From NCBI GenBank assembly GCA_001304105.1, contig LJUR01000006.1:1-60017 (forward strand): a stretch of 60,017 nucleotides of DNA, in the 5' to 3' direction. Positions 1-60,017 of this stretch are shown here, piece after piece. The stretch is from Deltaproteobacteria bacterium SM23_61 (GTDB lineage: Bacteria > Desulfobacterota > SM23-61). Position 1 is the stretch's first letter; each line of letters opens with the position of its first letter. Below the pieces are notes generated by a model. That model saw nothing but the letters and a program-made list of their open reading frames with translations. It was not told the origin of the DNA and made no database searches. Both the position numbers and the translations under genes were made by a program.

Positions 1-874
1 TCGGATACTGGGCGCCCTTGCGGTGTTCCGGGTTATGCTGCCAATTCTGTTTGTTGCCGGTCTCCTTCTTCTGGTATTTCTGGGAATTATTGTAATTGTT
101 CTGCGTGAAAGTGTTTTGTTTATTCACGTTGACATCGACCTCATTGTTTCCCCAGCCACACCCCCAGCCGCCATAACCACCCCAAGCCGCTCCTACGGCC
201 ACACCTACCGCAAAGGAAAACGCTGCTGTCGCCGCATAACCGTAAGGATAGACCGGGTACGGGGGATAGGCCGGGTACGCCCACACCCCGTAAACAACTG
301 TCGGGTTATACGCTGGGACATATACCACCTGTGGGTTTGCAGGCTCGATGACAATCACTTTCGTCTGTTCCTCGACAATGACCTTCTGTTCCTTTGTGGT
401 CTTGAGATTTCCCGATTCTTGTGCCTTCTGTCGGAGGCGCTGGACCGAAGTCATGACGTCCTTCTGCTGGCTGAGGAAGGCGTTACCGAGTTTCTCGGTC
501 CATTCGAGTTTCTCGTTCATCATCGCTAAGACATCGGGAAACTCAAGCATCGCCTTCACGCTCGGGTCCCAGTCCTTGTCCTTCGCTGCCGCCATGAGCT
601 TTTCGCCCTTGAGATCCTTGTTCTGCTGGACAAACCGCGCCGCCTGCACAATCTCAAGGGGGTAGGTCGATGCCGCAAGGACCTGTGCCAATAGGTTATC
701 AGGATAAAGGGCGATGGGTGCCATCAACTGATCAATCTCTTCCGGCCTGAAGGCAGGCGCCCCCTCCTGCGTCGTTTCCCCCTTATCCCCCTGTGCCATC
801 AGTCCGGGAGGTACCGCAAGGATCATGCAGAGAAATAGAACCATTACCATCTGAAAAACCGTCACTTTCTTCAT
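1..874 (-). CDS. DUF3300-family secreted protein (3' end runs off the window)
   Basis: ATG at 874..872 is preceded by GGAGGAA. Hand translation gives MKKVTVFQMVMVLFLCMILAVPPGLMAQ (signal peptide), then APIALYPDNLLAQVLAASTYPLEIVQAARF and WDPSVKAMLEFPDVL blocks typical of DUF3300, then a Gly/Tyr/Trp-rich tail. It is absent from the ORF track because no stop lies inside the window. Confidence 0.75.
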   Translation of the reverse strand, partial: MKKVTVFQMVMVLFLCMILAVPPGLMAQGDKGETTQEGAPAFRPEEIDQLMAPIALYPDNLLAQVLAASTYPLEIVQAARFVQQNKDLKGEKLMAAAKDKDWDPSVKAMLEFPDVLAMMNEKLEWTEKLGNAFLSQQKDVMTSVQRLRQKAQESGNLKTTKEQKVIVEEQTKVIVIEPANPQVVYVPAYNPTVVYGVWAYPAYPPYPVYPYGYAATAAFSFAVGVAVGAAWGGYGGWGCGWGNNEVDVNVNKQNTFTQNNYNNSQKYQKKETGNKQNWQHNPEHRKGAQYP

Positions 875-979
875 AATGTTCCTCCTTGATGAATCATTCC
901 TAATTCAATACTACTTCTTCCTCCTTACATTGCCAGTGAAGAAAACCCTCTATGCCTGGCGCCAAGATGGATCTACCCA

Positions 980-1660
980 CTACTTTTTCAGCAGTTTCTC
1001 GGCAAGCTTCACTTCGACTTTCCATCCCCTCGCCTCCGATGCGCTGCAAGCGACAGGATCCAAAGTCCCTCCAATCCAGAACTCCTTCTCTTTCCCCCGT
1101 TGCCTTATTTGGTGTGGTCCGTGTGGCAGAGAAGGCACTCCATATGGCCCTGCTGTTGGTTCATTCCTTCCTTGTATTCCAAATAGCCTTCCGGCCCGTG
1201 GCACTGAACACAATGGGTGATTTCCTTCGACGGCGTCCATTTTGCAGGCTTCCATGGCATTTATGGTCAGGATCCCGAGCGAAGGAGGGGAGTCGATAAG
1301 GATGAAACCGTATTTCTTCCTGACGGGCCTTAAGGCATCCTTCAACGTCCGATTCCATCCTATTCCCCCCGGCAACTCGCATCCTGCGAGGTCAAGGTTC
1401 GCTGGAAAGAGGTCAACCCTCTCGATCTTCGTCTGCACGGTCAAGGCCGCAAGGTCTACATCATCTTTCAGCATCAGGTCGTAGGTCGTCACAGTGAAGG
1501 CATCGGGATCCAGGCCGCAACTCACCGTGAGGCCAGCCTGTGCGTCGAGGTCGACCATGAGAACCCTGTACCCCCGTTCGGCCAAAGTGGCAGCGAGATT
1601 ATATGTCGTCGTAGACTTTCCAACTCCTCCCTTCTGATTTGCCACGGCCATTATTTTCAT
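980..1660 (-). pseudogene. ParA/Soj-like ATPase, central part replaced (chimeric relic)
   Basis: The first ~135 aa are clean ParA (KGGVGKSTT deviant Walker A, DLDAQ, LIDSPPSLGILTINAMEA). The next ~55 aa have no ParA character, and the same DNA in another frame encodes haem-c motifs. The last ~30 aa (TLDPVACSASEA..LAEKLLKK) only weakly resemble a ParA C-terminus. Confidence 0.55.
1105..1260 (-). other. 51-codon ORF with two CXXCH haem-c motifs (multihaem cytochrome c fragment, no signal peptide)
   Basis: Hand translation of the alternative frame gives MPWKPAKWTPSKEITHCVQCHGPEGYLEYKEGMNQQQGHMECLLCHTDHTK*. It is preceded directly by TAA and has no Shine-Dalgarno. Two CXXCH motifs in 51 aa are unlikely by chance. 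Confidence 0.35.
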
Positions 1661-1908
1661 TTCTGCTCAAGACCTCCTGTCGGAATAATCAGCGTTCCTT
1701 TCTCCGCCACAGCCTTAATGTTTGCCTTATGCTGAGGAAGCTTCATGCGTCTCCTTTCTCCCTTACTACAGGACTCCTGAAGGAGGCATCTCGGCATGCG
1801 AACCAGCCCCGTCCTCCTGGATGCACCTGATTTATTGCATGCCGCCGTCACCAGCTCAATAGCATCGGCTGGGCATCCATTCACGCACACTCCACATCCG
1901 ATGCACAC
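1657..1908 (-). pseudogene. 4Fe-4S ferredoxin-domain stub (5'-truncated)
   Basis: The reading frame opens immediately after the rhodanese stop codon with VCIGCGVCVNGCPADAIEL (CxxCxxCxxxCP cluster motif). The remaining ~60 aa are featureless and there is no plausible N-terminus. Confidence 0.4.
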
Positions 1909-1914
1909 GCTCCA

Positions 1915-2586
1915 CTATTGTGTTTGCTTAGATGCGGCTTCTTCAAGGATGATCTTCTCGGGATCAATGTCATAGACCCAGGGGGCCGAGTTCTTCCAGC
2001 CGTTCCTCATCCTCTTCCCGTAAAAGACGCTTTCGGGATCCGTCACCTTGTCTCCTTCCATCCCGTCAGTGATGTTGTAAGCGTTTTTAAAGCCGGCTGC
2101 CGCGAGCAGGTTGACGGCCCTGGCGCTGCGATCACCTGACCGGCACATTACCAACAGGGTATCGGTCGGCTTCGCGATATTTGTCACTTCGGCGACAAAA
2201 TCCGGATTCATCTTCGGGCCGTATTCAGTTTTGCCCTCCTTTCTCTGATAAGTCACAAAGGCAAAGGGAATGTTCCACGCCATCTCCGGGTGGCCGATGA
2301 AGGCGTACTCCCCAGGAGTCCGCACGTCGATGACCTTCACCTTGTCCGGTGCGGCTTTCCACTTTTCGTAGGCCTGCGCGGCGGTCACATAGAGACCAAG
2401 GGTGGTTTGTTTGCTTTTGGGAAGCTGGCGGTCCGCGGCCACGGAAGCGGGCTTCCCGGTTTCCGCTCCAACAGCGCTCCCAGTGGCCACGAAGCCGATG
2501 GCGGTAGCCAGGATCAGAGACACCAAAGCCAGCTTGCCCGCGTAACAGTTCCTAAACATTTCTGCATTGAGTTCATTCATATTCAT
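1915..2586 (-). CDS. Rhodanese-domain sulfurtransferase, secreted
   Basis: N-terminal hydrophobic signal-like segment. Rhodanese fold blocks VIDVRTPGEYAFIGH and active-site loop CRSGDRSA, followed by NITDGMEGD. Confidence 0.85.
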   Translation of the reverse strand: MNMNELNAEMFRNCYAGKLALVSLILATAIGFVATGSAVGAETGKPASVAADRQLPKSKQTTLGLYVTAAQAYEKWKAAPDKVKVIDVRTPGEYAFIGHPEMAWNIPFAFVTYQRKEGKTEYGPKMNPDFVAEVTNIAKPTDTLLVMCRSGDRSARAVNLLAAAGFKNAYNITDGMEGDKVTDPESVFYGKRMRNGWKNSAPWVYDIDPEKIILEEAASKQTQ

Positions 2587-2711
2587 TTCTTCCTCTCCTT
2601 GTTTTTTTACGTATCACCGGACCGGAGGTCATGACGGTTTCTTTTTTAGCCACGCCCGGCTCCCCACACCATGCTCTCTTTTGACTGCATTCCCGACCAC
2701 GCTTCCTCGAT

Positions 2712-3239
2712 TCACTGGTCGTCTCTTCTCCGGAAAAAGAGAGTCCTTATTTTGCCCTCTCCTAACACCCGCCCCAACTCCCTGAAGGCGAAGAAGGGAA
2801 TAAAAGCTACGAAAACGACCAGACACCCGGCGAGTAATTCATGGAATCCTTTCCCAAAAAAGTTAACGAGACCTGCCGCGAGCCCCTTCCCATTCCAAAG
2901 GTTCTTGATCACATGCTCGATGAGGGTAAAGGCACCCACAAAGACACTGAAGACGAGCGTCTTTAAAAGGGTAGAATAAATCAAGGGCTTATGTTCAAGG
3001 CGGCGGCCGAGGTGGAGCACATCTCCGATCATGACGACTTTTGCAAGAATCAACGCTTCGATCACGGCCACCCAGTAATTCGTGTAAGTGATATCATGGG
3101 CAGCCAGAACAAATCGTCGGTACTGCGTAAAAGCCGCGAACACGAGGGCGAGATAAACGACATTTATCCAGTATTCGACCATCTCATGGAATATTTTTTC
3201 CTTTAAGTTCCATTTTTTCTTTTCTGGGCTGCTCATCAT
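2712..3239 (-). CDS. Hypothetical integral membrane protein (about 4 TM)
   Basis: 175-aa ORF with several long hydrophobic segments. GGGAGGAAC lies upstream of the ATG. No recognisable family motif. Confidence 0.55.
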   Translation of the reverse strand: MMSSPEKKKWNLKEKIFHEMVEYWINVVYLALVFAAFTQYRRFVLAAHDITYTNYWVAVIEALILAKVVMIGDVLHLGRRLEHKPLIYSTLLKTLVFSVFVGAFTLIEHVIKNLWNGKGLAAGLVNFFGKGFHELLAGCLVVFVAFIPFFAFRELGRVLGEGKIRTLFFRRRDDQ

Positions 3240-3273
3240 CTATGTTCCTCCCACGAAACATCGTTACCCCTGC

Positions 3274-3486
3274 TCAGGTGATCAGTGGCACGTTCAAATC
3301 TGTCGCCACGAGGAGGCTCGACTCTTTCTCAATCACGCCCCCAATATGGTAGGGCAGCCCGCAATTCGCGTACGAAACATACGGCCCGCGTTCCACCATG
3401 AGGATTTCCACTTTTTCATCCAACCTGCGCAGGCGCGCCGCACACGATGCGCCACCGGCCACTCCACCAACGATGATGACTTTCAT
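3274..3486 (-). pseudogene. N-terminal 70-aa stub of a CoA-disulfide reductase / NADH oxidase-type pyridine nucleotide-disulfide oxidoreductase
   Basis: MKVIIVGGVAGGASCAARLRRL (FAD GxGxxG) and redox-active SYANCGLPY are intact. The frame then stops after ~70 aa, where full-length enzymes have >430 aa. Confidence 0.7.
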
Positions 3487-3786
3487 TGTCTTCCCTCCTT
3501 ATCCTGTTGGTCTTACTTACTTTCACTATTTGTAATGGAAACCGAATTTCGAAGAACGCTTACTGCCGAAAGAGCGCTGCGATCAAAGCCAGAATTCCAA
3601 GAGTCGATATCAAAGTCGCGAGTACCAATGCAAGCGACATCTGCATTCCTGTATATGATCGCCTTGTCCTGCCAATGGGCATCTCCCACATACGAGTCAA
3701 AAATTCTTCCGACGTTGATTTACAAACTCTTCAAGGCCTGTTCCGTAAATTCAGGAGCGATCCAATCGCTGCCCTTGAAGTCGTTC

Positions 3787-4290
3787 TTACGGAACGAGGG
3801 GGACTCCCGCCGCAAGTTCGTACTTCACGGCGGCCCGGATCTTGTTCTCGATCTGCAGATAGCGAGCAACCTTCTTCTGGGGCAGCACCTTTCTCAGTTT
3901 CGGAACAGATGCCGCCTTGAGCCCTGCTTCAGCCTGTTCGATGGCGACCAATTCATCAATAAGCTTCTTAGCCTTCTCATCGGTGAGGGTATTTGCTCGA
4001 TAGTCTGCGGCGTAGCTCTCGATGAGCTTGCCGATCCGCTGGTTGATCGCTGTCAGGTCCTTCTGATATTCCTCGTAGACGGGCCAGAAACCCTTCGCCT
4101 CTGACTCCGTCAGGTCCATGTTGGCCGCAACAACGAGCTTCTTGTCCGCCTTGATCTTCTCGCGCAAGATCTGCATGTTGTCAGCCGGTTTGTCCTGCGT
4201 CATCGCAGGGACGGGGAAAGCTGCGATTGCGACCATCAATGCAGTTACAATGAAAAGTACCCACAGTGCCTTAACGGTTCTTATGCTCAT
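3787..4290 (-). CDS. Hypothetical periplasmic helical protein
   Basis: 167-aa ORF with a signal peptide (ALWVLFIVTALMVAIAAFPVPAMTQD). It is rich in charged, helix-forming residues. No family assigned. Confidence 0.6.
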   Translation of the reverse strand: MSIRTVKALWVLFIVTALMVAIAAFPVPAMTQDKPADNMQILREKIKADKKLVVAANMDLTESEAKGFWPVYEEYQKDLTAINQRIGKLIESYAADYRANTLTDEKAKKLIDELVAIEQAEAGLKAASVPKLRKVLPQKKVARYLQIENKIRAAVKYELAAGVPLVP

Positions 4291-4365
4291 ATTGCCTCCT
4301 TTTGAATTTATTTCCTAAGCAGAGTAAAAGCCATATTTTTAGATGCGTTAGTAGATACGGGGAGA

Positions 4366-4569
4366 TCAGCTTCTTGATTCCATCGCCCTGTGGTTTACTT
4401 GAACGAAATAGATGCTTCGCACGTGGCAACCGTCTCCAATCACTTCTCTCGCCCAGTTTAGGATGGACCCGTCAGTTATTCTCTCTGGGTTACGCCTTCT
4501 CTCGGGCAAGATGGCGATTAAATGATCCTTCCCGTCTTCGCCCATGCAGTAAAATTGATAAGCCAACAT
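4366..4569 (-). CDS. Small hypothetical protein (67 aa)
   Basis: ORF only (MLAYQFYCMGEDGKDHLIAILPERRRNPERIT...). It is co-directional with its neighbours. Confidence 0.35.
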   Translation of the reverse strand: MLAYQFYCMGEDGKDHLIAILPERRRNPERITDGSILNWAREVIGDGCHVRSIYFVQVNHRAMESRS

Positions 4570-4683
4570 AGATGAATTACCCCTTTCATCATGAATCTTT
4601 TGAGGACATTCTCGGACGATTGTTTTCTTCCCCTCTATGAACTGCCCAGAGATCTTGGTGGTGGGGGCTCCACTTGAGCCGCC

Positions 4684-4911
4684 TCACCGTCGGAGGGCTC
4701 CAACAGCCATCGAACTCCTGTTCTCCAAAACGATTCGATCGACAATGTCTCCGCAGCAGATACACCTGCACCCCCAAAATTGTTCCTCGAGGCCAAAGTA
4801 TTTTTCGTAAACCATGATGCTTCCACATCGACGACATCTCAGTTGACATCTCAGTTGACCATCCAGACCCATTTCATTGGACTTCACAGGCTGTCTTTCT
4901 GGTATTTTCAT
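4684..4911 (-). CDS. Small Cys-rich zinc-ribbon protein (75 aa)
   Basis: RCRRCGS...WGCRCICCGD gives two Cys pairs or clusters. It contains an in-frame 12-bp tandem duplication (QLRCQLRC). Confidence 0.5.
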   Translation of the reverse strand: MKIPERQPVKSNEMGLDGQLRCQLRCRRCGSIMVYEKYFGLEEQFWGCRCICCGDIVDRIVLENRSSMAVGALRR

Positions 4912-4975
4912 CGTTTCACCTCTCTCAGTCGGGACAAGTGATTGTTGACAGGAGGAAATCAGTAAAGTAGTGAGT

Positions 4976-5023
4976 GGACAGGGCAGGGGGCAGGTGAGGA
5001 GGAGCCAGCCCCCTGCCCTGTCC
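4976..5023 (-). terminator. Perfect 16-bp stem hairpin downstream of the orphan receiver gene
   Basis: GGACAGGGCAGGGGGC (4976-4991) / 16-nt loop / GCCCCCTGCCCTGTCC (5008-5023). The trailing sequence on the minus strand is only moderately U-rich. Confidence 0.35.
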
Positions 5024-5049
5024 GTGCTCTTTGTAGAGAATCCCGCTGT

Positions 5050-5454
5050 TCATGGTACTGCCAGTTTGTTACGACCTTTCCTTTCAATGGCCCACCAGAT
5101 GGCGTCCAAAAGGGCCTGATCATCAACAGGCTTTCGGAAGAAAACGACCGCTCCCAGCTCCCTTGCGTGTTCTCGGGTCTCCGCGTCATCATGCGCGGAG
5201 ATCGCAATCACCGGAATCCCTATTCGTTCCGTAACGAGTCTCTCCAGGAGATCAAAACCGGTTAAACCGGGCATTCGTATATCGATAATGATGCAGGCGT
5301 TTTCTTTTTGCTTTGGGCTGCTCAAGAACTCCTCGGCGGACGAAAACGTTTCTGCATCGAGGTCGGCGGATCGCAAAAGCCTTCCGAATGCTTTGCGAAC
5401 CGATGCATCATCGTCGATCACATAAATCAGGCTTCGCTTCTTCTCCGCGGACAC
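5050..5454 (-). CDS. Single-domain response regulator (receiver only)
   Basis: VIDDDASVRK, phospho-acceptor context IIIDIRMPGLTG, and the conserved K in FFRKP. Confidence 0.9.
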   Translation of the reverse strand: MSAEKKRSLIYVIDDDASVRKAFGRLLRSADLDAETFSSAEEFLSSPKQKENACIIIDIRMPGLTGFDLLERLVTERIGIPVIAISAHDDAETREHARELGAVVFFRKPVDDQALLDAIWWAIERKGRNKLAVP

Positions 5455-5770
5455 CTTTCACCTTTGGGCTTCGTGCTGGGAAAAATGAATGACTGATTCA
5501 CAGAATAGAAAAATGTGAAGGGGATGTCTATGGGACGTTGGTCTTATATGAGGGGCAAGTGGGGAGTGGCAAGTGGCAAGAAAGAAGAGTGACAAGTCTC
5601 GACTGGCAAGTGGTGAGGGGAAGTAAAAATGTTTAGGATTGAGTGTCAGGGGAAAATAAAAAATGTCGAGTGAAGAGTGTCGGGTGTCAAGGGCACAAAT
5701 ACAATAATCAGCTTGCCCTACGTAGCTCGAAGAGCGAAGTGGGGTGATCCGTGATTGGTATTTAGGAGAT

Positions 5771-6160
5771 TCAGCCCGGTTTTTTCATGAAACCCGCTGC
5801 TGCTTTTCTTAATTTTCTGTCCAGCGTAACAAGTTCCGCGGAGAGATGGATCGCAAGCCAAAGATAGCTGGCGTCGTAAGTCGTGAGACCAACCTCCGTT
5901 GCCAACTCTATGACAGCTGAATGATCCACCTCAACCATTTCAACAGAAAGATGTGTACCAAACCTGAAAGCCTTCAAAATCTGGTCTGTCTGTTTGGGGT
6001 AACTCATGAGCTTTCGGAGACAGATACTGGCAAGTTCAAACCAGAGTAAGGCTGGCGCAACGAGAGGACCATTCGAAAGAGCTTTCACCATCTCCTCAGC
6101 CTTTGGCTCACCGAAAACGAGGGCTCCGAGAGCAGAAGCATCAACGACGCGAACGGGCAT
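5771..6160 (-). CDS. vapC: PIN-domain toxin VapC
   Basis: 129 aa with N-terminal VVDASAL acidic motif and TYDASYLWLA. It overlaps the upstream antitoxin gene by 20 nt. Confidence 0.85.
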   Translation of the reverse strand: MPVRVVDASALGALVFGEPKAEEMVKALSNGPLVAPALLWFELASICLRKLMSYPKQTDQILKAFRFGTHLSVEMVEVDHSAVIELATEVGLTTYDASYLWLAIHLSAELVTLDRKLRKAAAGFMKKPG

Positions 6161-6386
6161 TTCGATCCTGCCTTATAAATTTGGTTGACTCCTGGCGTGT
6201 CTTGAGGCCAGATTTTCGCACTTCTGCCAACAATTCTTCGGGCGTAAAAGAGACCTCACTTGTCAAAGTCTCTTCCAGAATAGCTAACAGTTCACCCTGA
6301 AGCGATCGATGATGTCGGGTTGCTCGACGGCGGAGTTGTTCAGCAATGTGCTCCGGAACATATTTAATTGACAGATTTACAGGCAT
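6141..6386 (-). CDS. vapB: Ribbon-helix-helix (FitA/Arc-like) antitoxin VapB
   Basis: MPVNLSIKYVPEHIAEQLRRRATRHHRSLQGELLAILEE is a typical RHH N-terminus. GGGAGGAGGAA is the RBS. Confidence 0.8.
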   Translation of the reverse strand: MPVNLSIKYVPEHIAEQLRRRATRHHRSLQGELLAILEETLTSEVSFTPEELLAEVRKSGLKTRQESTKFIRQDRNARSRR

Positions 6387-6423
6387 CTATTCCTCCTCCC
6401 AAGATGAAATCTAGAATAGAACC

Positions 6424-6453
6424 ATTATAGTACCATTTTGGGATAATTATGAA
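6424..6453 (-). promoter_or_regulatory. Candidate sigma-70 promoter of vapBC
   Basis: On the minus strand: TTCATA, 18 nt, TATAAT (the -10 at 6429..6424), about 35 nt upstream of the vapB ATG. ACCATT direct repeats overlap the -10. Confidence 0.3.
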
Positions 6454-6635
6454 ACCATCCGGCAGAAAAGTCAACCCCCTCAACTCTGCGATCTGGAAAC
6501 CGGGGTAGGACAGGACTCGGAAACTCACGAAGAGGAGTTTCTAAGCGATATTTTCAGAGATGTTCGAGACAAATTCTCAGGTGACTAACTGTCGACCGAT
6601 TACTGATCACTGATTAGATAACTGATTACTGGTTA

Positions 6636-7268
6636 CTATTTATATTCTGGAGGTTCAATTCCTGCTTTCTCGGCCAAGCGGACTAACTCGGCGACCGAGT
6701 TGACGGAAAGCTTTTCCATGACACGGCCGCGATGGATTTTGACGGTTTTTTCGGCAATGTCAAGCTTTAAAGCGATCTGTTTGTTCAGCATGCCGGTGAT
6801 GACATGACGAAGGATTTCATGTTCGCGCGGAGTGAGCATGTCAATGCGTCTGCGGATGTCATGTACCTTCGCGCGCTCCGCTTTCACACTCCTGTCTTTT
6901 TCGATGGCCTCCCTCACCGCCTGCAGAAGTTCCTCGTCATCAAAAGGCTTGGCAAGGAAATTGACAGCGCCTTTTTTCATTGCCTGGACGCTCATGGGAA
7001 TGTTGCCGTGGCCGGTAATGAAAATGATGGGCATACTGTAATCGGCCCGGCTGAGCTCAACCTGCAAATCCATTCCGCTCAGTCCCGGCATCCGCACATC
7101 GAGAACGATACACCCGACCCCATCATAATGCTCACGCCTCAGGAACGAGTCAGCGGAGGCGAAAGCCTCTACGTTTAATCCCATTGAACGCAAAAGCCTT
7201 GATAGGCTTTTGCGGACGGACGCGTCATCGTCAATAACAAAAACAATGGGTTTAGGTGAAGGCATCAT
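6636..7268 (-). CDS. FixJ/NarL-family response regulator (REC + LuxR HTH)
   Basis: VIDDDASVRK, VLDVRMPGLSG, and C-terminal LTPREHEILRHVITGMLNKQIALKLDIAEKTVKIHRGRVMEKL. Start moved to MMPSPKP (7268) because the 29 upstream codons of the track ORF are read from the AGTGGCAAG word repeat. Confidence 0.9.
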   Translation of the reverse strand: MMPSPKPIVFVIDDDASVRKSLSRLLRSMGLNVEAFASADSFLRREHYDGVGCIVLDVRMPGLSGMDLQVELSRADYSMPIIFITGHGNIPMSVQAMKKGAVNFLAKPFDDEELLQAVREAIEKDRSVKAERAKVHDIRRRIDMLTPREHEILRHVITGMLNKQIALKLDIAEKTVKIHRGRVMEKLSVNSVAELVRLAEKAGIEPPEYK

Positions 7269-7274
7269 TTTTAA

Positions 7275-7812
7275 GTGGCTAGTGGCAAGTGGCAAAAAGA
7301 AAGTGGCAAGGGAAAAAACCCCAAATACCACTCGGCACTTGTCACTTTTTTCCACTCGTTACTTATTGGCTAACCGTTTGATTGCCGAACTTAGCATCTT
7401 GTTAATTTCTTCTGCAAGTGCTACACGTTTCTTGATAACCTCTTCAGGAAGCCAAGCGTGCAATCTTTTATACCTACCCAGGGTTTCGCGCAGGGACCCT
7501 TTCGCAATGATCAGAAAACGCCTGTATTCTGTTGTGCTTTCTCGGCCATAGCCCTCCTCGATATTTGAACAGACTGAGTCAGCACTGGCCAGTTGCTGAC
7601 TGACAAGCCGATCGAGCCGTCGGTCCTGCAGCGATTGACTTATATCGTTAACAACCATGTCGAATAGCTCCAACGACTTCTGGTACGCCTTAAACTCCTC
7701 CAGTTTCCCGTTACTCATAATTTAGCGCCTAGTGTCTGGTGGCTAGTGGCATGTAACAAGGAATAATTCTATCCTCATTCTCACTTGCCACTTGCCACTG
7801 GTCACTTGCCAC
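7275..7812. mobile_element. IVS-like cassette: four-helix-bundle ORF flanked by word-repeat hairpins and 13-bp direct repeats
   Basis: GTGGCTAGTGGCA occurs at 7275-7287 and 7739-7751. Left flank AGTGGCAAGTGGCAA...CACTTGTCAC and right flank GTGGCTAGTGGCA...CACTTGCCACTTGCCAC are each self-complementary and complementary to each other. Confidence 0.5.
7359..7718 (-). CDS. Four-helix-bundle protein (23S rRNA intervening-sequence protein / Avd family)
   Basis: 119 aa. AYQKSLELFDMV, QQLASADSVCSNIEEGYGR, FLIIAKGSLRETL match the family's conserved helices. Confidence 0.85.
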   Translation of the reverse strand: MSNGKLEEFKAYQKSLELFDMVVNDISQSLQDRRLDRLVSQQLASADSVCSNIEEGYGRESTTEYRRFLIIAKGSLRETLGRYKRLHAWLPEEVIKKRVALAEEINKMLSSAIKRLANK

Positions 7813-9205
7813 TTTCGTAAATAGGTAATTCAATAAAGAACGTTGCCCCACCGTCCGGATTATTTTCAGCCCAGATTCGCCCCCTGTGGTCTTTGATAAT
7901 GGAATTGCAGACAGCAAGGCCCATCCCCAAACCGGTCCCTTTCGTTGTAAAAAACGGCTCGAACACACGCTCCAGGTTTTCCTTATCAATGCCCGGACCA
8001 AAGTCCCGTACGGTCACCCGTATGCTATGATCCTTTCTTTGCGTCCGCAAAATAAGTTTTCTCTGTTCAGGTGGATTCCGAGACATGGCTTCCGCACCAT
8101 TCATGATGATATTGAGCACCACTTGCTGTAACTGAGCCTTCTCACCGATGACCGGTGGTAAGGATCCATCCCATTCTGTTTCAATAGACACATTTCGAAC
8201 AATAGCTTCACTGTGGAAGATCTGAATGACATCGTTCAAAATACCGTTTAGAATTGTTGGTCCCTTCTCTCCTTCTTCCCGCTTCATCATGGAGCGGAGA
8301 CTTCGGATCACGTTCCCAGCTCGCTGGTCATCGGATATGATGTCCCGCATGATCTCCCGGAATTCGTTCAGGTCAGGTTTGTCCGAGTTCAAAAAGCGGA
8401 GGGCTGCCTGAGCATTACTCAAAATCGCCGTCAGGGGTTGATTCAATTCATGGGCTAATGAGGCAGTCAATTCGCTTAGGCGCGACGATCGCTCAACGTG
8501 CAACAGCTCTGCGCGTGCACGGGCTACTTCGGTCTCCGCCTGCTTGCGGGCGAGCGCGTTGGCAAACACTTGCGCAATAAGCCGGAAGCCCTTCACGACC
8601 GTTTCCGGCCAGTCCCTCTCCTCCCGCATGACACTGAATGTCAACAAGCCAAAGGGTGGCCCTCCTCCAACTGATAACGGAACTACCACAACGGACTCGG
8701 TTCCGTACAGACCGTAACTCTCCTGATCGCGGCCTGCTTCCGGCGGGAGGTCTGACATTTTCGTAATAGTGAGCGTCTCCCCACCCAGGACCTTCTGCGC
8801 CGTCCAGGGGAAAAAATCCCTTGCATTCGACCGCTGGTGAAATTGTGGGCCTCCCTGGGGCTGATGTATATGTGTCAGTAGCAGCGCCCCGGGTTCTCGC
8901 TCATGGACTTGTCCGAGGGAGGAGCGATCAAGGTTTAGGAATTCGCAGATGAGGCTCTGGGCGCCCTCAATTTCACCGTCTATCTGGTCGGCGGGCAGGT
9001 TGACAAAGTGCGCAGAGATTTCGGTCAGCAACGTCTCAAACTTCAGCCGCTCTTCCAGGACCTGCTCTGTCTGCTTGCGCTCGGTCATTTCCGCCTGCAT
9101 CCGTTCGTTAGCCTCTTGTAGGTGCTGCTGCGAAACATCAAGCCTCGTTCTAAGCTCTTCTATTTCAAGGAGAAGCTGCTCGTTTTTTTTACTGCTCTTA
9201 TTCAT
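7802..9205 (-). CDS. Cytoplasmic sensor histidine kinase (coiled coil + sensory domain + HisKA + HATPase)
   Basis: H-box SLAHELNQPLTAI, N-box NIIMNGAEAM, G-boxes DFGPGI and GTGLGMGL. No TM segments. The last 4 codons (ESGK*) are read from the word repeat. Confidence 0.9.
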   Translation of the reverse strand: MNKSSKKNEQLLLEIEELRTRLDVSQQHLQEANERMQAEMTERKQTEQVLEERLKFETLLTEISAHFVNLPADQIDGEIEGAQSLICEFLNLDRSSLGQVHEREPGALLLTHIHQPQGGPQFHQRSNARDFFPWTAQKVLGGETLTITKMSDLPPEAGRDQESYGLYGTESVVVVPLSVGGGPPFGLLTFSVMREERDWPETVVKGFRLIAQVFANALARKQAETEVARARAELLHVERSSRLSELTASLAHELNQPLTAILSNAQAALRFLNSDKPDLNEFREIMRDIISDDQRAGNVIRSLRSMMKREEGEKGPTILNGILNDVIQIFHSEAIVRNVSIETEWDGSLPPVIGEKAQLQQVVLNIIMNGAEAMSRNPPEQRKLILRTQRKDHSIRVTVRDFGPGIDKENLERVFEPFFTTKGTGLGMGLAVCNSIIKDHRGRIWAENNPDGGATFFIELPIYESGK

Positions 9206-9278
9206 TATGTTGCCTTCTCAGGATTGCTTTGAATCCTAAACGTTTCATCTCCTATATAGCTAATTCTATACAGAATTT

Positions 9279-9467
9279 TCAAAAAATCAAAATCGCGTAT
9301 CCTTTTTGAACAGCTCGGGCGGCAACGGGACTAAAGGGACTCTGCTCCTCCCCTACCTTCGTCTCCCAGTAGAGGCCATCCTTCTTTGCCGGGAAGTCCA
9401 TGCCTGCCTGCCCCGTCTTAACCGGGTGCCTGCCTGCCGGTAGGCAGGGGTGGGGAGCTTCATTCAT
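9279..9467 (-). pseudogene. Possible DUF2950-like gene fragment fused to a palindromic repeat
   Basis: DFPAKKDGLYWETKVGEEQSPFSPVAARAVQKGY resembles, from my memory of the family, the DGLYW...SPLGPL...GY core of DUF2950, the usual DUF3300 partner. The first 22 codons are read from CCTGCC palindromes. Confidence 0.3.
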
Positions 9468-11125
9468 TTCCTGAACCCGTTGAAGATGTTGATCAAACCA
9501 TTGGTCGAAGAGTCATGGGAGGTCGATTCTTTCTCGTCCTTCAACTCAGGAAGGATCCTGTTTGCGAGCTGCTTCCCGAGTTCAACCCCCCACTGGTCGA
9601 AGCTGAAGACGTTCCAGATGACCCCCTGAACAAAGATCTTGTGCTCGTACATGGCAACGAGACTTCCCAACGTCCTGGGATTTATTTTTTTGACCAAAAT
9701 GGAATTCGTTGGCCTGTTCCCTTTGAATACCTTGTGGGGCAGGAGCCTTTTCATTTCCTCATCACCGGCCCCTGACCGCTTCAGCTCCTGAGCCACTTCT
9801 TCTTTGGTCTTTCCTTTCATGAGGGCCTCGGTCTGGGCAAAGAAATTGGAGAGGAGGATTGGATGATGCTCACCGACAGGATTGTGGCTGATAGCAGGAG
9901 CAATGAAGTCGCAGGGAATGAGTTTCGTTCCCTGATGGATAAGCTGGTAAAAAGCATGCTGCCCGTTCGTCCCGGGTTCGCCCCAAATCACAGGGCCAGT
10001 CTGATAGCTCACTTCCCGGCCACCCCGGTCAACGAACTTTCCATTACTCTCCATATTCCCCTGCTGAAAGTAGGCTGGAAAGCGGTGCATGTATTGGTCG
10101 TAGGGTAAGATGGCTTCGGTCTGGGAACCAAAGAAATTCGTATACCAGATCCCGATCAAAGCCAAGAGGACAGGGATATTCTTTTCAAAAGGGGTCTCCC
10201 TGAAATGGATGTCCATGGTGTGGGCGCCTTCCAGGAGTTCGACAAAATTCTCAAATCCCATCGTGCAAGCGATAGGGAGTCCGATCGCGGACCAGAGGGA
10301 ATACCTTCCGCCCACCCAGTCCCAGAACCTGAACATGTTTTCAGGATCGATCCCAAATCTTCTCACCGCTTCCTCATTCGTGGAGATGGCGACAAAATGA
10401 TTCTTAACCCGGGATTCATCCTTCGCGACGTCGAGAAACCATCTTTTCGCGGTCAGGGCATTCGTCATGGTCTCCTGGGTGGTGAAGGTCTTGGAGGCAA
10501 TGATGAATAGGGTGGTCTCAGGGGAGAGGGGTTTCAGGGTTTCTACAATGTGTGTTCCATCAACGTTTGACACGAAGTGGGGATGAAGGTGAGGCTTCCA
10601 GTAGGGTTTCAGCGCCTCGGTGGCCATGACCGGTCCAAGATCTGAACCTCCGATCCCAATGTTGACAACGTCTGTCATCCCTTTACCCGTGTATCCCTTC
10701 CACTGACCTGAAAGGACGCTTTCTGAAAACTGTTCCATCTGCTTTAGAACGGCATTGACCGCAGGCATGACATCGATGCCACCCACGTAGATCGGAGTAT
10801 TGGATCGATTCCTCAGAGCCACGTGGAGGACGGCCCGCTTTTCGGTCTCATTGATCTCATCCCCTGTAAACATCCTCTCTATGGCCCCTTTCAGCTTGCA
10901 CTCACGGGCGAGTCCAAGAAGGAGGCGTAACGTCTCCTGAGTGATAATATTTTTGGAGTAGTCTACGACGACATCTTCGAACCTGAGCGAAAACCTGGAG
11001 AACCTTTTAAGGTCCCGACGAAAGAGATCCACCATGTGGCGGTTTTTCATCACCTTGTAATGCTCTTTCAGTTTCTTCCAGGACTTCGTTTTCGTTGGAT
11101 TAATTTTTGGAAGCATGGAACTCAC
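9464..11125 (-). CDS. pgi: Glucose-6-phosphate isomerase
   Basis: 553 aa. [53 protein letters not shown]. Confidence 0.95.
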
Positions 11126-11143
11126 CTCAAATGAATCTTATTT

Positions 11144-11176
11144 TGGAGTGTTGGAGTAATGGAGTAATGGAATAAT
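11144..11176. repeat. GGAGTA word-stutter (TGGAGTGTTGGAGTAATGGAGTAATGGAATAAT)
   Basis: Read directly. It fills the pgi-ackA spacer. Same word family as 23741-23832 and 27013-27148. Confidence 0.8.
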
Positions 11177-12406
11177 TCATGGGGTCTTCCCCTCACCCTC
11201 CTGGGCCCTAAGTAGAACTGCTACGGTTTGCTCCGCGATCTCCCGTTCTTCCTTGGTCCGGATTGCCAAGACCTTCACGGGAGCCCCGTCTCGCTGGATT
11301 TCCAGGACCTCTACGTAATCCTTCTCGTTTTTCCCGTCGTCCACCGTGATTCCGAGCGCCTCGAGCCCGTGGCAGCATCGTTTCCGGATTGGGGCCGCAT
11401 TCTCGCCGATGCCGCCAGTGAAGACCACGGCATCGACCCGGCCGAGCACCGCGAAGTAGGCCCCGATGTACTTTTTGATCCGGTAGCAGTAGAGCTCCAG
11501 GGCGAGCTGGGCAAGCGGTTCCCCACGGTTCGCCATCTGGAGAATCTCCCGCATATCGTTGACCCCGCAAATCCCCTTCAGCCCGCTTCCTTTATTTAAA
11601 AGCGCTTCGAGGTCTCGCTCCGGCATTTTGGTCGCTCTTCGCAAGTAAAAGGGAACGGCCGGATCCAGGTCTCCGCAGCGGGTCCCCATGACCAAACCCT
11701 CCAGGGGCGTCATACCCATCGACGTGTCCACGCTCCGTCCCTGCCGGATCGCAGCCGCACTCGCCCCGTTTCCAAGATGGAGGGTGATCAAATTAAGGAA
11801 CGTAAGAGGCTTTCCAATATGAGCTGCCGCTTTCTTGGCCACCCAGAGGTGGGAGGTTCCATGGAAACCGTAACGCCGGACGTGATGGAGGGCGTAAAGG
11901 CTGTAGGGCAGCGCATAGATAAATGCATGGGGCGGCATGGACTGGTGGAAGGCCGTATCGAAAACTGCTACCTGCGGTACTCCCGGAAAAACTTGCCGGG
12001 CCGCTTCGATCCCCAGAAGGTTTGCAGGGTTGTGAAGCGGGGCGAGGGGAATGAGTTCTCGAATCGTCTCCATCACCTTCTCATCGATCAATACAGGCTC
12101 CTGGAAAGCCTCCCCCCCATGGACTACCCGGTGGCCAATCCCAAGGATCTCCGCAGGGTTTGTGATCACGGCGGAATTGGCAGGCATACTCAAGATGAAG
12201 CGAAACCCTTCCTCATGGTTAGCCACCCGTGCCCGGCGGACGGTTTCTTTGGTTGTACCCGAGGGCCCGTAGGCACGGTGGGTGTGCTGGCTCTCGCTCT
12301 CCCCAATCCGTTCTAGCAACCCGGAGGAGAGGACAGAGAAGTCAGAGCTCTCGAATACTTCATACTTGACCGAGGAGCTTCCCGAGTTGATCACCACAAC
12401 CTTCAT
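11177..12406 (-). CDS. ackA: Acetate kinase
   Basis: 409 aa. VLVINSGSSSVKY-type N-terminus (VVVINSGSSSVKYEV), GHRVVHGG, YGFHGTSH, VFTGGIGEN. Confidence 0.95.
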   Translation of the reverse strand: MKVVVINSGSSSVKYEVFESSDFSVLSSGLLERIGESESQHTHRAYGPSGTTKETVRRARVANHEEGFRFILSMPANSAVITNPAEILGIGHRVVHGGEAFQEPVLIDEKVMETIRELIPLAPLHNPANLLGIEAARQVFPGVPQVAVFDTAFHQSMPPHAFIYALPYSLYALHHVRRYGFHGTSHLWVAKKAAAHIGKPLTFLNLITLHLGNGASAAAIRQGRSVDTSMGMTPLEGLVMGTRCGDLDPAVPFYLRRATKMPERDLEALLNKGSGLKGICGVNDMREILQMANRGEPLAQLALELYCYRIKKYIGAYFAVLGRVDAVVFTGGIGENAAPIRKRCCHGLEALGITVDDGKNEKDYVEVLEIQRDGAPVKVLAIRTKEEREIAEQTVAVLLRAQEGEGKTP

Positions 12407-12467
12407 GCGCCGGACCCCCCTTCCTTGAGGCTGTGTCGCGATATGAAAAATGCGGGTTTTTGGAAAA

Positions 12468-12629
12468 GATGAGAGGCGGTCGGGTGGAAAAGATTTAGAG
12501 CGGTAACCTCTAACAGTTTGGATTCAGGGGTGCCAAGCATAACAAAACACTCCATTTGCAACCAACGAAGGTTCCCCATACCTAAAAGACCCGCATTCTA
12601 AAGCTTTGGAACCTGACTGCCTCTCATCC
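12468..12629. mobile_element. MITE-like element, subfamily A copy 1 (~38-nt imperfect terminal inverted repeats)
   Basis: The left arm GATGAGAGGCGGTCGGGTGGAAAAGATTTAGAGCGG is the near reverse complement of the right arm CCCGCATTCTAAAGCTTTGGAACCTGACTGCCTCTCATCC. The right arm overlaps the last ~10 codons and stop of pta. Confidence 0.5.
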
Positions 12630-14736
12630 AGGCGTTTGATTGCGACACAGTCTCCTGGGCCTGGATCGCCGTGATGGCCACAGTATTCACGATGTCTGTC
12701 ACGGTTGCGCCACGGCTCAGGTCGTTGACCGGCCGTTTGAGCCCTTGTATGACCGGGCCGATAGCCACCGCATTGGCGGATCGCTGAACCGCCTTATAGG
12801 TGATATTGCCGTTATTCAGATCCGGAAAGATGAAGACCGTGGCTCTGCCGGCAACCTGGCTCCCGGGCAACTTGACCCTGGCCACGGAGGGGTCTACGGC
12901 GGCATCGTACTGGATCGGTCCTTCCACGGGCAGATCCGGCCGCAAGCTTCTGACCCGCCGGGTGGCTTCCCGCACCTTATCCACATCCGCCCCTTTTCCT
13001 GATTCTCCAGTGGAGTAGGAGAGCATAGCCACCCGCGGCTCGATGCCGAAGGCCCAGGCTGTCTCAGCCGAGCTGGTGGCAATGTCTGCCAACTGCTCCA
13101 TGGTCGGTTCCGGGTTCACGGCACAGTCGCCGAAGACGAAGACCCGATCGGGAAGGCACATGAAAAAGACGCTGGAGGCGAGAGAGAAGCCCGGTTTCAA
13201 TCCGATGATTTCAAAGGCCGGCCGCAGCGTGTGGGCTGTCGTATGCACCGCTCCCGAAACAAGCCCGTCCGCCTCTGCGCGATGGACCATAAGGGTCCCG
13301 AAGTAAGCCACATCGGCCACAAGATCGAAGGCCATCTGCTCGGAAATTCCCTTGTGCTTGCGAAGCTCATAGTAGGTGTGGGCATACTCCTCCCTGTGTT
13401 CGGGTTCGGCCGGGTCCAGGAAGGCCGCTCCCTTGAGGGAAAGGCCGAGGGAACTCGCCTTTTGCTCGATTTCTGAGATGGGACCCAGCAGGGTCAGATC
13501 GGCCACTCCGCGCAGGAGCAGGATTTCTGCGGCCCGCAGGATGCGCTCTTCCGTCCCTTCTGGCAAAACGATATGCCTCCGGTTCGATTTGGCCTGTTCA
13601 ACCAGGGAATGCTCAAACATGATCGGCGTGACCCGTTCCGGCCGGGACAGATCGATTCGCTGGCGGAGCGCTTGAGCGTTCATGTATTTTTCCATGTGCC
13701 CCAGCGCAACCGCCATCTTGCGGGGGTTCTCCGGCCGGATCCTCCCTCGAACCTGGGAGGCCTGAGTCCCGGCCGTAAAGGTATCAACCTCCACGGTCAG
13801 GACCGGGACTGGCGACTTGCGCAACCCCTCGATGATGCGCTCCACCTGTGGAGCAGGCCTCAAACCGCCCGTCAGGAGGAGCCCTGCGACTCGGGGGTAG
13901 GTGCTGGCGGCGTCGGCCAGAAGGCTTCCCAGGATGATATCGGATCGGTCTCCCGGCGTGATGACAAGGGTCCCCTCAACCAAGTGGTTGAGAAAGTTGG
14001 GAAGCTCCATGGCCCCGATCTTAATATCCTCCACTTCTCGGGTGAAACTCTCCGGGTCTCCGCTCCAGCGGGTGGCGCCGAGGTACTCGGCAATCTCGCC
14101 TACCGTAGGTTTGGCCAGCATGGCGAGTTCGGGCAAGGCAAAGATCGGAACCTGGCTCTTCTCTCTAGCCAGTAACCCCAGAATCTCGTCCACCCGTTCG
14201 GGGGCGACCCGGTTGACAAAGAGGGCGAGGACATCACACCTCTTGGCCTCCAACAAATTCAGCAGCACCAAAGATCTACGGATGACTTCCTGCGATGTTC
14301 GCCCCCATCCCGTAGCCACCGGGGCCGCCAGGGCACCCAGGTTGTTGGCGACATCGATATTGAAGTCGAGGGCAAGTCCCGGGGGTATATCATGGAAGCC
14401 GGTGCCTAGGCATACGACGACATCGCAGTCCGACTCCAGGGACCCGTATCCTTCAAGGATCCGCTTCAAGACTTCGTCGTATTTTTCTTCGGCCACGAGA
14501 GCGCGGGCCTTCTCATGGGTCATTCCGTACTTGATGCGGTTGGGTAAAGGAAGGTGGTAACGGTTGGAAATCAAGCGAATGGCGTCATCCTTAGTCTCCC
14601 CCTCACGGACGAGGGGACGGAAAAAACCCAGTTTCTGTACTTGGCGGGAGAGGACTTCCATGATCCCAAGCAGCACTACCGATTTCCCGGCTTGAGGTTC
14701 TGCCCCGAATACGTAAATGCTCTTCGCCTTAGGCAT
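12598..14736 (-). CDS. pta: Phosphate acetyltransferase, long form (N-terminal P-loop-like/DRTGG domains + PTA domain)
   Basis: 712 aa. The C-terminal half has ILLPEG-type HIVLPEGTEERIL, GLVSGAVHTTAHTLRP, CAVNPEP, SYSTGESGKG. Confidence 0.95.
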   Translation of the reverse strand: MPKAKSIYVFGAEPQAGKSVVLLGIMEVLSRQVQKLGFFRPLVREGETKDDAIRLISNRYHLPLPNRIKYGMTHEKARALVAEEKYDEVLKRILEGYGSLESDCDVVVCLGTGFHDIPPGLALDFNIDVANNLGALAAPVATGWGRTSQEVIRRSLVLLNLLEAKRCDVLALFVNRVAPERVDEILGLLAREKSQVPIFALPELAMLAKPTVGEIAEYLGATRWSGDPESFTREVEDIKIGAMELPNFLNHLVEGTLVITPGDRSDIILGSLLADAASTYPRVAGLLLTGGLRPAPQVERIIEGLRKSPVPVLTVEVDTFTAGTQASQVRGRIRPENPRKMAVALGHMEKYMNAQALRQRIDLSRPERVTPIMFEHSLVEQAKSNRRHIVLPEGTEERILRAAEILLLRGVADLTLLGPISEIEQKASSLGLSLKGAAFLDPAEPEHREEYAHTYYELRKHKGISEQMAFDLVADVAYFGTLMVHRAEADGLVSGAVHTTAHTLRPAFEIIGLKPGFSLASSVFFMCLPDRVFVFGDCAVNPEPTMEQLADIATSSAETAWAFGIEPRVAMLSYSTGESGKGADVDKVREATRRVRSLRPDLPVEGPIQYDAAVDPSVARVKLPGSQVAGRATVFIFPDLNNGNITYKAVQRSANAVAIGPVIQGLKRPVNDLSRGATVTDIVNTVAITAIQAQETVSQSNAWMRGSQVPKL

Positions 14737-14751
14737 GCCCGTTTTCCCCTA

Positions 14752-14872
14752 ATTGCGGAATGAAAAAGATAAACCCAAAATCCGAAATCTAAATCCGAAC
14801 CAGAAATGCGGAATGCGGATTGCGGGAGGCGGATGAAAAAGCAAACCCCAAAATCCGCAATCCGAAATCGGC
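14752..14872. repeat. CGGAAT/CGGATT word-stutter with two ~35-nt direct units and dyad symmetry
   Basis: GCGGAATGAAAAAGATAAACCCAAAATCCGAAATC (14755-14789) versus GCGGATGAAAAAGCAAACCCCAAAATCCGCAATCCGAAATC (14829-14869). ATGCGGAATGCGGATTGCGGG lies between them. It fills the pta-AOR spacer. Confidence 0.75.
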
Positions 14873-14874
14873 GA

Positions 14875-16628
14875 TCAGGTGGAGCCGCCTTCCTCCAATT
14901 TCGCCATCTCCCGGATCTTTTGGGCGTAGGTCTTCTGCAAAGAATCCAGGTAATTCGTATCCAGGGGACCTTTCCAGGTGACCACCTGCTTGAACCGCTC
15001 GGGGATCTTCGCGGAAGTAGGGTCAAACCCCGTTGTCATCCGGATTTGCCAGCGCATTTTCTGGACCCTCCGGGCGACGGAGTCCAGATTTTCCGCCAGA
15101 TTCTGGTAGCCCACGGCGTTCAGGCAATCGGCCAATACGGCTTCTTTGTACACTTCCCGGGCGAAGAGGCAGGAGACCATGGAAGTAAGAAACACGCGGG
15201 CCTTCTCATCCTGAACCAGAAATTCCACAGCCTTTGCCACATCTTTTGCTTTTTCCTTCTGATCATACGAGTACCCTCCGGCATCGAGATGGGAATGCCG
15301 GAGTCCTAGCGCCTGGGAAATGAAGAATACCTCCCCGGTCGCATATCCCCCCATCTCTTGGCCAAGGACACAGGCGAAGTCCTGACCGCCGTATTGTTGC
15401 GCTGCTTTATGGGTCCCCTGCCCGAGCAAGCGGTAAAAATCGTTGGCACCAGTACCCAGGTGTTTCACTGCTTGGGCATAGGTCCCGGCATCGCCGAATC
15501 TCAGGGGGATCAGCGTTTCTTTTTCGGAAAGGAGATCCTTTTCAAAGGCCTCCGTAGCCCAGGCCAGGGCCACTCCAGCGGACATCACATCCAGTCCTAC
15601 TTTTTCAGCGATTTCCAGGAGCGTCAGAACTTGGAAGGCATCCAACACGCCCAGCATGGAGCCCATGGCAAAGATAGGTTCGTGGTCGTAGGAAACCTGC
15701 CGGTAGAGATATTGATTCGGTTCACTGAACTTTTCGCGCACGAACCCAAGGTGGATGCACCCCACCGGACATCCAGCACAGGCTGTATTGCGCAGCAGGG
15801 TGCGATCGGCAAAAGTCTCGCCCGTGATGCCGGAAATGGCCGGGTCGCTGGTGTTCTGGAGGTTCCGGCATGGCAACGCCTGAATACCGTTCAGCACGGC
15901 CACGTTGATGGGTGTACCCAGGTTGTGATACTTGTCCATCATGTTTGTTTCGGTGAGTTGCCCGTAAATTTTCTGGAAGAGCGGCGCATACTCCTTGCTC
16001 GCGGGCAGATCGAAGGACTCGTCTCCCACAATTACGCTGGCTTTGAGGTTTTTGGCACCCATGACTGCGCCGCTCCCCAGGCGGCCGAAATGGCGATACG
16101 TATCGACATTAATGCAGGCCATGGCCGACCGGTTCTCGCCTGCCGGTCCGATCCGAAGAATGCTCCTGTGGCCGGACCCACCGACCATCCGACGAAGCAT
16201 CTGACCGGTCCTCTGGACGCTTTTTCCCCAAAGATAATGGACGTCTTTCAGTTCCAATTTTCTGGATCCAACGATCAAACAACTCGGGCGCTTCGCCTTC
16301 CCGGTGATCACCAGGGCGTCCAGGTCGGCAAACCGTAGGGCCAGAGCCGCGCGACCCCCTCCGTGGCTCTCGGCATACTGATCGTGGTAAGGTGATTTGA
16401 AGGCACAGACGACTTTGCTCATCAGCGGGAAATATCCCGTGAGGGGGCCGATGGCGAAGATCAACGGCTGCTCCGGATCTTCCCATGACTTGTCCGGTCG
16501 GGCGTATTTTTCGAACAGAAAAGCAGCGAGACCGCTCCCTCCGGCGTAAAGATCGCGGCCGTCGATCTCTTCGATTTGGCCCCGGCCCGTGGAAAGGTCA
16601 ACCTTGAGTACTCGGAAATGATCACGGA

Positions 16629-16632
<4 letters not shown>
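14875..16632 (-). CDS. aor: Aldehyde:ferredoxin oxidoreductase-family (tungsto/molybdopterin) enzyme
   Basis: 585 aa. The AOR N-terminal domain (GGSGLAAFLF, IGPLTG) and [4Fe-4S] ligand motif CAGCPVGC are present. The start overlaps the ferredoxin stop (ATGA). Confidence 0.9.
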
Positions 16633-18376
<1,744 letters not shown>

Positions 18377-18402
18377 TCAGGTAACACTTTAGCTTTTTGA
18401 AA

Positions 18403-20061
18403 TCATCTATTTTTAAAAGCGCTCTTCACGATGCTCTGGGCTTCCTGTTGGATCTGGGCCAGATGCTCCGGCCCCTTGAAACTCTCGGTGTATATCTTGT
18501 AAATCTCTTCTGTCCCTGAAGGGCGGGCGGCAAACCATCCATTCTCAGTGATCACCTTCAACCCTCCAATGGGAGCGTCATTTCCTGGGGCCTTCGTCAA
18601 TTTGGCGACAATCGGTTCACCGGCCAAGTGATGGGCCGTTACTTCCTGGGGAGAGAGCTTGTTCAGGATCTCTTTCTGTTCTGGAGTGGCTGCCACATCG
18701 ATTCTCTCAAACTGGGGTTGACCAAATCTTTCCGTTAGTGTTCGATAGTGTTCTCCCGGATCCCTTCCTGTTCGGGCAGTTATTTCAGCGGCCAGCAGAT
18801 CCATGAGCATCCCGTCCTTATCCGTGGTCCAAACGGTACCGTCCTTTCTCAGAAAAGAACCTCCTGCGCTTTCCTCTCCGCCAAATCCATACGACCCATC
18901 AAGCAGCCCCCCCACGAACCACTTGAATCCAACAGGGACTTCGGAGAGCTTCCGCCCCAGGGACTTGGCCACTCGATCGATCATGGAGCTACTGACCAGC
19001 GTCTTTCCAATGGCCGCATCCTTTCTCCACCCGGGTCGGTTCTGGAAAAGATACCAGATCGCAACGGAGAGGTAATGGTTGGGATTCATCAACCCCGCAC
19101 TGCGGGTGACAATCCCGTGACGGTCGCAGTCCGTATCATTTCCGAAGGCGATGTCGTACTGATCCTTCAATTCAATGAGGCGTGCCATGGCATGAGGGGA
19201 GGAACAGTCCATCCTGATCTTCCCATCCCAGTCGACGGCCATGAAACTGAACGTGGGATCGACGACCGGATTGACCACATCGATCTGGAGGCCGTACTGC
19301 TCGGCAATGGGTTCCCAGAAAGCCACGGAAGCACCTCCCAGGGGATCCACTCCCATCCTAATTCCCGCTGATTTAATGATGTCTAAATCGATGACGTTTT
19401 GTAAATCGTTCACATAGGGGGTGATGTAGTCGTGCTCGTGAATCCTATTTGAGTGTCTTATTTTTTCATAAGGAATTTTCCGAATGTCTTTGTTATTCCC
19501 TTGCAGCAGGCCATTCGCCCTCTCCTCTATCCAGCGGGTCACCTCCGTATCGGCCGGGCCTCCATGGGAAGGATTGTATTTGAAGCCTCCGTCTTCTGGA
19601 GGATTGTGAGAGGGAGTGATGACGATGCCGTCTGATAGGCCGGAGGTTTTGCCCCGATTATAGACCAAGATGGCATGAGAAATGACTGGCGTGGGAGTAT
19701 AGCCCGACGCTTTTGCAATCAGGACCTCAACGCCGTTGGCAACGAGAACCTCTAGGGCAGTCACTTGGGCAGGCTCTGAAAGAGCGTGGGTATCCATGCC
19801 TAAAAAGAGAGGTCCTTTGATACCTTTCGACCTTCTGTAATCGCAGATGGCCTGGGCGGTCGCCAAGATATGGTCTTCATTAAACGTATTCTTAAAGGAC
19901 GAACCTCGATGTCCTGAGGTCCCGAAGGCCACTTTTTCGGAAGGATTTCCACCATCCGGGTGCCTGATGAAATAATCGGTAATCAAACGAGGGATATTGA
20001 CGAGAATAGACCTTGGTGCCGGTTTCCCAGCCAGTGGATGAAATCTCATCCGTTCGTACAC
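18403..20061 (-). CDS. pgm: Phosphoglucomutase (alpha-D-glucose-phosphate specific, ~550-aa type)
   Basis: Active-site [11 protein letters not shown], metal loop [17 protein letters not shown]. Confidence 0.93.
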
Positions 20062-20120
20062 CTCCTGAAACTCTCTCCGCAGCAGTCAGAATTCTCATGA
20101 CCGTCGCGTTCCGAAGTCTC

Positions 20121-20867
20121 TCATTTCTTTATCAACTGTGCGGCCACGGCCTCGGCAGCGCGTTTCGCTGCCTCGGGGTCGCCCAGATAGTAGCTGCGCA
20201 TCGGTTTCAAGTCGTCGTGAAGTTCATACACCAGGGGTATTCCCGTGGGGATGTTGAGGCCCACAATCTCCTTGTCGGAGACATTGTCGAGATACTTCAC
20301 CAAAGCCCTCAGACTATTCCCATGGGCCGAGATGATCACCCGCTTTCCGGCTTTCACCGTAGGGGCGATGGTTTCATGCCAGTAAGGAAGGAAACGTTCC
20401 ACGGTGTCCTTCAAACACTCTGTGAGAGGGACCTCCTCGGGCTTCATATCGGCATAACGTGGATCGCGGCCGGGGTAAAGGGGATCATCGGGAGTGAGGG
20501 CAGGGGGTTGCACATCGTAGCTTCGGCGCCAGATCTTCACCTGTTCCACCCCGTGCTTTTCCGCCATCTCTGCCTTATTGAGACCCTGAAGGGCGCCATA
20601 ATGGCGCTCATTTAGGCGCCAGCTGTTGTAGACCGGGATCCACATGAGATCCATCTCCTCCAGGGCAAGCCAAAGGGTCTTGATGGCCCGTTTCAACACG
20701 GAGGTGTAGGCGATGTCGAAGACGTATCCCTCCTTCTTCAGGAGTCGGCCTGCTTCGATTGCTTCCTCTGTCCCTTTCTCGGAGAGCCCGACATCCACCC
20801 AGCCGGTAAACCGGTTCTCTTTGTTCCATTCGCTCTCGCCGTGGCGGAGCAGGACGATCTTTTTCAT
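20121..20867 (-). CDS. gpmA: 2,3-bisphosphoglycerate-dependent phosphoglycerate mutase
   Basis: [36 protein letters not shown]. Confidence 0.95.
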
Positions 20868-20916
20868 CCGCGAATCTCCTTTCGAGGTTCAAGTAGTTCA
20901 GTCCCTCAGGTGAGGC

Positions 20917-21993
<1,077 letters not shown>

Positions 21994-22058
21994 TTATACT
22001 ATAATTGTTTTCCCTCCTCCTCCCTGTGGCAGTATGGCTGACCCTCCTTCGCACGTCA

Positions 22059-22745
22059 TCAGGGTGATGATGAATCCCGATTGGACGCATAAGCAATATG
22101 GAGTCCCACGAGGCGGGCAACCAACACAGCCAGGTAGAGTTGGCCTATGAAGGCTTCGCAAATGGCCAGTGAGCGAGCCTGGTGGGTGAGTGGCGTGATG
22201 TCACCATACCCGAGCGTCGTCAAGGTCACAAAACTGTAATACAACAGCTGGCCGAGGACATCACCGTCACCCTGTTTGAGGGTGAATGAGTTCGGCGCAA
22301 GCATTTCCAAAAAGTAGTAAGCAAAGGTCCACACAAGCCCGAAGAGGAAGTAGGCAGATGCCGCACCCATGACGAGGTCAGCCGTCACCTCTTTCGCTCT
22401 CAGGATATGGGAGAGGATTGTGACCAAGGTAATCACAACAAAAAGGGCAAAGGAAATTTTACTGATGAACTCAAAAGCGGTTGACTCTTTCAAATAGGCA
22501 GCCCCTCCCAAGAGAAGCGAGGAAATGGCTAGAAGCGATGCGATGATCAAGACGTTTCTTTTCTGACTGACAGCGTAGACTCCTGAAATGAGGATAACGG
22601 CAAAGAGGATATCCGTCAGAACACGGACCCCGATAGTCTCCGTCATAAAGGGACGAACGGCCAGCATGAAAATGATGGAAATGAAGAGGAAGAGAAACCG
22701 GCCTATCGTCATCCCCAAGAAGGGAATGGTAACTTCTTCGCGCAT
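22059..22745 (-). CDS. Potassium channel-family membrane protein
   Basis: 228 aa, multiple TM segments, K+ selectivity filter TLTTLGYGDITP. Confidence 0.8.
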   Translation of the reverse strand: MREEVTIPFLGMTIGRFLFLFISIIFMLAVRPFMTETIGVRVLTDILFAVILISGVYAVSQKRNVLIIASLLAISSLLLGGAAYLKESTAFEFISKISFALFVVITLVTILSHILRAKEVTADLVMGAASAYFLFGLVWTFAYYFLEMLAPNSFTLKQGDGDVLGQLLYYSFVTLTTLGYGDITPLTHQARSLAICEAFIGQLYLAVLVARLVGLHIAYASNRDSSSP

Positions 22746-22779
22746 GACAGCCTCATCCTTTCCAATGAGGGCTCCGGAA

Positions 22780-23832
<1,053 letters not shown>

Positions 23833-23844
23833 TCTCTTCAGAGT

Positions 23845-26205
23845 TCAGATGTCCGTGCGCCCGATGGCCATCAGGGATTTTGAGATGGGTCTCCCGGGAA
23901 GAAGCTCAATCTCTTCATCATAGTGACGCACCATCAACCTGTCCCCTTCTCGAAGGGAATAGGTCACCGATTCTTGAGTGATGTCGACCTCTATTGTCTG
24001 GCCTCGAACCGTTAATGGAAATCGAACCTTGAGGGGGCGAGCCGGGGGGATCGGACGAAAGGACAACCGACCATGGTAATCACGCATCCCGGCGAACCCA
24101 TAGACGGCGGTCATCCAGGTTCCTCCCATCGAAGCGATGTGACACCCGTCAGCCGCATTCCCTGCAACGTCAGCCAGATCCATGAGCAATGTATAGTGCA
24201 TATAATCGCCCGCTCTCTGCAGATAACCCATCTCAAAAGCCATGATCGCCTGGATGGAGACCGAAAGAGAAGAGTCTCCGGTCGTGAGGGGATCGTAGAA
24301 ATCGAAATTCCGTTTCTTCTGCTCCGGTGTGAATTCGTCCCCGAGGAGAAACATGGCCAAGATGACATCGGCCTGTTTGATTACCTGATGTCGATAGATC
24401 ACAAGGGGGTGGTAGTGAAGAAGGAGCGGGTGCTTCTCAACCGGTGTCTTTTCTAAATCCCAGGGTTTCTTTTCGAGAAACTCATCATCCTGGAGGTGAA
24501 TTCCCAGTTTCTCATCAAACGGGAGGTACATCCGATCGGCTGCCTGCTTCCATTCTTCAACCTCGGAGAGCTCGACGCCTGTTTTGTGGGCTAGATCCGC
24601 AAAGAGGTCGGGTCGCTGTTCGTAGAGGTTTTTGACCGTTGACGCCGCGTACCAGAGGTTTTCACGAGCCATCAGGTTGGTGAAGGTATTGTTATTGACG
24701 ACTGTATTGTATTCATCCGGCCCTGTCACTCCCGCGATACAGAATCGTTCCCCCTTGTTCTGCGAAAAGAATCCGAGGTCCCTCCATAACCGGGCCGTTT
24801 CCACCAGCATCTCCGCACCTTCTTGCTTGAGAAAGACCTCATCCTCTGTAACCTCCACATATTTTTTCAGGGCATACATGATATCAGCGTTAATGTGATA
24901 TTGGGCTGTCCCTGCCGCGTAGTAGGCCGAGGCCTCTTCGCCGTTGATTGTCCTCCAGGGGAAAAGGGCTCCTTTCTGGTTCACCTCTTGCGCACGTTTT
25001 CTGGCCTTGTCAAGCATACTGTGTCTGAATTTTAAAAGGTTCTTGGCGATGCGGGGGGCTGTGTATAACAGGAAAGGAAGTACGTAGATTTCCGTATCCC
25101 AGAAATAGTGTCCCTCATAGCCATGGCCGGTAAGTCCCTTCGCGGGTACGCCGGCCCCCTCTGCCCTGGCGGTCGCTTGGAGAATGTGAAAGAGATTGAA
25201 GCGAATGGCCTGTTGGATCTTCGGGTCTCCAGTCAACTCGATATCGCTTCTCTGCCAGAAGTCGGCCATGTACTGCTGCTGGCTTTCCATTAACGCTCCG
25301 AACCCATGCCCCATCGCCCGATCGAGCGTCCGTTCCGCCCTCTCACAGAGCTCCTCCGGAGGAACCCTCCGGGAGGTGTGATAGGTCATATATTTTGTAA
25401 GTCGCATGGGGACGTTGCACTTGGCATCGATGGAGAAGACGACTTTGCCGAAATTCTCGGAATGTTTTGTCTCGTGAGAGAAGGGACACTCTGATTCAAA
25501 GACGTGATCGATTCCACAGGCCAGCCTCATTTGACTCTGGCGGGTCATATGGCTGAGGACGATGCGGTGGTGATTCGCATAGCTCGCCTTGGGAATGAAG
25601 ATACTCTCCTGAAATGCCCGCGTCTTGCGAGGGTCGCTACTCTGTTCGAGAGGGTGCTGTTCATTGCTCATCTCAGAGGAGATGACGATGGGAGCCTCTC
25701 CATTCAGAAGCGTTATTTCATAGGAGATGGCGGCGAGATGTCGGTGCTCAAAGGAAACGAACCTGCGCGATTTGATGGAAAGATGTTTACCCGAGGGTGT
25801 CTCCCAGAGGATGTCGCGGTCAAGGGTTCCATCCTTCATGTTTAGGGCCCGCTCAAAGAGAAGAAGCATTGCGGTGGGCAGGTAAAATGGCTCGTCGTCC
25901 ACGTAAAGCTTGATGATCTTGCTATCCGTCACACTCACCATGGTCTGCCCTGTCGTGGCCAATCCGAAGGCTTCTTCTGGATAGACGATGGGCCACGATT
26001 CGTAGAACCCGTTGACGAAGGTCCCATTCTGGTGGGCCGGAGAACCCTCTTCAAAGACCCCTCTCATTCCGAGGTAGCCATTGGCTAGGGCAAAAAATGT
26101 TTCCGTCTGTCCAAGATATCCAGGATTGAATTGTTTCTCCACAAACCTCCAGTCGTCGGCTGGGTAAATGTGTTCGGGCCATTTCAATCGTTCACGATGG
26201 ATCAT
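23845..26205 (-). CDS. GH65-family disaccharide phosphorylase (kojibiose/trehalose/maltose phosphorylase type)
   Basis: 786 aa with overall GH65 architecture, including GHGYEGHYFWDTE (catalytic-acid region). It is coupled by an ATGA overlap to a beta-phosphoglucomutase gene. Confidence 0.88.
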   Translation of the reverse strand: MIHRERLKWPEHIYPADDWRFVEKQFNPGYLGQTETFFALANGYLGMRGVFEEGSPAHQNGTFVNGFYESWPIVYPEEAFGLATTGQTMVSVTDSKIIKLYVDDEPFYLPTAMLLLFERALNMKDGTLDRDILWETPSGKHLSIKSRRFVSFEHRHLAAISYEITLLNGEAPIVISSEMSNEQHPLEQSSDPRKTRAFQESIFIPKASYANHHRIVLSHMTRQSQMRLACGIDHVFESECPFSHETKHSENFGKVVFSIDAKCNVPMRLTKYMTYHTSRRVPPEELCERAERTLDRAMGHGFGALMESQQQYMADFWQRSDIELTGDPKIQQAIRFNLFHILQATARAEGAGVPAKGLTGHGYEGHYFWDTEIYVLPFLLYTAPRIAKNLLKFRHSMLDKARKRAQEVNQKGALFPWRTINGEEASAYYAAGTAQYHINADIMYALKKYVEVTEDEVFLKQEGAEMLVETARLWRDLGFFSQNKGERFCIAGVTGPDEYNTVVNNNTFTNLMARENLWYAASTVKNLYEQRPDLFADLAHKTGVELSEVEEWKQAADRMYLPFDEKLGIHLQDDEFLEKKPWDLEKTPVEKHPLLLHYHPLVIYRHQVIKQADVILAMFLLGDEFTPEQKKRNFDFYDPLTTGDSSLSVSIQAIMAFEMGYLQRAGDYMHYTLLMDLADVAGNAADGCHIASMGGTWMTAVYGFAGMRDYHGRLSFRPIPPARPLKVRFPLTVRGQTIEVDITQESVTYSLREGDRLMVRHYDEEIELLPGRPISKSLMAIGRTDI

Positions 26206-26993
26206 GTCTGAAGATCCTCCGTTCTGATGAGTTCGCTCAAATCGCTCACCACAATGTCCGCTCCCTGCGCCTCCAAGGCTTGCCGGTTCCTGTGGTGTTC
26301 GATGCCCACCACGAGCCCAAAGCCACCATCACGACCTGCCTGGATGCCTGAGAGGGCATCTTCAATCACAACCGCACGCTCGGGTCTGCTTCCGAGTTCT
26401 TTGGCAGCCTCGAGAAACGTATCGGGAGCGGGTTTCCCCGGAAGGTTGAGTCGAGCCGCTACCTCCCCATCGACTCGGACATCGAAGAGATCCTCAATGC
26501 CAGCCGCCTGGAGGACGGCTCTGCAATTCTTGCTCGCCGAGACGACCCCAGTTTTAAATCCCTGACGCCGCATGTAGCGTAGGAAAGAGATGTTTCCTTG
26601 GTACACCTCAATTCCTCCTGAACGGAGGGCCTCCTTCACCATCCGATCTTTAATATTCCCGAGGCCGGTGATCGATTCGTAGCTGGGCGGGTCATCTGGA
26701 TCTCCGTACGGGAGACGGATCCCGCGGGATTCGAGAAAGCTGCGGACCCCTTCGTAGCGGAGTTTACCATCCACGTATTGCTTGTAGTCCTCTCCGATAT
26801 CGAACGGTTGGAAAGGGATGTTCTTCTCTTTTGCGTGTGTTTGCAAGAAGGCGTCGAACATCTTCTTCCAGCAAGCTGCATGGAGATTTGCCGTATCGGT
26901 CAGGACACCATCCAGATCGAAGAGTAGGGCGTCGTATTTTTCCCGGGTGATGGCCTGGCCTGATTCTTTCTCCGTCATGACCACTGCTTTCAT
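26202..26993 (-). CDS. pgmB: Beta-phosphoglucomutase (HAD superfamily)
   Basis: HAD motif I LLFDLDGVLTDT, SASKN, VIEDALSGIQAGR. Start set to MKAVVMT (26993), because the upstream 30 track codons are read from the GGAGTA repeat. Confidence 0.85.
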   Translation of the reverse strand: MKAVVMTEKESGQAITREKYDALLFDLDGVLTDTANLHAACWKKMFDAFLQTHAKEKNIPFQPFDIGEDYKQYVDGKLRYEGVRSFLESRGIRLPYGDPDDPPSYESITGLGNIKDRMVKEALRSGGIEVYQGNISFLRYMRRQGFKTGVVSASKNCRAVLQAAGIEDLFDVRVDGEVAARLNLPGKPAPDTFLEAAKELGSRPERAVVIEDALSGIQAGRDGGFGLVVGIEHHRNRQALEAQGADIVVSDLSELIRTEDLQT

Positions 26994-27012
26994 AAGAAAC
27001 TCCCCGTAAAAA

Positions 27013-27148
27013 TTGGAGTGTTGGAGTACTAAAGAACTGGAGTACTGGAGTATTGGAGAATTGGAGTACTGCGTATTAAACAACTTCCATTTCGATAAAC
27101 CTTTTTTCTTTCCGGCTCTCCATTATTCCATTACTCCATCACTCCAGT
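27013..27148. repeat. GGAGTA word-stutter hairpin (longer copy)
   Basis: TTGGAGTGTTGGAGTACT..CTGGAGTACTGGAGTATTGGAGAATTGGAGTACT opposite CTCCATTATTCCATTACTCCATCACTCCAGTAT. It fills the pgmB-pyk spacer. Confidence 0.8.
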
Positions 27149-27150
27149 AT

Positions 27151-28578
27151 TTAAAGCCTCAAATCGATGATCTCCATCCGGTTGCTGGCTTCGGGGTGCT
27201 TGGTTGACGGTCCTTCCGTCAGAACAACAAGGTCCCCCACCACTTCGTGATCACGCAGCCATCCTTTAATATAGGACCTCCAGTCCTCCGGGTGGTCGGG
27301 CTCATGAACCGGGTAAACCCCATAGGAGAATTGGAGCCTCTGACACGTGCTCTCCTGGGAGCTGACGGCCGCGATCCAGACCGGCAGCCTGAAACGTGCA
27401 ATGCTTCTGGCGGTATACCCGCTGCGGGTTGGAACGAAGACAGCGGCTGGCGAGATGCGCTCGAGTGTCGTTTCAACGCTGAAGGCAATCAGGTCTGGGA
27501 GACTGACGTCGCCGCCACGGCCAAGATCTTTCAGGGCCTCCCTCACAGTGTGGGCGGGCCGATGGGGCTCAATGACCCCGGCGATTTTGGCCAGCATGGC
27601 CACTGCGTCCACAGGGTATTTACCCATGGCCGACTCCCCGGAAAGCATGACGCAGTCCGTTCCATCGAGGATTGCGTTAGCGACATCAGTGGACTCGGCG
27701 CGAGTGGGCCTCCGGTTTTCAGTCATCGACTCGAGCATCTGGGTGGCTGTGATGATCGGTTTTCCAAGGAGATTGGCCTGGTGCATGAGTCGTTTTTGAA
27801 CCACAGCAATCTGCTCGATAGGTATTTCTACCCCTAAATCCCCTCTCGCAATCATGATCCCATCTGCGGTCTTAAGGATCTCATCCATATGATCGAGGGC
27901 ACGGGATCGCTCGATCTTGGCAATGATCAGTGGATGGTAATCGAGGGTCTCTGCCGCTTTGCGAACGGCGTCGATATCCGCCCCGGACTGAACAAAGGAT
28001 TGACTGACCGCATCCACTCCATTTTCCGAAGCAAATTTCACTCCCTCGCGGTCGCGGTCGGTAAAAGCACTGATGCCAAGATCAATTCCAGGTAGGTTGA
28101 GCCCCTTGCGAGATCGCAGCTCACCACCCACCAGCACTCGGCAGCGCACGTCTTTTCCTTCGACGTTCACCACCTCGAGTTGGATAAATCCATCGTTGAG
28201 AAAAACGGTATCTCCGGGCTTCACGGCTTTTGGGAGAGGTTCAAAGGTTACCGACACACGGTTTGCGTCTCCTTGAATGGGCTCTGTTGTTAAGATGAAT
28301 GTATTTCCAGGTTGAAGCTCGACGGGCTCTTTAGCGAATTGACCTATTCGAATCTTGGGTCCCGGGAGATCGGCCATGATGGCCACACGCCTTCCCGCTC
28401 GGTTCGCCGCTGCACGAAGACTCTCAATGACTTTTTTGTGGCTTTTAAAATCTCCATGAGAGAAGTTGAGCCGAGCGATATTCATTCCGGCCCGGATCAT
28501 CTGCGAAATGACCTCAGGCGACTCTGACGCGGGACCAATCGTACAGACAATCTTCGTTTTGTTCTTTGGAAGTTCCAT
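27151..28578 (-). CDS. pyk: Pyruvate kinase
   Basis: TKIVCTIGPAS, NFSHG, MIARGDLGVEIP, ATQMLESM. Start set to MELPKNKTK (28578) behind GAGAGGGA. Confidence 0.95.
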   Translation of the reverse strand: MELPKNKTKIVCTIGPASESPEVISQMIRAGMNIARLNFSHGDFKSHKKVIESLRAAANRAGRRVAIMADLPGPKIRIGQFAKEPVELQPGNTFILTTEPIQGDANRVSVTFEPLPKAVKPGDTVFLNDGFIQLEVVNVEGKDVRCRVLVGGELRSRKGLNLPGIDLGISAFTDRDREGVKFASENGVDAVSQSFVQSGADIDAVRKAAETLDYHPLIIAKIERSRALDHMDEILKTADGIMIARGDLGVEIPIEQIAVVQKRLMHQANLLGKPIITATQMLESMTENRRPTRAESTDVANAILDGTDCVMLSGESAMGKYPVDAVAMLAKIAGVIEPHRPAHTVREALKDLGRGGDVSLPDLIAFSVETTLERISPAAVFVPTRSGYTARSIARFRLPVWIAAVSSQESTCQRLQFSYGVYPVHEPDHPEDWRSYIKGWLRDHEVVGDLVVLTEGPSTKHPEASNRMEIIDLRL

Positions 28579-28629
28579 GGATATCCCTCTCAAATGAGTC
28601 AAAAAATTGCATCATGCCTTAGTCGTCCC

Positions 28630-30189
28630 TTACCAATCGGGTAGATACAGTAACTTCCGGTGCTCCTCGGGTTGGGGCTCAAGTTTTTCGGGTGAAAGCA
28701 ATTTCCCCCAGCCCGTCCGGTTCCGCATTTCCGTCTTGATCTCCTCGGGCACGAACTCCTTCCCTTCACGTATCTCCCAGCCTCCTCCAAGCGCTTTGTA
28801 TGTGGCAATCAAGTTGAGCGCAACCGACCCGGTTGAATTCACGAATGCATCCTCCGCGATGGCCAGGGCACGCTGGGCGTCGAGAACCCGCTGATAGTCT
28901 ATGAGCCCCTCCTTGTATTGAAGCGATGAGAGGTCAACCGAGCGCTTCGAAGCTTTGACGCTTTCCAAGAGAAATGCCCGTTCGTCTTGTGATCTCAAAA
29001 AGGCCACCAAGGCATCCTCTGACTCCCGGGCTGCTCTGAGCACGATGTTCTGGTAGTTGACGGCCAGTTGTTGGAAACGTGCATCCTCGGTTCGGACCCT
29101 GTTCTTGATTCGTCCGTAGTTCAGGATGTCCCACGACAAGCTCGGGCCTGCAGACCCCTCCACGCTCTTCGACTGAAAAAGGTCACTCAGCTTGCTTCCG
29201 CCGGCTGCGGTCAGGGCTGCATCACTGGCCCGGACCCCAATGGTCCCAAAGAGCGCAAAATGGGGGTAGAGGTCTGCCTTGGCGACTCCGATCAAGGCGC
29301 TCTGAGCGGCCAGTTGTCGCTCCGCAAAACGGATATCCGGACGCCTCCGGAGTAATTCGGCAGGAATCCCCACGGCAACTTCTGGAGGCACAGGGGGGAT
29401 GGACTTGGGTCCGCCAAGGATTTCATCAACAGCACCGGGAAGAAATCCCAAGAGGATGCTTAGCCCATTTTTGGCCTGGCGTAAACTGGCTTCAAGAGGG
29501 GGGAGGGTCGCTTTCGTATTATTCAGGAGCGCTCGGGCCTGTTGGACATCGAGCTCGGTCACGTCCCCTCCATCGAAAAGGGCTTGAGCGATCTGAACCG
29601 TTCGTTCCTGGATCCTCACGTTCTCCCGTGCCACGTCCAGACGGGACTCGATCGTCCGGATCAAGATATAGGTCCGAGCCACCTCCGCCGTCAAGGAAAC
29701 CAGGACGTCGTCGTAACCTGCGATCGAGGCTTCGAGGTTTGCAATACCGGATTCAATACCGCGACGAAATTTCCCCCAGAGGTCGATCTCCCAGGCCGCG
29801 TCAAATCCCACCCCAAGCTGGCTGTAGTGCATGTCAGCGATGGAGGTTGTGTTGGCCGCATTCTTACTCACCCTTGTGACCGCGTAAGTTCCACCAACGG
29901 TCTGCGTCTGGGGATAGAGATTTCCTACGGCGATTCCCAGGATCGCCCGGGCCTCCAGGACGCGAATTCCCGCGATCCGAAGGTTCAGGTTCTGCTGATA
30001 AGCTTTCTCTATGAGGGTGTCCAGAATCGGGTCGTTGAAGACTTTCCACCACGTGACGAAGTCCCCCGGCCGGCTCTGGATTCTCGGATCATCCTTTTCC
30101 ATCCACTCCTTCGGAGACGGGGCATCCGGCCGAATATAATCCGGACCGACCGTTGTGCACCCCCTGCTGGATCCGAAAAAAGATCGCAT
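28630..30189 (-). CDS. RND efflux outer-membrane factor (NodT family), apparently lacking a signal peptide
   Basis: The mature-end motif C-TTVGPDYIRP and two OEP repeats are present. Only 10 non-hydrophobic residues (MRSFFGSSRG) precede the lipobox Cys. The 5' 101 nt overlap the permease tail. Confidence 0.75.
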   Translation of the reverse strand: MRSFFGSSRGCTTVGPDYIRPDAPSPKEWMEKDDPRIQSRPGDFVTWWKVFNDPILDTLIEKAYQQNLNLRIAGIRVLEARAILGIAVGNLYPQTQTVGGTYAVTRVSKNAANTTSIADMHYSQLGVGFDAAWEIDLWGKFRRGIESGIANLEASIAGYDDVLVSLTAEVARTYILIRTIESRLDVARENVRIQERTVQIAQALFDGGDVTELDVQQARALLNNTKATLPPLEASLRQAKNGLSILLGFLPGAVDEILGGPKSIPPVPPEVAVGIPAELLRRRPDIRFAERQLAAQSALIGVAKADLYPHFALFGTIGVRASDAALTAAGGSKLSDLFQSKSVEGSAGPSLSWDILNYGRIKNRVRTEDARFQQLAVNYQNIVLRAARESEDALVAFLRSQDERAFLLESVKASKRSVDLSSLQYKEGLIDYQRVLDAQRALAIAEDAFVNSTGSVALNLIATYKALGGGWEIREGKEFVPEEIKTEMRNRTGWGKLLSPEKLEPQPEEHRKLLYLPDW

Positions 30190-33100
30190 AAAGAACAGGC
30201 ACGACGATCAGTGTCAGCAATGTTGCAAACCCGAGTCCGACCATGATCGTCACCGCCATGGCTACGAAGAATGCATCCTGGAGCAGAGGCGCCATGCCAA
30301 GAATCGTCGTTAAAGCTGCCATGCTGACCGGAATCAAACGGCTGACTCCGGAGTCGAGAATCGCCTGGAACCTATTTTTTCCGCTGCCAATCTGGGTGTC
30401 AATCTCGTCAACCAGGACGATGGCGTTTTTAATCAACATGCCGGAAAGGCTCATGAGACCCAGAAGGGGCATGAACCCGAAGGGCTGGCGAAAGACAAGC
30501 AACCCTACGGTGACGCCGATAATCGACAGCGGAACGGTCAACCAGATCACAAGGGTCTTCTTGATGGAGTTGAATAAGAAAAGCACGATCAGAACCATGA
30601 GGCCGAAGAATATGGGAAGCGTGCTCGAAAGGCGATCATTCGCCTTGGCGGAATCCTCCGCCTCCCCGCCCCATGCCATGGAGTATCCGGGCAGGCCCTT
30701 CAACCTCCCCGCCCCATGCCATGGAGTATCCGGGCAGGCCCTTCAACGGCCACACGTCGGAGTAACCCACCTTTAGCGTGCTGGCATCATAGTTTTTGTA
30801 CGGATCCTCTCCGGGCCCCAATCCCTTTCCGAGAACCTGTCCGACGTCTACATTCAAGGTTTTCTCAATCTTTGGCTTTACCCGTGCCATGAGCTCGCTC
30901 GGCAGTCCCTCCCTCGGGTCTGCATGGATCTTCAGCATTTTCGATCGATCCCTTCGCCAGAGGTAAGGATCCTCAAATTCCATCTTGAACTCGTTGACGA
31001 CCTGCCCCGCCGGAATCATTTTGCGTGCCACAGGGCTCCAGACTTGAATGGCCTTGAGACTGTCCAGGTCCTTTCGCTCGGATTCCGGAGAACGGGCGAG
31101 GATTGGAAGCAACTCGTCGCCCTCCCGGTAAACGCCCACACGGGTTCCATCAAAGGCGGATTCAATGGTCCTGGCCAGCTCTGGCCTCTCGATTCCCGCT
31201 CGCTTGGCCTGGGTTTCGGCCATCTGAGGTCTCAAGACCTTCACTTGGTCCCGCCATTCGTTTCTGATGGCCTTGGCCACGGGATCGTCGCGCAGCACGG
31301 CCTCCACCTTTGCACCGAGACCTCTTAAGACCTCCGGGTCCGGCCCGTATAGGCGGAGCTGGATCTTACCTCCTGTCGAAGGCCCAAGAATGAAGAGCCT
31401 TACATTGACCATGGCCTGAGGAAACATCTCTTCGAGATCTTTCTGAAGCATCTTCGACAGGGTAGGGATGCGCTTGTAATGATCGACATCGACAAGTATT
31501 TGGGCAAAACTACGGTGAGAAGATTCAGGCGTGTACGTCAGCAGGAAGCGGATCTGTCCTCCGCCAATCATGCTTGTCACATGGGGGATGCCCTCCTGTT
31601 TCTTCAGGTATTCCTCGGCTCTTGCGATCTGGTGAACCGTCTCGTCGATACTGGTTCCCTCCCGAAACCAGAAATCGACATAGAGCTGGGGACGTGTGGA
31701 GTCAGGGAAAAAACTGTTCTTCACATGACCGAAGCCCATGAGGGCAGATAGAAATAGACCTACGACAACAGCCAGCGTGACCCATCGAAAACGAATGCAG
31801 GCGGAGAGAAAACGCCGGTAAAGCTGGTAGAATTTTCCACCGTAGGGATCTTTCTCCTTTCCCCGGTCAGCGCTCCCGCCGGGTTTCCCTTTCAGAAATG
31901 TCTTGCACAGGAGGGGCGTGGTTGTGACGGCGGTCACCCAGCTCATCAAGAGGGAGATCAGAATGACGTAGAACAGAGAGCGGCAGTACTCGCCCGTGCT
32001 GTCCTGAGAGGTGCCGATGGCGGCGAAGGCAGCGACGGCGACAAACGTTGCTCCAAGGAGCGGGACACCTACCTGCCCAACGATGTCACGGGCCGCCGTG
32101 AGAGAATCGGCACCCTGTTGCATTTTCATCCGCATGCCGTCTGTCACAACAATCGCATTGTCCACAAGCATCCCCAGGGCGATCACGAGGGCTCCCAGGG
32201 AAATCCGCTCCAGGATGATGGATCCCATCCCCATGAAGATGAACGTCCCCATGATCGTCACGAGGAGAACCGCCCCGATGATCAGGCCGCTTCGAAGGCC
32301 CATAAAGACCAGCAGCACGATGATCACGATGGCAATGGCTTCAACCAGGTTGATCAGAAAGCCGCCGATGGCCTCGGTCACGGCTCTGCTCTGGAGCGAA
32401 ATGACCTGTAACTCCATCCCAACAGGTCTGAGTGGCTCAAGTTCCTTAAGGCGTTTGCCCAGAGACTTTCCCATATTGACGACGTTCCCGCCCAAAACGG
32501 TAGAGATGGCCAGACCGACCGCTGGCTTCCCATCGTAGCGAAGCAGGGTGTCGGGAGGATCCTTGTAACCCCGCTTGATGTCGGCCACATCACGAAGATA
32601 GATGAGGCTGTCCGATTTTGGACCTCGGCCCGTGATCAACAGGTCGCCGAATTCCTTCTCAGACTTGAACTCTCCGGTCGGATTGATCGGGATGTATTCC
32701 CTTCCCAGGGCGAGATTGCCGGCAGAGGCCGCGATGTTCTTCGATCCCAGCGTCCGATAAATATCATCGGGAGAGATGCCGAGCTCGGCCATCTTCTCAC
32801 GCCGCATCTCAACGTAGATGACTTCGGGACGGACTCCGTAGAAGACGATCCGCTTGACATCCTGGGCTTTGAGCAGTTCCCGTTGCAGATACTTGGCGTA
32901 CTCATACATTTCCTTGTACGTGTAGCCCTCACCCGTGATGGCCACGTAGACCCCGTAGACATCCCCGAAGTCGTCATTGACAATCGAAGGGCCCGCGCCA
33001 GGAGGAAGGTATCGCTGGTAATCGTTTACCTTGCGGCGAAGCTCATCCCATACCTGTGGCAGCGCGTTCTTGTCGTACTTATCCCTCATGATGGCCTTGA

Positions 33101-33377
33101 CCGTGGAGACCCCCCGGGCGGATCGAGACTCCACGCGCTCGAGCTGCCCCAACTCCTGACAGGCCCTCTCGATGACATCGCTGACCTCCTCTTCCACCTC
33201 GGCTGCCGATGCACCCGGGTAAGGCGTGGTGATCACCGCCTCCTTGATCGAAAACTCCGGATCTTCCAAGCGGCTGAGGTTGTTGAAGGAGACCCATCCC
33301 ACGGCGACGAGCAGGATCGTCAATACCCAGGTGATGACGCTTCTGCGAATACTCCATTCGGCGATGTTCATTGCCAC
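30089..33377 (-). pseudogene. RND (AcrB/HAE1-type) inner-membrane efflux permease split by a 43-bp tandem duplication
   Basis: Track ORFs 30636..33377 and 30089..30703 both contain KGLPGYSMAWGGE. Deleting one 43-bp copy gives one 3246-nt (1081-aa) frame. Confidence 0.85.
30661..30746. repeat. Exact 2 x 43-bp tandem duplication
   Basis: CCTCCCCGCCCCATGCCATGGAGTATCCGGGCAGGCCCTTCAA occurs at 30661-30703 and again at 30704-30746. Confidence 0.97.
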
Positions 33378-34713
33378 TCTCCCTGCTCAAAGGGCCTTAC
33401 CTTCATGCCCTCCTGAAGCTGACTGACCCCGCTCACCGCGATCTTTTCTCCGGGTTTAAGCCCCTCGCGGATCATGACGCTGTCCTTTCCCGTCAGATCC
33501 CCCGTCGACACCTTTCGACGATGGACCGTCATCGTCTCCGGCTTGATCACCCACACGTGAGAAGCTCCGGATTCATAGGCAAAAACAGCGATGGCCGGAA
33601 CGACAATTCGAGAGGAACTCACCAACTTCTCCTCCGCCACCACATTTCCTGTCATGCCCGGAAGGATGGTGATCTCTTTAGGCTGCTCCATCTCAAGGGT
33701 CACCCGGTAGGTCTGAGTTACCGGATCAGCCCGGGCCGCAACCTCTTTGACCCTCAGTGGGTATCGCTTTCCGGGAGCTGCCTCAAACTCCCCGTACACT
33801 TTCAACCTCCCCCCTCCCCGAGCCAGTGCCATATCACGTTCAGGCAGATCTCACGTTCAGGCAGATCGACGAGAATTTCCACGCGCATGACGTCATCGAG
33901 GCTGACGATGGCCTCCTTGCGGCGGACCTCTTGAAAGTTGTCGACATGTCGCTTGGAGATCATGCCCGAGAAAGGAGCTCTGAGGTAGGTGTAGCTGAGT
34001 CGCAGCTTTGCACCATCCACGGCAGCCTCCAGGGACCTGATCTCCGCCTCCTTGGCCTCGATATCTTCAGGCCGGGCACCCTGCTCGCCGATTTGGAGCT
34101 CCTCACGGGCCTTTGCAAGGTCCGCCTCAGCGGTCTTTTTCGCTTCGAAGGCTCGATCGATCATGCGTTGACTGACTGCTCCTGGGTCGGCAGCCTGGAT
34201 CCGCATCCACCGGTCGTACTCCTTGGTACCTAGGCGCAGGATCGCCTCTGCCTTCTCCACGTTAGCGGTGAGTCGCCGGATATCTTCCGGTCGAGCCTGA
34301 CGCATCGATTTGAGCGTTGCTCTCGCCGTCTCCAGCCGGGCTTGCTCATTGCGCAATGCAACCTCAAAATCTCTCGGGTCGACTCGCGCAACAAGATCTC
34401 CCTTGTTAACGCGTTTTCCCTCCTCGACGGGAAGCTCGATCAGTGGTCCATCAACCTGGAAAGCGAGATCAACCCTCTTCGAGGCCCTGACGGTACCCGG
34501 AAATCGACGCTGCACAGGATCCGCGGTCGTTGCCCCAACCTCCATGATCTTCACAGGCCTTACAACCTCTTCGGTAGCTTTGGGCTCTTCCTTTTTCCCG
34601 CAAGAGACGGTGAAGACCACAAGCGCACCAATCAGAAAGGTGCTGGCCAAGAAACCCCTGCGATTTGAATGAATCATTGCAATCATTTTCTTTGAATCCA
34701 TAGGCATCTCCAA
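33368..34713 (-). pseudogene. RND membrane-fusion (periplasmic adaptor) lipoprotein split by a 17-bp tandem duplication
   Basis: Track ORFs 33802..34713 (lipobox TVSCG, coiled-coil hairpin) and 33368..33832 (beta-barrel/MP domain). Removing one 17-bp copy gives the continuous reading ..VDLPERDMALARGGGRLKVYGEF.. Confidence 0.85.
33834..33867. repeat. Exact 2 x 17-bp tandem duplication
   Basis: TCACGTTCAGGCAGATC occurs at 33834-33850 and 33851-33867. Confidence 0.97.
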
Positions 34714-34816
34714 AGTCTAGACAGAACATGCTTGGTGCTCACCTGGGTTGCACACGCAGGCTAAAGCCTGCGGCTACCATCGAGCACGATGTTGCGCGTT
34801 AAGCGCCTCATGCCAT

Positions 34817-36619
34817 TCATCCCGAATGGGAGGACGCCACTTCTTCGATCTCCTTCCTGTACTTTTGATAGTCAGGAGAATCGGGCGCACTGTAATTGAA
34901 ATTTTTGTAGAGACCCATCAACCGAGTGAAGAAGTCTCTGGCCCCATCCTTATCCGTAAACCGGTATATCCTATCGATCAACTTCTTCAGAAGTTTGAAG
35001 CTCTCCGACTGCCTCTCTCTCGACATGGAGATATCCACCGCGTCGAAGGCATCCTGCTGCAGGTAGACCATGTCAAGCAGTGTCGCTTTCTGCCAGAGAA
35101 CATAGTCGTCCATGGTAATCCCTTCTTCTCCCGTCACCTGCATCATCTGGTAGATGGTGTCACCCCGATGGAGCAACTCCTGCAGACTCTGCACGTCGCT
35201 CACCCACTCACCGCCAAGGTTCTTGCCGAACCAGTCCCTGAGCTGGTCAAGATACCGGGACCAGGAAATCAGCGGGTCAATGGCCGGATAGAAACGCCGA
35301 TAGGCACGATCCGCGGAAAGGCCCAGGAACGTCTTGACGGTGCCCAGGGTGGCCTGAGTGACCGGTTCGTCGAAGTTCCCTCCTGCTGGCGAGACGGTGC
35401 CGATCAGGGTGAGGCTCCCGATCGATCCATCAGGACAGCGGATGACGCCAGCACGTTCGTAGATGGTCTTGATCGCCGAATCCAGGTATGCCGGGAAAGC
35501 CTCTTCACCGGGGATCTCCTCCATCCGACCGGAGGTCTCCCGCATGGCTTGAGCCCAGCGCGAGGTAGAATCGGCAATGACGAGAACGTTGTAACCCATC
35601 TGTCGATAGTATTCACCCAGGGTCACCCCTGTATAGATAGAGGATTCACGCGCAGCCACGGGCATCGACGAGGTGTTACAGATGATGATGGTCCGGTCCA
35701 TGAGCGAACCGCCCGTCCTGGGATCCGGGGTCTCGGGATACTCCGTGATCGTTTCAACCACCTCGCCTGCCCGCTCTCCACAGGCCACGATGATCACCAC
35801 GTCGACTGTGGAATAGCGTGCGATCAGACTTTGCAGCACCGTCTTCCCAGCACCGAAGGGGCCCGGGATGCAGGCCGTTCCACCCCGTGCGATGGGGAAA
35901 AAGGTGTCGATAATTCTCTGGGTCGTGGTGAGAGGCTCAACGGGAAAGAGGCGTTCTACGAGCCGCCGGCGGAGGAGGCCCTCTGGGATGGGCCTTCGCA
36001 CCGGCCAGCGTTGCCTCATGGTCAGCTCCCGTTCATTGCCACCGGAAGCGTGAATCCGTGCGATGGGGGCATCGATCTCAAAACTCCCTTCCCTGATCCA
36101 TGTGACCTCGACTTCACCCGGTTCGCTGAAAGGAACCATGATTTTGTGCTGGAACGGCCCTTCCGGAACACTCCCCAAGGGCTGCCCTGCCACAAGTTTG
36201 CTCCCGATGGAGACCGCGGGCGTAAAGGTCCATTTTTTATTTCGATCCATCGAGGGGGTATCGACCCCTCGGGGCAGGAAGAACCCGTGCTCCCGGGCAA
36301 TGACCGCCAGGGGATTTGCCAGACCGTCAAACACCTGGCCGAGAAGACCCGGGCCCAGGTCAACCGAGAGCAACTCATCCGTCAGCTCAACCTGGTCTCC
36401 CGAGCGAACGCCCTCCGTATCCTCGAACACCTGCATGTCGGCCGTGCGGCCATGGACACGAAGGACTTCTGCCTTGAGGCGTTCGTTGCCGACGCAGATG
36501 TAACCGACTTCGTTCTTCTTGATGGGCGTCTTCTCGTCCATTTCGACGGTGACGAGGCTCTCCTTTACTCCCACGACGGTGGCGGTCTTGAGTCCCTTTG
36601 ATTTATCGTTGTTGGCCAT
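34817..36619 (-). CDS. atpA: V-type ATPase catalytic subunit A
   Basis: 600 aa. Walker A GPFGAGKTVLQ, and the non-homologous insert typical of A subunits. Confidence 0.95.
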   Translation of the reverse strand: MANNDKSKGLKTATVVGVKESLVTVEMDEKTPIKKNEVGYICVGNERLKAEVLRVHGRTADMQVFEDTEGVRSGDQVELTDELLSVDLGPGLLGQVFDGLANPLAVIAREHGFFLPRGVDTPSMDRNKKWTFTPAVSIGSKLVAGQPLGSVPEGPFQHKIMVPFSEPGEVEVTWIREGSFEIDAPIARIHASGGNERELTMRQRWPVRRPIPEGLLRRRLVERLFPVEPLTTTQRIIDTFFPIARGGTACIPGPFGAGKTVLQSLIARYSTVDVVIIVACGERAGEVVETITEYPETPDPRTGGSLMDRTIIICNTSSMPVAARESSIYTGVTLGEYYRQMGYNVLVIADSTSRWAQAMRETSGRMEEIPGEEAFPAYLDSAIKTIYERAGVIRCPDGSIGSLTLIGTVSPAGGNFDEPVTQATLGTVKTFLGLSADRAYRRFYPAIDPLISWSRYLDQLRDWFGKNLGGEWVSDVQSLQELLHRGDTIYQMMQVTGEEGITMDDYVLWQKATLLDMVYLQQDAFDAVDISMSRERQSESFKLLKKLIDRIYRFTDKDGARDFFTRLMGLYKNFNYSAPDSPDYQKYRKEIEEVASSHSG

Positions 36620-37283
36620 CCATGACCTCCTTCATCAACTCCTGAAACTTTTTCTTGCCAGCTTCGCCATCGTGAGCAAGCCAGTTCTTCACGATGTCCC
36701 ACCGGAATACGTACGCGATCACGGCTTCAAATCCAAACAGATTCCGATCAGCCATCCGGCTGAGGCGCTGCCAGGAGGTGTTCATCAGGAGGCGCTCCAG
36801 ATGAACCGCCTCTCCGGATTCAACATAATTCCGTGCTTCAGAGATCCACGGGACGATCGAGCCAAGACGAAAATCGGGATCGTCCCAGTGTTCCTCGATC
36901 CAGCGAACCCAGCGGCCAGCACCCCATCTCTGCCCTCCTGACGGCAGGCCCATTTTGCTCCGCTTCCGCCTCAACGCAGCCATGACCGTCTGTTGATCCA
37001 TCCGGAATTCAATGAACTCTCGCAAAGCAGGATGGAGGGGCCGATCGATCACGGCGCGGTAATACCGATGCATCTCCTCGTCCGCCTTCGCCACGGGCCG
37101 CTGCGGCCTCCAGCCGATCAGCGCCTCAGCTGCGCTGAGCTGGCTGGCATCCTCGGCCTCAAGCATTCTCAGGCGCTGCTCGAGTCGGTACCGGGTGATG
37201 GGCAGCCGCTCCGCCCGCTCGAAGTGAGGCAATGGAGGCAAACTGCTCACCAGGGTATAGTACGTTTTCACGCCTGCCGTCAT
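36603..37283 (-). CDS. DUF2764-type V-ATPase accessory (subunit C-like) protein
   Basis: 226 aa. The YYTLVSSLPPL N-terminus matches the YYxLvagLPeL start that I recall for DUF2764. It sits between E and A as in 7-gene bacterial V-ATPase operons. Confidence 0.65.
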   Translation of the reverse strand: MTAGVKTYYTLVSSLPPLPHFERAERLPITRYRLEQRLRMLEAEDASQLSAAEALIGWRPQRPVAKADEEMHRYYRAVIDRPLHPALREFIEFRMDQQTVMAALRRKRSKMGLPSGGQRWGAGRWVRWIEEHWDDPDFRLGSIVPWISEARNYVESGEAVHLERLLMNTSWQRLSRMADRNLFGFEAVIAYVFRWDIVKNWLAHDGEAGKKKFQELMKEVMDGQQR

Positions 37284-37939
37284 TCGATGCCCTCGAGGAT
37301 CGCCCGGAAGCGTGGCAGTAACGATTGATAAAGCATGTGCGCGAGCGCCTTATCCGACAGATCGATTTCGAGTTGATCTTTGACCAAACGGACGCGCGCA
37401 CCTCCATGGACTTCGCCGCTCGGAATGAGTTGAATGCCTTCTCTCAGCATGTCGCTGGAGAGTGCCATGATCGTCTGTTTGCCACGCTCGCGGAGCTTAG
37501 GGTCGGACTGGCCGCTCAGGATGGCCTTATCAATTAAGATCTGAACCTCTCTGTCCTTGATGAACTCGTCGGCCACATGGCCGGCCAACACCAGAACCAG
37601 CGCTTTGATGAATTCCTCGTCATGGGTTGCGGAGGTGACCAGCCGTCTGACAAACACCTCGAACGAGGAAGCCACCTTGGATTTAAGTTGGAGCACCGTG
37701 TCGCGGGCCGAGAGCTTGAGCGCCTCGAGGGCTGCGGCGCGGTAAGCCTCGATGTCCGTCTGGGCTTTTTCGCGCATGGCCTGGCTTTCTGCTTTGGCAT
37801 CAGAAAGGATCTTGGCTGCTTCATCCCTGGCCTTTTGAAGTATCTTCTCTGCCTCTTGCCTCCCGGACTGAACGCCTTCGTCCCGAATCCTGCCAATGAG
37901 TTCCTGCACACCCGATGCTATCTTGGTTGATTCTGCCAT
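37280..37939 (-). CDS. atpE: V-type ATPase subunit E (peripheral stalk)
   Basis: 219 aa. It has a long charged N-terminal helix (EAEKILQKARDEAAKILSDAKAESQAMREKAQ) then a globular tail. ATGA overlap with the next gene. Confidence 0.8.
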   Translation of the reverse strand: MAESTKIASGVQELIGRIRDEGVQSGRQEAEKILQKARDEAAKILSDAKAESQAMREKAQTDIEAYRAAALEALKLSARDTVLQLKSKVASSFEVFVRRLVTSATHDEEFIKALVLVLAGHVADEFIKDREVQILIDKAILSGQSDPKLRERGKQTIMALSSDMLREGIQLIPSGEVHGGARVRLVKDQLEIDLSDKALAHMLYQSLLPRFRAILEGIE

Positions 37940-37949
37940 ATTTCCACCA

Positions 37950-38180
37950 CCTCTCGTCGTAGCAATTTAGCCATTTGATAAGAGACGCTAAATTGCATTG
38001 AAAAATGAAAATTGCCTGCCTGTCGGCAGACAGGCAAAATGAAAAATGTAAATTTAAAGGGAGAATACTTACCCATTTTGAGATTTGCAATTTGAATTTT
38101 GCATTTTGCATTCCTGCCTGCCGGCAGGCAGGGAAGTTTAGCCAATCTTTCAAAGGGCTGAACTGTTACCTCTCATTCTC
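37950..38180. repeat. Composite repeat block: TGCATTT/AATTTGCA words plus two CCTGCCTG-CGGCAGGCAGG palindromes
   Basis: GCCTGCCTGTCGGCAGACAGGC (~38015-38036) and the perfect 20-nt palindrome CCTGCCTGCCGGCAGGCAGG (~38114-38133), with GCAATTTGAATTTTGCATTTTGCATT between. Track ORFs here read PACRQAG from the palindrome. Confidence 0.8.
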
Positions 38181-38185
38181 AGGTT

Positions 38186-38632
38186 CTACTTGGGGATGCC
38201 GCCTGCCAGCACAAGGGCAAAGACGAAAGCGAAGACCGCAAAGCCTTCCACCAGCGCCGCAGGGGCCAGGGAAATTCCAAAGACCTCGGGCTTGCTTTTC
38301 GAGGCATTGATTGCCGCCGCACAGGCGCTTCCCTGGGCGAAGGCGCTCAACATCAAGGCCAGCCCGGCAAGAAGTCCGATGGCGAACATGCCTGGGGCAT
38401 TCGTCACCGTCACCTCACGGCGCAGCATGACCATGACCACGATGCCATAGATCGTTTGAGACGATGGCATCGCGGCGATGCCGACGAAACGGCCAAAGCC
38501 TCTTTCAACATCGAGCATGGCCCCGCATGCCGCCATGCCGGCACGCGAACAGCCCACCATGCTGCCAATGGCACCCAGCGCCAAGGGCGCATAAATGCCC
38601 ATCCATCCCAGTGTCAGTATCAATGCATCCAT
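38186..38632 (-). CDS. atpK: V-type ATPase proteolipid subunit K (4-TM)
   Basis: 148 aa in two hairpins, with the ion-binding Glu in the last helix (ALVEGFAVFAF). Confidence 0.9.
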   Translation of the reverse strand: MDALILTLGWMGIYAPLALGAIGSMVGCSRAGMAACGAMLDVERGFGRFVGIAAMPSSQTIYGIVVMVMLRREVTVTNAPGMFAIGLLAGLALMLSAFAQGSACAAAINASKSKPEVFGISLAPAALVEGFAVFAFVFALVLAGGIPK

Positions 38633-40404
38633 CCTTCATTCCCCTTTCTCTTAAATGGTTGATAGAGCCTGCCCTCTTCTTTAAGTCCCCAATTGAAGAA
38701 CTCGATCACGTTCAGGCGAAGCCCATGGATCACGCAACTTGAGAGGCCCAGCATGAAGTTCATGGCATGTCCAAGAACAAGGACCCCTAGGGCCAGGATC
38801 ACCCCCATCCTCGGAATCCCTGCGCGGATCTGTTCGGCCATCTCATTAAAAGAGACTGCCAGAGAGGCTGTGGCCAGCCCCAGGGCGAAAAGGCGGAGGT
38901 AGCTAAGGACATCGCCAAAAACGCTCGTGATTTTTGTCAAGCCGAGGAATCCCTGGATCAATCGTGAAAGCGGTTTCGCCCCCACACCCGTAAAAAGGAT
39001 GATGAGAAGTCCTCCCGCCACCATCACGATCGTCGCAAGCTGCCCGAGCCACCCGATCTTGAGTGACATGGCCGCTGCCAGCATAAGACCTCCAGCCACA
39101 ATGCATGCCCATCCGAGCGAGGGCAGGGCCTCGACACGCCTTCCGTACCGCCAGGCATCCATCACATTCCCTAACACCACGTGGATCACTCCGATGACGA
39201 CCGAAATCGCCATCATCAGGCTCGTATTCGACATGTCGATGAGCCGGAGATTCGCTAGGAGCGAACCTGGCGAAGGTGAGACTCCGAAGTAACTTCCCAC
39301 CATGATGCCATAAACGATGGAGGCGAGAACCAATGCCATTCCCAGAAAGCGGAAACGGAGGCCCACCTCTGAGCGTCCCAACTTCTTCCAGAACATCAGC
39401 AATCCCAGGCCGAGCAGGGCAGCGTAGCCAGCGTCAGACAGAATCATGGCAAAAAAGACTGCAAAGGAGATGAAGACCACCGAAGACGGGTCCCAGGTCC
39501 AATATCCCGGCGTCATATAGAACGTGACGAGGTCCTCACCGACTGCAAGAGAGGGCGGATTTCGGAACATCGTGGGTGGTTGATCGGATGGGCCCGGTTC
39601 CTCAGCTTCGAACATCACTCCCTGCTTCTCCGCGTAATCCCGGAGTTCTCCGACCTTTTCTTTGGGGGCCCACCCCTGTAAGGCAAAGACCGGGTCTTGG
39701 TCGAACGTTTGCGAAGCGGCTTCGATCCTTGCGGCCCTGTCCTCCAATTGACCGAGGCTTCGTGCAAAGAGGAAGCACCAACGGGTCAGGTAGGCGCGCT
39801 CGGCCTGTGCGTCTTCGATCGCCAATTCCACCTCTTCGAGTCGGTGCTCCAGCTCATGCCGAGGCTGGCTGCCCAAGTGGCTTCGTGGGACCGGCATTTC
39901 CGCGGGTTCTCTCTCGGAGACGACTGCGACGTAACAGTAGAGTTGATCACTCCGGACGACTTCCCAGGGGAAGGGGATGGCCTCCATTTTTTTCATCTCT
40001 TTGTGAGGGAACACGTAAAACCAAAGCCTCTGGCCGGCCATCTCTTCCACAGGGGGGAAAACAAAGTCTCCCCAGGGCTTCAGGTCCCCGATGCGTTTGG
40101 TCAGAGCGTCTCGCTCCTCTTCAAGGTCCTGCAAGCGGTGCTGAAGGTCGTGCACCTGACGTTCGACCCCGGCGGCATCGAACCGAACAGGATCTCTCAC
40201 CTGTCGTCTCCGTTGCGGGGAACCCAGCAGGAACTTCAATGCCTCACGCGCTCTCTGCGAGGGACCTTCCTGACTCACCCTTTCCCCCTCCGTGGTCAGA
40301 GGAATGAGCTCAAGACAGCCCCTGTCCTGCAAGTCGTCGAGCAGTTTTCCCTTGTCGTCCATCAGGCCGACGAAGGTGACCTTGTTTAATGCAATGATGC
40401 TCAT
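38620..40404 (-). CDS. atpI: V-type ATPase subunit I (a-subunit homologue)
   Basis: 594 aa. It has a cytoplasmic coiled N-half and a C-half with ~7 TM, including the conserved Arg region (SYLRLFALG). Confidence 0.9.
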   Translation of the reverse strand: MSIIALNKVTFVGLMDDKGKLLDDLQDRGCLELIPLTTEGERVSQEGPSQRAREALKFLLGSPQRRRQVRDPVRFDAAGVERQVHDLQHRLQDLEEERDALTKRIGDLKPWGDFVFPPVEEMAGQRLWFYVFPHKEMKKMEAIPFPWEVVRSDQLYCYVAVVSEREPAEMPVPRSHLGSQPRHELEHRLEEVELAIEDAQAERAYLTRWCFLFARSLGQLEDRAARIEAASQTFDQDPVFALQGWAPKEKVGELRDYAEKQGVMFEAEEPGPSDQPPTMFRNPPSLAVGEDLVTFYMTPGYWTWDPSSVVFISFAVFFAMILSDAGYAALLGLGLLMFWKKLGRSEVGLRFRFLGMALVLASIVYGIMVGSYFGVSPSPGSLLANLRLIDMSNTSLMMAISVVIGVIHVVLGNVMDAWRYGRRVEALPSLGWACIVAGGLMLAAAMSLKIGWLGQLATIVMVAGGLLIILFTGVGAKPLSRLIQGFLGLTKITSVFGDVLSYLRLFALGLATASLAVSFNEMAEQIRAGIPRMGVILALGVLVLGHAMNFMLGLSSCVIHGLRLNVIEFFNWGLKEEGRLYQPFKRKGNEGWMH

Positions 40405-41030
40405 GAGACCGTCTCTCCGGGAAAGGCCAGCTGTCGCTGCTCGGCCTGCTTCGCCTTGGCAATCTTTGATGTCACCACAGCCGCTCGGTCGGTATCGCCC
40501 AAGAAAATTTGAATGCGCTGGATATTTCTCTTGGTCGTCGGAATCAGAATCTTATCGAAAAGGTTGACTCGTTGCGTAATCCGGCGGGTCGCCTGCTCGA
40601 GTACTCGGACCCGCTCCCGCGCGATCTCAACCCGGATGCGCTCCTCAGCGGCCTCCTTCAACCGTTCCACCAATACATCGACCCAAGCCGGCGTCGCGAG
40701 TCGTGAATAGTCTGTCACCTCGAATTCCATCCGTTCGAGGACCGGGAGCCTGACCCCCACGATATTCTGCTCTCCTACCCTCAGGTCGGCCTTCTTGACC
40801 AAACCGGTGAGATCCATGTCCGGGCTCGCCAGCATGGGCAGCTCAGCGCCGATCTTCGTATCGAGTTCCTCCAAAGCTGCTTGAGCAGCGGCATGCTCCT
40901 GCCTTGCCTTTTGCGTTTCCACCGTGAGCTGTCGACGCTTCAGGTCGAGTGAAGGCAGCAATCGTCTGTAGAGCTTGAGGAGCTCGCGCTGTTTTTGCAG
41001 AGACTGTTTGCTCAGTTTCAACTTGGCCAT
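40401..41030 (-). CDS. atpD: V-type ATPase subunit D (central stalk)
   Basis: 209 aa. It has an N-terminal coiled-coil segment and C-terminal helices, with a D-subunit-like N-terminus LKLYRRLLPSLDLKRRQL. Confidence 0.88.
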   Translation of the reverse strand: MAKLKLSKQSLQKQRELLKLYRRLLPSLDLKRRQLTVETQKARQEHAAAQAALEELDTKIGAELPMLASPDMDLTGLVKKADLRVGEQNIVGVRLPVLERMEFEVTDYSRLATPAWVDVLVERLKEAAEERIRVEIARERVRVLEQATRRITQRVNLFDKILIPTTKRNIQRIQIFLGDTDRAAVVTSKIAKAKQAEQRQLAFPGETVS

Positions 41031-41069
41031 GGAGACCTCACTGTAATCTCTCAGTTATGTTCTGGCGCG

Positions 41070-41256
41070 CTAGGTCCAGTGGTGGCCTATTCCTTCCTCG
41101 CGTTTCCGTATGGCGATTTCATTTGACATGACTGCGCAAATCGTCGAAGCGAATTCCATAAGTGATTTCTAACCTCATGCGTCGCAAGCAGCTGTTCAGC
41201 AGGAAAAGGATTCGCCACTGAACCGCTCCGGGTGAATAGCCCACCCCTGGACCTCG
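41070..41256. repeat. Long-range inverted repeat in the atpB-atpD spacer
   Basis: CTAGGTCCAGTGGTGGCCTATTC (41070-41092) versus GAATAGCCCACCCCTGGACCTCG (41234-41256). 20 of 23 positions are complementary and the loop is ~140 nt. Confidence 0.7.
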
Positions 41257-41296
41257 GGTGTACTTGCGACCGTAACCGTATCTGAGGGATTATACC

Positions 41297-42637
41297 TCAC
41301 TCCTTTTTCGCCCCGGACTCCCCCTTGGGGAGGTACTTGTCGATGAGGGTCTGTTTCATGAGCAACTCCTGTGGTTCAAAGCATTCAGCCAGCGTCTTCC
41401 AGCAGAGATCAAGAGCCTCGAGGACAGGGATCGACACTCGAATGTCCATGAACCGCTCGCGAAAGAGGCGGCCGAATTTGAGACATTTTTGGTCGAAGGG
41501 AGACAGTTCAAAGGCCATGGCCTCCTTCTTCTCTGCCTCCTGAGCGTTCGCGTAGAAGCGAATCATCGTATTCATGATCTGACCGTGGTCCTCCCGCGTG
41601 GCTTTGCCGATGACTCGCTGCTTCAGCCTCGAGAGGGAACCGAAGGGATCGATGATCCCGTCGTGAAGATAGAACTGTCCCTCTGTGATGTACCCCGTGT
41701 TGTCAGGAACGGGATGGGTCACATCATTCCCGGGCATGGTGGTCACCGTGAGAATCGTCACGGAGCCGGCGCCTTTGAAGTCGCAGGCCTTTTCATAGCG
41801 CCTGGCAAGCTGCGTGTAAAGGTCCCCCAGGTAACCCCGAGTAGCCGGAACGCGTTCCAACGCAATCCCGATCTCTTTCATGGCATCTGCGTACGCCGTC
41901 ATGTCCGTCAGGAGGACCAGGACACGCTGGTTCTTCTCAACCGCAAACCGTTCGGCCACGGCGAGGGCCATATCCGGGACGAGCATGCGTTCCACAATTG
42001 GATCAGACGCCTGATTCACGAACATCACCGTCCGGTGAAAGATGCCGTGCTCCTCGAAGACCGTGCGGAAGAAATGGTAATCGTCAAAGATGAGACCCAG
42101 CCCCCCGAAGACCACGATGTCGGCGTCGGCCTGGAACCCGATGCGGGCGAGCAATTCATTGTAGGGCTCTCCGGCGACGGAGAAGATGGGGATCTTTTGG
42201 CTTTCGACCAGGCAGTTGAAGAGATCGATCATGGGCACGTTGGTCTGAATCATTTTTGAGGCCAGGATCCGCATCATCGGGTTGACGGTTGGTCCGCCCG
42301 CCTTGATCTTTGGGTCTCCTGTGAGGTCCGGGCCTCCGTCGATAGGCTCACCCGATCCCCTGAATATCCGACCCAAGATGTTTTCAGAATAGGTGACGTC
42401 GAGGGGGCGGTTGAGAAATTGGACGGTCGCATCCGTTGATAACCCTTTTCCTCCCGCAAAGACCTGGAGGCTGACGATGTCGCGGTTGAGCTCAACCACG
42501 CGTGCAATCGAGGTCTCGCCATCGACGTTCTCCACGAGAGCGACATCTCCAAAGGCGACATCTTTCGCCCTGACCCGGATCGTGTCGCCCACAATTTCAA
42601 GCAACTGAGTGTGGCGTAGCATCTGTTCAAACATCAC
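41297..42637 (-). CDS. atpB: V-type ATPase subunit B
   Basis: 446 aa. It is B-subunit-like throughout (RIFRGSGEPIDGGP, ERVPATRGYLGDLYT) and lacks a canonical P-loop Lys context. Confidence 0.93.
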   Translation of the reverse strand: MMFEQMLRHTQLLEIVGDTIRVRAKDVAFGDVALVENVDGETSIARVVELNRDIVSLQVFAGGKGLSTDATVQFLNRPLDVTYSENILGRIFRGSGEPIDGGPDLTGDPKIKAGGPTVNPMMRILASKMIQTNVPMIDLFNCLVESQKIPIFSVAGEPYNELLARIGFQADADIVVFGGLGLIFDDYHFFRTVFEEHGIFHRTVMFVNQASDPIVERMLVPDMALAVAERFAVEKNQRVLVLLTDMTAYADAMKEIGIALERVPATRGYLGDLYTQLARRYEKACDFKGAGSVTILTVTTMPGNDVTHPVPDNTGYITEGQFYLHDGIIDPFGSLSRLKQRVIGKATREDHGQIMNTMIRFYANAQEAEKKEAMAFELSPFDQKCLKFGRLFRERFMDIRVSIPVLEALDLCWKTLAECFEPQELLMKQTLIDKYLPKGESGAKKE

Positions 42638-42713
42638 GACGACTCCTTTTCGTGTGTTACAAATTCGAATATCCGGCCTTACCCTTTACGAAACAAAATT
42701 TGGACTCCTAAGA

Positions 42714-44003
42714 CTACCCGAGGTCTCTGGGTTGTCCCGTGGAAGCAATGACGCTGCTCCAGAACCACCCGTTTGGATCGATCTTCTTCCGTTCGGAAAC
42801 GGCCATAGCGATGGGCACATGGGTGAATTCATTCTTCCAGAAGCTGACCACCATGTCCGTGTGTCCTGCCATCCCAGCATGCACTGCATTGTGACCGAGT
42901 AACAGGCAATAAGCCGAATCACGCGCGTTGGCCGGCTGGCTCCGGATCGTATAGCTCGGGTCAATGTACCTGAGCGTGATTCCAATGCCGAGCCGGTTGA
43001 AATAGGCCCTGATCTGTTCCCTGAGAAAAATGCCAATGTCACTCATGCGGATATTTCCGGAGGCATCTCTTTCCCCTGTGGCCTCCATCAACTCTTGACC
43101 CGCACCCTCGGCAGCGACGATCACTGCATGGCCTCTCCGCTCCAACCTCTCCCTGAGGGCTTCCAAGAAAATTTCCAGTTTAAAAGGGACTTCCGGCACC
43201 AAGCAGAAATTGACCTGGGTGTCCGCGAGCACGGCAAAGGCAGCGATGAAACCAGACTCCCGGCCCATCAATCTGACGAGCCCGACCCCATTCCGAGCCC
43301 CTTCCGCCTCGCTATGCGCTGCATAGGTAACTCTCCTTGCCTCGGAGACAGCTGTATCAAACCCAAAAGATACTTGGACATACGAGATGTCATTATCAAT
43401 GGTCTTGGGAATTCCAATCACCGCAATCTTCAATCCTCGCCGCCCCACCTCTTCACTGATCGCATGGGCCCCCCGCAGGGTTCCATCGCCGCCGATGGTA
43501 AATAGAATACCGATCCCCATGCGCTCCAGTGTATCCACCATCTGCGAGACGTCCTGATTTCCCCGCGATGAACCGAGAATGGTTCCTCCCATTTCATGGA
43601 TTCGACTCACCACCTGGGGGTTGAGATCAATGGGTGTGTGACCATATTTAGGGGCGAGTCCCTCATATCCATAAGGGAAGCCGTAAACGGTCTTCACTCC
43701 GTAGTGGTGAAAAAGGCTGAAGACGATCGCCCTGATGACATCGTTCAAGCCAGGACACAATCCTCCGCAGGTCACGATGCCGCACTTCAATTTCGAAGGG
43801 TCGAAGTAGATCGTTTCTCTCGGCCCTGCAAGTTCCATGGACGGAGGCTTCTTGCCCTCGTTAAGAAGCTTCTGGATCTCTTTAATATCGGAGTAGATCA
43901 GCAAAGGCTCGTCATCGCGGACGAACCGCACCCCCTTCATCGGAGATGGAATGCGACTTTCTCCCAGTCTCGTTATTTCAAAATTGAGATCACTTTTTGC
44001 CAT
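42714..44003 (-). CDS. pfk: 6-phosphofructokinase, long (~430-aa) type; phosphoryl donor ambiguous
   Basis: GIVTCGGLCPGLN, TIGGDGTLRGA (Gly at the ATP-type position), IPKTIDNDI (Lys at the PPi-type position). Confidence 0.9.
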   Translation of the reverse strand: MAKSDLNFEITRLGESRIPSPMKGVRFVRDDEPLLIYSDIKEIQKLLNEGKKPPSMELAGPRETIYFDPSKLKCGIVTCGGLCPGLNDVIRAIVFSLFHHYGVKTVYGFPYGYEGLAPKYGHTPIDLNPQVVSRIHEMGGTILGSSRGNQDVSQMVDTLERMGIGILFTIGGDGTLRGAHAISEEVGRRGLKIAVIGIPKTIDNDISYVQVSFGFDTAVSEARRVTYAAHSEAEGARNGVGLVRLMGRESGFIAAFAVLADTQVNFCLVPEVPFKLEIFLEALRERLERRGHAVIVAAEGAGQELMEATGERDASGNIRMSDIGIFLREQIRAYFNRLGIGITLRYIDPSYTIRSQPANARDSAYCLLLGHNAVHAGMAGHTDMVVSFWKNEFTHVPIAMAVSERKKIDPNGWFWSSVIASTGQPRDLG

Positions 44004-44093
44004 CCCGTCCCCCCTCTATGATGATCTTAGTATTTGAATGGTTCATTACTAAATCTCCGTTACGATTGCGCAGGAAACCTCCAAGGTTGATAA

Positions 44094-44255
44094 GGGACAG
44101 GTTGGCGGGTAAGAAAGCTTTAGAGCGCCACCACTCAGCGATTGGACACAGAGCGGTGCATAACATGAAAAGACTCCATCTCTCTGAGCAAGGTTCATGA
44201 CCCATAAAGTCAAACAAGCGCATTCTAAAGCTTTCGAATCCCGGCGGCCTGTTCC
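44094..44255. mobile_element. MITE-like element, subfamily A copy 2
   Basis: Left arm GGGACAGGTTGGCGGGTAAGAAAGCTTTAGAGCGC. The right arm GCGCATTCTAAAGCTTTCGAATCCCGGCGGCCTGTTCC is its near reverse complement. The loop shares GCATAACA..ACTCCAT with copy 1. Confidence 0.5.
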
Positions 44256-44290
44256 GCAGCCAACCTCTGCACTTTGTTTCGATTCCAACA

Positions 44291-45274
44291 TCATCCTTTT
44301 TTCTTCATTTCGTGATAGGCGAAAGCAGCTGCTCCTAAAACGCCCGAATTGCGTCCGAGCGCGGCCTGGACGAAGCGGACCGCTTGGTAGGCCCTTTTGA
44401 AAGCCCGTCTCTCCGCCACCTCATAAGCAGGCTTGAGCAACCGGTCTCCTATGTTGGATAGCCCGCCTCCGATCACGATCATTTCAGGATTGAAGATGTT
44501 GATCAGATTCGCCAGTCCCACCCCCACGTAGTAGGCAGTCTTCAGAATCAGCTCGTTGGCCACGCGATCGCCCTTTTCCGCGGCGGAATGAATGGTCTCC
44601 GCTGTAACGTTTTCGATCTTCCCATCAGCAAAGTTGAGAATCGTTGTTTCCTCTCCTGACTCGATTCGCTTTTGGGCAGCCCTGGCAAGGGCTGTCCCGG
44701 AGGCCAGAGCCTCCCAACATCCTTGGTTTCCGCACTGGCAAAGAGGTCCTTCATCCGCGATGGTCATATGGCCAATCTCCCCAGCCATGCCCGTGGAGCC
44801 GCTGTAAATCTGTCCGTCAATCACGATGCCTCCTCCTATGCCCGTGCTGATCGTGACATAGACGAAATGAGAAACTCCCTTTGCCGCTCCGAAGTAATAT
44901 TCTCCAAGGGCTGCTGCACTTCCGTCGTTGATCAGGAAAGCCTTTTTCTTCAGCTTCTCCTGAAGGATGTCCCGCAGAGGGACATCTTCCCATCCTGGCA
45001 GATTGGGAGAGGTGAAAAGAATGCCTGCCTTCGGGTCGGACAGGCCCGGTGCTCCCACGCCGATAGCAGAGACGCCGCCGATCGTTATGGACGCTCCTTT
45101 GAGGGCGCGCTCAGCCGATTCCAGAATTGCCTGAATCACCGCCTCCGGACCCTTCGAGGCAGGGGTCACGCTGTGGTCGCGGGAAAGCATCTTCCCCTGA
45201 GGGTTGATGATTGAAGTAAGGATTTTTGTTCCTCCCAGGTCGATTCCAAGGATGAGCAGATCGCTGTTTGGCAT
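44291..45274 (-). CDS. glk: ROK-family glucokinase
   Basis: GIDLGGTK, the ROK signature region, and the zinc motif GHMTIADEGPLCQCGNQGCWE. Confidence 0.9.
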   Translation of the reverse strand: MPNSDLLILGIDLGGTKILTSIINPQGKMLSRDHSVTPASKGPEAVIQAILESAERALKGASITIGGVSAIGVGAPGLSDPKAGILFTSPNLPGWEDVPLRDILQEKLKKKAFLINDGSAAALGEYYFGAAKGVSHFVYVTISTGIGGGIVIDGQIYSGSTGMAGEIGHMTIADEGPLCQCGNQGCWEALASGTALARAAQKRIESGEETTILNFADGKIENVTAETIHSAAEKGDRVANELILKTAYYVGVGLANLINIFNPEMIVIGGGLSNIGDRLLKPAYEVAERRAFKRAYQAVRFVQAALGRNSGVLGAAAFAYHEMKKKG

Positions 45275-45415
45275 TGTAAATTCCTCGAGCTTAGCGTCTA
45301 TGCGTTCCTCAGAAAATAGCCAAGGACAGTGCGCATAGAGGATCGGATGATGACTTCAAAGATTTCAAACCGGATTGTTGACCTCGACCTTTGAACCATG
45401 TTGCCGATTTCTTGT

Positions 45416-46444
45416 TCATCCTTTAAAAAGTGTCGTTCCTTCTCCTCTCAGATCCCTGACGGCTTCTTTCACACGCTCCGCCATGGAAGCTTCGCCTGAC
45501 GCGAGGTAGGAACGAGGATCATAATTCTTCTTGTTTCCTACTTCCCCATCCACCTTGAGGACGCCGTCATAATTCTTTAACATGTGGTGGGCAATGGCTC
45601 GGGTAAAGGCATATTGGGTGTCGGTATCGATGTTCATCTTGACCACGCCATAGTCAACGGCCTCGCGGATCTCTTGCAACGTTGACCCCGACCCTCCGTG
45701 AAAAACGAGAGCGAATCGAGCTTCTTTACCATAAGCCTTTTCGACGGCATCTTGGCAATCTTTCAAAATGGAGGGCTTGAGCTTCACATGCCCCGGCTTG
45801 TAAACGCCGTGCACGTTCCCAAAGGTCGCAGCGAGTAGGTAACGAGCACCTTTCACGGCAGTGAAGCGTCTGGCTACCTCAAGGGTATCTTCGGGCGTCG
45901 TGTAAAGCTTCGCAGAGGCCTCCGCCTTGACGCCATCCTCTTCTCCCCCAACGACCCCAGCCTCGATTTCAAGGATCAACTCGTTCTTATGGCAGCGTTC
46001 AAGAAGTTTGACGGATATATCGAGGTTCTCCTTTAGGGGCAGGGCGCTTCCGTCAAACATATGGCTGTTGAAGAGATTGGGCCTGCTTGCAGCACGGCGC
46101 CTCTCCGTTTCATCGATGAGCGGGATGACGAAACGATCGAGCACATCGGCCTGACAGTGATCCGTGTGCAGCGCGACATAGATGGGGTAATGATCTGCCA
46201 CCCGGTGGACATGGTCGGCGATCGAGATCGCACCTAGGGCCATGTTCTTCACAGAAGAGCCAGAGGCAAAGGCACCGCCGCCAGTGGAGACTTGAATAAT
46301 TCCATCGCTCTTGCTTTCGGCAAGCCCTTTTAGAACGGCGTTGGCTGTGGTGAGTGACGTGACATTAATGGCAGGGTAGGCAAAGTGTTTCTCCTTTGCC
46401 CTGTCGATCATCTTACAGTAGGTTTTATAGTCAGCAACTGGCAT
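45416..46444 (-). CDS. fba: Class II fructose-1,6-bisphosphate aldolase
   Basis: 342 aa. YPAINV, HTDHC, FHGGSGS, NIDTDTQ. Confidence 0.93.
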   Translation of the reverse strand: MPVADYKTYCKMIDRAKEKHFAYPAINVTSLTTANAVLKGLAESKSDGIIQVSTGGGAFASGSSVKNMALGAISIADHVHRVADHYPIYVALHTDHCQADVLDRFVIPLIDETERRRAASRPNLFNSHMFDGSALPLKENLDISVKLLERCHKNELILEIEAGVVGGEEDGVKAEASAKLYTTPEDTLEVARRFTAVKGARYLLAATFGNVHGVYKPGHVKLKPSILKDCQDAVEKAYGKEARFALVFHGGSGSTLQEIREAVDYGVVKMNIDTDTQYAFTRAIAHHMLKNYDGVLKVDGEVGNKKNYDPRSYLASGEASMAERVKEAVRDLRGEGTTLFKG

Positions 46445-46511
46445 AAATCCTCCTTGAATGAAGTAATAAGAGCATGGAGCATAGGGTATAGGGCACAGGG
46501 GAAGTACTCAT

Positions 46512-49037
46512 TCATTCCTTATCCATCCGGATCGGCTTCGCATTCCAGATTCTTTCGCAATAATCCCGGATGGATCGGTCCGAAGAAAACTTCCCCATGC
46601 GAGCTACATTCAGAATCGACATCCTCGTCCAGTTCTTCTGGTCCTGATAAACTTGGTTTACCCGATCCTGGCATTCGATATAGGAGGCGTAGTCAGCAAA
46701 AAGCATGTAGTCGTCGCGAGAGATCAGAGAATCGACCAATGGCTCGAAGAGGGTTCGATCCCCTCGGGAGAAATAGCCGGAACGGATCTGATCGATGGCT
46801 TCCCGAAGCTCGGAGTTTGAATGGTGGTATTCCCACGGGTTGTACCCTTTCGATTTCAGACCCATGACCTCCTCAGCGGTTAACCCGAAGAGAAAGAAAT
46901 TTTCGGCGCCCACTTCCTCGCGGATCTCCACATTCGCGCCATCCAGTGTCCCAATCGTCAGGGCACCGTTCATGGAGAACTTCATGTTCCCCGTTCCCGA
47001 GGCCTCTTTGCCTGCGGTCGAGATCTGCTCGGAAAGATCCGCAGCGGGGTAGATGGGCTGTGCATGCTTTACGTTGAAGTCGGGGTAAAAGACAACCTTC
47101 AGGCGGCCCGCAATATCGGGGTCGTTGTTGACCACATCTCCCACCGAGTTGATGAGCTTGATGATCAGCTTTGCCACGAAGTATCCGGGCGCCGCCTTTC
47201 CGCCGAAAATCACTGTCCGCGGCGGGACATCCTCCTTGAGATTCTTCTTCAGGCGATTATAGAGCGTGATGACATGAAGGACGTTGAGATGCTGGCGTTT
47301 GTACTCGTGGATCCGCTTCACCTGGATATCGAAGAGCGTATCCGGATCGACGACGATCCCCGTGTCCCCTTTGATGAGCTTGGCGAGCCGCTTCTTGTTA
47401 TTGAGTTTGATCCGACGCCACGCTTCTTGAAACTTGGGGTCATCTGCAAAGGGCTCAAGTTTTCTTAGATCCTCCGAGTGGCTGATCCAACGATCACCGA
47501 TCTTGCTGGTGATCAAATCGGTCAGTTCCGGGTTACTCAAAGCGACCCAGCGACGGGGCGTGATGCCATTTGTGACGTTGGAGAATTTCTCAGGAGTGAG
47601 CTCATAGAGATCGCGAAGAACCGTCTGTTTGAGCAACTCCGTGTGCAATGCGGCCACGCCATTGATCGCATGGCTTCCCACACTGGCCAGATGGGCCATC
47701 CGCACATACCTGTCGTGTGACTCATCGATAATCGACAGGCGTCGAACCCTATCCTCATCGCCAGGATGTTTGAGGCGAACCTCATCCAGGAAACGTCTGT
47801 TAATTTCGTAAATGATCTCCAGGTGCCTCGGGAGAATTTCTCTGAAAAGAGGTAACGGCCACTTCTCCAGGGCCTCCGGAAGAAGGGTATGATTGGTGTA
47901 GGCGAACGTCTTCTGAGTAATCTGCCAGGCCTCCTCCCAGCCCATGAGGTGCTCATCGACAAGCAGCCTCATCAGTTCGGCAATCGCAATGGAGGGATGC
48001 GTGTCGTTCAATTGAACTGCAACGATCTCATGAAAATTTTCGAGAGGGGCCTTTTTGATACGGGACATGCGCATCATGTCCTGAAGGGAACAGGAGACAA
48101 AAAAGTACTGCTGGATTAGGCGAAGCCTCTTCCCGATCTCGGGTTCATCGTTTGGATAGAGCACCTTCGAGATCGTTTCGGAAACAACCTTTTCATTCAC
48201 AGCACCGTAGTAGTCTCCCACGTTGAATGCCTGAAAGTCGAAGGATTCAACCGCCTCCGATTTCCACAGGCGCAGCACGTTGATCATCTCCACCTTATAA
48301 CCCGGGACAGGGGTATCATACGCCATTCCCTTCACCACACGGCTTGGGATCCAGCGGACTCGATACCTGCCCTCGTCATCCGTGTAACCCTCGGTGTGGC
48401 CCCCGAAGCCCACATTGAACACGATCTCGGGCCGCGGGATCTCCCAAGGGTTGCCAAAACGGAGCCACTTGTCGGTGATCTCAACCTGCCAGCCATCCTC
48501 AATCTTCTGGTCGAAAATTCCAAATTCGTAACGGATCCCATATCCGAAGGCAGGAATCTGGAGGGTCGCGAGGGAATCCATGAAGCAGGCGGCCAGCCTT
48601 CCTAGGCCGCCATTGCCCAGACCGGGTTCCTCCTCTTGCTCGAGGAGGTCGTCGAGCTCAAGCCCTAATTGCTTGACCGCCTGACGAACCTCGTTATCGA
48701 TTCCCAGGCTGATCAGGCTGTTTCCAAGGTGTGGTCCCATAAGGAACTCTGCAGAGAGGTAGCTAACATATTTGATATCCTGCATCATGAGATCCTGAGA
48801 CCTGACCCAGCGACTGAGCATACGATCGCGAACGGTGTAGGCCAGGGCCATGTACCAGTCGTTTCTCGTTGCCAGTTGCGGAACCCTTCCCTGAACGTAG
48901 TAAAGATTTTCAAGGATGGCACGAGCGATAATCTCAGGGCTGGTTGCCGTGCGAATATCGTCACAAATTTCCTGTGGTTTCGGTATCGTCGCCTTGCGCT
49001 TCCTCGGGCTTTTTGCAGACCGCTCTTTATCTGCCAT
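46512..49037 (-). CDS. glgP: Glycogen/maltodextrin phosphorylase
   Basis: 841 aa. GLGNGGLGRLAAC, PLP-lysine motif EASGTGNMKFSMNGALTIGTLDGANVE. Confidence 0.96.
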   Translation of the reverse strand: MADKERSAKSPRKRKATIPKPQEICDDIRTATSPEIIARAILENLYYVQGRVPQLATRNDWYMALAYTVRDRMLSRWVRSQDLMMQDIKYVSYLSAEFLMGPHLGNSLISLGIDNEVRQAVKQLGLELDDLLEQEEEPGLGNGGLGRLAACFMDSLATLQIPAFGYGIRYEFGIFDQKIEDGWQVEITDKWLRFGNPWEIPRPEIVFNVGFGGHTEGYTDDEGRYRVRWIPSRVVKGMAYDTPVPGYKVEMINVLRLWKSEAVESFDFQAFNVGDYYGAVNEKVVSETISKVLYPNDEPEIGKRLRLIQQYFFVSCSLQDMMRMSRIKKAPLENFHEIVAVQLNDTHPSIAIAELMRLLVDEHLMGWEEAWQITQKTFAYTNHTLLPEALEKWPLPLFREILPRHLEIIYEINRRFLDEVRLKHPGDEDRVRRLSIIDESHDRYVRMAHLASVGSHAINGVAALHTELLKQTVLRDLYELTPEKFSNVTNGITPRRWVALSNPELTDLITSKIGDRWISHSEDLRKLEPFADDPKFQEAWRRIKLNNKKRLAKLIKGDTGIVVDPDTLFDIQVKRIHEYKRQHLNVLHVITLYNRLKKNLKEDVPPRTVIFGGKAAPGYFVAKLIIKLINSVGDVVNNDPDIAGRLKVVFYPDFNVKHAQPIYPAADLSEQISTAGKEASGTGNMKFSMNGALTIGTLDGANVEIREEVGAENFFLFGLTAEEVMGLKSKGYNPWEYHHSNSELREAIDQIRSGYFSRGDRTLFEPLVDSLISRDDYMLFADYASYIECQDRVNQVYQDQKNWTRMSILNVARMGKFSSDRSIRDYCERIWNAKPIRMDKE

Positions 49038-49383
49038 CTAAGATCTCCTACATGTAAACATATAATTTTAATATACTATTATAGTATCCCCTATGTGTAA
49101 ATGGGTGAAACTATTTATTTTGCTTAAAAAAAGACCCTATTCTCCCCAATTTTTGCATGCGCAAGTCCACCAAAATAGTACGACCACCTTCGGTTCAAAG
49201 CATCAATTAGGGAAATCAGGAAATTAGAAATTATGGACACTTCCCTATTCTTGCGATACAAGGAAAAACCGGGACGATGCAATGAAAAAGTAAGAGAAAA
49301 ATGTGGGAGGTGTGAGATTATCCCAAAATTCCTGAAATGGGCTCCTCCACCAGGTCCTGAACCATGCCCCGAATCAAGTAATG

Positions 49384-49408
49384 TTATACTGAACTTGGTT
49401 CAGTATAA
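49384..49408. promoter_or_regulatory. Perfect 11-3-11 palindrome TTATACTGAAC-TTG-GTTCAGTATAA (operator-like)
   Basis: Read directly. It lies in the AT-rich 465-bp spacer upstream of glgP and downstream of the 115-aa ORF. No flanking T-run, so it is not a classical terminator. Confidence 0.3.
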
Positions 49409-49502
49409 GCCCTGCGATTTCAGGATCTCATAGGTGACAAGGTTTGGTATTTCATTAATTTTTGTCCAGCCTCTGCGCCCTATTTTAGTCCCGAAGAAAT
49501 CA

Positions 49503-49850
49503 TCAGGCCGCTGGGACTGTTTTACTTACACCGGACTTCAGCGTTATCCTATTTGGGTCGGACTGCCAGGGCCAAAGTGCAGCGTATATGACTTGTTTCC
49601 CCTCTTGTCTATAGAAAAAGGATTGCTCGATTCGCAAACCACCCAAAGAATCGACGATTTTCTGAATCTTTTTCGGAAGACTTGCTTCTTTTCCAGATAC
49701 CTTCGTTGCGGGGCCTATATGTTTTTTTAATAAAGAGTGAAGCAGGTCAAGTTCCTTGAGGGAAATGACTGCTTCAAGATAGTCCACCCCTTCAGAGTTC
49801 GGTCTGACTTCCATCCTGAGCGATTCCTTTAGCTCGTCAATCAGGTTCAT
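49503..49850 (-). CDS. Hypothetical protein (115 aa)
   Basis: ORF only. No motif recognised. Confidence 0.45.
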   Translation of the reverse strand: MNLIDELKESLRMEVRPNSEGVDYLEAVISLKELDLLHSLLKKHIGPATKVSGKEASLPKKIQKIVDSLGGLRIEQSFFYRQEGKQVIYAALWPWQSDPNRITLKSGVSKTVPAA

Positions 49851-49984
49851 CCTATTCTCCTTATCATAAATTGTTTTGTGATGACCCGCGGGTCACCTGT
49901 TCAACGCTCTGCCAATAGAAGGTACCGTGCGGCTGCAGATGTCAGATGATGAAATACCTTAACTTTATAACTTCAGAACACCAT

Positions 49985-50731
49985 TTAGGTCAAATCGAGA
50001 TTCTTATACTGCTTATAAAGTAAATAGCCAGCCCATGCGAAGGAGATAAACATCAGAACAATCCCAAAATATTGTGCTATGTGAGCCAAGGTATGGTCGT
50101 ATTGAAGCAACCCTATCTCATTAAGAATAAATTCCCAGTCATGGTACCCGTAATCTGCCTCCCTTCCTGTGATCCCGCCTAAAAGTACCAACTCCTGGGT
50201 CCTGGCATCATTAATGTACGGAGCAATATCCATGAAACTTTCCCCGAGCCACCACAGAGACACGGATGCGCCGAATGGATTTTTCATTTTGATAAGAAAA
50301 ACAAGAAGACATACGGAGGGAATTAGCAATTGACCAAGTGTTCCGCCAAGAGATCCCATCCACTGCCCAAAAAGTTGGAAGAAGAGGTGCCCCGCCTCGT
50401 GGAAAGGAAGGTTGACCAGGTGAAAAAAACTCTCGCCGGCATAGTTTCTCGCCATTGGGGTAAGAATAAATTTCCACCCCCAGATAAAAATGATCAAAAA
50501 AACGATGATTCTGCCGCCAAAGTAAAAGGGATTTACTTTCGGCTCGACAAAAAGGATCAATTTTTCAAAAAGGGTCCCTTCTTCGGAGGTGCTCCCTTTT
50601 TTTTCAGAGACGGCCCCCTTCCTCAAAGGAGGAAGTCTGCGGTCTTGATATTTTTCAAAAACAATGCCGCACTTTAGGCATTCAGTATTTTGATCCGATT
50701 GCACAAAATTGCATTTAGGACATCTCATCAC
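49985..50731 (-). CDS. Membrane protein with N-terminal zinc ribbon and HExxH motif (putative small intramembrane metalloprotease)
   Basis: CPKCNFVQSDQNTECLKCG, then ~5 TM segments, with HEAGH at the edge of a TM. Confidence 0.6.
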   Translation of the reverse strand: MMRCPKCNFVQSDQNTECLKCGIVFEKYQDRRLPPLRKGAVSEKKGSTSEEGTLFEKLILFVEPKVNPFYFGGRIIVFLIIFIWGWKFILTPMARNYAGESFFHLVNLPFHEAGHLFFQLFGQWMGSLGGTLGQLLIPSVCLLVFLIKMKNPFGASVSLWWLGESFMDIAPYINDARTQELVLLGGITGREADYGYHDWEFILNEIGLLQYDHTLAHIAQYFGIVLMFISFAWAGYLLYKQYKNLDLT

Positions 50732-50989
50732 TATTCCCTGGCGTACTATTTATCTCAGAAAAAACTACATCTTTTTGGTCCACACTGTCAATCAACGATT
50801 GGGGAACCAGTCTACCCTCTTGGGTTCAATTTATGTCAATCATTTCAAGGTCCAGAAAAATGGATGATCATGGGGAAGCAAGAAAGGTTGATAAAGTTGT
50901 AGGAGAATAACAGATAGGAAAAGCGCTAACAGTGATTCATATTCTTTATGTTATTTCACTGCAGACGCCTTCCGCACTTATAGAAATTC

Positions 50990-51370
50990 CTATTCAGTCT
51001 TTATAAATTTATCATACATTCTTTGAACTTTTGCCCGTGTAACAAAAGGCCTGTGAGACCGGAAGCCTCCTCCGAAGGAATGAGGGATATGAAGGATCTC
51101 GTGGATCAACACCTTGGTCTGGTCTTCTTTGTTGAGTCGATCAAAACTTTCGGAGAGGACCTCAATGACATAATGAGGGGTCTTGTTAAGGGCGAGTTGC
51201 ATGATCCGTGATAGTCCGTGGCACCGGGCGATTACCCTTCTACTTCCGGACCCCTTACTCCTCAGGCAGATCACCCGGGTCTCGTCGATATGGGCCATCT
51301 TCAGTTTTCGGAGAATCTCTTTGACCCTTAAATCAATATCTTCGGCCAGTTGATACTGAATCATAATCAA
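50990..51370 (-). CDS. Small predicted metallopeptidase (COG4900-like)
   Basis: 126 aa with HEILHIPHSFGGGF (HExxH followed by a Gly-rich turn). Confidence 0.55.
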   Translation of the reverse strand: MIMIQYQLAEDIDLRVKEILRKLKMAHIDETRVICLRSKGSGSRRVIARCHGLSRIMQLALNKTPHYVIEVLSESFDRLNKEDQTKVLIHEILHIPHSFGGGFRSHRPFVTRAKVQRMYDKFIKTE

Positions 51371-51423
51371 AACAAATAATCAAATCTCTTCTCTTAAATA
51401 CATAAAGGAATAGGAGCCATTTT

Positions 51424-51656
51424 GTAATGCATCAGTCTCAGGTTCGGCATAGGACCGGCAGGGATGTTGGAGAAAATGTTAGAGCGGAAACCGTCACTTG
51501 CCCCTTTAACTCAAGCCACCTTCCCAACCCTTTCCCGACTGCATTTTTTCGGCAAATGTTGCCCTCCATGTCAAATATCAATGGAATCCGCATTCTAAGA
51601 TTTTCGAAGATATCCGTGCCGGGACGATGGAGTTAATACCCGTGACTGAGGGTTAC
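51424..51656. mobile_element. MITE-like element, subfamily B copy 1
   Basis: Outer ends GTAATGCATCAGT ... ACTGAGGGTTAC. Inner arms are GGACCGGCAGGGATGTTGGAGAAAATGTTAGAGCGG and CCGCATTCTAAGATTTTCGAAGATATCCGTGCCGGGACG. Track ORF 51427..51636 is read from it. Confidence 0.55.
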
Positions 51657-51669
51657 ACCGTTTTCTACT

Positions 51670-52206
51670 CTATTCTGATGAATCATGGGATTCCCTTGCT
51701 TCACGGATCCCCCTGATGATAGGGCCATCCTCCCTCCAAAGATAGCAGGTGTTGACGACATTTTTTATTTCCTGTTCCCGAGGGGGCCGTCCCTCTCTTC
51801 CCGCGCCATAGGCAGCCCAGTACCCCTGGACGGCGGACTCCCCCATGGCGATGACGAGGCTTGTCAGGTGTGCACAGCCTTTTATGCCTCCGATGATCTT
51901 CTTTACCTTCATGGTGAAGCCCGGAGCGATCCTGACTCCCTCCAGATTTCGGATCCAGGGAAGCACCTCTGGGCATTCTTCCCTGGGATGATGAGGCATC
52001 GTGGCCTCTGCCTGTTCGATCAGCATCTCGGGACCCTTGATCTTCAGTTGAATCACCATATGGTGCACAAGTTCGGACTGTTCTAAGGGCTCGTTTTGCT
52101 TCTTCTGAAACCGATGGTCTATAAGGCTGCCCTCCACCAGGATGTAATGATCCCCCAGATCGGAAGTTCGCATTGAGATTTCTCTGGTATGAACAAGTTT
52201 CTTCAT
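51670..52206 (-). CDS. DUF2889-family protein
   Basis: 178 aa. HHMVIQLKI, GIKGCAHLTSLV (conserved Cys-x-His block) as I recall for DUF2889. Confidence 0.65.
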   Translation of the reverse strand: MKKLVHTREISMRTSDLGDHYILVEGSLIDHRFQKKQNEPLEQSELVHHMVIQLKIKGPEMLIEQAEATMPHHPREECPEVLPWIRNLEGVRIAPGFTMKVKKIIGGIKGCAHLTSLVIAMGESAVQGYWAAYGAGREGRPPREQEIKNVVNTCYLWREDGPIIRGIREARESHDSSE

Positions 52207-52604
52207 GAGTTTCCTACGCTTTCGATTTCCACCGTGTGTTCTTTGGGACTGAATTTTAAAGCGAGGCTCCTTTCGTCATTCGCCAATCCCTTCAGATGTG
52301 AGAATATAATCATTATTGCTATATTTGACCCTATAATTCAATCGGTCCTCCGGAAAAAATAAGTATCTCTCTTCCTGTTATGAAAACCGGGGCAGACATT
52401 GGGGGTTCCAGGTGATCGGGACGAAGCAGACGGCCCAGGTGAGAAAGATTTAGACCTGCCTGTGCGACCTACCTACGCCCGCCGAAGCGCTGGCTTCGCG
52501 TAGGCGGGAGCCCCTCCGGCGAAGGCAGGGCGGAACCTCTTATCGATTTGAGTCGAGTCCCGCGAGCAAGGGTTGCGCCGAAGGCGTGATGACTGCCCGT
52601 TCCC

Positions 52605-53888
52605 TCAGCTGAAATCTTGAACCCTCCAATGGGGCCGGGCGATGGCCCAACTTTTCAGAGTATCATGCAGCCAAGGCTCAAGGCCTTTTGCCATGTAGAA
52701 TCGTGGGAAAAGAAGGTCATCCTGAGATGGAATCGCTCCTTCCTCTAAGGCCTTCTCCGCGAGAAGGGTCTGTGGATAAATACGGACCCCCGCGGTGACT
52801 TTCAAGGTATCCAGATTTAGGGAATCGGCGAAAAGAAGGCTTTCTTCAACGGATTCTCTCGTTTCACCAGGACTCCCTAATAATAGAAACCCCATTCGCC
52901 TGATGCCATGGCCAGATAAGATCTCGGAAATTTGTCGCACCTCTTCAAGGGTAAACCTCTTATTCATATTCTTTAGAATTCGTTCAGAACCGCTTTCAAA
53001 CCCCATACTCACTTGCTCACAACCGGCTCTGGCCATGAGCCCTACCAATTCTTTAGCCATATGCTTAGGGTAAAGGATGCACCACCATCTTATATTCAGG
53101 TCGTAATCAATCAGCTTCCGACAGATTTCTTTGGCATAGGAGGACGGAAGGTTGAAGGTGTTGTCAACGAAGTAGAACTGATGAACCCCAATATTCCGCC
53201 AGTGGGCGATCCATTGGATAATGGACTCTGGAGAATGTTTCCTGATCATCCAACCTTCAATGGTTCCTGTGCTGCAATAACTGCAGTTCAAAGGACATCC
53301 TCGTCTGGTCTGAACCGGCATCCAGAGGTCTTCTTCTTGAGAGGATGGTGAAAAGAGGGTGGTATCAGGAAGAGGTAAGGTATCCAGATTTTTCTCAAAC
53401 GTTCTTTCACCCTGGAGGCCATGGCCGGGCAGATAAAGACCCGGCAACCCTGAAAGGCCCGCGCCCTTTTCAATTCGTTCTACCACGCTTGGAAATACCC
53501 CTTCTCCCTCGCCTTGAATTCCCATGTCTGCACCTAAGAAGGACAGGGCACTTTCTGGAAAGATGCTATATCCTGCGCCGCCTAAAACGATTGGGGCCTC
53601 TGAAAGACTTCGGCAACCCGTTACGATTTCTTTGACCGGATCTAACAGGAATCTGGGATGGTCCATATTCTGGTCGTCGATATTCCTTACCGATAGTCCG
53701 ATCACATCTGGGCGGCAACCTTCGATCGCCTCTTTGAGAACGGATCGCATCTCCTTTTCGGCCATCAAATCCACCATGGCCACATCGTGCCCCGCTCTTT
53801 GGGTTGCGGCTGCCACACAGGCCAAACCAAGGGGTAAGGTGGGCATCGTTATCTTTTCTGTGTTCGCTGAAACGAGAAGAACTCTCAT
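52605..53888 (-). CDS. Cobalamin-binding-domain radical SAM enzyme (class B)
   Basis: N-terminal B12-binding fold (RVLLVSAN..GLACVAA..GHDVAMVDL) and the radical SAM cluster RGCPLNCSYCS. Confidence 0.85.
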   Translation of the reverse strand: MRVLLVSANTEKITMPTLPLGLACVAAATQRAGHDVAMVDLMAEKEMRSVLKEAIEGCRPDVIGLSVRNIDDQNMDHPRFLLDPVKEIVTGCRSLSEAPIVLGGAGYSIFPESALSFLGADMGIQGEGEGVFPSVVERIEKGAGLSGLPGLYLPGHGLQGERTFEKNLDTLPLPDTTLFSPSSQEEDLWMPVQTRRGCPLNCSYCSTGTIEGWMIRKHSPESIIQWIAHWRNIGVHQFYFVDNTFNLPSSYAKEICRKLIDYDLNIRWWCILYPKHMAKELVGLMARAGCEQVSMGFESGSERILKNMNKRFTLEEVRQISEILSGHGIRRMGFLLLGSPGETRESVEESLLFADSLNLDTLKVTAGVRIYPQTLLAEKALEEGAIPSQDDLLFPRFYMAKGLEPWLHDTLKSWAIARPHWRVQDFS

Positions 53889-53928
53889 GGTTTAAATCGG
53901 AGTTCTACTTTTCCTTTCCTTTTACGCT

Positions 53929-54285
53929 TTACGTCTTTTTCTTACTCGTCCTGGCGTGTTTTTCTGGTAAGGTAAGAGCGTATTCCTTCCCCAGATTCAA
54001 CCAATTCTCTATGTCTTCTTGCTTCTTCCATCCCCGCTCTCTTACCATCACCCATCCCTTCAAAGCCTTTCCTGTAATATCGAATGGCTTGACATTCTTC
54101 TCTTTTAATTTTTTCTCGGCTACGTCGATTCCAGTTCTTACAATCAGATAATCTTTGTATATTCCAAAACACATATTCCCATTAAGAAGATAGCATATCC
54201 CACCAAACATTTTCTTCTTCTCTATTTTTCTCCAATGTCCGATCATCCTTTCTATTTTCTCCTCAATCACCTTACTATAAGGCAT
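53929..54285 (-). CDS. TfoX N-terminal-domain protein
   Basis: KKMFGGICYLLNGNMCFGIYKDYLIVR. Start set to MPYSKV (54285) behind GAGGAGGAAG, because the upstream part of the track ORF overlaps the amidase. Confidence 0.7.
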   Translation of the reverse strand: MPYSKVIEEKIERMIGHWRKIEKKKMFGGICYLLNGNMCFGIYKDYLIVRTGIDVAEKKLKEKNVKPFDITGKALKGWVMVRERGWKKQEDIENWLNLGKEYALTLPEKHARTSKKKT

Positions 54286-54313
54286 TTGATCTTCCTCCTC
54301 GCGCCTTCTCGGC

Positions 54314-55747
54314 TCACGCTGATACGGGTGGGAAGCGGTTACTCCACGGCCGGGCTGACTCCAACTGCGCTGCCAGACGAAAAAGGGTAGCTTCGTCCCC
54401 AAACCGCCCGACAAAGTGGACACCTACGGGAAGGCCTTCAGCATTCCAGTACAGGGGAACTGACATGGCCGGCTGCCCTGTGGCGTTGCAGATCGGGGTG
54501 AAGGGGACGAAGGCCTGCGCCCGGAGAAGACCTTGAAAAGGATTCTCCGGAGGTGAATCGAACGTGCCCAGGGGCACGGGAGGCTCGCCGAGGGTGGGAG
54601 TGAGCCAGACATCGTATTTGAGGAAGAATCGGGCAATGTCCCGGCCCACTTTCTGAAGAAAACTCAGAGAAAGCAAATAGGACGAAGCGCTTTGCTGACG
54701 TCCCATCTCGCACAAAGCCCAGGTAAGAGGTTCAAATTGATCCCTGGCAGGGGTCTGACCCGTTGCCAGTCGTAGGCCGTCCATTGTCCATGCACAACCG
54801 GCCGACCATAAAACCATAAAACTCTTGGTGATCAACTCTCCGTTTACCTCTGGGGTCACCTCCACCACTTCGTGCCCCAAGTCCGCACATAATGTGGCTG
54901 CGCCCCGCACCGCGTTCGTGCAATCTGCATGTATGATACCCCCTGTGGGTGAACTAACAGTAAAAGCAATACGCAGTTTTCCGGGGTCAGCTTCCACTTC
55001 TTGGATGAACGGACGGGCAGGCGGGGGTGCCCAGTATGGATCACCTACGTCGGGTCCTGCCGTCGCATCGAGCAAGGCAGCACTGTCGCGCACCGAGCGT
55101 GTGAGAGCATGATCTGCCACCAGTCCGCTGAAAATGTCACCGAAGTCTGGGCCTAGGGGATTGCGTGCCCGGGTGGGCTTGAGACCAAACAGCCCGCAAC
55201 ACGAAGCCGGAATACGAATGGAGCCGCCGCCATCATTCCCATGGGCCATTGGAACTAAGCGCGCTGCGACGGCAGCCGCTGAACCCCCACTGGAACCGCC
55301 TGGGGTGCGATGGACGTCCCAGGGGTTACGGGTGGGGCCAAATAGAAGAGGCTCGGTGGTCGGAAGGATGCCTAACTCCGGTGTGTTTGTCTTCCCGACA
55401 ATGATTAAACCAGCACGTTTCAGCCGGCCAACTAGTTCGCTGTCATGATCGGGTACAAAGTTTCGCATAAAGGCTGAACCCATGGTCATCCGTACTCCTG
55501 CAAAAGGGGCCCCGAGGTCCTTCAACAGAAAGGGTACGCCGGCAAAGGGACCCTCTCCCAGTTTGCCAGTAGCGAGTTCGCGAGCTTGTTCATACATCGG
55601 CGTGACCACTGTGTTGAGGGCTGAGTTCAAGCGCTCAATCCTATCAATAGCAGCATCCACGAGTTCAATTGGCTTGACCTGTTTCTGCTTCACCAGCCGA
55701 GCTAGGGCCGTCGCATCGAGGGAGCTGAATTCTTCCATTCTTGCCAT
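54314..55747 (-). CDS. Amidase-signature (GatA-like) amidase
   Basis: [35 protein letters not shown]. Start set to MARMEEF (55747) behind AAGGAG. Confidence 0.88.
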
Positions 55748-55827
55748 AGGCCTACTCCTTTGCAGCTCTTTAAAAGTCAAAAATATCAGACCTTGAATCG
55801 GGAATCAAGAATAGAAGTGAAAGAGGG

Positions 55828-56063
55828 GTAATCCCTCAGTTATGAGGATGAAATGCACCGTCCCGGCAGGGGTGCTTCCGAAAATCTTAGAATGCGGGTG
55901 GCATTGATATCCATGATGGTAGGGTAATATCCACTGATTGAACGGAGTGGTGAAAAGCGTTGGATGAACGTCTGGAGTTGAGGGGCGAAGCTAAGGTTGC
56001 CGCTCTAAAATTTTCTCCAGCATCCCTGTCGGTCCTGTTTTGTACCCGAGACTGAGGGGTTAC
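55828..56063. mobile_element. MITE-like element, subfamily B copy 2 (inverted relative to 51424-51656)
   Basis: Outer ends GTAATCCCTCAGT ... ACTGAGGGGTTAC are reverse complements. Its reverse complement aligns with copy 1 over both arms (..GACAGGGATGCTGGAGAAAATTTTAGAGCGG.. / ..CCCGCATTCTAAGATTTTCGGAAG..). Track ORF 55887..56084 is read from it. Confidence 0.55.
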
Positions 56064-56257
56064 AAAGAGGGTCCACAAATTCACGATGCGTTAATGAACA
56101 AAAAAACAACACAACGGCAATTTTTTATGAGGGGAAAACCCGGGAGACGTCAGGAGCGACGTGTTGGGACTGAGATAGCAGAAGAAACAGAGCGTCGTGT
56201 TTTCTCACGGTAAATGGCAAGGCCTGGGCGGTAAGGGGGGAGGTTTTTCTGCTAAGG

Positions 56258-56422
56258 TTATGAAGGGTTTGGTTCTTGCTCACTCTCTATAATCATTTTC
56301 AGGTACCACTGGAGAAGATCGATGCTACTCTCATCCTCCTCCTGGATCTCTTTTTTTCCATTTGGACGATCCTCACTATTTACAGGGTGAGCCTTTCTAT
56401 TTTCTTCTTCATCTAAAGTCAT
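56258..56422 (-). CDS. Possible small acidic protein (54 aa)
   Basis: Hand translation gives MTLDEEENRKAHPVNSEDRPNGKKEIQEEDESSIDLLQWYLKMIIESEQEPNPS*. AAGGGGA lies ~11 nt upstream. It is below the track length cutoff and may be a gene stub. Confidence 0.2.
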   Translation of the reverse strand: MTLDEEENRKAHPVNSEDRPNGKKEIQEEDESSIDLLQWYLKMIIESEQEPNPS

Positions 56423-57244
56423 ATATCCTATGTCCCCTTAGGGATACTAGCAAAATTCATTCCCGAACAGTACCATTTCGAATACAATTCTATGTAACTA
56501 TTTGGATTCCAAATGATTTCCTGAATTTGATTTGGTTGAATTCTACAAAAATCATGAGACGAAAATTTAAAATAGTGGATAATATTTTGTCGGTATTGCC
56601 GGAAATCGTCGGTAGAGGGACTTGAATAATGTCTTCAATATCGGATGGTAGTATCTTTTCGAAATGAAAACAGTTTTGGGATTATAGGTTACCCTATTGA
56701 TGGCCTAACACATCGTCAAAACTGAGGTTCTGGAGGATCAATAAATCTCAAGAAATCATCTCAGACCTCCATGTCAAGATTGCCGGTGATCCAGACGCAT
56801 CCTCCTTTTTTGGTCAAATCAATCTAAAAATTGTTATCCTTTAATATATTGATTTTTTTGAGTTATTCGATATTCTCGAAGAATGAAAGACAGTTTGTCA
56901 ATTACAGCAAGCCATCTCACAAAATCTACTTTTTAAATTCCACTTTTAATTTCAATAAGTTTTGAATTTATTAGGAATTGGTACCACAGTTGCATCAATT
57001 ATCAATCTTCGTTGTTGAGCTTTGGGATTCGGTGTGAAAGGAGAGAATTGATGCGAACCATTTTCTTTGCCCACCTCATGATATCGTGCAGATACATCCT
57101 TAAAGCTTACGTATGTCACTATGGCGATAGTGTACTAGAATGGTGCCGTTCAATTACCAAAATTAAAGTCTTATTTATTAGTGATTGATCACCAGCCTCA
57201 TTACACCAAAGGAGATATGACGCCTGGCAGGCCCTCCTCACCGC

Positions 57245-58156
57245 TTACAGCGGTCGGAACCAATCCTTGTGCCACCAGAGCCACTCCCACGGTCGAAGAC
57301 GAATCTGTCTCTCCAGTAAGCCCATCAATGCCTTCGCCTGACCCTCCTGATCAACCCCTTCAGAGTCCCCCGGAATGGCGGGGAAGATCTGGATCTGATG
57401 GATCTTTCTGCCGAGCCGACTCATGGTCAGGGGGACAATGGCTGCGCCGGTCATTCTGGCAAGCCGGGCAAAGCCATCATAGAGGGGAAAGGGACGGGTC
57501 AAAAAGAGTACCTCTAGGTCGCTTGACCTGGGGAATTGGTCCATGAAGAGCCAGAGGATCCCGTTTTCTTTCAAGACCTTGACGAGAGAGAAGTAGGACT
57601 TGCCTTTGTAAATAGTCTTTATCCCGAATTGCTCTCGTGTCTCCAGTAAGACTTTCTCGACCCGAGAGTCCTTTTCTGCCCGCGCGAGGAGATGGAAGGT
57701 ATGGCCTGCCAACCCCATCCTCAGCGGAACAATCAAAAAATTGCCCAGGTGAACGCTTGCACAGATCACTCCTTTGCCCCGGCGGCGGGCTTCCTCCAGA
57801 TGATTCAGCCCCTTGATTTGGATCCTTTGGTAGATCTCCTCCTTGGGGAAATTTACGAACCGGAACATCTCCAGAAACGTCAAGAAGATGTGGTGAAAAT
57901 TTTGGCGGGCGAGCCGGGATGCTGCGCCACCGGACGGCAAGTCCAAGACGTGCTGGAGATTGCGGATGGTCAGGGAGCGCTTTCTCCGCAGGCAGGCGAA
58001 GACGAGGTTTCCTCCCAACTTGCCCAAAGGGTTGATCCAACCCGGGGGTAGATGTCCGAACGCTTTTTTTGTAAGTGAGAAAGTCCGGCCCCCCAATTCT
58101 AGTACGGCCCGTTCGATCGGCGACTTTCTCTTCCGAGTCTTCGTTTCGCTAGGCAT
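57245..58156 (-). CDS. LpxL/HtrB-family lipid A (lysophospholipid) acyltransferase
   Basis: ~300 aa, N-terminal basic segment, HLGNF (the HX4-type acyltransferase motif region). Start set to MPSETK (58156) behind GGAG, because the track start is a TTG. Confidence 0.75.
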   Translation of the reverse strand: MPSETKTRKRKSPIERAVLELGGRTFSLTKKAFGHLPPGWINPLGKLGGNLVFACLRRKRSLTIRNLQHVLDLPSGGAASRLARQNFHHIFLTFLEMFRFVNFPKEEIYQRIQIKGLNHLEEARRRGKGVICASVHLGNFLIVPLRMGLAGHTFHLLARAEKDSRVEKVLLETREQFGIKTIYKGKSYFSLVKVLKENGILWLFMDQFPRSSDLEVLFLTRPFPLYDGFARLARMTGAAIVPLTMSRLGRKIHQIQIFPAIPGDSEGVDQEGQAKALMGLLERQIRLRPWEWLWWHKDWFRPL

Positions 58157-58438
58157 GATTGGTCTCCGTTTACTCTCACAAGGGCCCTTCAAAAGAGGAA
58201 TTCAGGAATGCAGTGTGACGTCTTGAAATGAGCCAGATCCCCTGCCAAGATTATTCACACCAAATTCACACCCAACTCTTGGGCAAGTCATAATTTCATG
58301 AACGTCTCGAAGCATAATATCTGGCTACGGGTAAGAATATACTCGTCAGCTTGGATGTTCGTCAAGTTGTTTACTAGACTCACAGCTTACCCTTGGCTTG
58401 CAGGGAGCATCCATTCTGTTTTAAAAATAGAAAACAAG

Positions 58439-59248
58439 ATGGCGAATCAGATGGACTACTATCAGATTTTAGAGGTGGAGAAAGAGGCTTCACCACAGAG
58501 GATCAAAGAGGCTTACCGGAGACTGGCGTTCCAATACCATCCGGATAAGAATCGAGGAAATCCTTCGGCGGTTGAAAGGATGAAGGAGATCAACGAGGCT
58601 TACGCTGTCCTCTCCGATCCTAAAAAGAGAAGGGACTATGATGCATTTCATGAGCGGTACGGTCCTTATGGGTACGAACGGTTCAAGCAGACCTATTCTG
58701 AACAGGATATATTCCGAGGGTCTGACATCTATCAGATTTTTGAGGAGATGGCCAGGGCCTTCGGGTTCCGGGGCTTTGAAGAGGTCTTCAGGGAATCGTA
58801 TGGCCAAGGATACCGCAGCTTTGAATTTCGAAGACCAGGAGTTTTTGGCAGGGGATTTATATTTTTCGGTCCTGGTTTTGGGAGAGGTGACCGACAAGAG
58901 ATTCCTGTTTCCTCGGAGATCTTCCCGGGAGTCACGGGTAGATTCGTTCGTTATCTCTTAAAGAAGACGCTTGGGGTAGCAGAACCCGTTCGGGGGAAAG
59001 ACCTGGAAGACGTTATCCATCTCGATCCACAGCAGGCCCTTGAGGGGGCGAAGGGGAAATACTTTCACCGAAAGAGATCGAAAGAGTTGATCATTACTGT
59101 TCCTTCCGGAGTGAAGGAGGGTCAGAAGATAAGACTAAAGGGGATGGGTGAACCGGGGAAAGACGGTGGAGAAGCTGGGGATCTTTATTTGAGAGTGAGA
59201 ATCAAGCAACCGCTGTTACAGAGAGTCAGAAAACTCTTGAAACTTTGA
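58439..59248 (+). CDS. J-domain protein with DnaJ C-terminal-like domain
   Basis: DYYQILEVEKEASPQRIKEAYRRLAFQYHPDKN (HPD motif), Gly/Phe-rich middle, C-terminal GQKIRLKGMGEPG..GDLYLRVRI. Start set to MANQMDYY (58439). Confidence 0.85.
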   Translation: MANQMDYYQILEVEKEASPQRIKEAYRRLAFQYHPDKNRGNPSAVERMKEINEAYAVLSDPKKRRDYDAFHERYGPYGYERFKQTYSEQDIFRGSDIYQIFEEMARAFGFRGFEEVFRESYGQGYRSFEFRRPGVFGRGFIFFGPGFGRGDRQEIPVSSEIFPGVTGRFVRYLLKKTLGVAEPVRGKDLEDVIHLDPQQALEGAKGKYFHRKRSKELIITVPSGVKEGQKIRLKGMGEPGKDGGEAGDLYLRVRIKQPLLQRVRKLLKL

Positions 59249-59335
59249 TCCTCGATATTTCAGTCTCTTTTGATCATCTTCTAAATTCTTTCATTAATAT
59301 TTTGATCGCAGAGCGATTCAAGGGTACCTCCCATC

Positions 59336-60017
59336 TCATAAACTTAAGCTACGCTTCTCTGGCTTGCGATTTCGAACCTTTCCATTTTTTTTCTTAGCAA
59401 CGGCAAGAGGTTTTATTTTTTCGTCTTTTGAGACGGGAATGAGAAGGATCATCCCCTTTGAAATCCGGCTCGTCTTTTTCAGATGGTTGATTTCAAGCAA
59501 TGGCTTAAGATCTACCCGGTAGGATCTAGCAATCCTTCCCAGGGTGTCTCCGTTCTTGACGCGATAGGTTTTGAATTCAAACGGCTCAAGTGGCCCTAGG
59601 GCTTCGAGGTTTTTCAAGAAGAGATCCTTTTTCCCGGAGGGGATTTTGATCTCATACTCGAGTTCATTTGGAGGCGTTACCCCCCTTTTAAGTTCCGGGT
59701 TAAGATCTTTAATTTCTTTAAGGGAGGTTTCGCAGGCTTTGGCCACGAGGGAGAGGGCTGTCAACTCGGGAACCTTTACCTTTTCGTACTGAAGAGGTTC
59801 CGCATATTCGACATCGGTGAATCCATATTTTTCAGGGTCCTTGGCAATGAGCGCGGCTGCAATCATCTGGGGAACATAATTTTTGGTCTCCCGTTTCAGA
59901 TAGCGATATTTCGTCAGTTTCCAGAAGTCTTCTGTCCGATAACGTTTCATTGCTTTGATGATCTTGTATTCTCCTGCATTGTAACCCGCCGCAACGAGAT
60001 ACCAACATTCGAACGTC
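59336..60017 (-). CDS. MltD-like lytic transglycosylase with LysM domain (5' end beyond the window)
   Basis: The frame stays open to the window edge (..VAAGYNAGEYKIIKAMKRY = end of the SLT domain). The C-terminal LysM is YRVKNGDTLGRIARSYRVDLKPLLEINHL. Confidence 0.75.
   Translation of the reverse strand, partial: TFECWYLVAAGYNAGEYKIIKAMKRYRTEDFWKLTKYRYLKRETKNYVPQMIAAALIAKDPEKYGFTDVEYAEPLQYEKVKVPELTALSLVAKACETSLKEIKDLNPELKRGVTPPNELEYEIKIPSGKKDLFLKNLEALGPLEPFEFKTYRVKNGDTLGRIARSYRVDLKPLLEINHLKKTSRISKGMILLIPVSKDEKIKPLAVAKKKNGKVRNRKPEKRSLSL

Follow-up and report, generated by a model that had tools for sequence, protein, structure and literature searches.

A 40-kb one-directional array of alpha-glucan fermentation genes with an embedded V-type ATPase in an uncultured sediment bacterium

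In an uncultured anaerobe from sediment, nearly all genes of glycogen breakdown and lactate/acetate fermentation are grouped into a single 40-kb block that is read in one direction; by its core genes, the bacterium is closest to MAGs of Thermodesulfobacteriota and Nitrospirota. In the 60,017-nucleotide stretch of DNA analysed here (the window), 30 co-directional genes occupy positions 9464-49037 of the minus strand, from glgP to pgi (Table 1). The sugar side comprises glgP, fba, a ROK kinase, pfk, pyk, beta-PGM, GH65, gap, gpmA, pgm, eno and pgi, and the remainder consists of a 7-gene V-type ATPase, an RND efflux operon, ldh, a K+ channel, a ferredoxin with an AOR-family partner, pta and ackA. 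Chance cannot explain the presence of eight specific genes of glycolysis in a 40-kb stretch. The array is probably best explained as a chromosomal supercluster for fermenting storage or imported alpha-glucans, built by accretion, with a Na+-pumping V-ATPase and, more tentatively, with the WorS-WorL pair (WorSL) acting in glycolysis. It is unusual but not a new kind of system, being the largest version found here of a cluster that is common in related anaerobes.

Genes were assigned using NCBIfam models with curated cut-offs, and Pfam for the AOR domains, the channel and the DUF2764 protein. Scores exceeded the curated cut-off for pgi, ackA, pta, eno, pgm, gpmA, gap, ldh, pyk, pfk, class II fba and glgP, as well as for V-ATPase subunits A, B, D and K; matches were at family level only for the ROK 'glk', GH65, beta-PGM and V-ATPase subunits I and E. 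The beta-PGM gene, which overlaps the GH65 gene by 4 nt, passed its subfamily model and failed the equivalog model (100 bits vs 189), and the GH65 protein lies at much the same distance from kojibiose phosphorylase (3WIQ) as from maltose phosphorylase (1H54). Catalytic motifs are intact and strong Shine-Dalgarno sequences precede the genes. These assignments agree with the gene content and coordinates given in the initial annotation, with all 30 genes on the minus strand; its inventory had listed the glycolytic, entry-route and V-ATPase genes correctly and overlooked 6 kb of MFP-RND-OMF efflux genes forming an operon. Family assignment shows two ways to glucose-6-phosphate at little ATP cost, one by GlgP and Pgm, the other by the GH65 phosphorylase, beta-PGM and the ROK kinase; Pgi, Pfk and Fba followed by Gap, GpmA, Eno and Pyk convert it to pyruvate, Ldh forms lactate, and Pta and AckA form acetate and ATP. 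The analysis supports a coherent catabolic unit, as had been proposed, in which phosphorolytic entry of glycogen and an alpha-glucoside leads through Embden-Meyerhof glycolysis to lactate and acetate. Polyglucose storage and fermentation are known in sulfate reducers (PMC4287179).

Table 1. Features of the array and its surroundings (window coordinates)
Feature	Position	Strand	Evidence
glgP, glycogen/alpha-glucan phosphorylase, 841 aa, first array gene	46512..49037	-	TIGR02093, 1209 bits vs cut-off 553
fba, class II fructose-bisphosphate aldolase	45416..46444	-	NF006628, 470 bits vs cut-off 297
ROK-family sugar kinase, probable glucokinase	44291..45274	-	TIGR00744, 241 bits, just below 260 cut-off
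pfk, ATP-dependent 6-phosphofructokinase, 429 aa	42714..44003	-	NF005301, 654 bits vs cut-off 400
V-type ATPase subunit B	41297..42634	-	NF002555, 699 bits vs cut-off 431
V-type ATPase subunit D	40401..41030	-	NF002565, 202 bits vs cut-off 189
V-type ATPase subunit I, membrane stator	38620..40404	-	NF004431 and NF004429, about 228 bits, below cut-off
V-type ATPase subunit K, rotor ring, duplicated hairpin	38186..38632	-	NF007200, 166 bits vs cut-off 108
Spacer inside V-ATPase cassette: paired palindromes, heptamer arrays, terminator-like hairpin	37940..38185	-	z = -5.2
V-type ATPase subunit E, peripheral stalk	37280..37939	-	NF002424, 83 bits, below cut-off; weak PDB matches to subunit E
DUF2764 protein, constant member of 7-gene V-ATPase cassette	36603..37283	-	PF10962
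V-type ATPase catalytic subunit A	34817..36619	-	NF003220, 757 bits vs cut-off 470
RND periplasmic adaptor (MFP), frameshifted here	33368..34713	-	TIGR01730 matches two separate ORFs
RND permease, frameshifted here	30089..33377	-	present as two ORFs, 913 and 204 aa
RND outer-membrane factor (OMF), 5' end deleted here	28630..30189	-	TIGR01845, 317 bits
pyk, pyruvate kinase	27151..28578	-	NF004491, 527 bits vs cut-off 432
Spacer hairpin, same octamer family as 23713..23844	26994..27150	-	RNA fold z = -3.1
beta-phosphoglucomutase-family HAD hydrolase	26202..26993	-	TIGR02009, 169 bits vs cut-off 153
GH65 alpha-glucoside phosphorylase	23845..26205	-	NF010380, 510 bits, below 838 cut-off
Spacer hairpin, inverted arrays of tandem octamers TGGAGTNA / TACTCCAN	23713..23844	-	RNA fold -59.5 kcal/mol, z = -6.9
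ldh, L-lactate dehydrogenase	22780..23712	-	TIGR01771, 353 bits vs cut-off 304
K+ channel, 228 aa	22059..22745	-	PF07885 (Ion_trans_2); TTLGYGD selectivity filter
gap, type I glyceraldehyde-3-phosphate dehydrogenase	20917..21978	-	TIGR01534, 428 bits vs cut-off 367
gpmA, cofactor-dependent phosphoglycerate mutase	20121..20867	-	NF010713, 429 bits vs cut-off 305
pgm, alpha-phosphoglucomutase	18403..20049	-	TIGR01132, 929 bits vs cut-off 778
eno, enolase	17069..18355	-	TIGR01060, 691 bits vs cut-off 300
worS, polyferredoxin, four [4Fe-4S] motifs	16629..17072	-	four CxxCxxCxxxC(P) motifs
worL, tungsten/pterin aldehyde:ferredoxin oxidoreductase family, uncharacterised clade	14875..16632	-	AFOR_N and AFOR_C domains
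Spacer with CGGATT / AATCCG repeat arrays	14737..14874	-	fold not significant, z = -0.9
pta, long-form phosphate acetyltransferase	12598..14736	-	NF004167, 879 bits vs cut-off 418
ackA, acetate kinase	11177..12406	-	TIGR00016, 464 bits vs cut-off 293
pgi, glucose-6-phosphate isomerase, last array gene	9464..11116	-	NF001211, 873 bits vs cut-off 492
Two-component genes adjoining array	5050..9205	-	Pfam and NCBIfam matches
Soluble histidine kinase	7802-9205	-	no transmembrane segments in sequence
LuxR-type response regulator	6636-7355	-	Pfam/NCBIfam
Stand-alone receiver	5050-5454	-	Pfam/NCBIfam

The supercluster is not autonomous. Neither tpi nor pgk was found in the whole window, as first noted; the block contains no enzyme leading from pyruvate to acetyl-CoA and no debranching enzyme (glgX), and the window holds no PFOR, PFL, PDH, alcohol dehydrogenase or hydrogenase, nor any F-ATPase or Rnf genes. 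The genes for triosephosphate isomerase, phosphoglycerate kinase, pyruvate:ferredoxin oxidoreductase (or an equivalent) and a debranching enzyme must lie in other parts of the genome. The description of a self-contained module therefore fails; clusters of relatives include PFOR and glgX. The phrase 'all classic fermentative exits' claims too much. The broken gap-pgk-tpi trio, taken at first as a peculiarity of this locus, is general to such clusters: among 39 cluster loci, one has pgk and none has tpi, and pgk is missing from clusters with and without WorSL alike.

An assembly or binning artefact that fused fragments of different organisms is extremely improbable as a source of the array and has already been largely refuted. 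Five independent metagenome assemblies (JGI, ENA, Logan) are colinear with the window over 10165-54003 at 99.6-99.98% identity, the exact Pfk protein occurs on 5 independent contigs, and a single independent 42-kb contig covers 10548-52508, from glgP through ackA and into the first third of pgi; since this contig spans nearly the whole block, the block is not chimeric. GC3 is homogeneous along the array (0.66 +/- 0.04). In favour of an artefact, all independent contigs stop within pgi (10165-10548), confirming only its first 317 codons and covering neither its 3' half nor the junction to the left flank, the histidine kinase was found only on 1.7-kb contigs, and three lesions in the RND operon are unique to this assembly. 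Against it, the identity of pgi to its relatives is even over the full length. The co-directional run itself exceeds the island, extending from about 980 to about 58190.

Comparison with relatives revealed that linkage of the same genes recurs, and from this repetition we conclude that the linkage has been selected. A core operon fba-pfk-pyk-eno-worS-worL-pta-ackA is found in Thermodesulfobacteriota and Nitrospirota MAGs at 71-89% identity; at locus L206 its products are 71-88% identical and stop and start codons overlap. The order is fba-glgP-glgX-eno-gpmA-worS-worL-pta-ackA-PFOR-pgi at L174 and gap-glk-pfk-pyk-Kch-eno-gpmA-worS-worL-pgi at L308 (74-89% identity), where a K+ channel homologue (53%) also lies between pyk and eno. 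The order fba-glk-pfk recurs at L299, L300 and L308 (77-82% identity), and pfk directly adjoins pyk at L206, L189, L208, L213, L235, L301, L305 and L306; in the array the two are separated by the V-ATPase and RND block. The core order of L206 is kept and blocks are inserted into it, which upholds the proposal of piecewise assembly. On this synteny, an ancestral tight operon of the eight core genes would have accreted further modules: glk would have joined it, a mobile block of Na+ V-ATPase and MFP-RND-OMF genes would have entered between pfk and pyk, and beta-PGM-GH65, ldh, the K+ channel, gap, gpmA and pgm would have been added between pyk and eno.

Across at least 10 phyla the V-ATPase cassette retains 70-84% identity. 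It includes the DUF2764 protein (present at 78 of 80 cassette loci, with no relative detectable in a PDB search) and subunit I, whose Pfam V_ATPase_I match is weak and whose gene is kept at 70 cassette loci; the Walker A motif of subunit A (GPFGAGKT) is intact. In the alignment of subunit K to Enterococcus hirae NtpK (2BL2), Q65, Y68, Q110 and E139 are unchanged, L61, a backbone contact, is replaced by M and T64 by S. Because every Na+ ligand of NtpK (listed in PMC2359735) is kept, the enzyme is read as a predicted ATP-driven Na+ pump. The initial annotation had the V-ATPase spending ATP made by the island; an ATP-consuming role is plausible, with the predicted ion being Na+, not H+. The V-ATPase would spend part of the substrate-level ATP on expelling Na+, the K+ channel would provide charge compensation and K+ uptake, and together they would hold the sodium-motive force and ion balance without a running respiratory chain. 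The reverse direction, a Na+-driven ATP synthase supplementing fermentation ATP from a gradient that Rnf, decarboxylases or other Na+ pumps would generate, seems unlikely. It would fit the full Na+ site of the K ring and the ability of bacterial V/A-ATPases to work in the synthesis direction, Thermus being an example (discussed in PMC10197588), and an Rnf complex could build the gradient if WorSL and PFOR yield reduced ferredoxin. Yet the window holds no Rnf or other Na+ pump, and the cassette is typically a second ATPase beside an F-type synthase, e.g. in Bacteroides, Methylobacter and ORM2a. Moreover, the K subunit is duplicated; with a single carboxylate for every four helices, a rotary ATPase transports half as many ions per ATP, which favours pumping.

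The presence of a V-ATPase within a glycolytic cluster is specific to this lineage, with none at the 39 other cluster loci, and its position between pfk and pyk could be an insertion accident. The cassette is mobile, being plasmid-borne in Roseobacteraceae, and a block of V-ATPase and MFP-RND genes, with or without the K+ channel, recurs at L013, L039, L046, L069 and L075; in Planctomycetota and other phyla the cassette accompanies the RND pump and K+ channel without glycolysis genes. The co-inserted RND operon (28630-34713) is disrupted three times: by perfect tandem duplications of 17 nt in the MFP gene (33834-33867) and 43 nt in the permease gene (30661-30746), and by a 100-nt deletion at 30162/30163 in which the stop codon of RND, the spacer after it and the start of OMF with its lipoprotein signal are lost. 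The MFP gene is intact at L081 and L082 (438 aa) and the permease in the JGI contig (1059 aa); the pump is inactivated in this particular genome. These facts could be taken to mean that the cassette is a hitch-hiking module functionally unrelated to glycogen fermentation, and the 'super-island' a conserved glycolytic operon with unrelated insertions, a reading that we consider doubtful. All seven ATPase genes are intact despite the decay of the adjoining pump; 12 of the 80 cassette loci, from lineages that are unrelated, have homologues of glgP, ackA, ldh, pyk, gap or beta-PGM within 10 kb; the plasmid copy of Tateyamaria (Roseobacteraceae) adjoins carbamate kinase, another substrate-level ATP source; and the same RND type adjoins glycolysis genes without the V-ATPase at L365 and L326.

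The array's 'AOR' belongs to an uncharacterised clade of tungsten oxidoreductases and has two subunits. The worS gene overlaps both neighbours, eno and worL, by 4 nt, and the pair occurs together at 119 loci. WorL has its best PDB match in PfAOR, at only 188 bits; it conserves the cluster cysteine ligands and, in the second shell, T, E and Y residues. In dozens of genomes the pair is found among genes of glycolysis: worL adjoins glycolysis or glycogen genes at 51 of 114 loci, and at least two such genes accompany WorSL at 36 of 114. CbGOR of C. bescii, a characterised bacterial enzyme oxidising glyceraldehyde-3-phosphate, has the same WorL and WorS make-up and also keeps the four second-shell residues typical of broad-range AORs. 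More tentatively, WorS-WorL may be a ferredoxin-linked aldehyde oxidoreductase of glycolysis, its most likely reaction being oxidation of glyceraldehyde-3-phosphate straight to 3-phosphoglycerate. A general aldehyde:ferredoxin oxidoreductase at the acetate end, interconverting acetaldehyde and acetate or detoxifying aldehydes, is a serious possibility, if the less probable one: the pair lies directly upstream of pta-ackA here and at L174 and L206, all four second-shell residues of broad-range AORs appear kept, the score against the archaeal GAPOR model is only 28 bits, and relatives are common in Desulfovibrionaceae, oxidisers of alcohols and aldehydes (57-60% identity in Desulfovibrio, mostly without glycolytic neighbours). 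Besides the make-up shared with CbGOR, this is opposed by the upstream neighbour, which can be eno, gpmA, gap, pgm, pyk or ackA and is nearly always glycolytic, by retention of the pair in clusters without pta-ackA (L308, L250, L375), and by the lack of a recurring alcohol dehydrogenase in the clusters.

The longest spacer measures 287 nt, and strong hairpins occur in the spacers. Tandem-repeat elements, reported at first in nearly every longer spacer, occur in four of the nine spacers of at least 100 nt and in 6 of 18 overall. They are hairpin-forming heptamer and octamer arrays that are absent from the equivalent spacers of relatives, and they do not bear out the remodelling read from them; their presence beyond the block as well shows that they are not scars of its assembly. 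The pta-worL spacer has counterparts of only 15-44 nt at L174 and L206. A promoter-like site lies near glgP (49101-49073), promoter and terminator scans being at chance level. The two-component genes, not conserved beside the clusters of relatives, are possible candidate regulators of the array. Within the V-ATPase cassette, the spacer hairpin has an 11-bp stem followed by a T-run (38037-38012).

The array of 30 genes running from glgP to pgi is a real, selected and modular cluster for the conversion of glycogen and alpha-glucosides to lactate and acetate. Uncultured anaerobes encode a family of such clusters, of which this array is the largest member; every one of its component families is already known. 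Glycolytic genes are usually dispersed, and a transferable block encoding almost all of the steps from stored glycogen to acetate or lactate shows how starvation metabolism, or survival without an electron acceptor, is packaged in sediment anaerobes. Polyglucose storage and its fermentation in sulfate reducers provide an established physiological precedent (PMC4287179). The initial annotation had described a self-contained island for survival on stored glycogen, with an embedded V-type ATPase and with spacer repeats taken as traces of remodelling. The observation is confirmed here with corrections, and the interpretation is supported in part: the array is coherent and modular, but it is not autonomous, its lack of pgk and tpi is not peculiar, and the repeats do not bear on its assembly.

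All large ORFs of the array lie on the minus strand (see the table). Genes were assigned using NCBIfam models with curated cut-offs, together with Pfam; most of the array genes pass these cut-offs, and five (the ROK kinase, the GH65 phosphorylase, the beta-PGM equivalog and V-ATPase subunits I and E) match at the family level only. The genes for Embden-Meyerhof steps 2, 3, 4, 6, 8, 9 and 10 (pgi, pfk, fba, gap, gpmA, eno and pyk) score above the curated cut-offs in seven cases out of seven, and the candidate for step 1, glucokinase, is the ROK-family kinase, which reaches 241 bits against the TIGR00744 cut-off of 260 and whose placement beside pfk is conserved in relatives. The K+ channel contains the TTLGYGD filter, and the Walker A motif of AtpA is intact. 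Ribosome-binding sites of the GGAGG type precede most array genes, eight gene pairs overlap by 4–17 nt (including eno/worS/worL, GH65/beta-PGM, atpA/DUF2764/atpE and atpK/atpI/atpD), and the non-overlapping spacers measure 34–287 nt, some of them with strong hairpins. The genes listed initially are right, but a 6-kb RND efflux operon was left out of that list.

No match to tpi (step 5) or pgk (step 7) was found at E < 1 in the whole 60-kb window by tblastn with E. coli TpiA and Pgk probes, which scored 323 and 472 bits, respectively, in a Pfam check. Among the window ORFs, NCBIfam and Pfam detected no PFOR, PFL, PDH, alcohol dehydrogenase, hydrogenase or debranching enzyme; in contrast, relatives carry PFOR and GlgX inside their clusters. 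The claim that all fermentative exits are present therefore fails for the first five of these enzymes, and with tpi, pgk, a pyruvate-to-acetyl-CoA enzyme and a debranching enzyme all missing from the window, the array cannot be described as self-contained.

Features of the array and its flanks (window coordinates)
Feature	Position	Strand	Details
Array, glgP (first) to pgi (last)	9464-49037	minus	30 genes
Transcription order 1		minus	glgP, class II fba, ROK kinase, pfk (NCBIfam/Pfam)
Transcription order 2		minus	V-ATPase B, D, I, K, E, DUF2764, A (NCBIfam/Pfam)
Transcription order 3		minus	MFP, RND permease, outer-membrane factor (OMF) (NCBIfam/Pfam)
Transcription order 4		minus	pyk, beta-PGM-family hydrolase, GH65 phosphorylase, L-ldh (NCBIfam/Pfam)
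Transcription order 5		minus	Ion_trans_2 channel, type I gap, gpmA, pgm, eno (NCBIfam/Pfam)
Transcription order 6		minus	147-aa polyferredoxin (worS), 585-aa AOR-family protein (worL) (NCBIfam/Pfam)
Transcription order 7		minus	long-form pta, ackA, pgi (NCBIfam/Pfam)
MFP-RND-OMF operon	28630-34713	minus	site of the three lesions
Lesion, adaptor (MFP) gene	33834-33867		perfect 17-nt tandem duplication
Lesion, RND permease gene	30661-30746		perfect 43-nt tandem duplication
Lesion, permease-OMF junction	30162/30163		100-nt deletion removing permease stop codon, spacer, OMF start and lipoprotein signal
Stretch of pta lacking in SMTZ1 contig	12922-12996		~73 nt
Palindrome TTCNAAAGCTTTNGAA, 16 bp	12596-12611		upstream of ackA
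Palindrome TTCNAAAGCTTTNGAA, 16 bp	44223-44238		upstream of pfk
Palindrome CCTGCCTGCCGGCAGGCAGG, GC-rich	9429-9449		array end
Palindrome CCTGCCTGCCGGCAGGCAGG, GC-rich	38015-38035; 38113-38133		atpK-atpE spacer
GH65-ldh spacer hairpin			-59.5 kcal/mol; z -6.9
V-ATPase internal spacer hairpin			z -5.2
pyk-beta-PGM spacer hairpin			z -3.1
Hairpin outside island	7719-7801		z -4.7
Heptamer arrays outside island, inverted pairs	5550-5580; 6598-6637; 7273-7310; 7782-7814		GGCAAGT, GATTACT / TAACTGA-like, AAGTGGC
Low-GC stretch just upstream of glgP	49100-52300		GC 0.42-0.46
ParA/RepA-like partition ATPase; PIN-domain toxin; '23S rRNA intervening sequence protein' gene	980-1660; 5771-6160; 7359-7718		left flank
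Secreted helical protein, 167 aa	3787-4290	minus	no Pfam match

For comparison, 375 loci were drawn from scans of species-representative genomes, for which AtpA, GlgP, WorL and a WorL profile served as queries, and of metagenome contigs, for which Pfk was the query; all window proteins were mapped onto these loci by tblastn. A Thermodesulfobacteriota MAG (L206, CAYLMK010000017.1) contains a tight fba-pfk-pyk-eno-worS-worL-pta-ackA operon with overlapping codons and 71–88% amino acid identity, followed by a glgP fragment and glgX. The locus L174 (JBFLZG010000062.1) reads fba-glgP-transporter-glgX-eno-gpmA-worS-worL-pta-ackA-rubrerythrin-like-PFOR-pgi, and an 11-kb metagenome contig (L308, Ga0187886_1003735) consists entirely of gap-glk-pfk-pyk-K+ channel-eno-gpmA-worS-worL-pgi, with core enzymes 74–89% identical to those of the window and the K+ channel and partial pgi just 53–55% identical. 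Nitrospirota, including the Mn-oxidiser MAG MnB_6, carry glgP-fba-pfk-pyk-pta-ackA-worS-worL at 59–83% identity. These compact operons of Thermodesulfobacteriota and Nitrospirota (L206, L174, L308 and L189, CAWAQG010000004.1) share with the array the same families in the same relative order, glgP and pgi at the ends, 66–89% amino acid identity and the absence of pgk and tpi, to which L308 adds the K+ channel and glk. They differ in comprising 8–13 genes within 11–20 kb and no V-ATPase, and in that some include glgX and PFOR. No published description of these compact operons, or of this cluster type, was found in the literature searched.

The gene order of the window is that of L206 with insertions: glk; the V-ATPase and RND genes, which separate pfk from pyk, two genes that sit side by side in at least eight relatives; and beta-PGM-GH65, ldh, the K+ channel, gap, gpmA and pgm, placed between pyk and eno. 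The inserted modules occur elsewhere in different orders, as pyk-worS-worL-beta-PGM-GH65 in L375, as MFP-RND (74–83% identity)-OMF-x-pgk-pfk-beta-PGM-GH65-...-ldh-eno-gpmA-fba in a second large array (L365), and as an RND-OMF pair adjoining pgi, pfk and pyk in L326. Both lines of evidence lend good support to the idea that the array was assembled piecewise. With a cluster locus defined by at least three of nine glycogen or EMP genes, 39 non-redundant cluster loci were recognized, in which the gene counts are pyk 31, pfk 23, worL 21, eno 16, glgP 15, gpmA 15, pgi 13, fba 13, gap 8, pgm 8, pgk 1, tpi 0 and V-ATPase 0. The gap-pgk-tpi trio is broken, as had been pointed out, but not peculiarly so here: lack of pgk and tpi characterises the whole family of clusters, and the embedded V-ATPase is the sole feature unique to the window lineage.

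Cyanobacterial clusters for glycogen breakdown, glycolysis and fermentation (for example L141, from a Pseudanabaena MAG), which serve dark anoxic glycogen fermentation, likewise co-localise glgP, pgm, eno, pgi, gap, pyk, gpmA and ackA, but their enzymes are only 27–69% identical and they contain no WOR pair, V-ATPase, RND pump or GH65 module. The cluster on the linear chromosome of Cyanothece 51142 is another cyanobacterial example.

The array is not an assembly artefact. Exact-protein look-ups recovered the locus in five independent assemblies (JGI 3300027901, 3300028823 and 3300002052 (SMTZ1); three ENA; one Logan run), whose contigs are colinear with the window at 99.6–99.98% identity over 10165-54003, and a single 42,002-bp contig spans 10548-52508. 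Every independent contig ends within pgi, which raised the possibility of a chimera at this gene; independent copies of the histidine kinase downstream of pgi are present only on 1.7-kb contigs, and no other record of the full pgi protein was found. A chimera is nevertheless unsupported, since the window pgi is full length and evenly similar to its relatives from end to end, and we therefore read the contig ends as strain heterogeneity combined with repeat-induced breaks, the left junction being unconfirmed, not suspect. The breaks of the independent short-read contigs fall near sites of the type of CCTGCCTGCCGGCAGGCAGG, a palindrome with three copies in the window.

Three lesions are unique to the window assembly, all of them frame-disrupting and all within the MFP-RND-OMF operon. 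In four other assemblies of the same population the MFP, RND permease and OMF are intact, with 438, 1059 and 533 aa, respectively; an intact tripartite RND system was not found in the window, though all three families are present, and the remaining 27 array genes are intact. In this genome, or in the consensus that represents it, the RND pump is a pseudogene, and the lesions represent either a strain-specific triple knock-out or consensus error at repeats. In addition, the SMTZ1 contig (L167) lacks a short stretch of pta, so that the product has 686 aa as against 712 aa, a further indel polymorphism within the population. RND pumps of this divergent family, with identities of up to 84%, adjoin glycolysis clusters (L365, 1216-7640; L326, 5-2244) and also the V-ATPase atp genes of unrelated lineages (L013, L039, L046, L069 and L075), and because the family recurs in both settings the pump is probably not a generic drug pump.

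The composition of the array differs from that of its surroundings, with a GC3 of 0.66 ± 0.04 versus 0.56 ± 0.07 in the flanks, a difference that could reflect a foreign origin or, equally, high expression. A tRNA scan and NCBIfam/Pfam searches revealed neither a tRNA nor an integrase gene at the array, and direct repeats flanking it are absent as well. The low-GC stretch just upstream of glgP encodes small hypothetical proteins and a phage-type metallopeptidase (PF18894) and may be the remnant of a mobile element at the array boundary. A plasmid or mobile background is hinted at by three genes of the left flank, which encode a partition ATPase, a toxin and a 23S rRNA intervening sequence protein. 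Candidate regulators are encoded downstream of the array, namely a soluble histidine kinase, a LuxR-type response regulator and a stand-alone receiver; they are not conserved beside the clusters of relatives.

The interest of the array lies mainly in two components that pose testable questions, the WorSL clade and the V-ATPase cassette. WorS contains four CxxCxxCxxxC motifs for [4Fe-4S] clusters, and its gene overlaps worL by 4 nt; the neighbours of the pair are eno and pta, and no NAD or flavin subunit accompanies it. WorL consists of the Pfam domains AFOR_N and AFOR_C with CxxCxxxC...C cluster ligands. It is distant from every solved member of the family, the best match being the P. furiosus AOR (1AOR) at 188 bits, and retains the second-shell Thr, Glu and Tyr of that enzyme and probably the His as well. 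The archaeal GAPOR equivalog NF040818 matches the N-terminus only, at 28 bits against a cut-off of 1300. By its sequence features, WorS-WorL is classified as a Class II WOR (WorL plus WorS, with ferredoxin as carrier) under the published scheme.

Two members of this class have been characterised, a sulfonate oxidoreductase and the GOR of C. bescii (PMC13328260, PMC12096430). The latter, which belongs to clade 20, is described as oxidising glyceraldehyde-3-phosphate (GAP) in glycolysis alongside GAPDH (Scott et al. 2019, via PMC13328260 and PMC12096430). Both systems combine a large pterin subunit with a four-cluster polyferredoxin, ferredoxin as acceptor and a glycolytic role are predicted here, and the window cluster also has a normal gap, just as GOR works beside GAPDH. 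The hosts differ, being mesophilic sediment anaerobes here and thermophilic Firmicutes for GOR, and a profile genome scan seeded from a Firmicutes relative recovered no Caldicellulosiruptor locus among the best 80 WorL relatives.

The WorL clade is large. Of 114 non-redundant loci, mostly in Desulfobacterota and Nitrospirota, 51 lie within 8–10 kb of one or more genes for glycolysis, glycogen or acetate metabolism, and 36 are accompanied by two or more. This widespread tungsten oxidoreductase clade is represented within the glycolysis clusters of dozens of sulfate reducers and Nitrospirota. Distant members keep this pattern, with pyk directly upstream in Anaerolineae (41–43% identity) and glgP nearby in Firmicutes (53% identity). 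GlgX, PFOR and NiFe hydrogenase recur near WorL loci, and alcohol dehydrogenase shows no recurrence. Taken together, these neighbourhoods favour a role of WorSL within sugar catabolism, most simply the oxidation of GAP to 3-phosphoglycerate with ferredoxin. GAP oxidation is unproven as the specific reaction, since the Desulfovibrionaceae members mostly have no glycolysis or glycogen neighbours and pgk is missing from clusters with or without WorSL. A mutual exclusion of WorL and pgk, considered as an argument, was dropped, pgk being too rare for such a comparison with one occurrence in the 39 loci (Fisher p = 0.46). A broader scenario, which we regard as possible rather than probable, would make WorSL a large uncharacterised clade of mesophilic ferredoxin-dependent GAP oxidoreductases that travels horizontally with a glycogen fermentation operon among Thermodesulfobacteriota, Nitrospirota and other sediment anaerobes, giving a pgk-independent, ferredoxin-reducing glycolysis, coupled here to a mobile Na+ V-ATPase and a K+ channel as a starvation-survival unit.

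In the V-ATPase cassette, subunits A, B, D and K score above the NCBIfam cut-offs and occur together with DUF2764 (PF10962); subunits I and E have the right models as best hits below cut-off (228 and 83 bits), and their position and length are kept in relatives. The cassette is conserved in 65–80 loci, with the order B-D-I-K-E-DUF2764-A and with A and B 70–84% identical across lineages, in Desulfobacterota, Planctomycetota, Methylococcales, Gemmatimonadota, Nitrospirota, anammox bacteria, Chlamydiota, Myxococcota and others. Given this spread over many lineages and the plasmid-borne copies in Tateyamaria and Qingshengfaniella (61% identity), the cassette is clearly mobile. The same MFP-RND pair is joined to it in six loci, two of which include a K+ channel too.

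A homologue of glgP, ackA, ldh, pyk, gap or beta-PGM lies within 10 kb in 12 of 80 cassette loci, compared with our own rough estimate of ~6% for such a neighbour by chance in a random 20-kb window. The six Methylococcales cases among them probably represent one event, and the linkage to enzymes of substrate-level ATP formation is suggestive but not strong. On the Tateyamaria omphalii plasmid pDOK1-4-1 (L296, 5465-13806) the carbamate kinase gene immediately precedes the cassette and a phosphate acetyltransferase fusion gene is close by, a further pairing of this kind. Such recurrent placement suggests energising of the membrane during fermentation.

The K subunit, aligned with E. hirae NtpK (2BL2), has M/S/Q/Y/Q/E at positions 61/64/65/68/110/139, so that every Na+ ligand and the stabilising Tyr of the known set (backbone carbonyl, Ser/Thr, Gln, Gln, Glu and Tyr; PMC2359735) are kept. 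With the ligand set complete, we predict coupling of this V-ATPase to Na+ rather than to H+. Inserted in the array, the mobile cassette would plausibly spend fermentative ATP on ion gradients, the direction being a prediction. The E. hirae ntp operon, which encodes the Na+-translocating V-ATPase of a fermenter and ends with ntpJ, a K+ uptake component, is the closest functional precedent: in both systems genes for a Na+-ATPase, a predicted one in the window, are linked to a gene for a K+ transport protein, and the Na+ ligand set of the K subunit is identical. The ntp operon differs in having 11 genes, which include those for subunits F, C, G and H but none for DUF2764, and in that a Ktr-type transporter takes the place of the channel as K+ partner; it is not known to be linked to glycolysis genes.

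In composition, the cassette matches the Bacteroides/Chlamydia-type operon (B. fragilis PTOS_002482-88, PMC10197588), with the same seven proteins (E, DUF2764, A, B, D, I and K) and a duplicated K subunit with a full Na+ site, but the gene order is permuted in the window (B-D-I-K, then E-DUF2764-A) and the copy found here lies within a cluster for sugar catabolism. The B. fragilis operon encodes a second ATPase that is normally dispensable and becomes essential under deoxycholate (membrane) stress; Na+ coupling is predicted for this enzyme, which is biochemically uncharacterised (PMC10197588). Window AtpA is ~43% identical to Bacteroides copies on plasmids. Sequence and profile searches found no PDB relatives of DUF2764, and a single-sequence AlphaFold model (pLDDT 46) was too poor to be used in assessing it as the missing C/d subunit.

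Tandem heptamers or octamers occupy 6 of the 18 spacers, and four of the nine that measure at least 100 nt. In the clearest cases a repeat array is followed by its reverse complement, as in (TGGAGTNA)n ... (TACTCCAN)n, and the transcript could fold into a long hairpin with a mismatch every 7–8 nt. Repeat unit sequences vary from spacer to spacer. Arrays of the same design are found outside the island, where they are reminiscent of the short tandem heptamer repeats known from cyanobacteria and large sulfur bacteria, and the equivalent spacers in L174 and L206 measure just 15–44 nt; the repeats are thus unrelated to assembly of the array and do not serve as evidence of its remodelling. They are lineage-specific intergenic elements, possibly acting as transcript stabilisers or processing sites.

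Consensus scans for promoters and terminators in the array gave no excess over shuffled controls, and Rfam and tRNA scans of the window were empty. The palindrome TTCNAAAGCTTTNGAA occurs in two copies only; as a shared operator it was set aside, because chance level was reached in 9 of 100 shuffles and relatives are without it, and it would at most be a weak candidate. Homologues of the 167-aa secreted helical protein of the left flank border the WOR/glycolysis clusters of L113/L213 and L177/L238 (57–59% identity), and ORM2a (L175) encodes another (44%).
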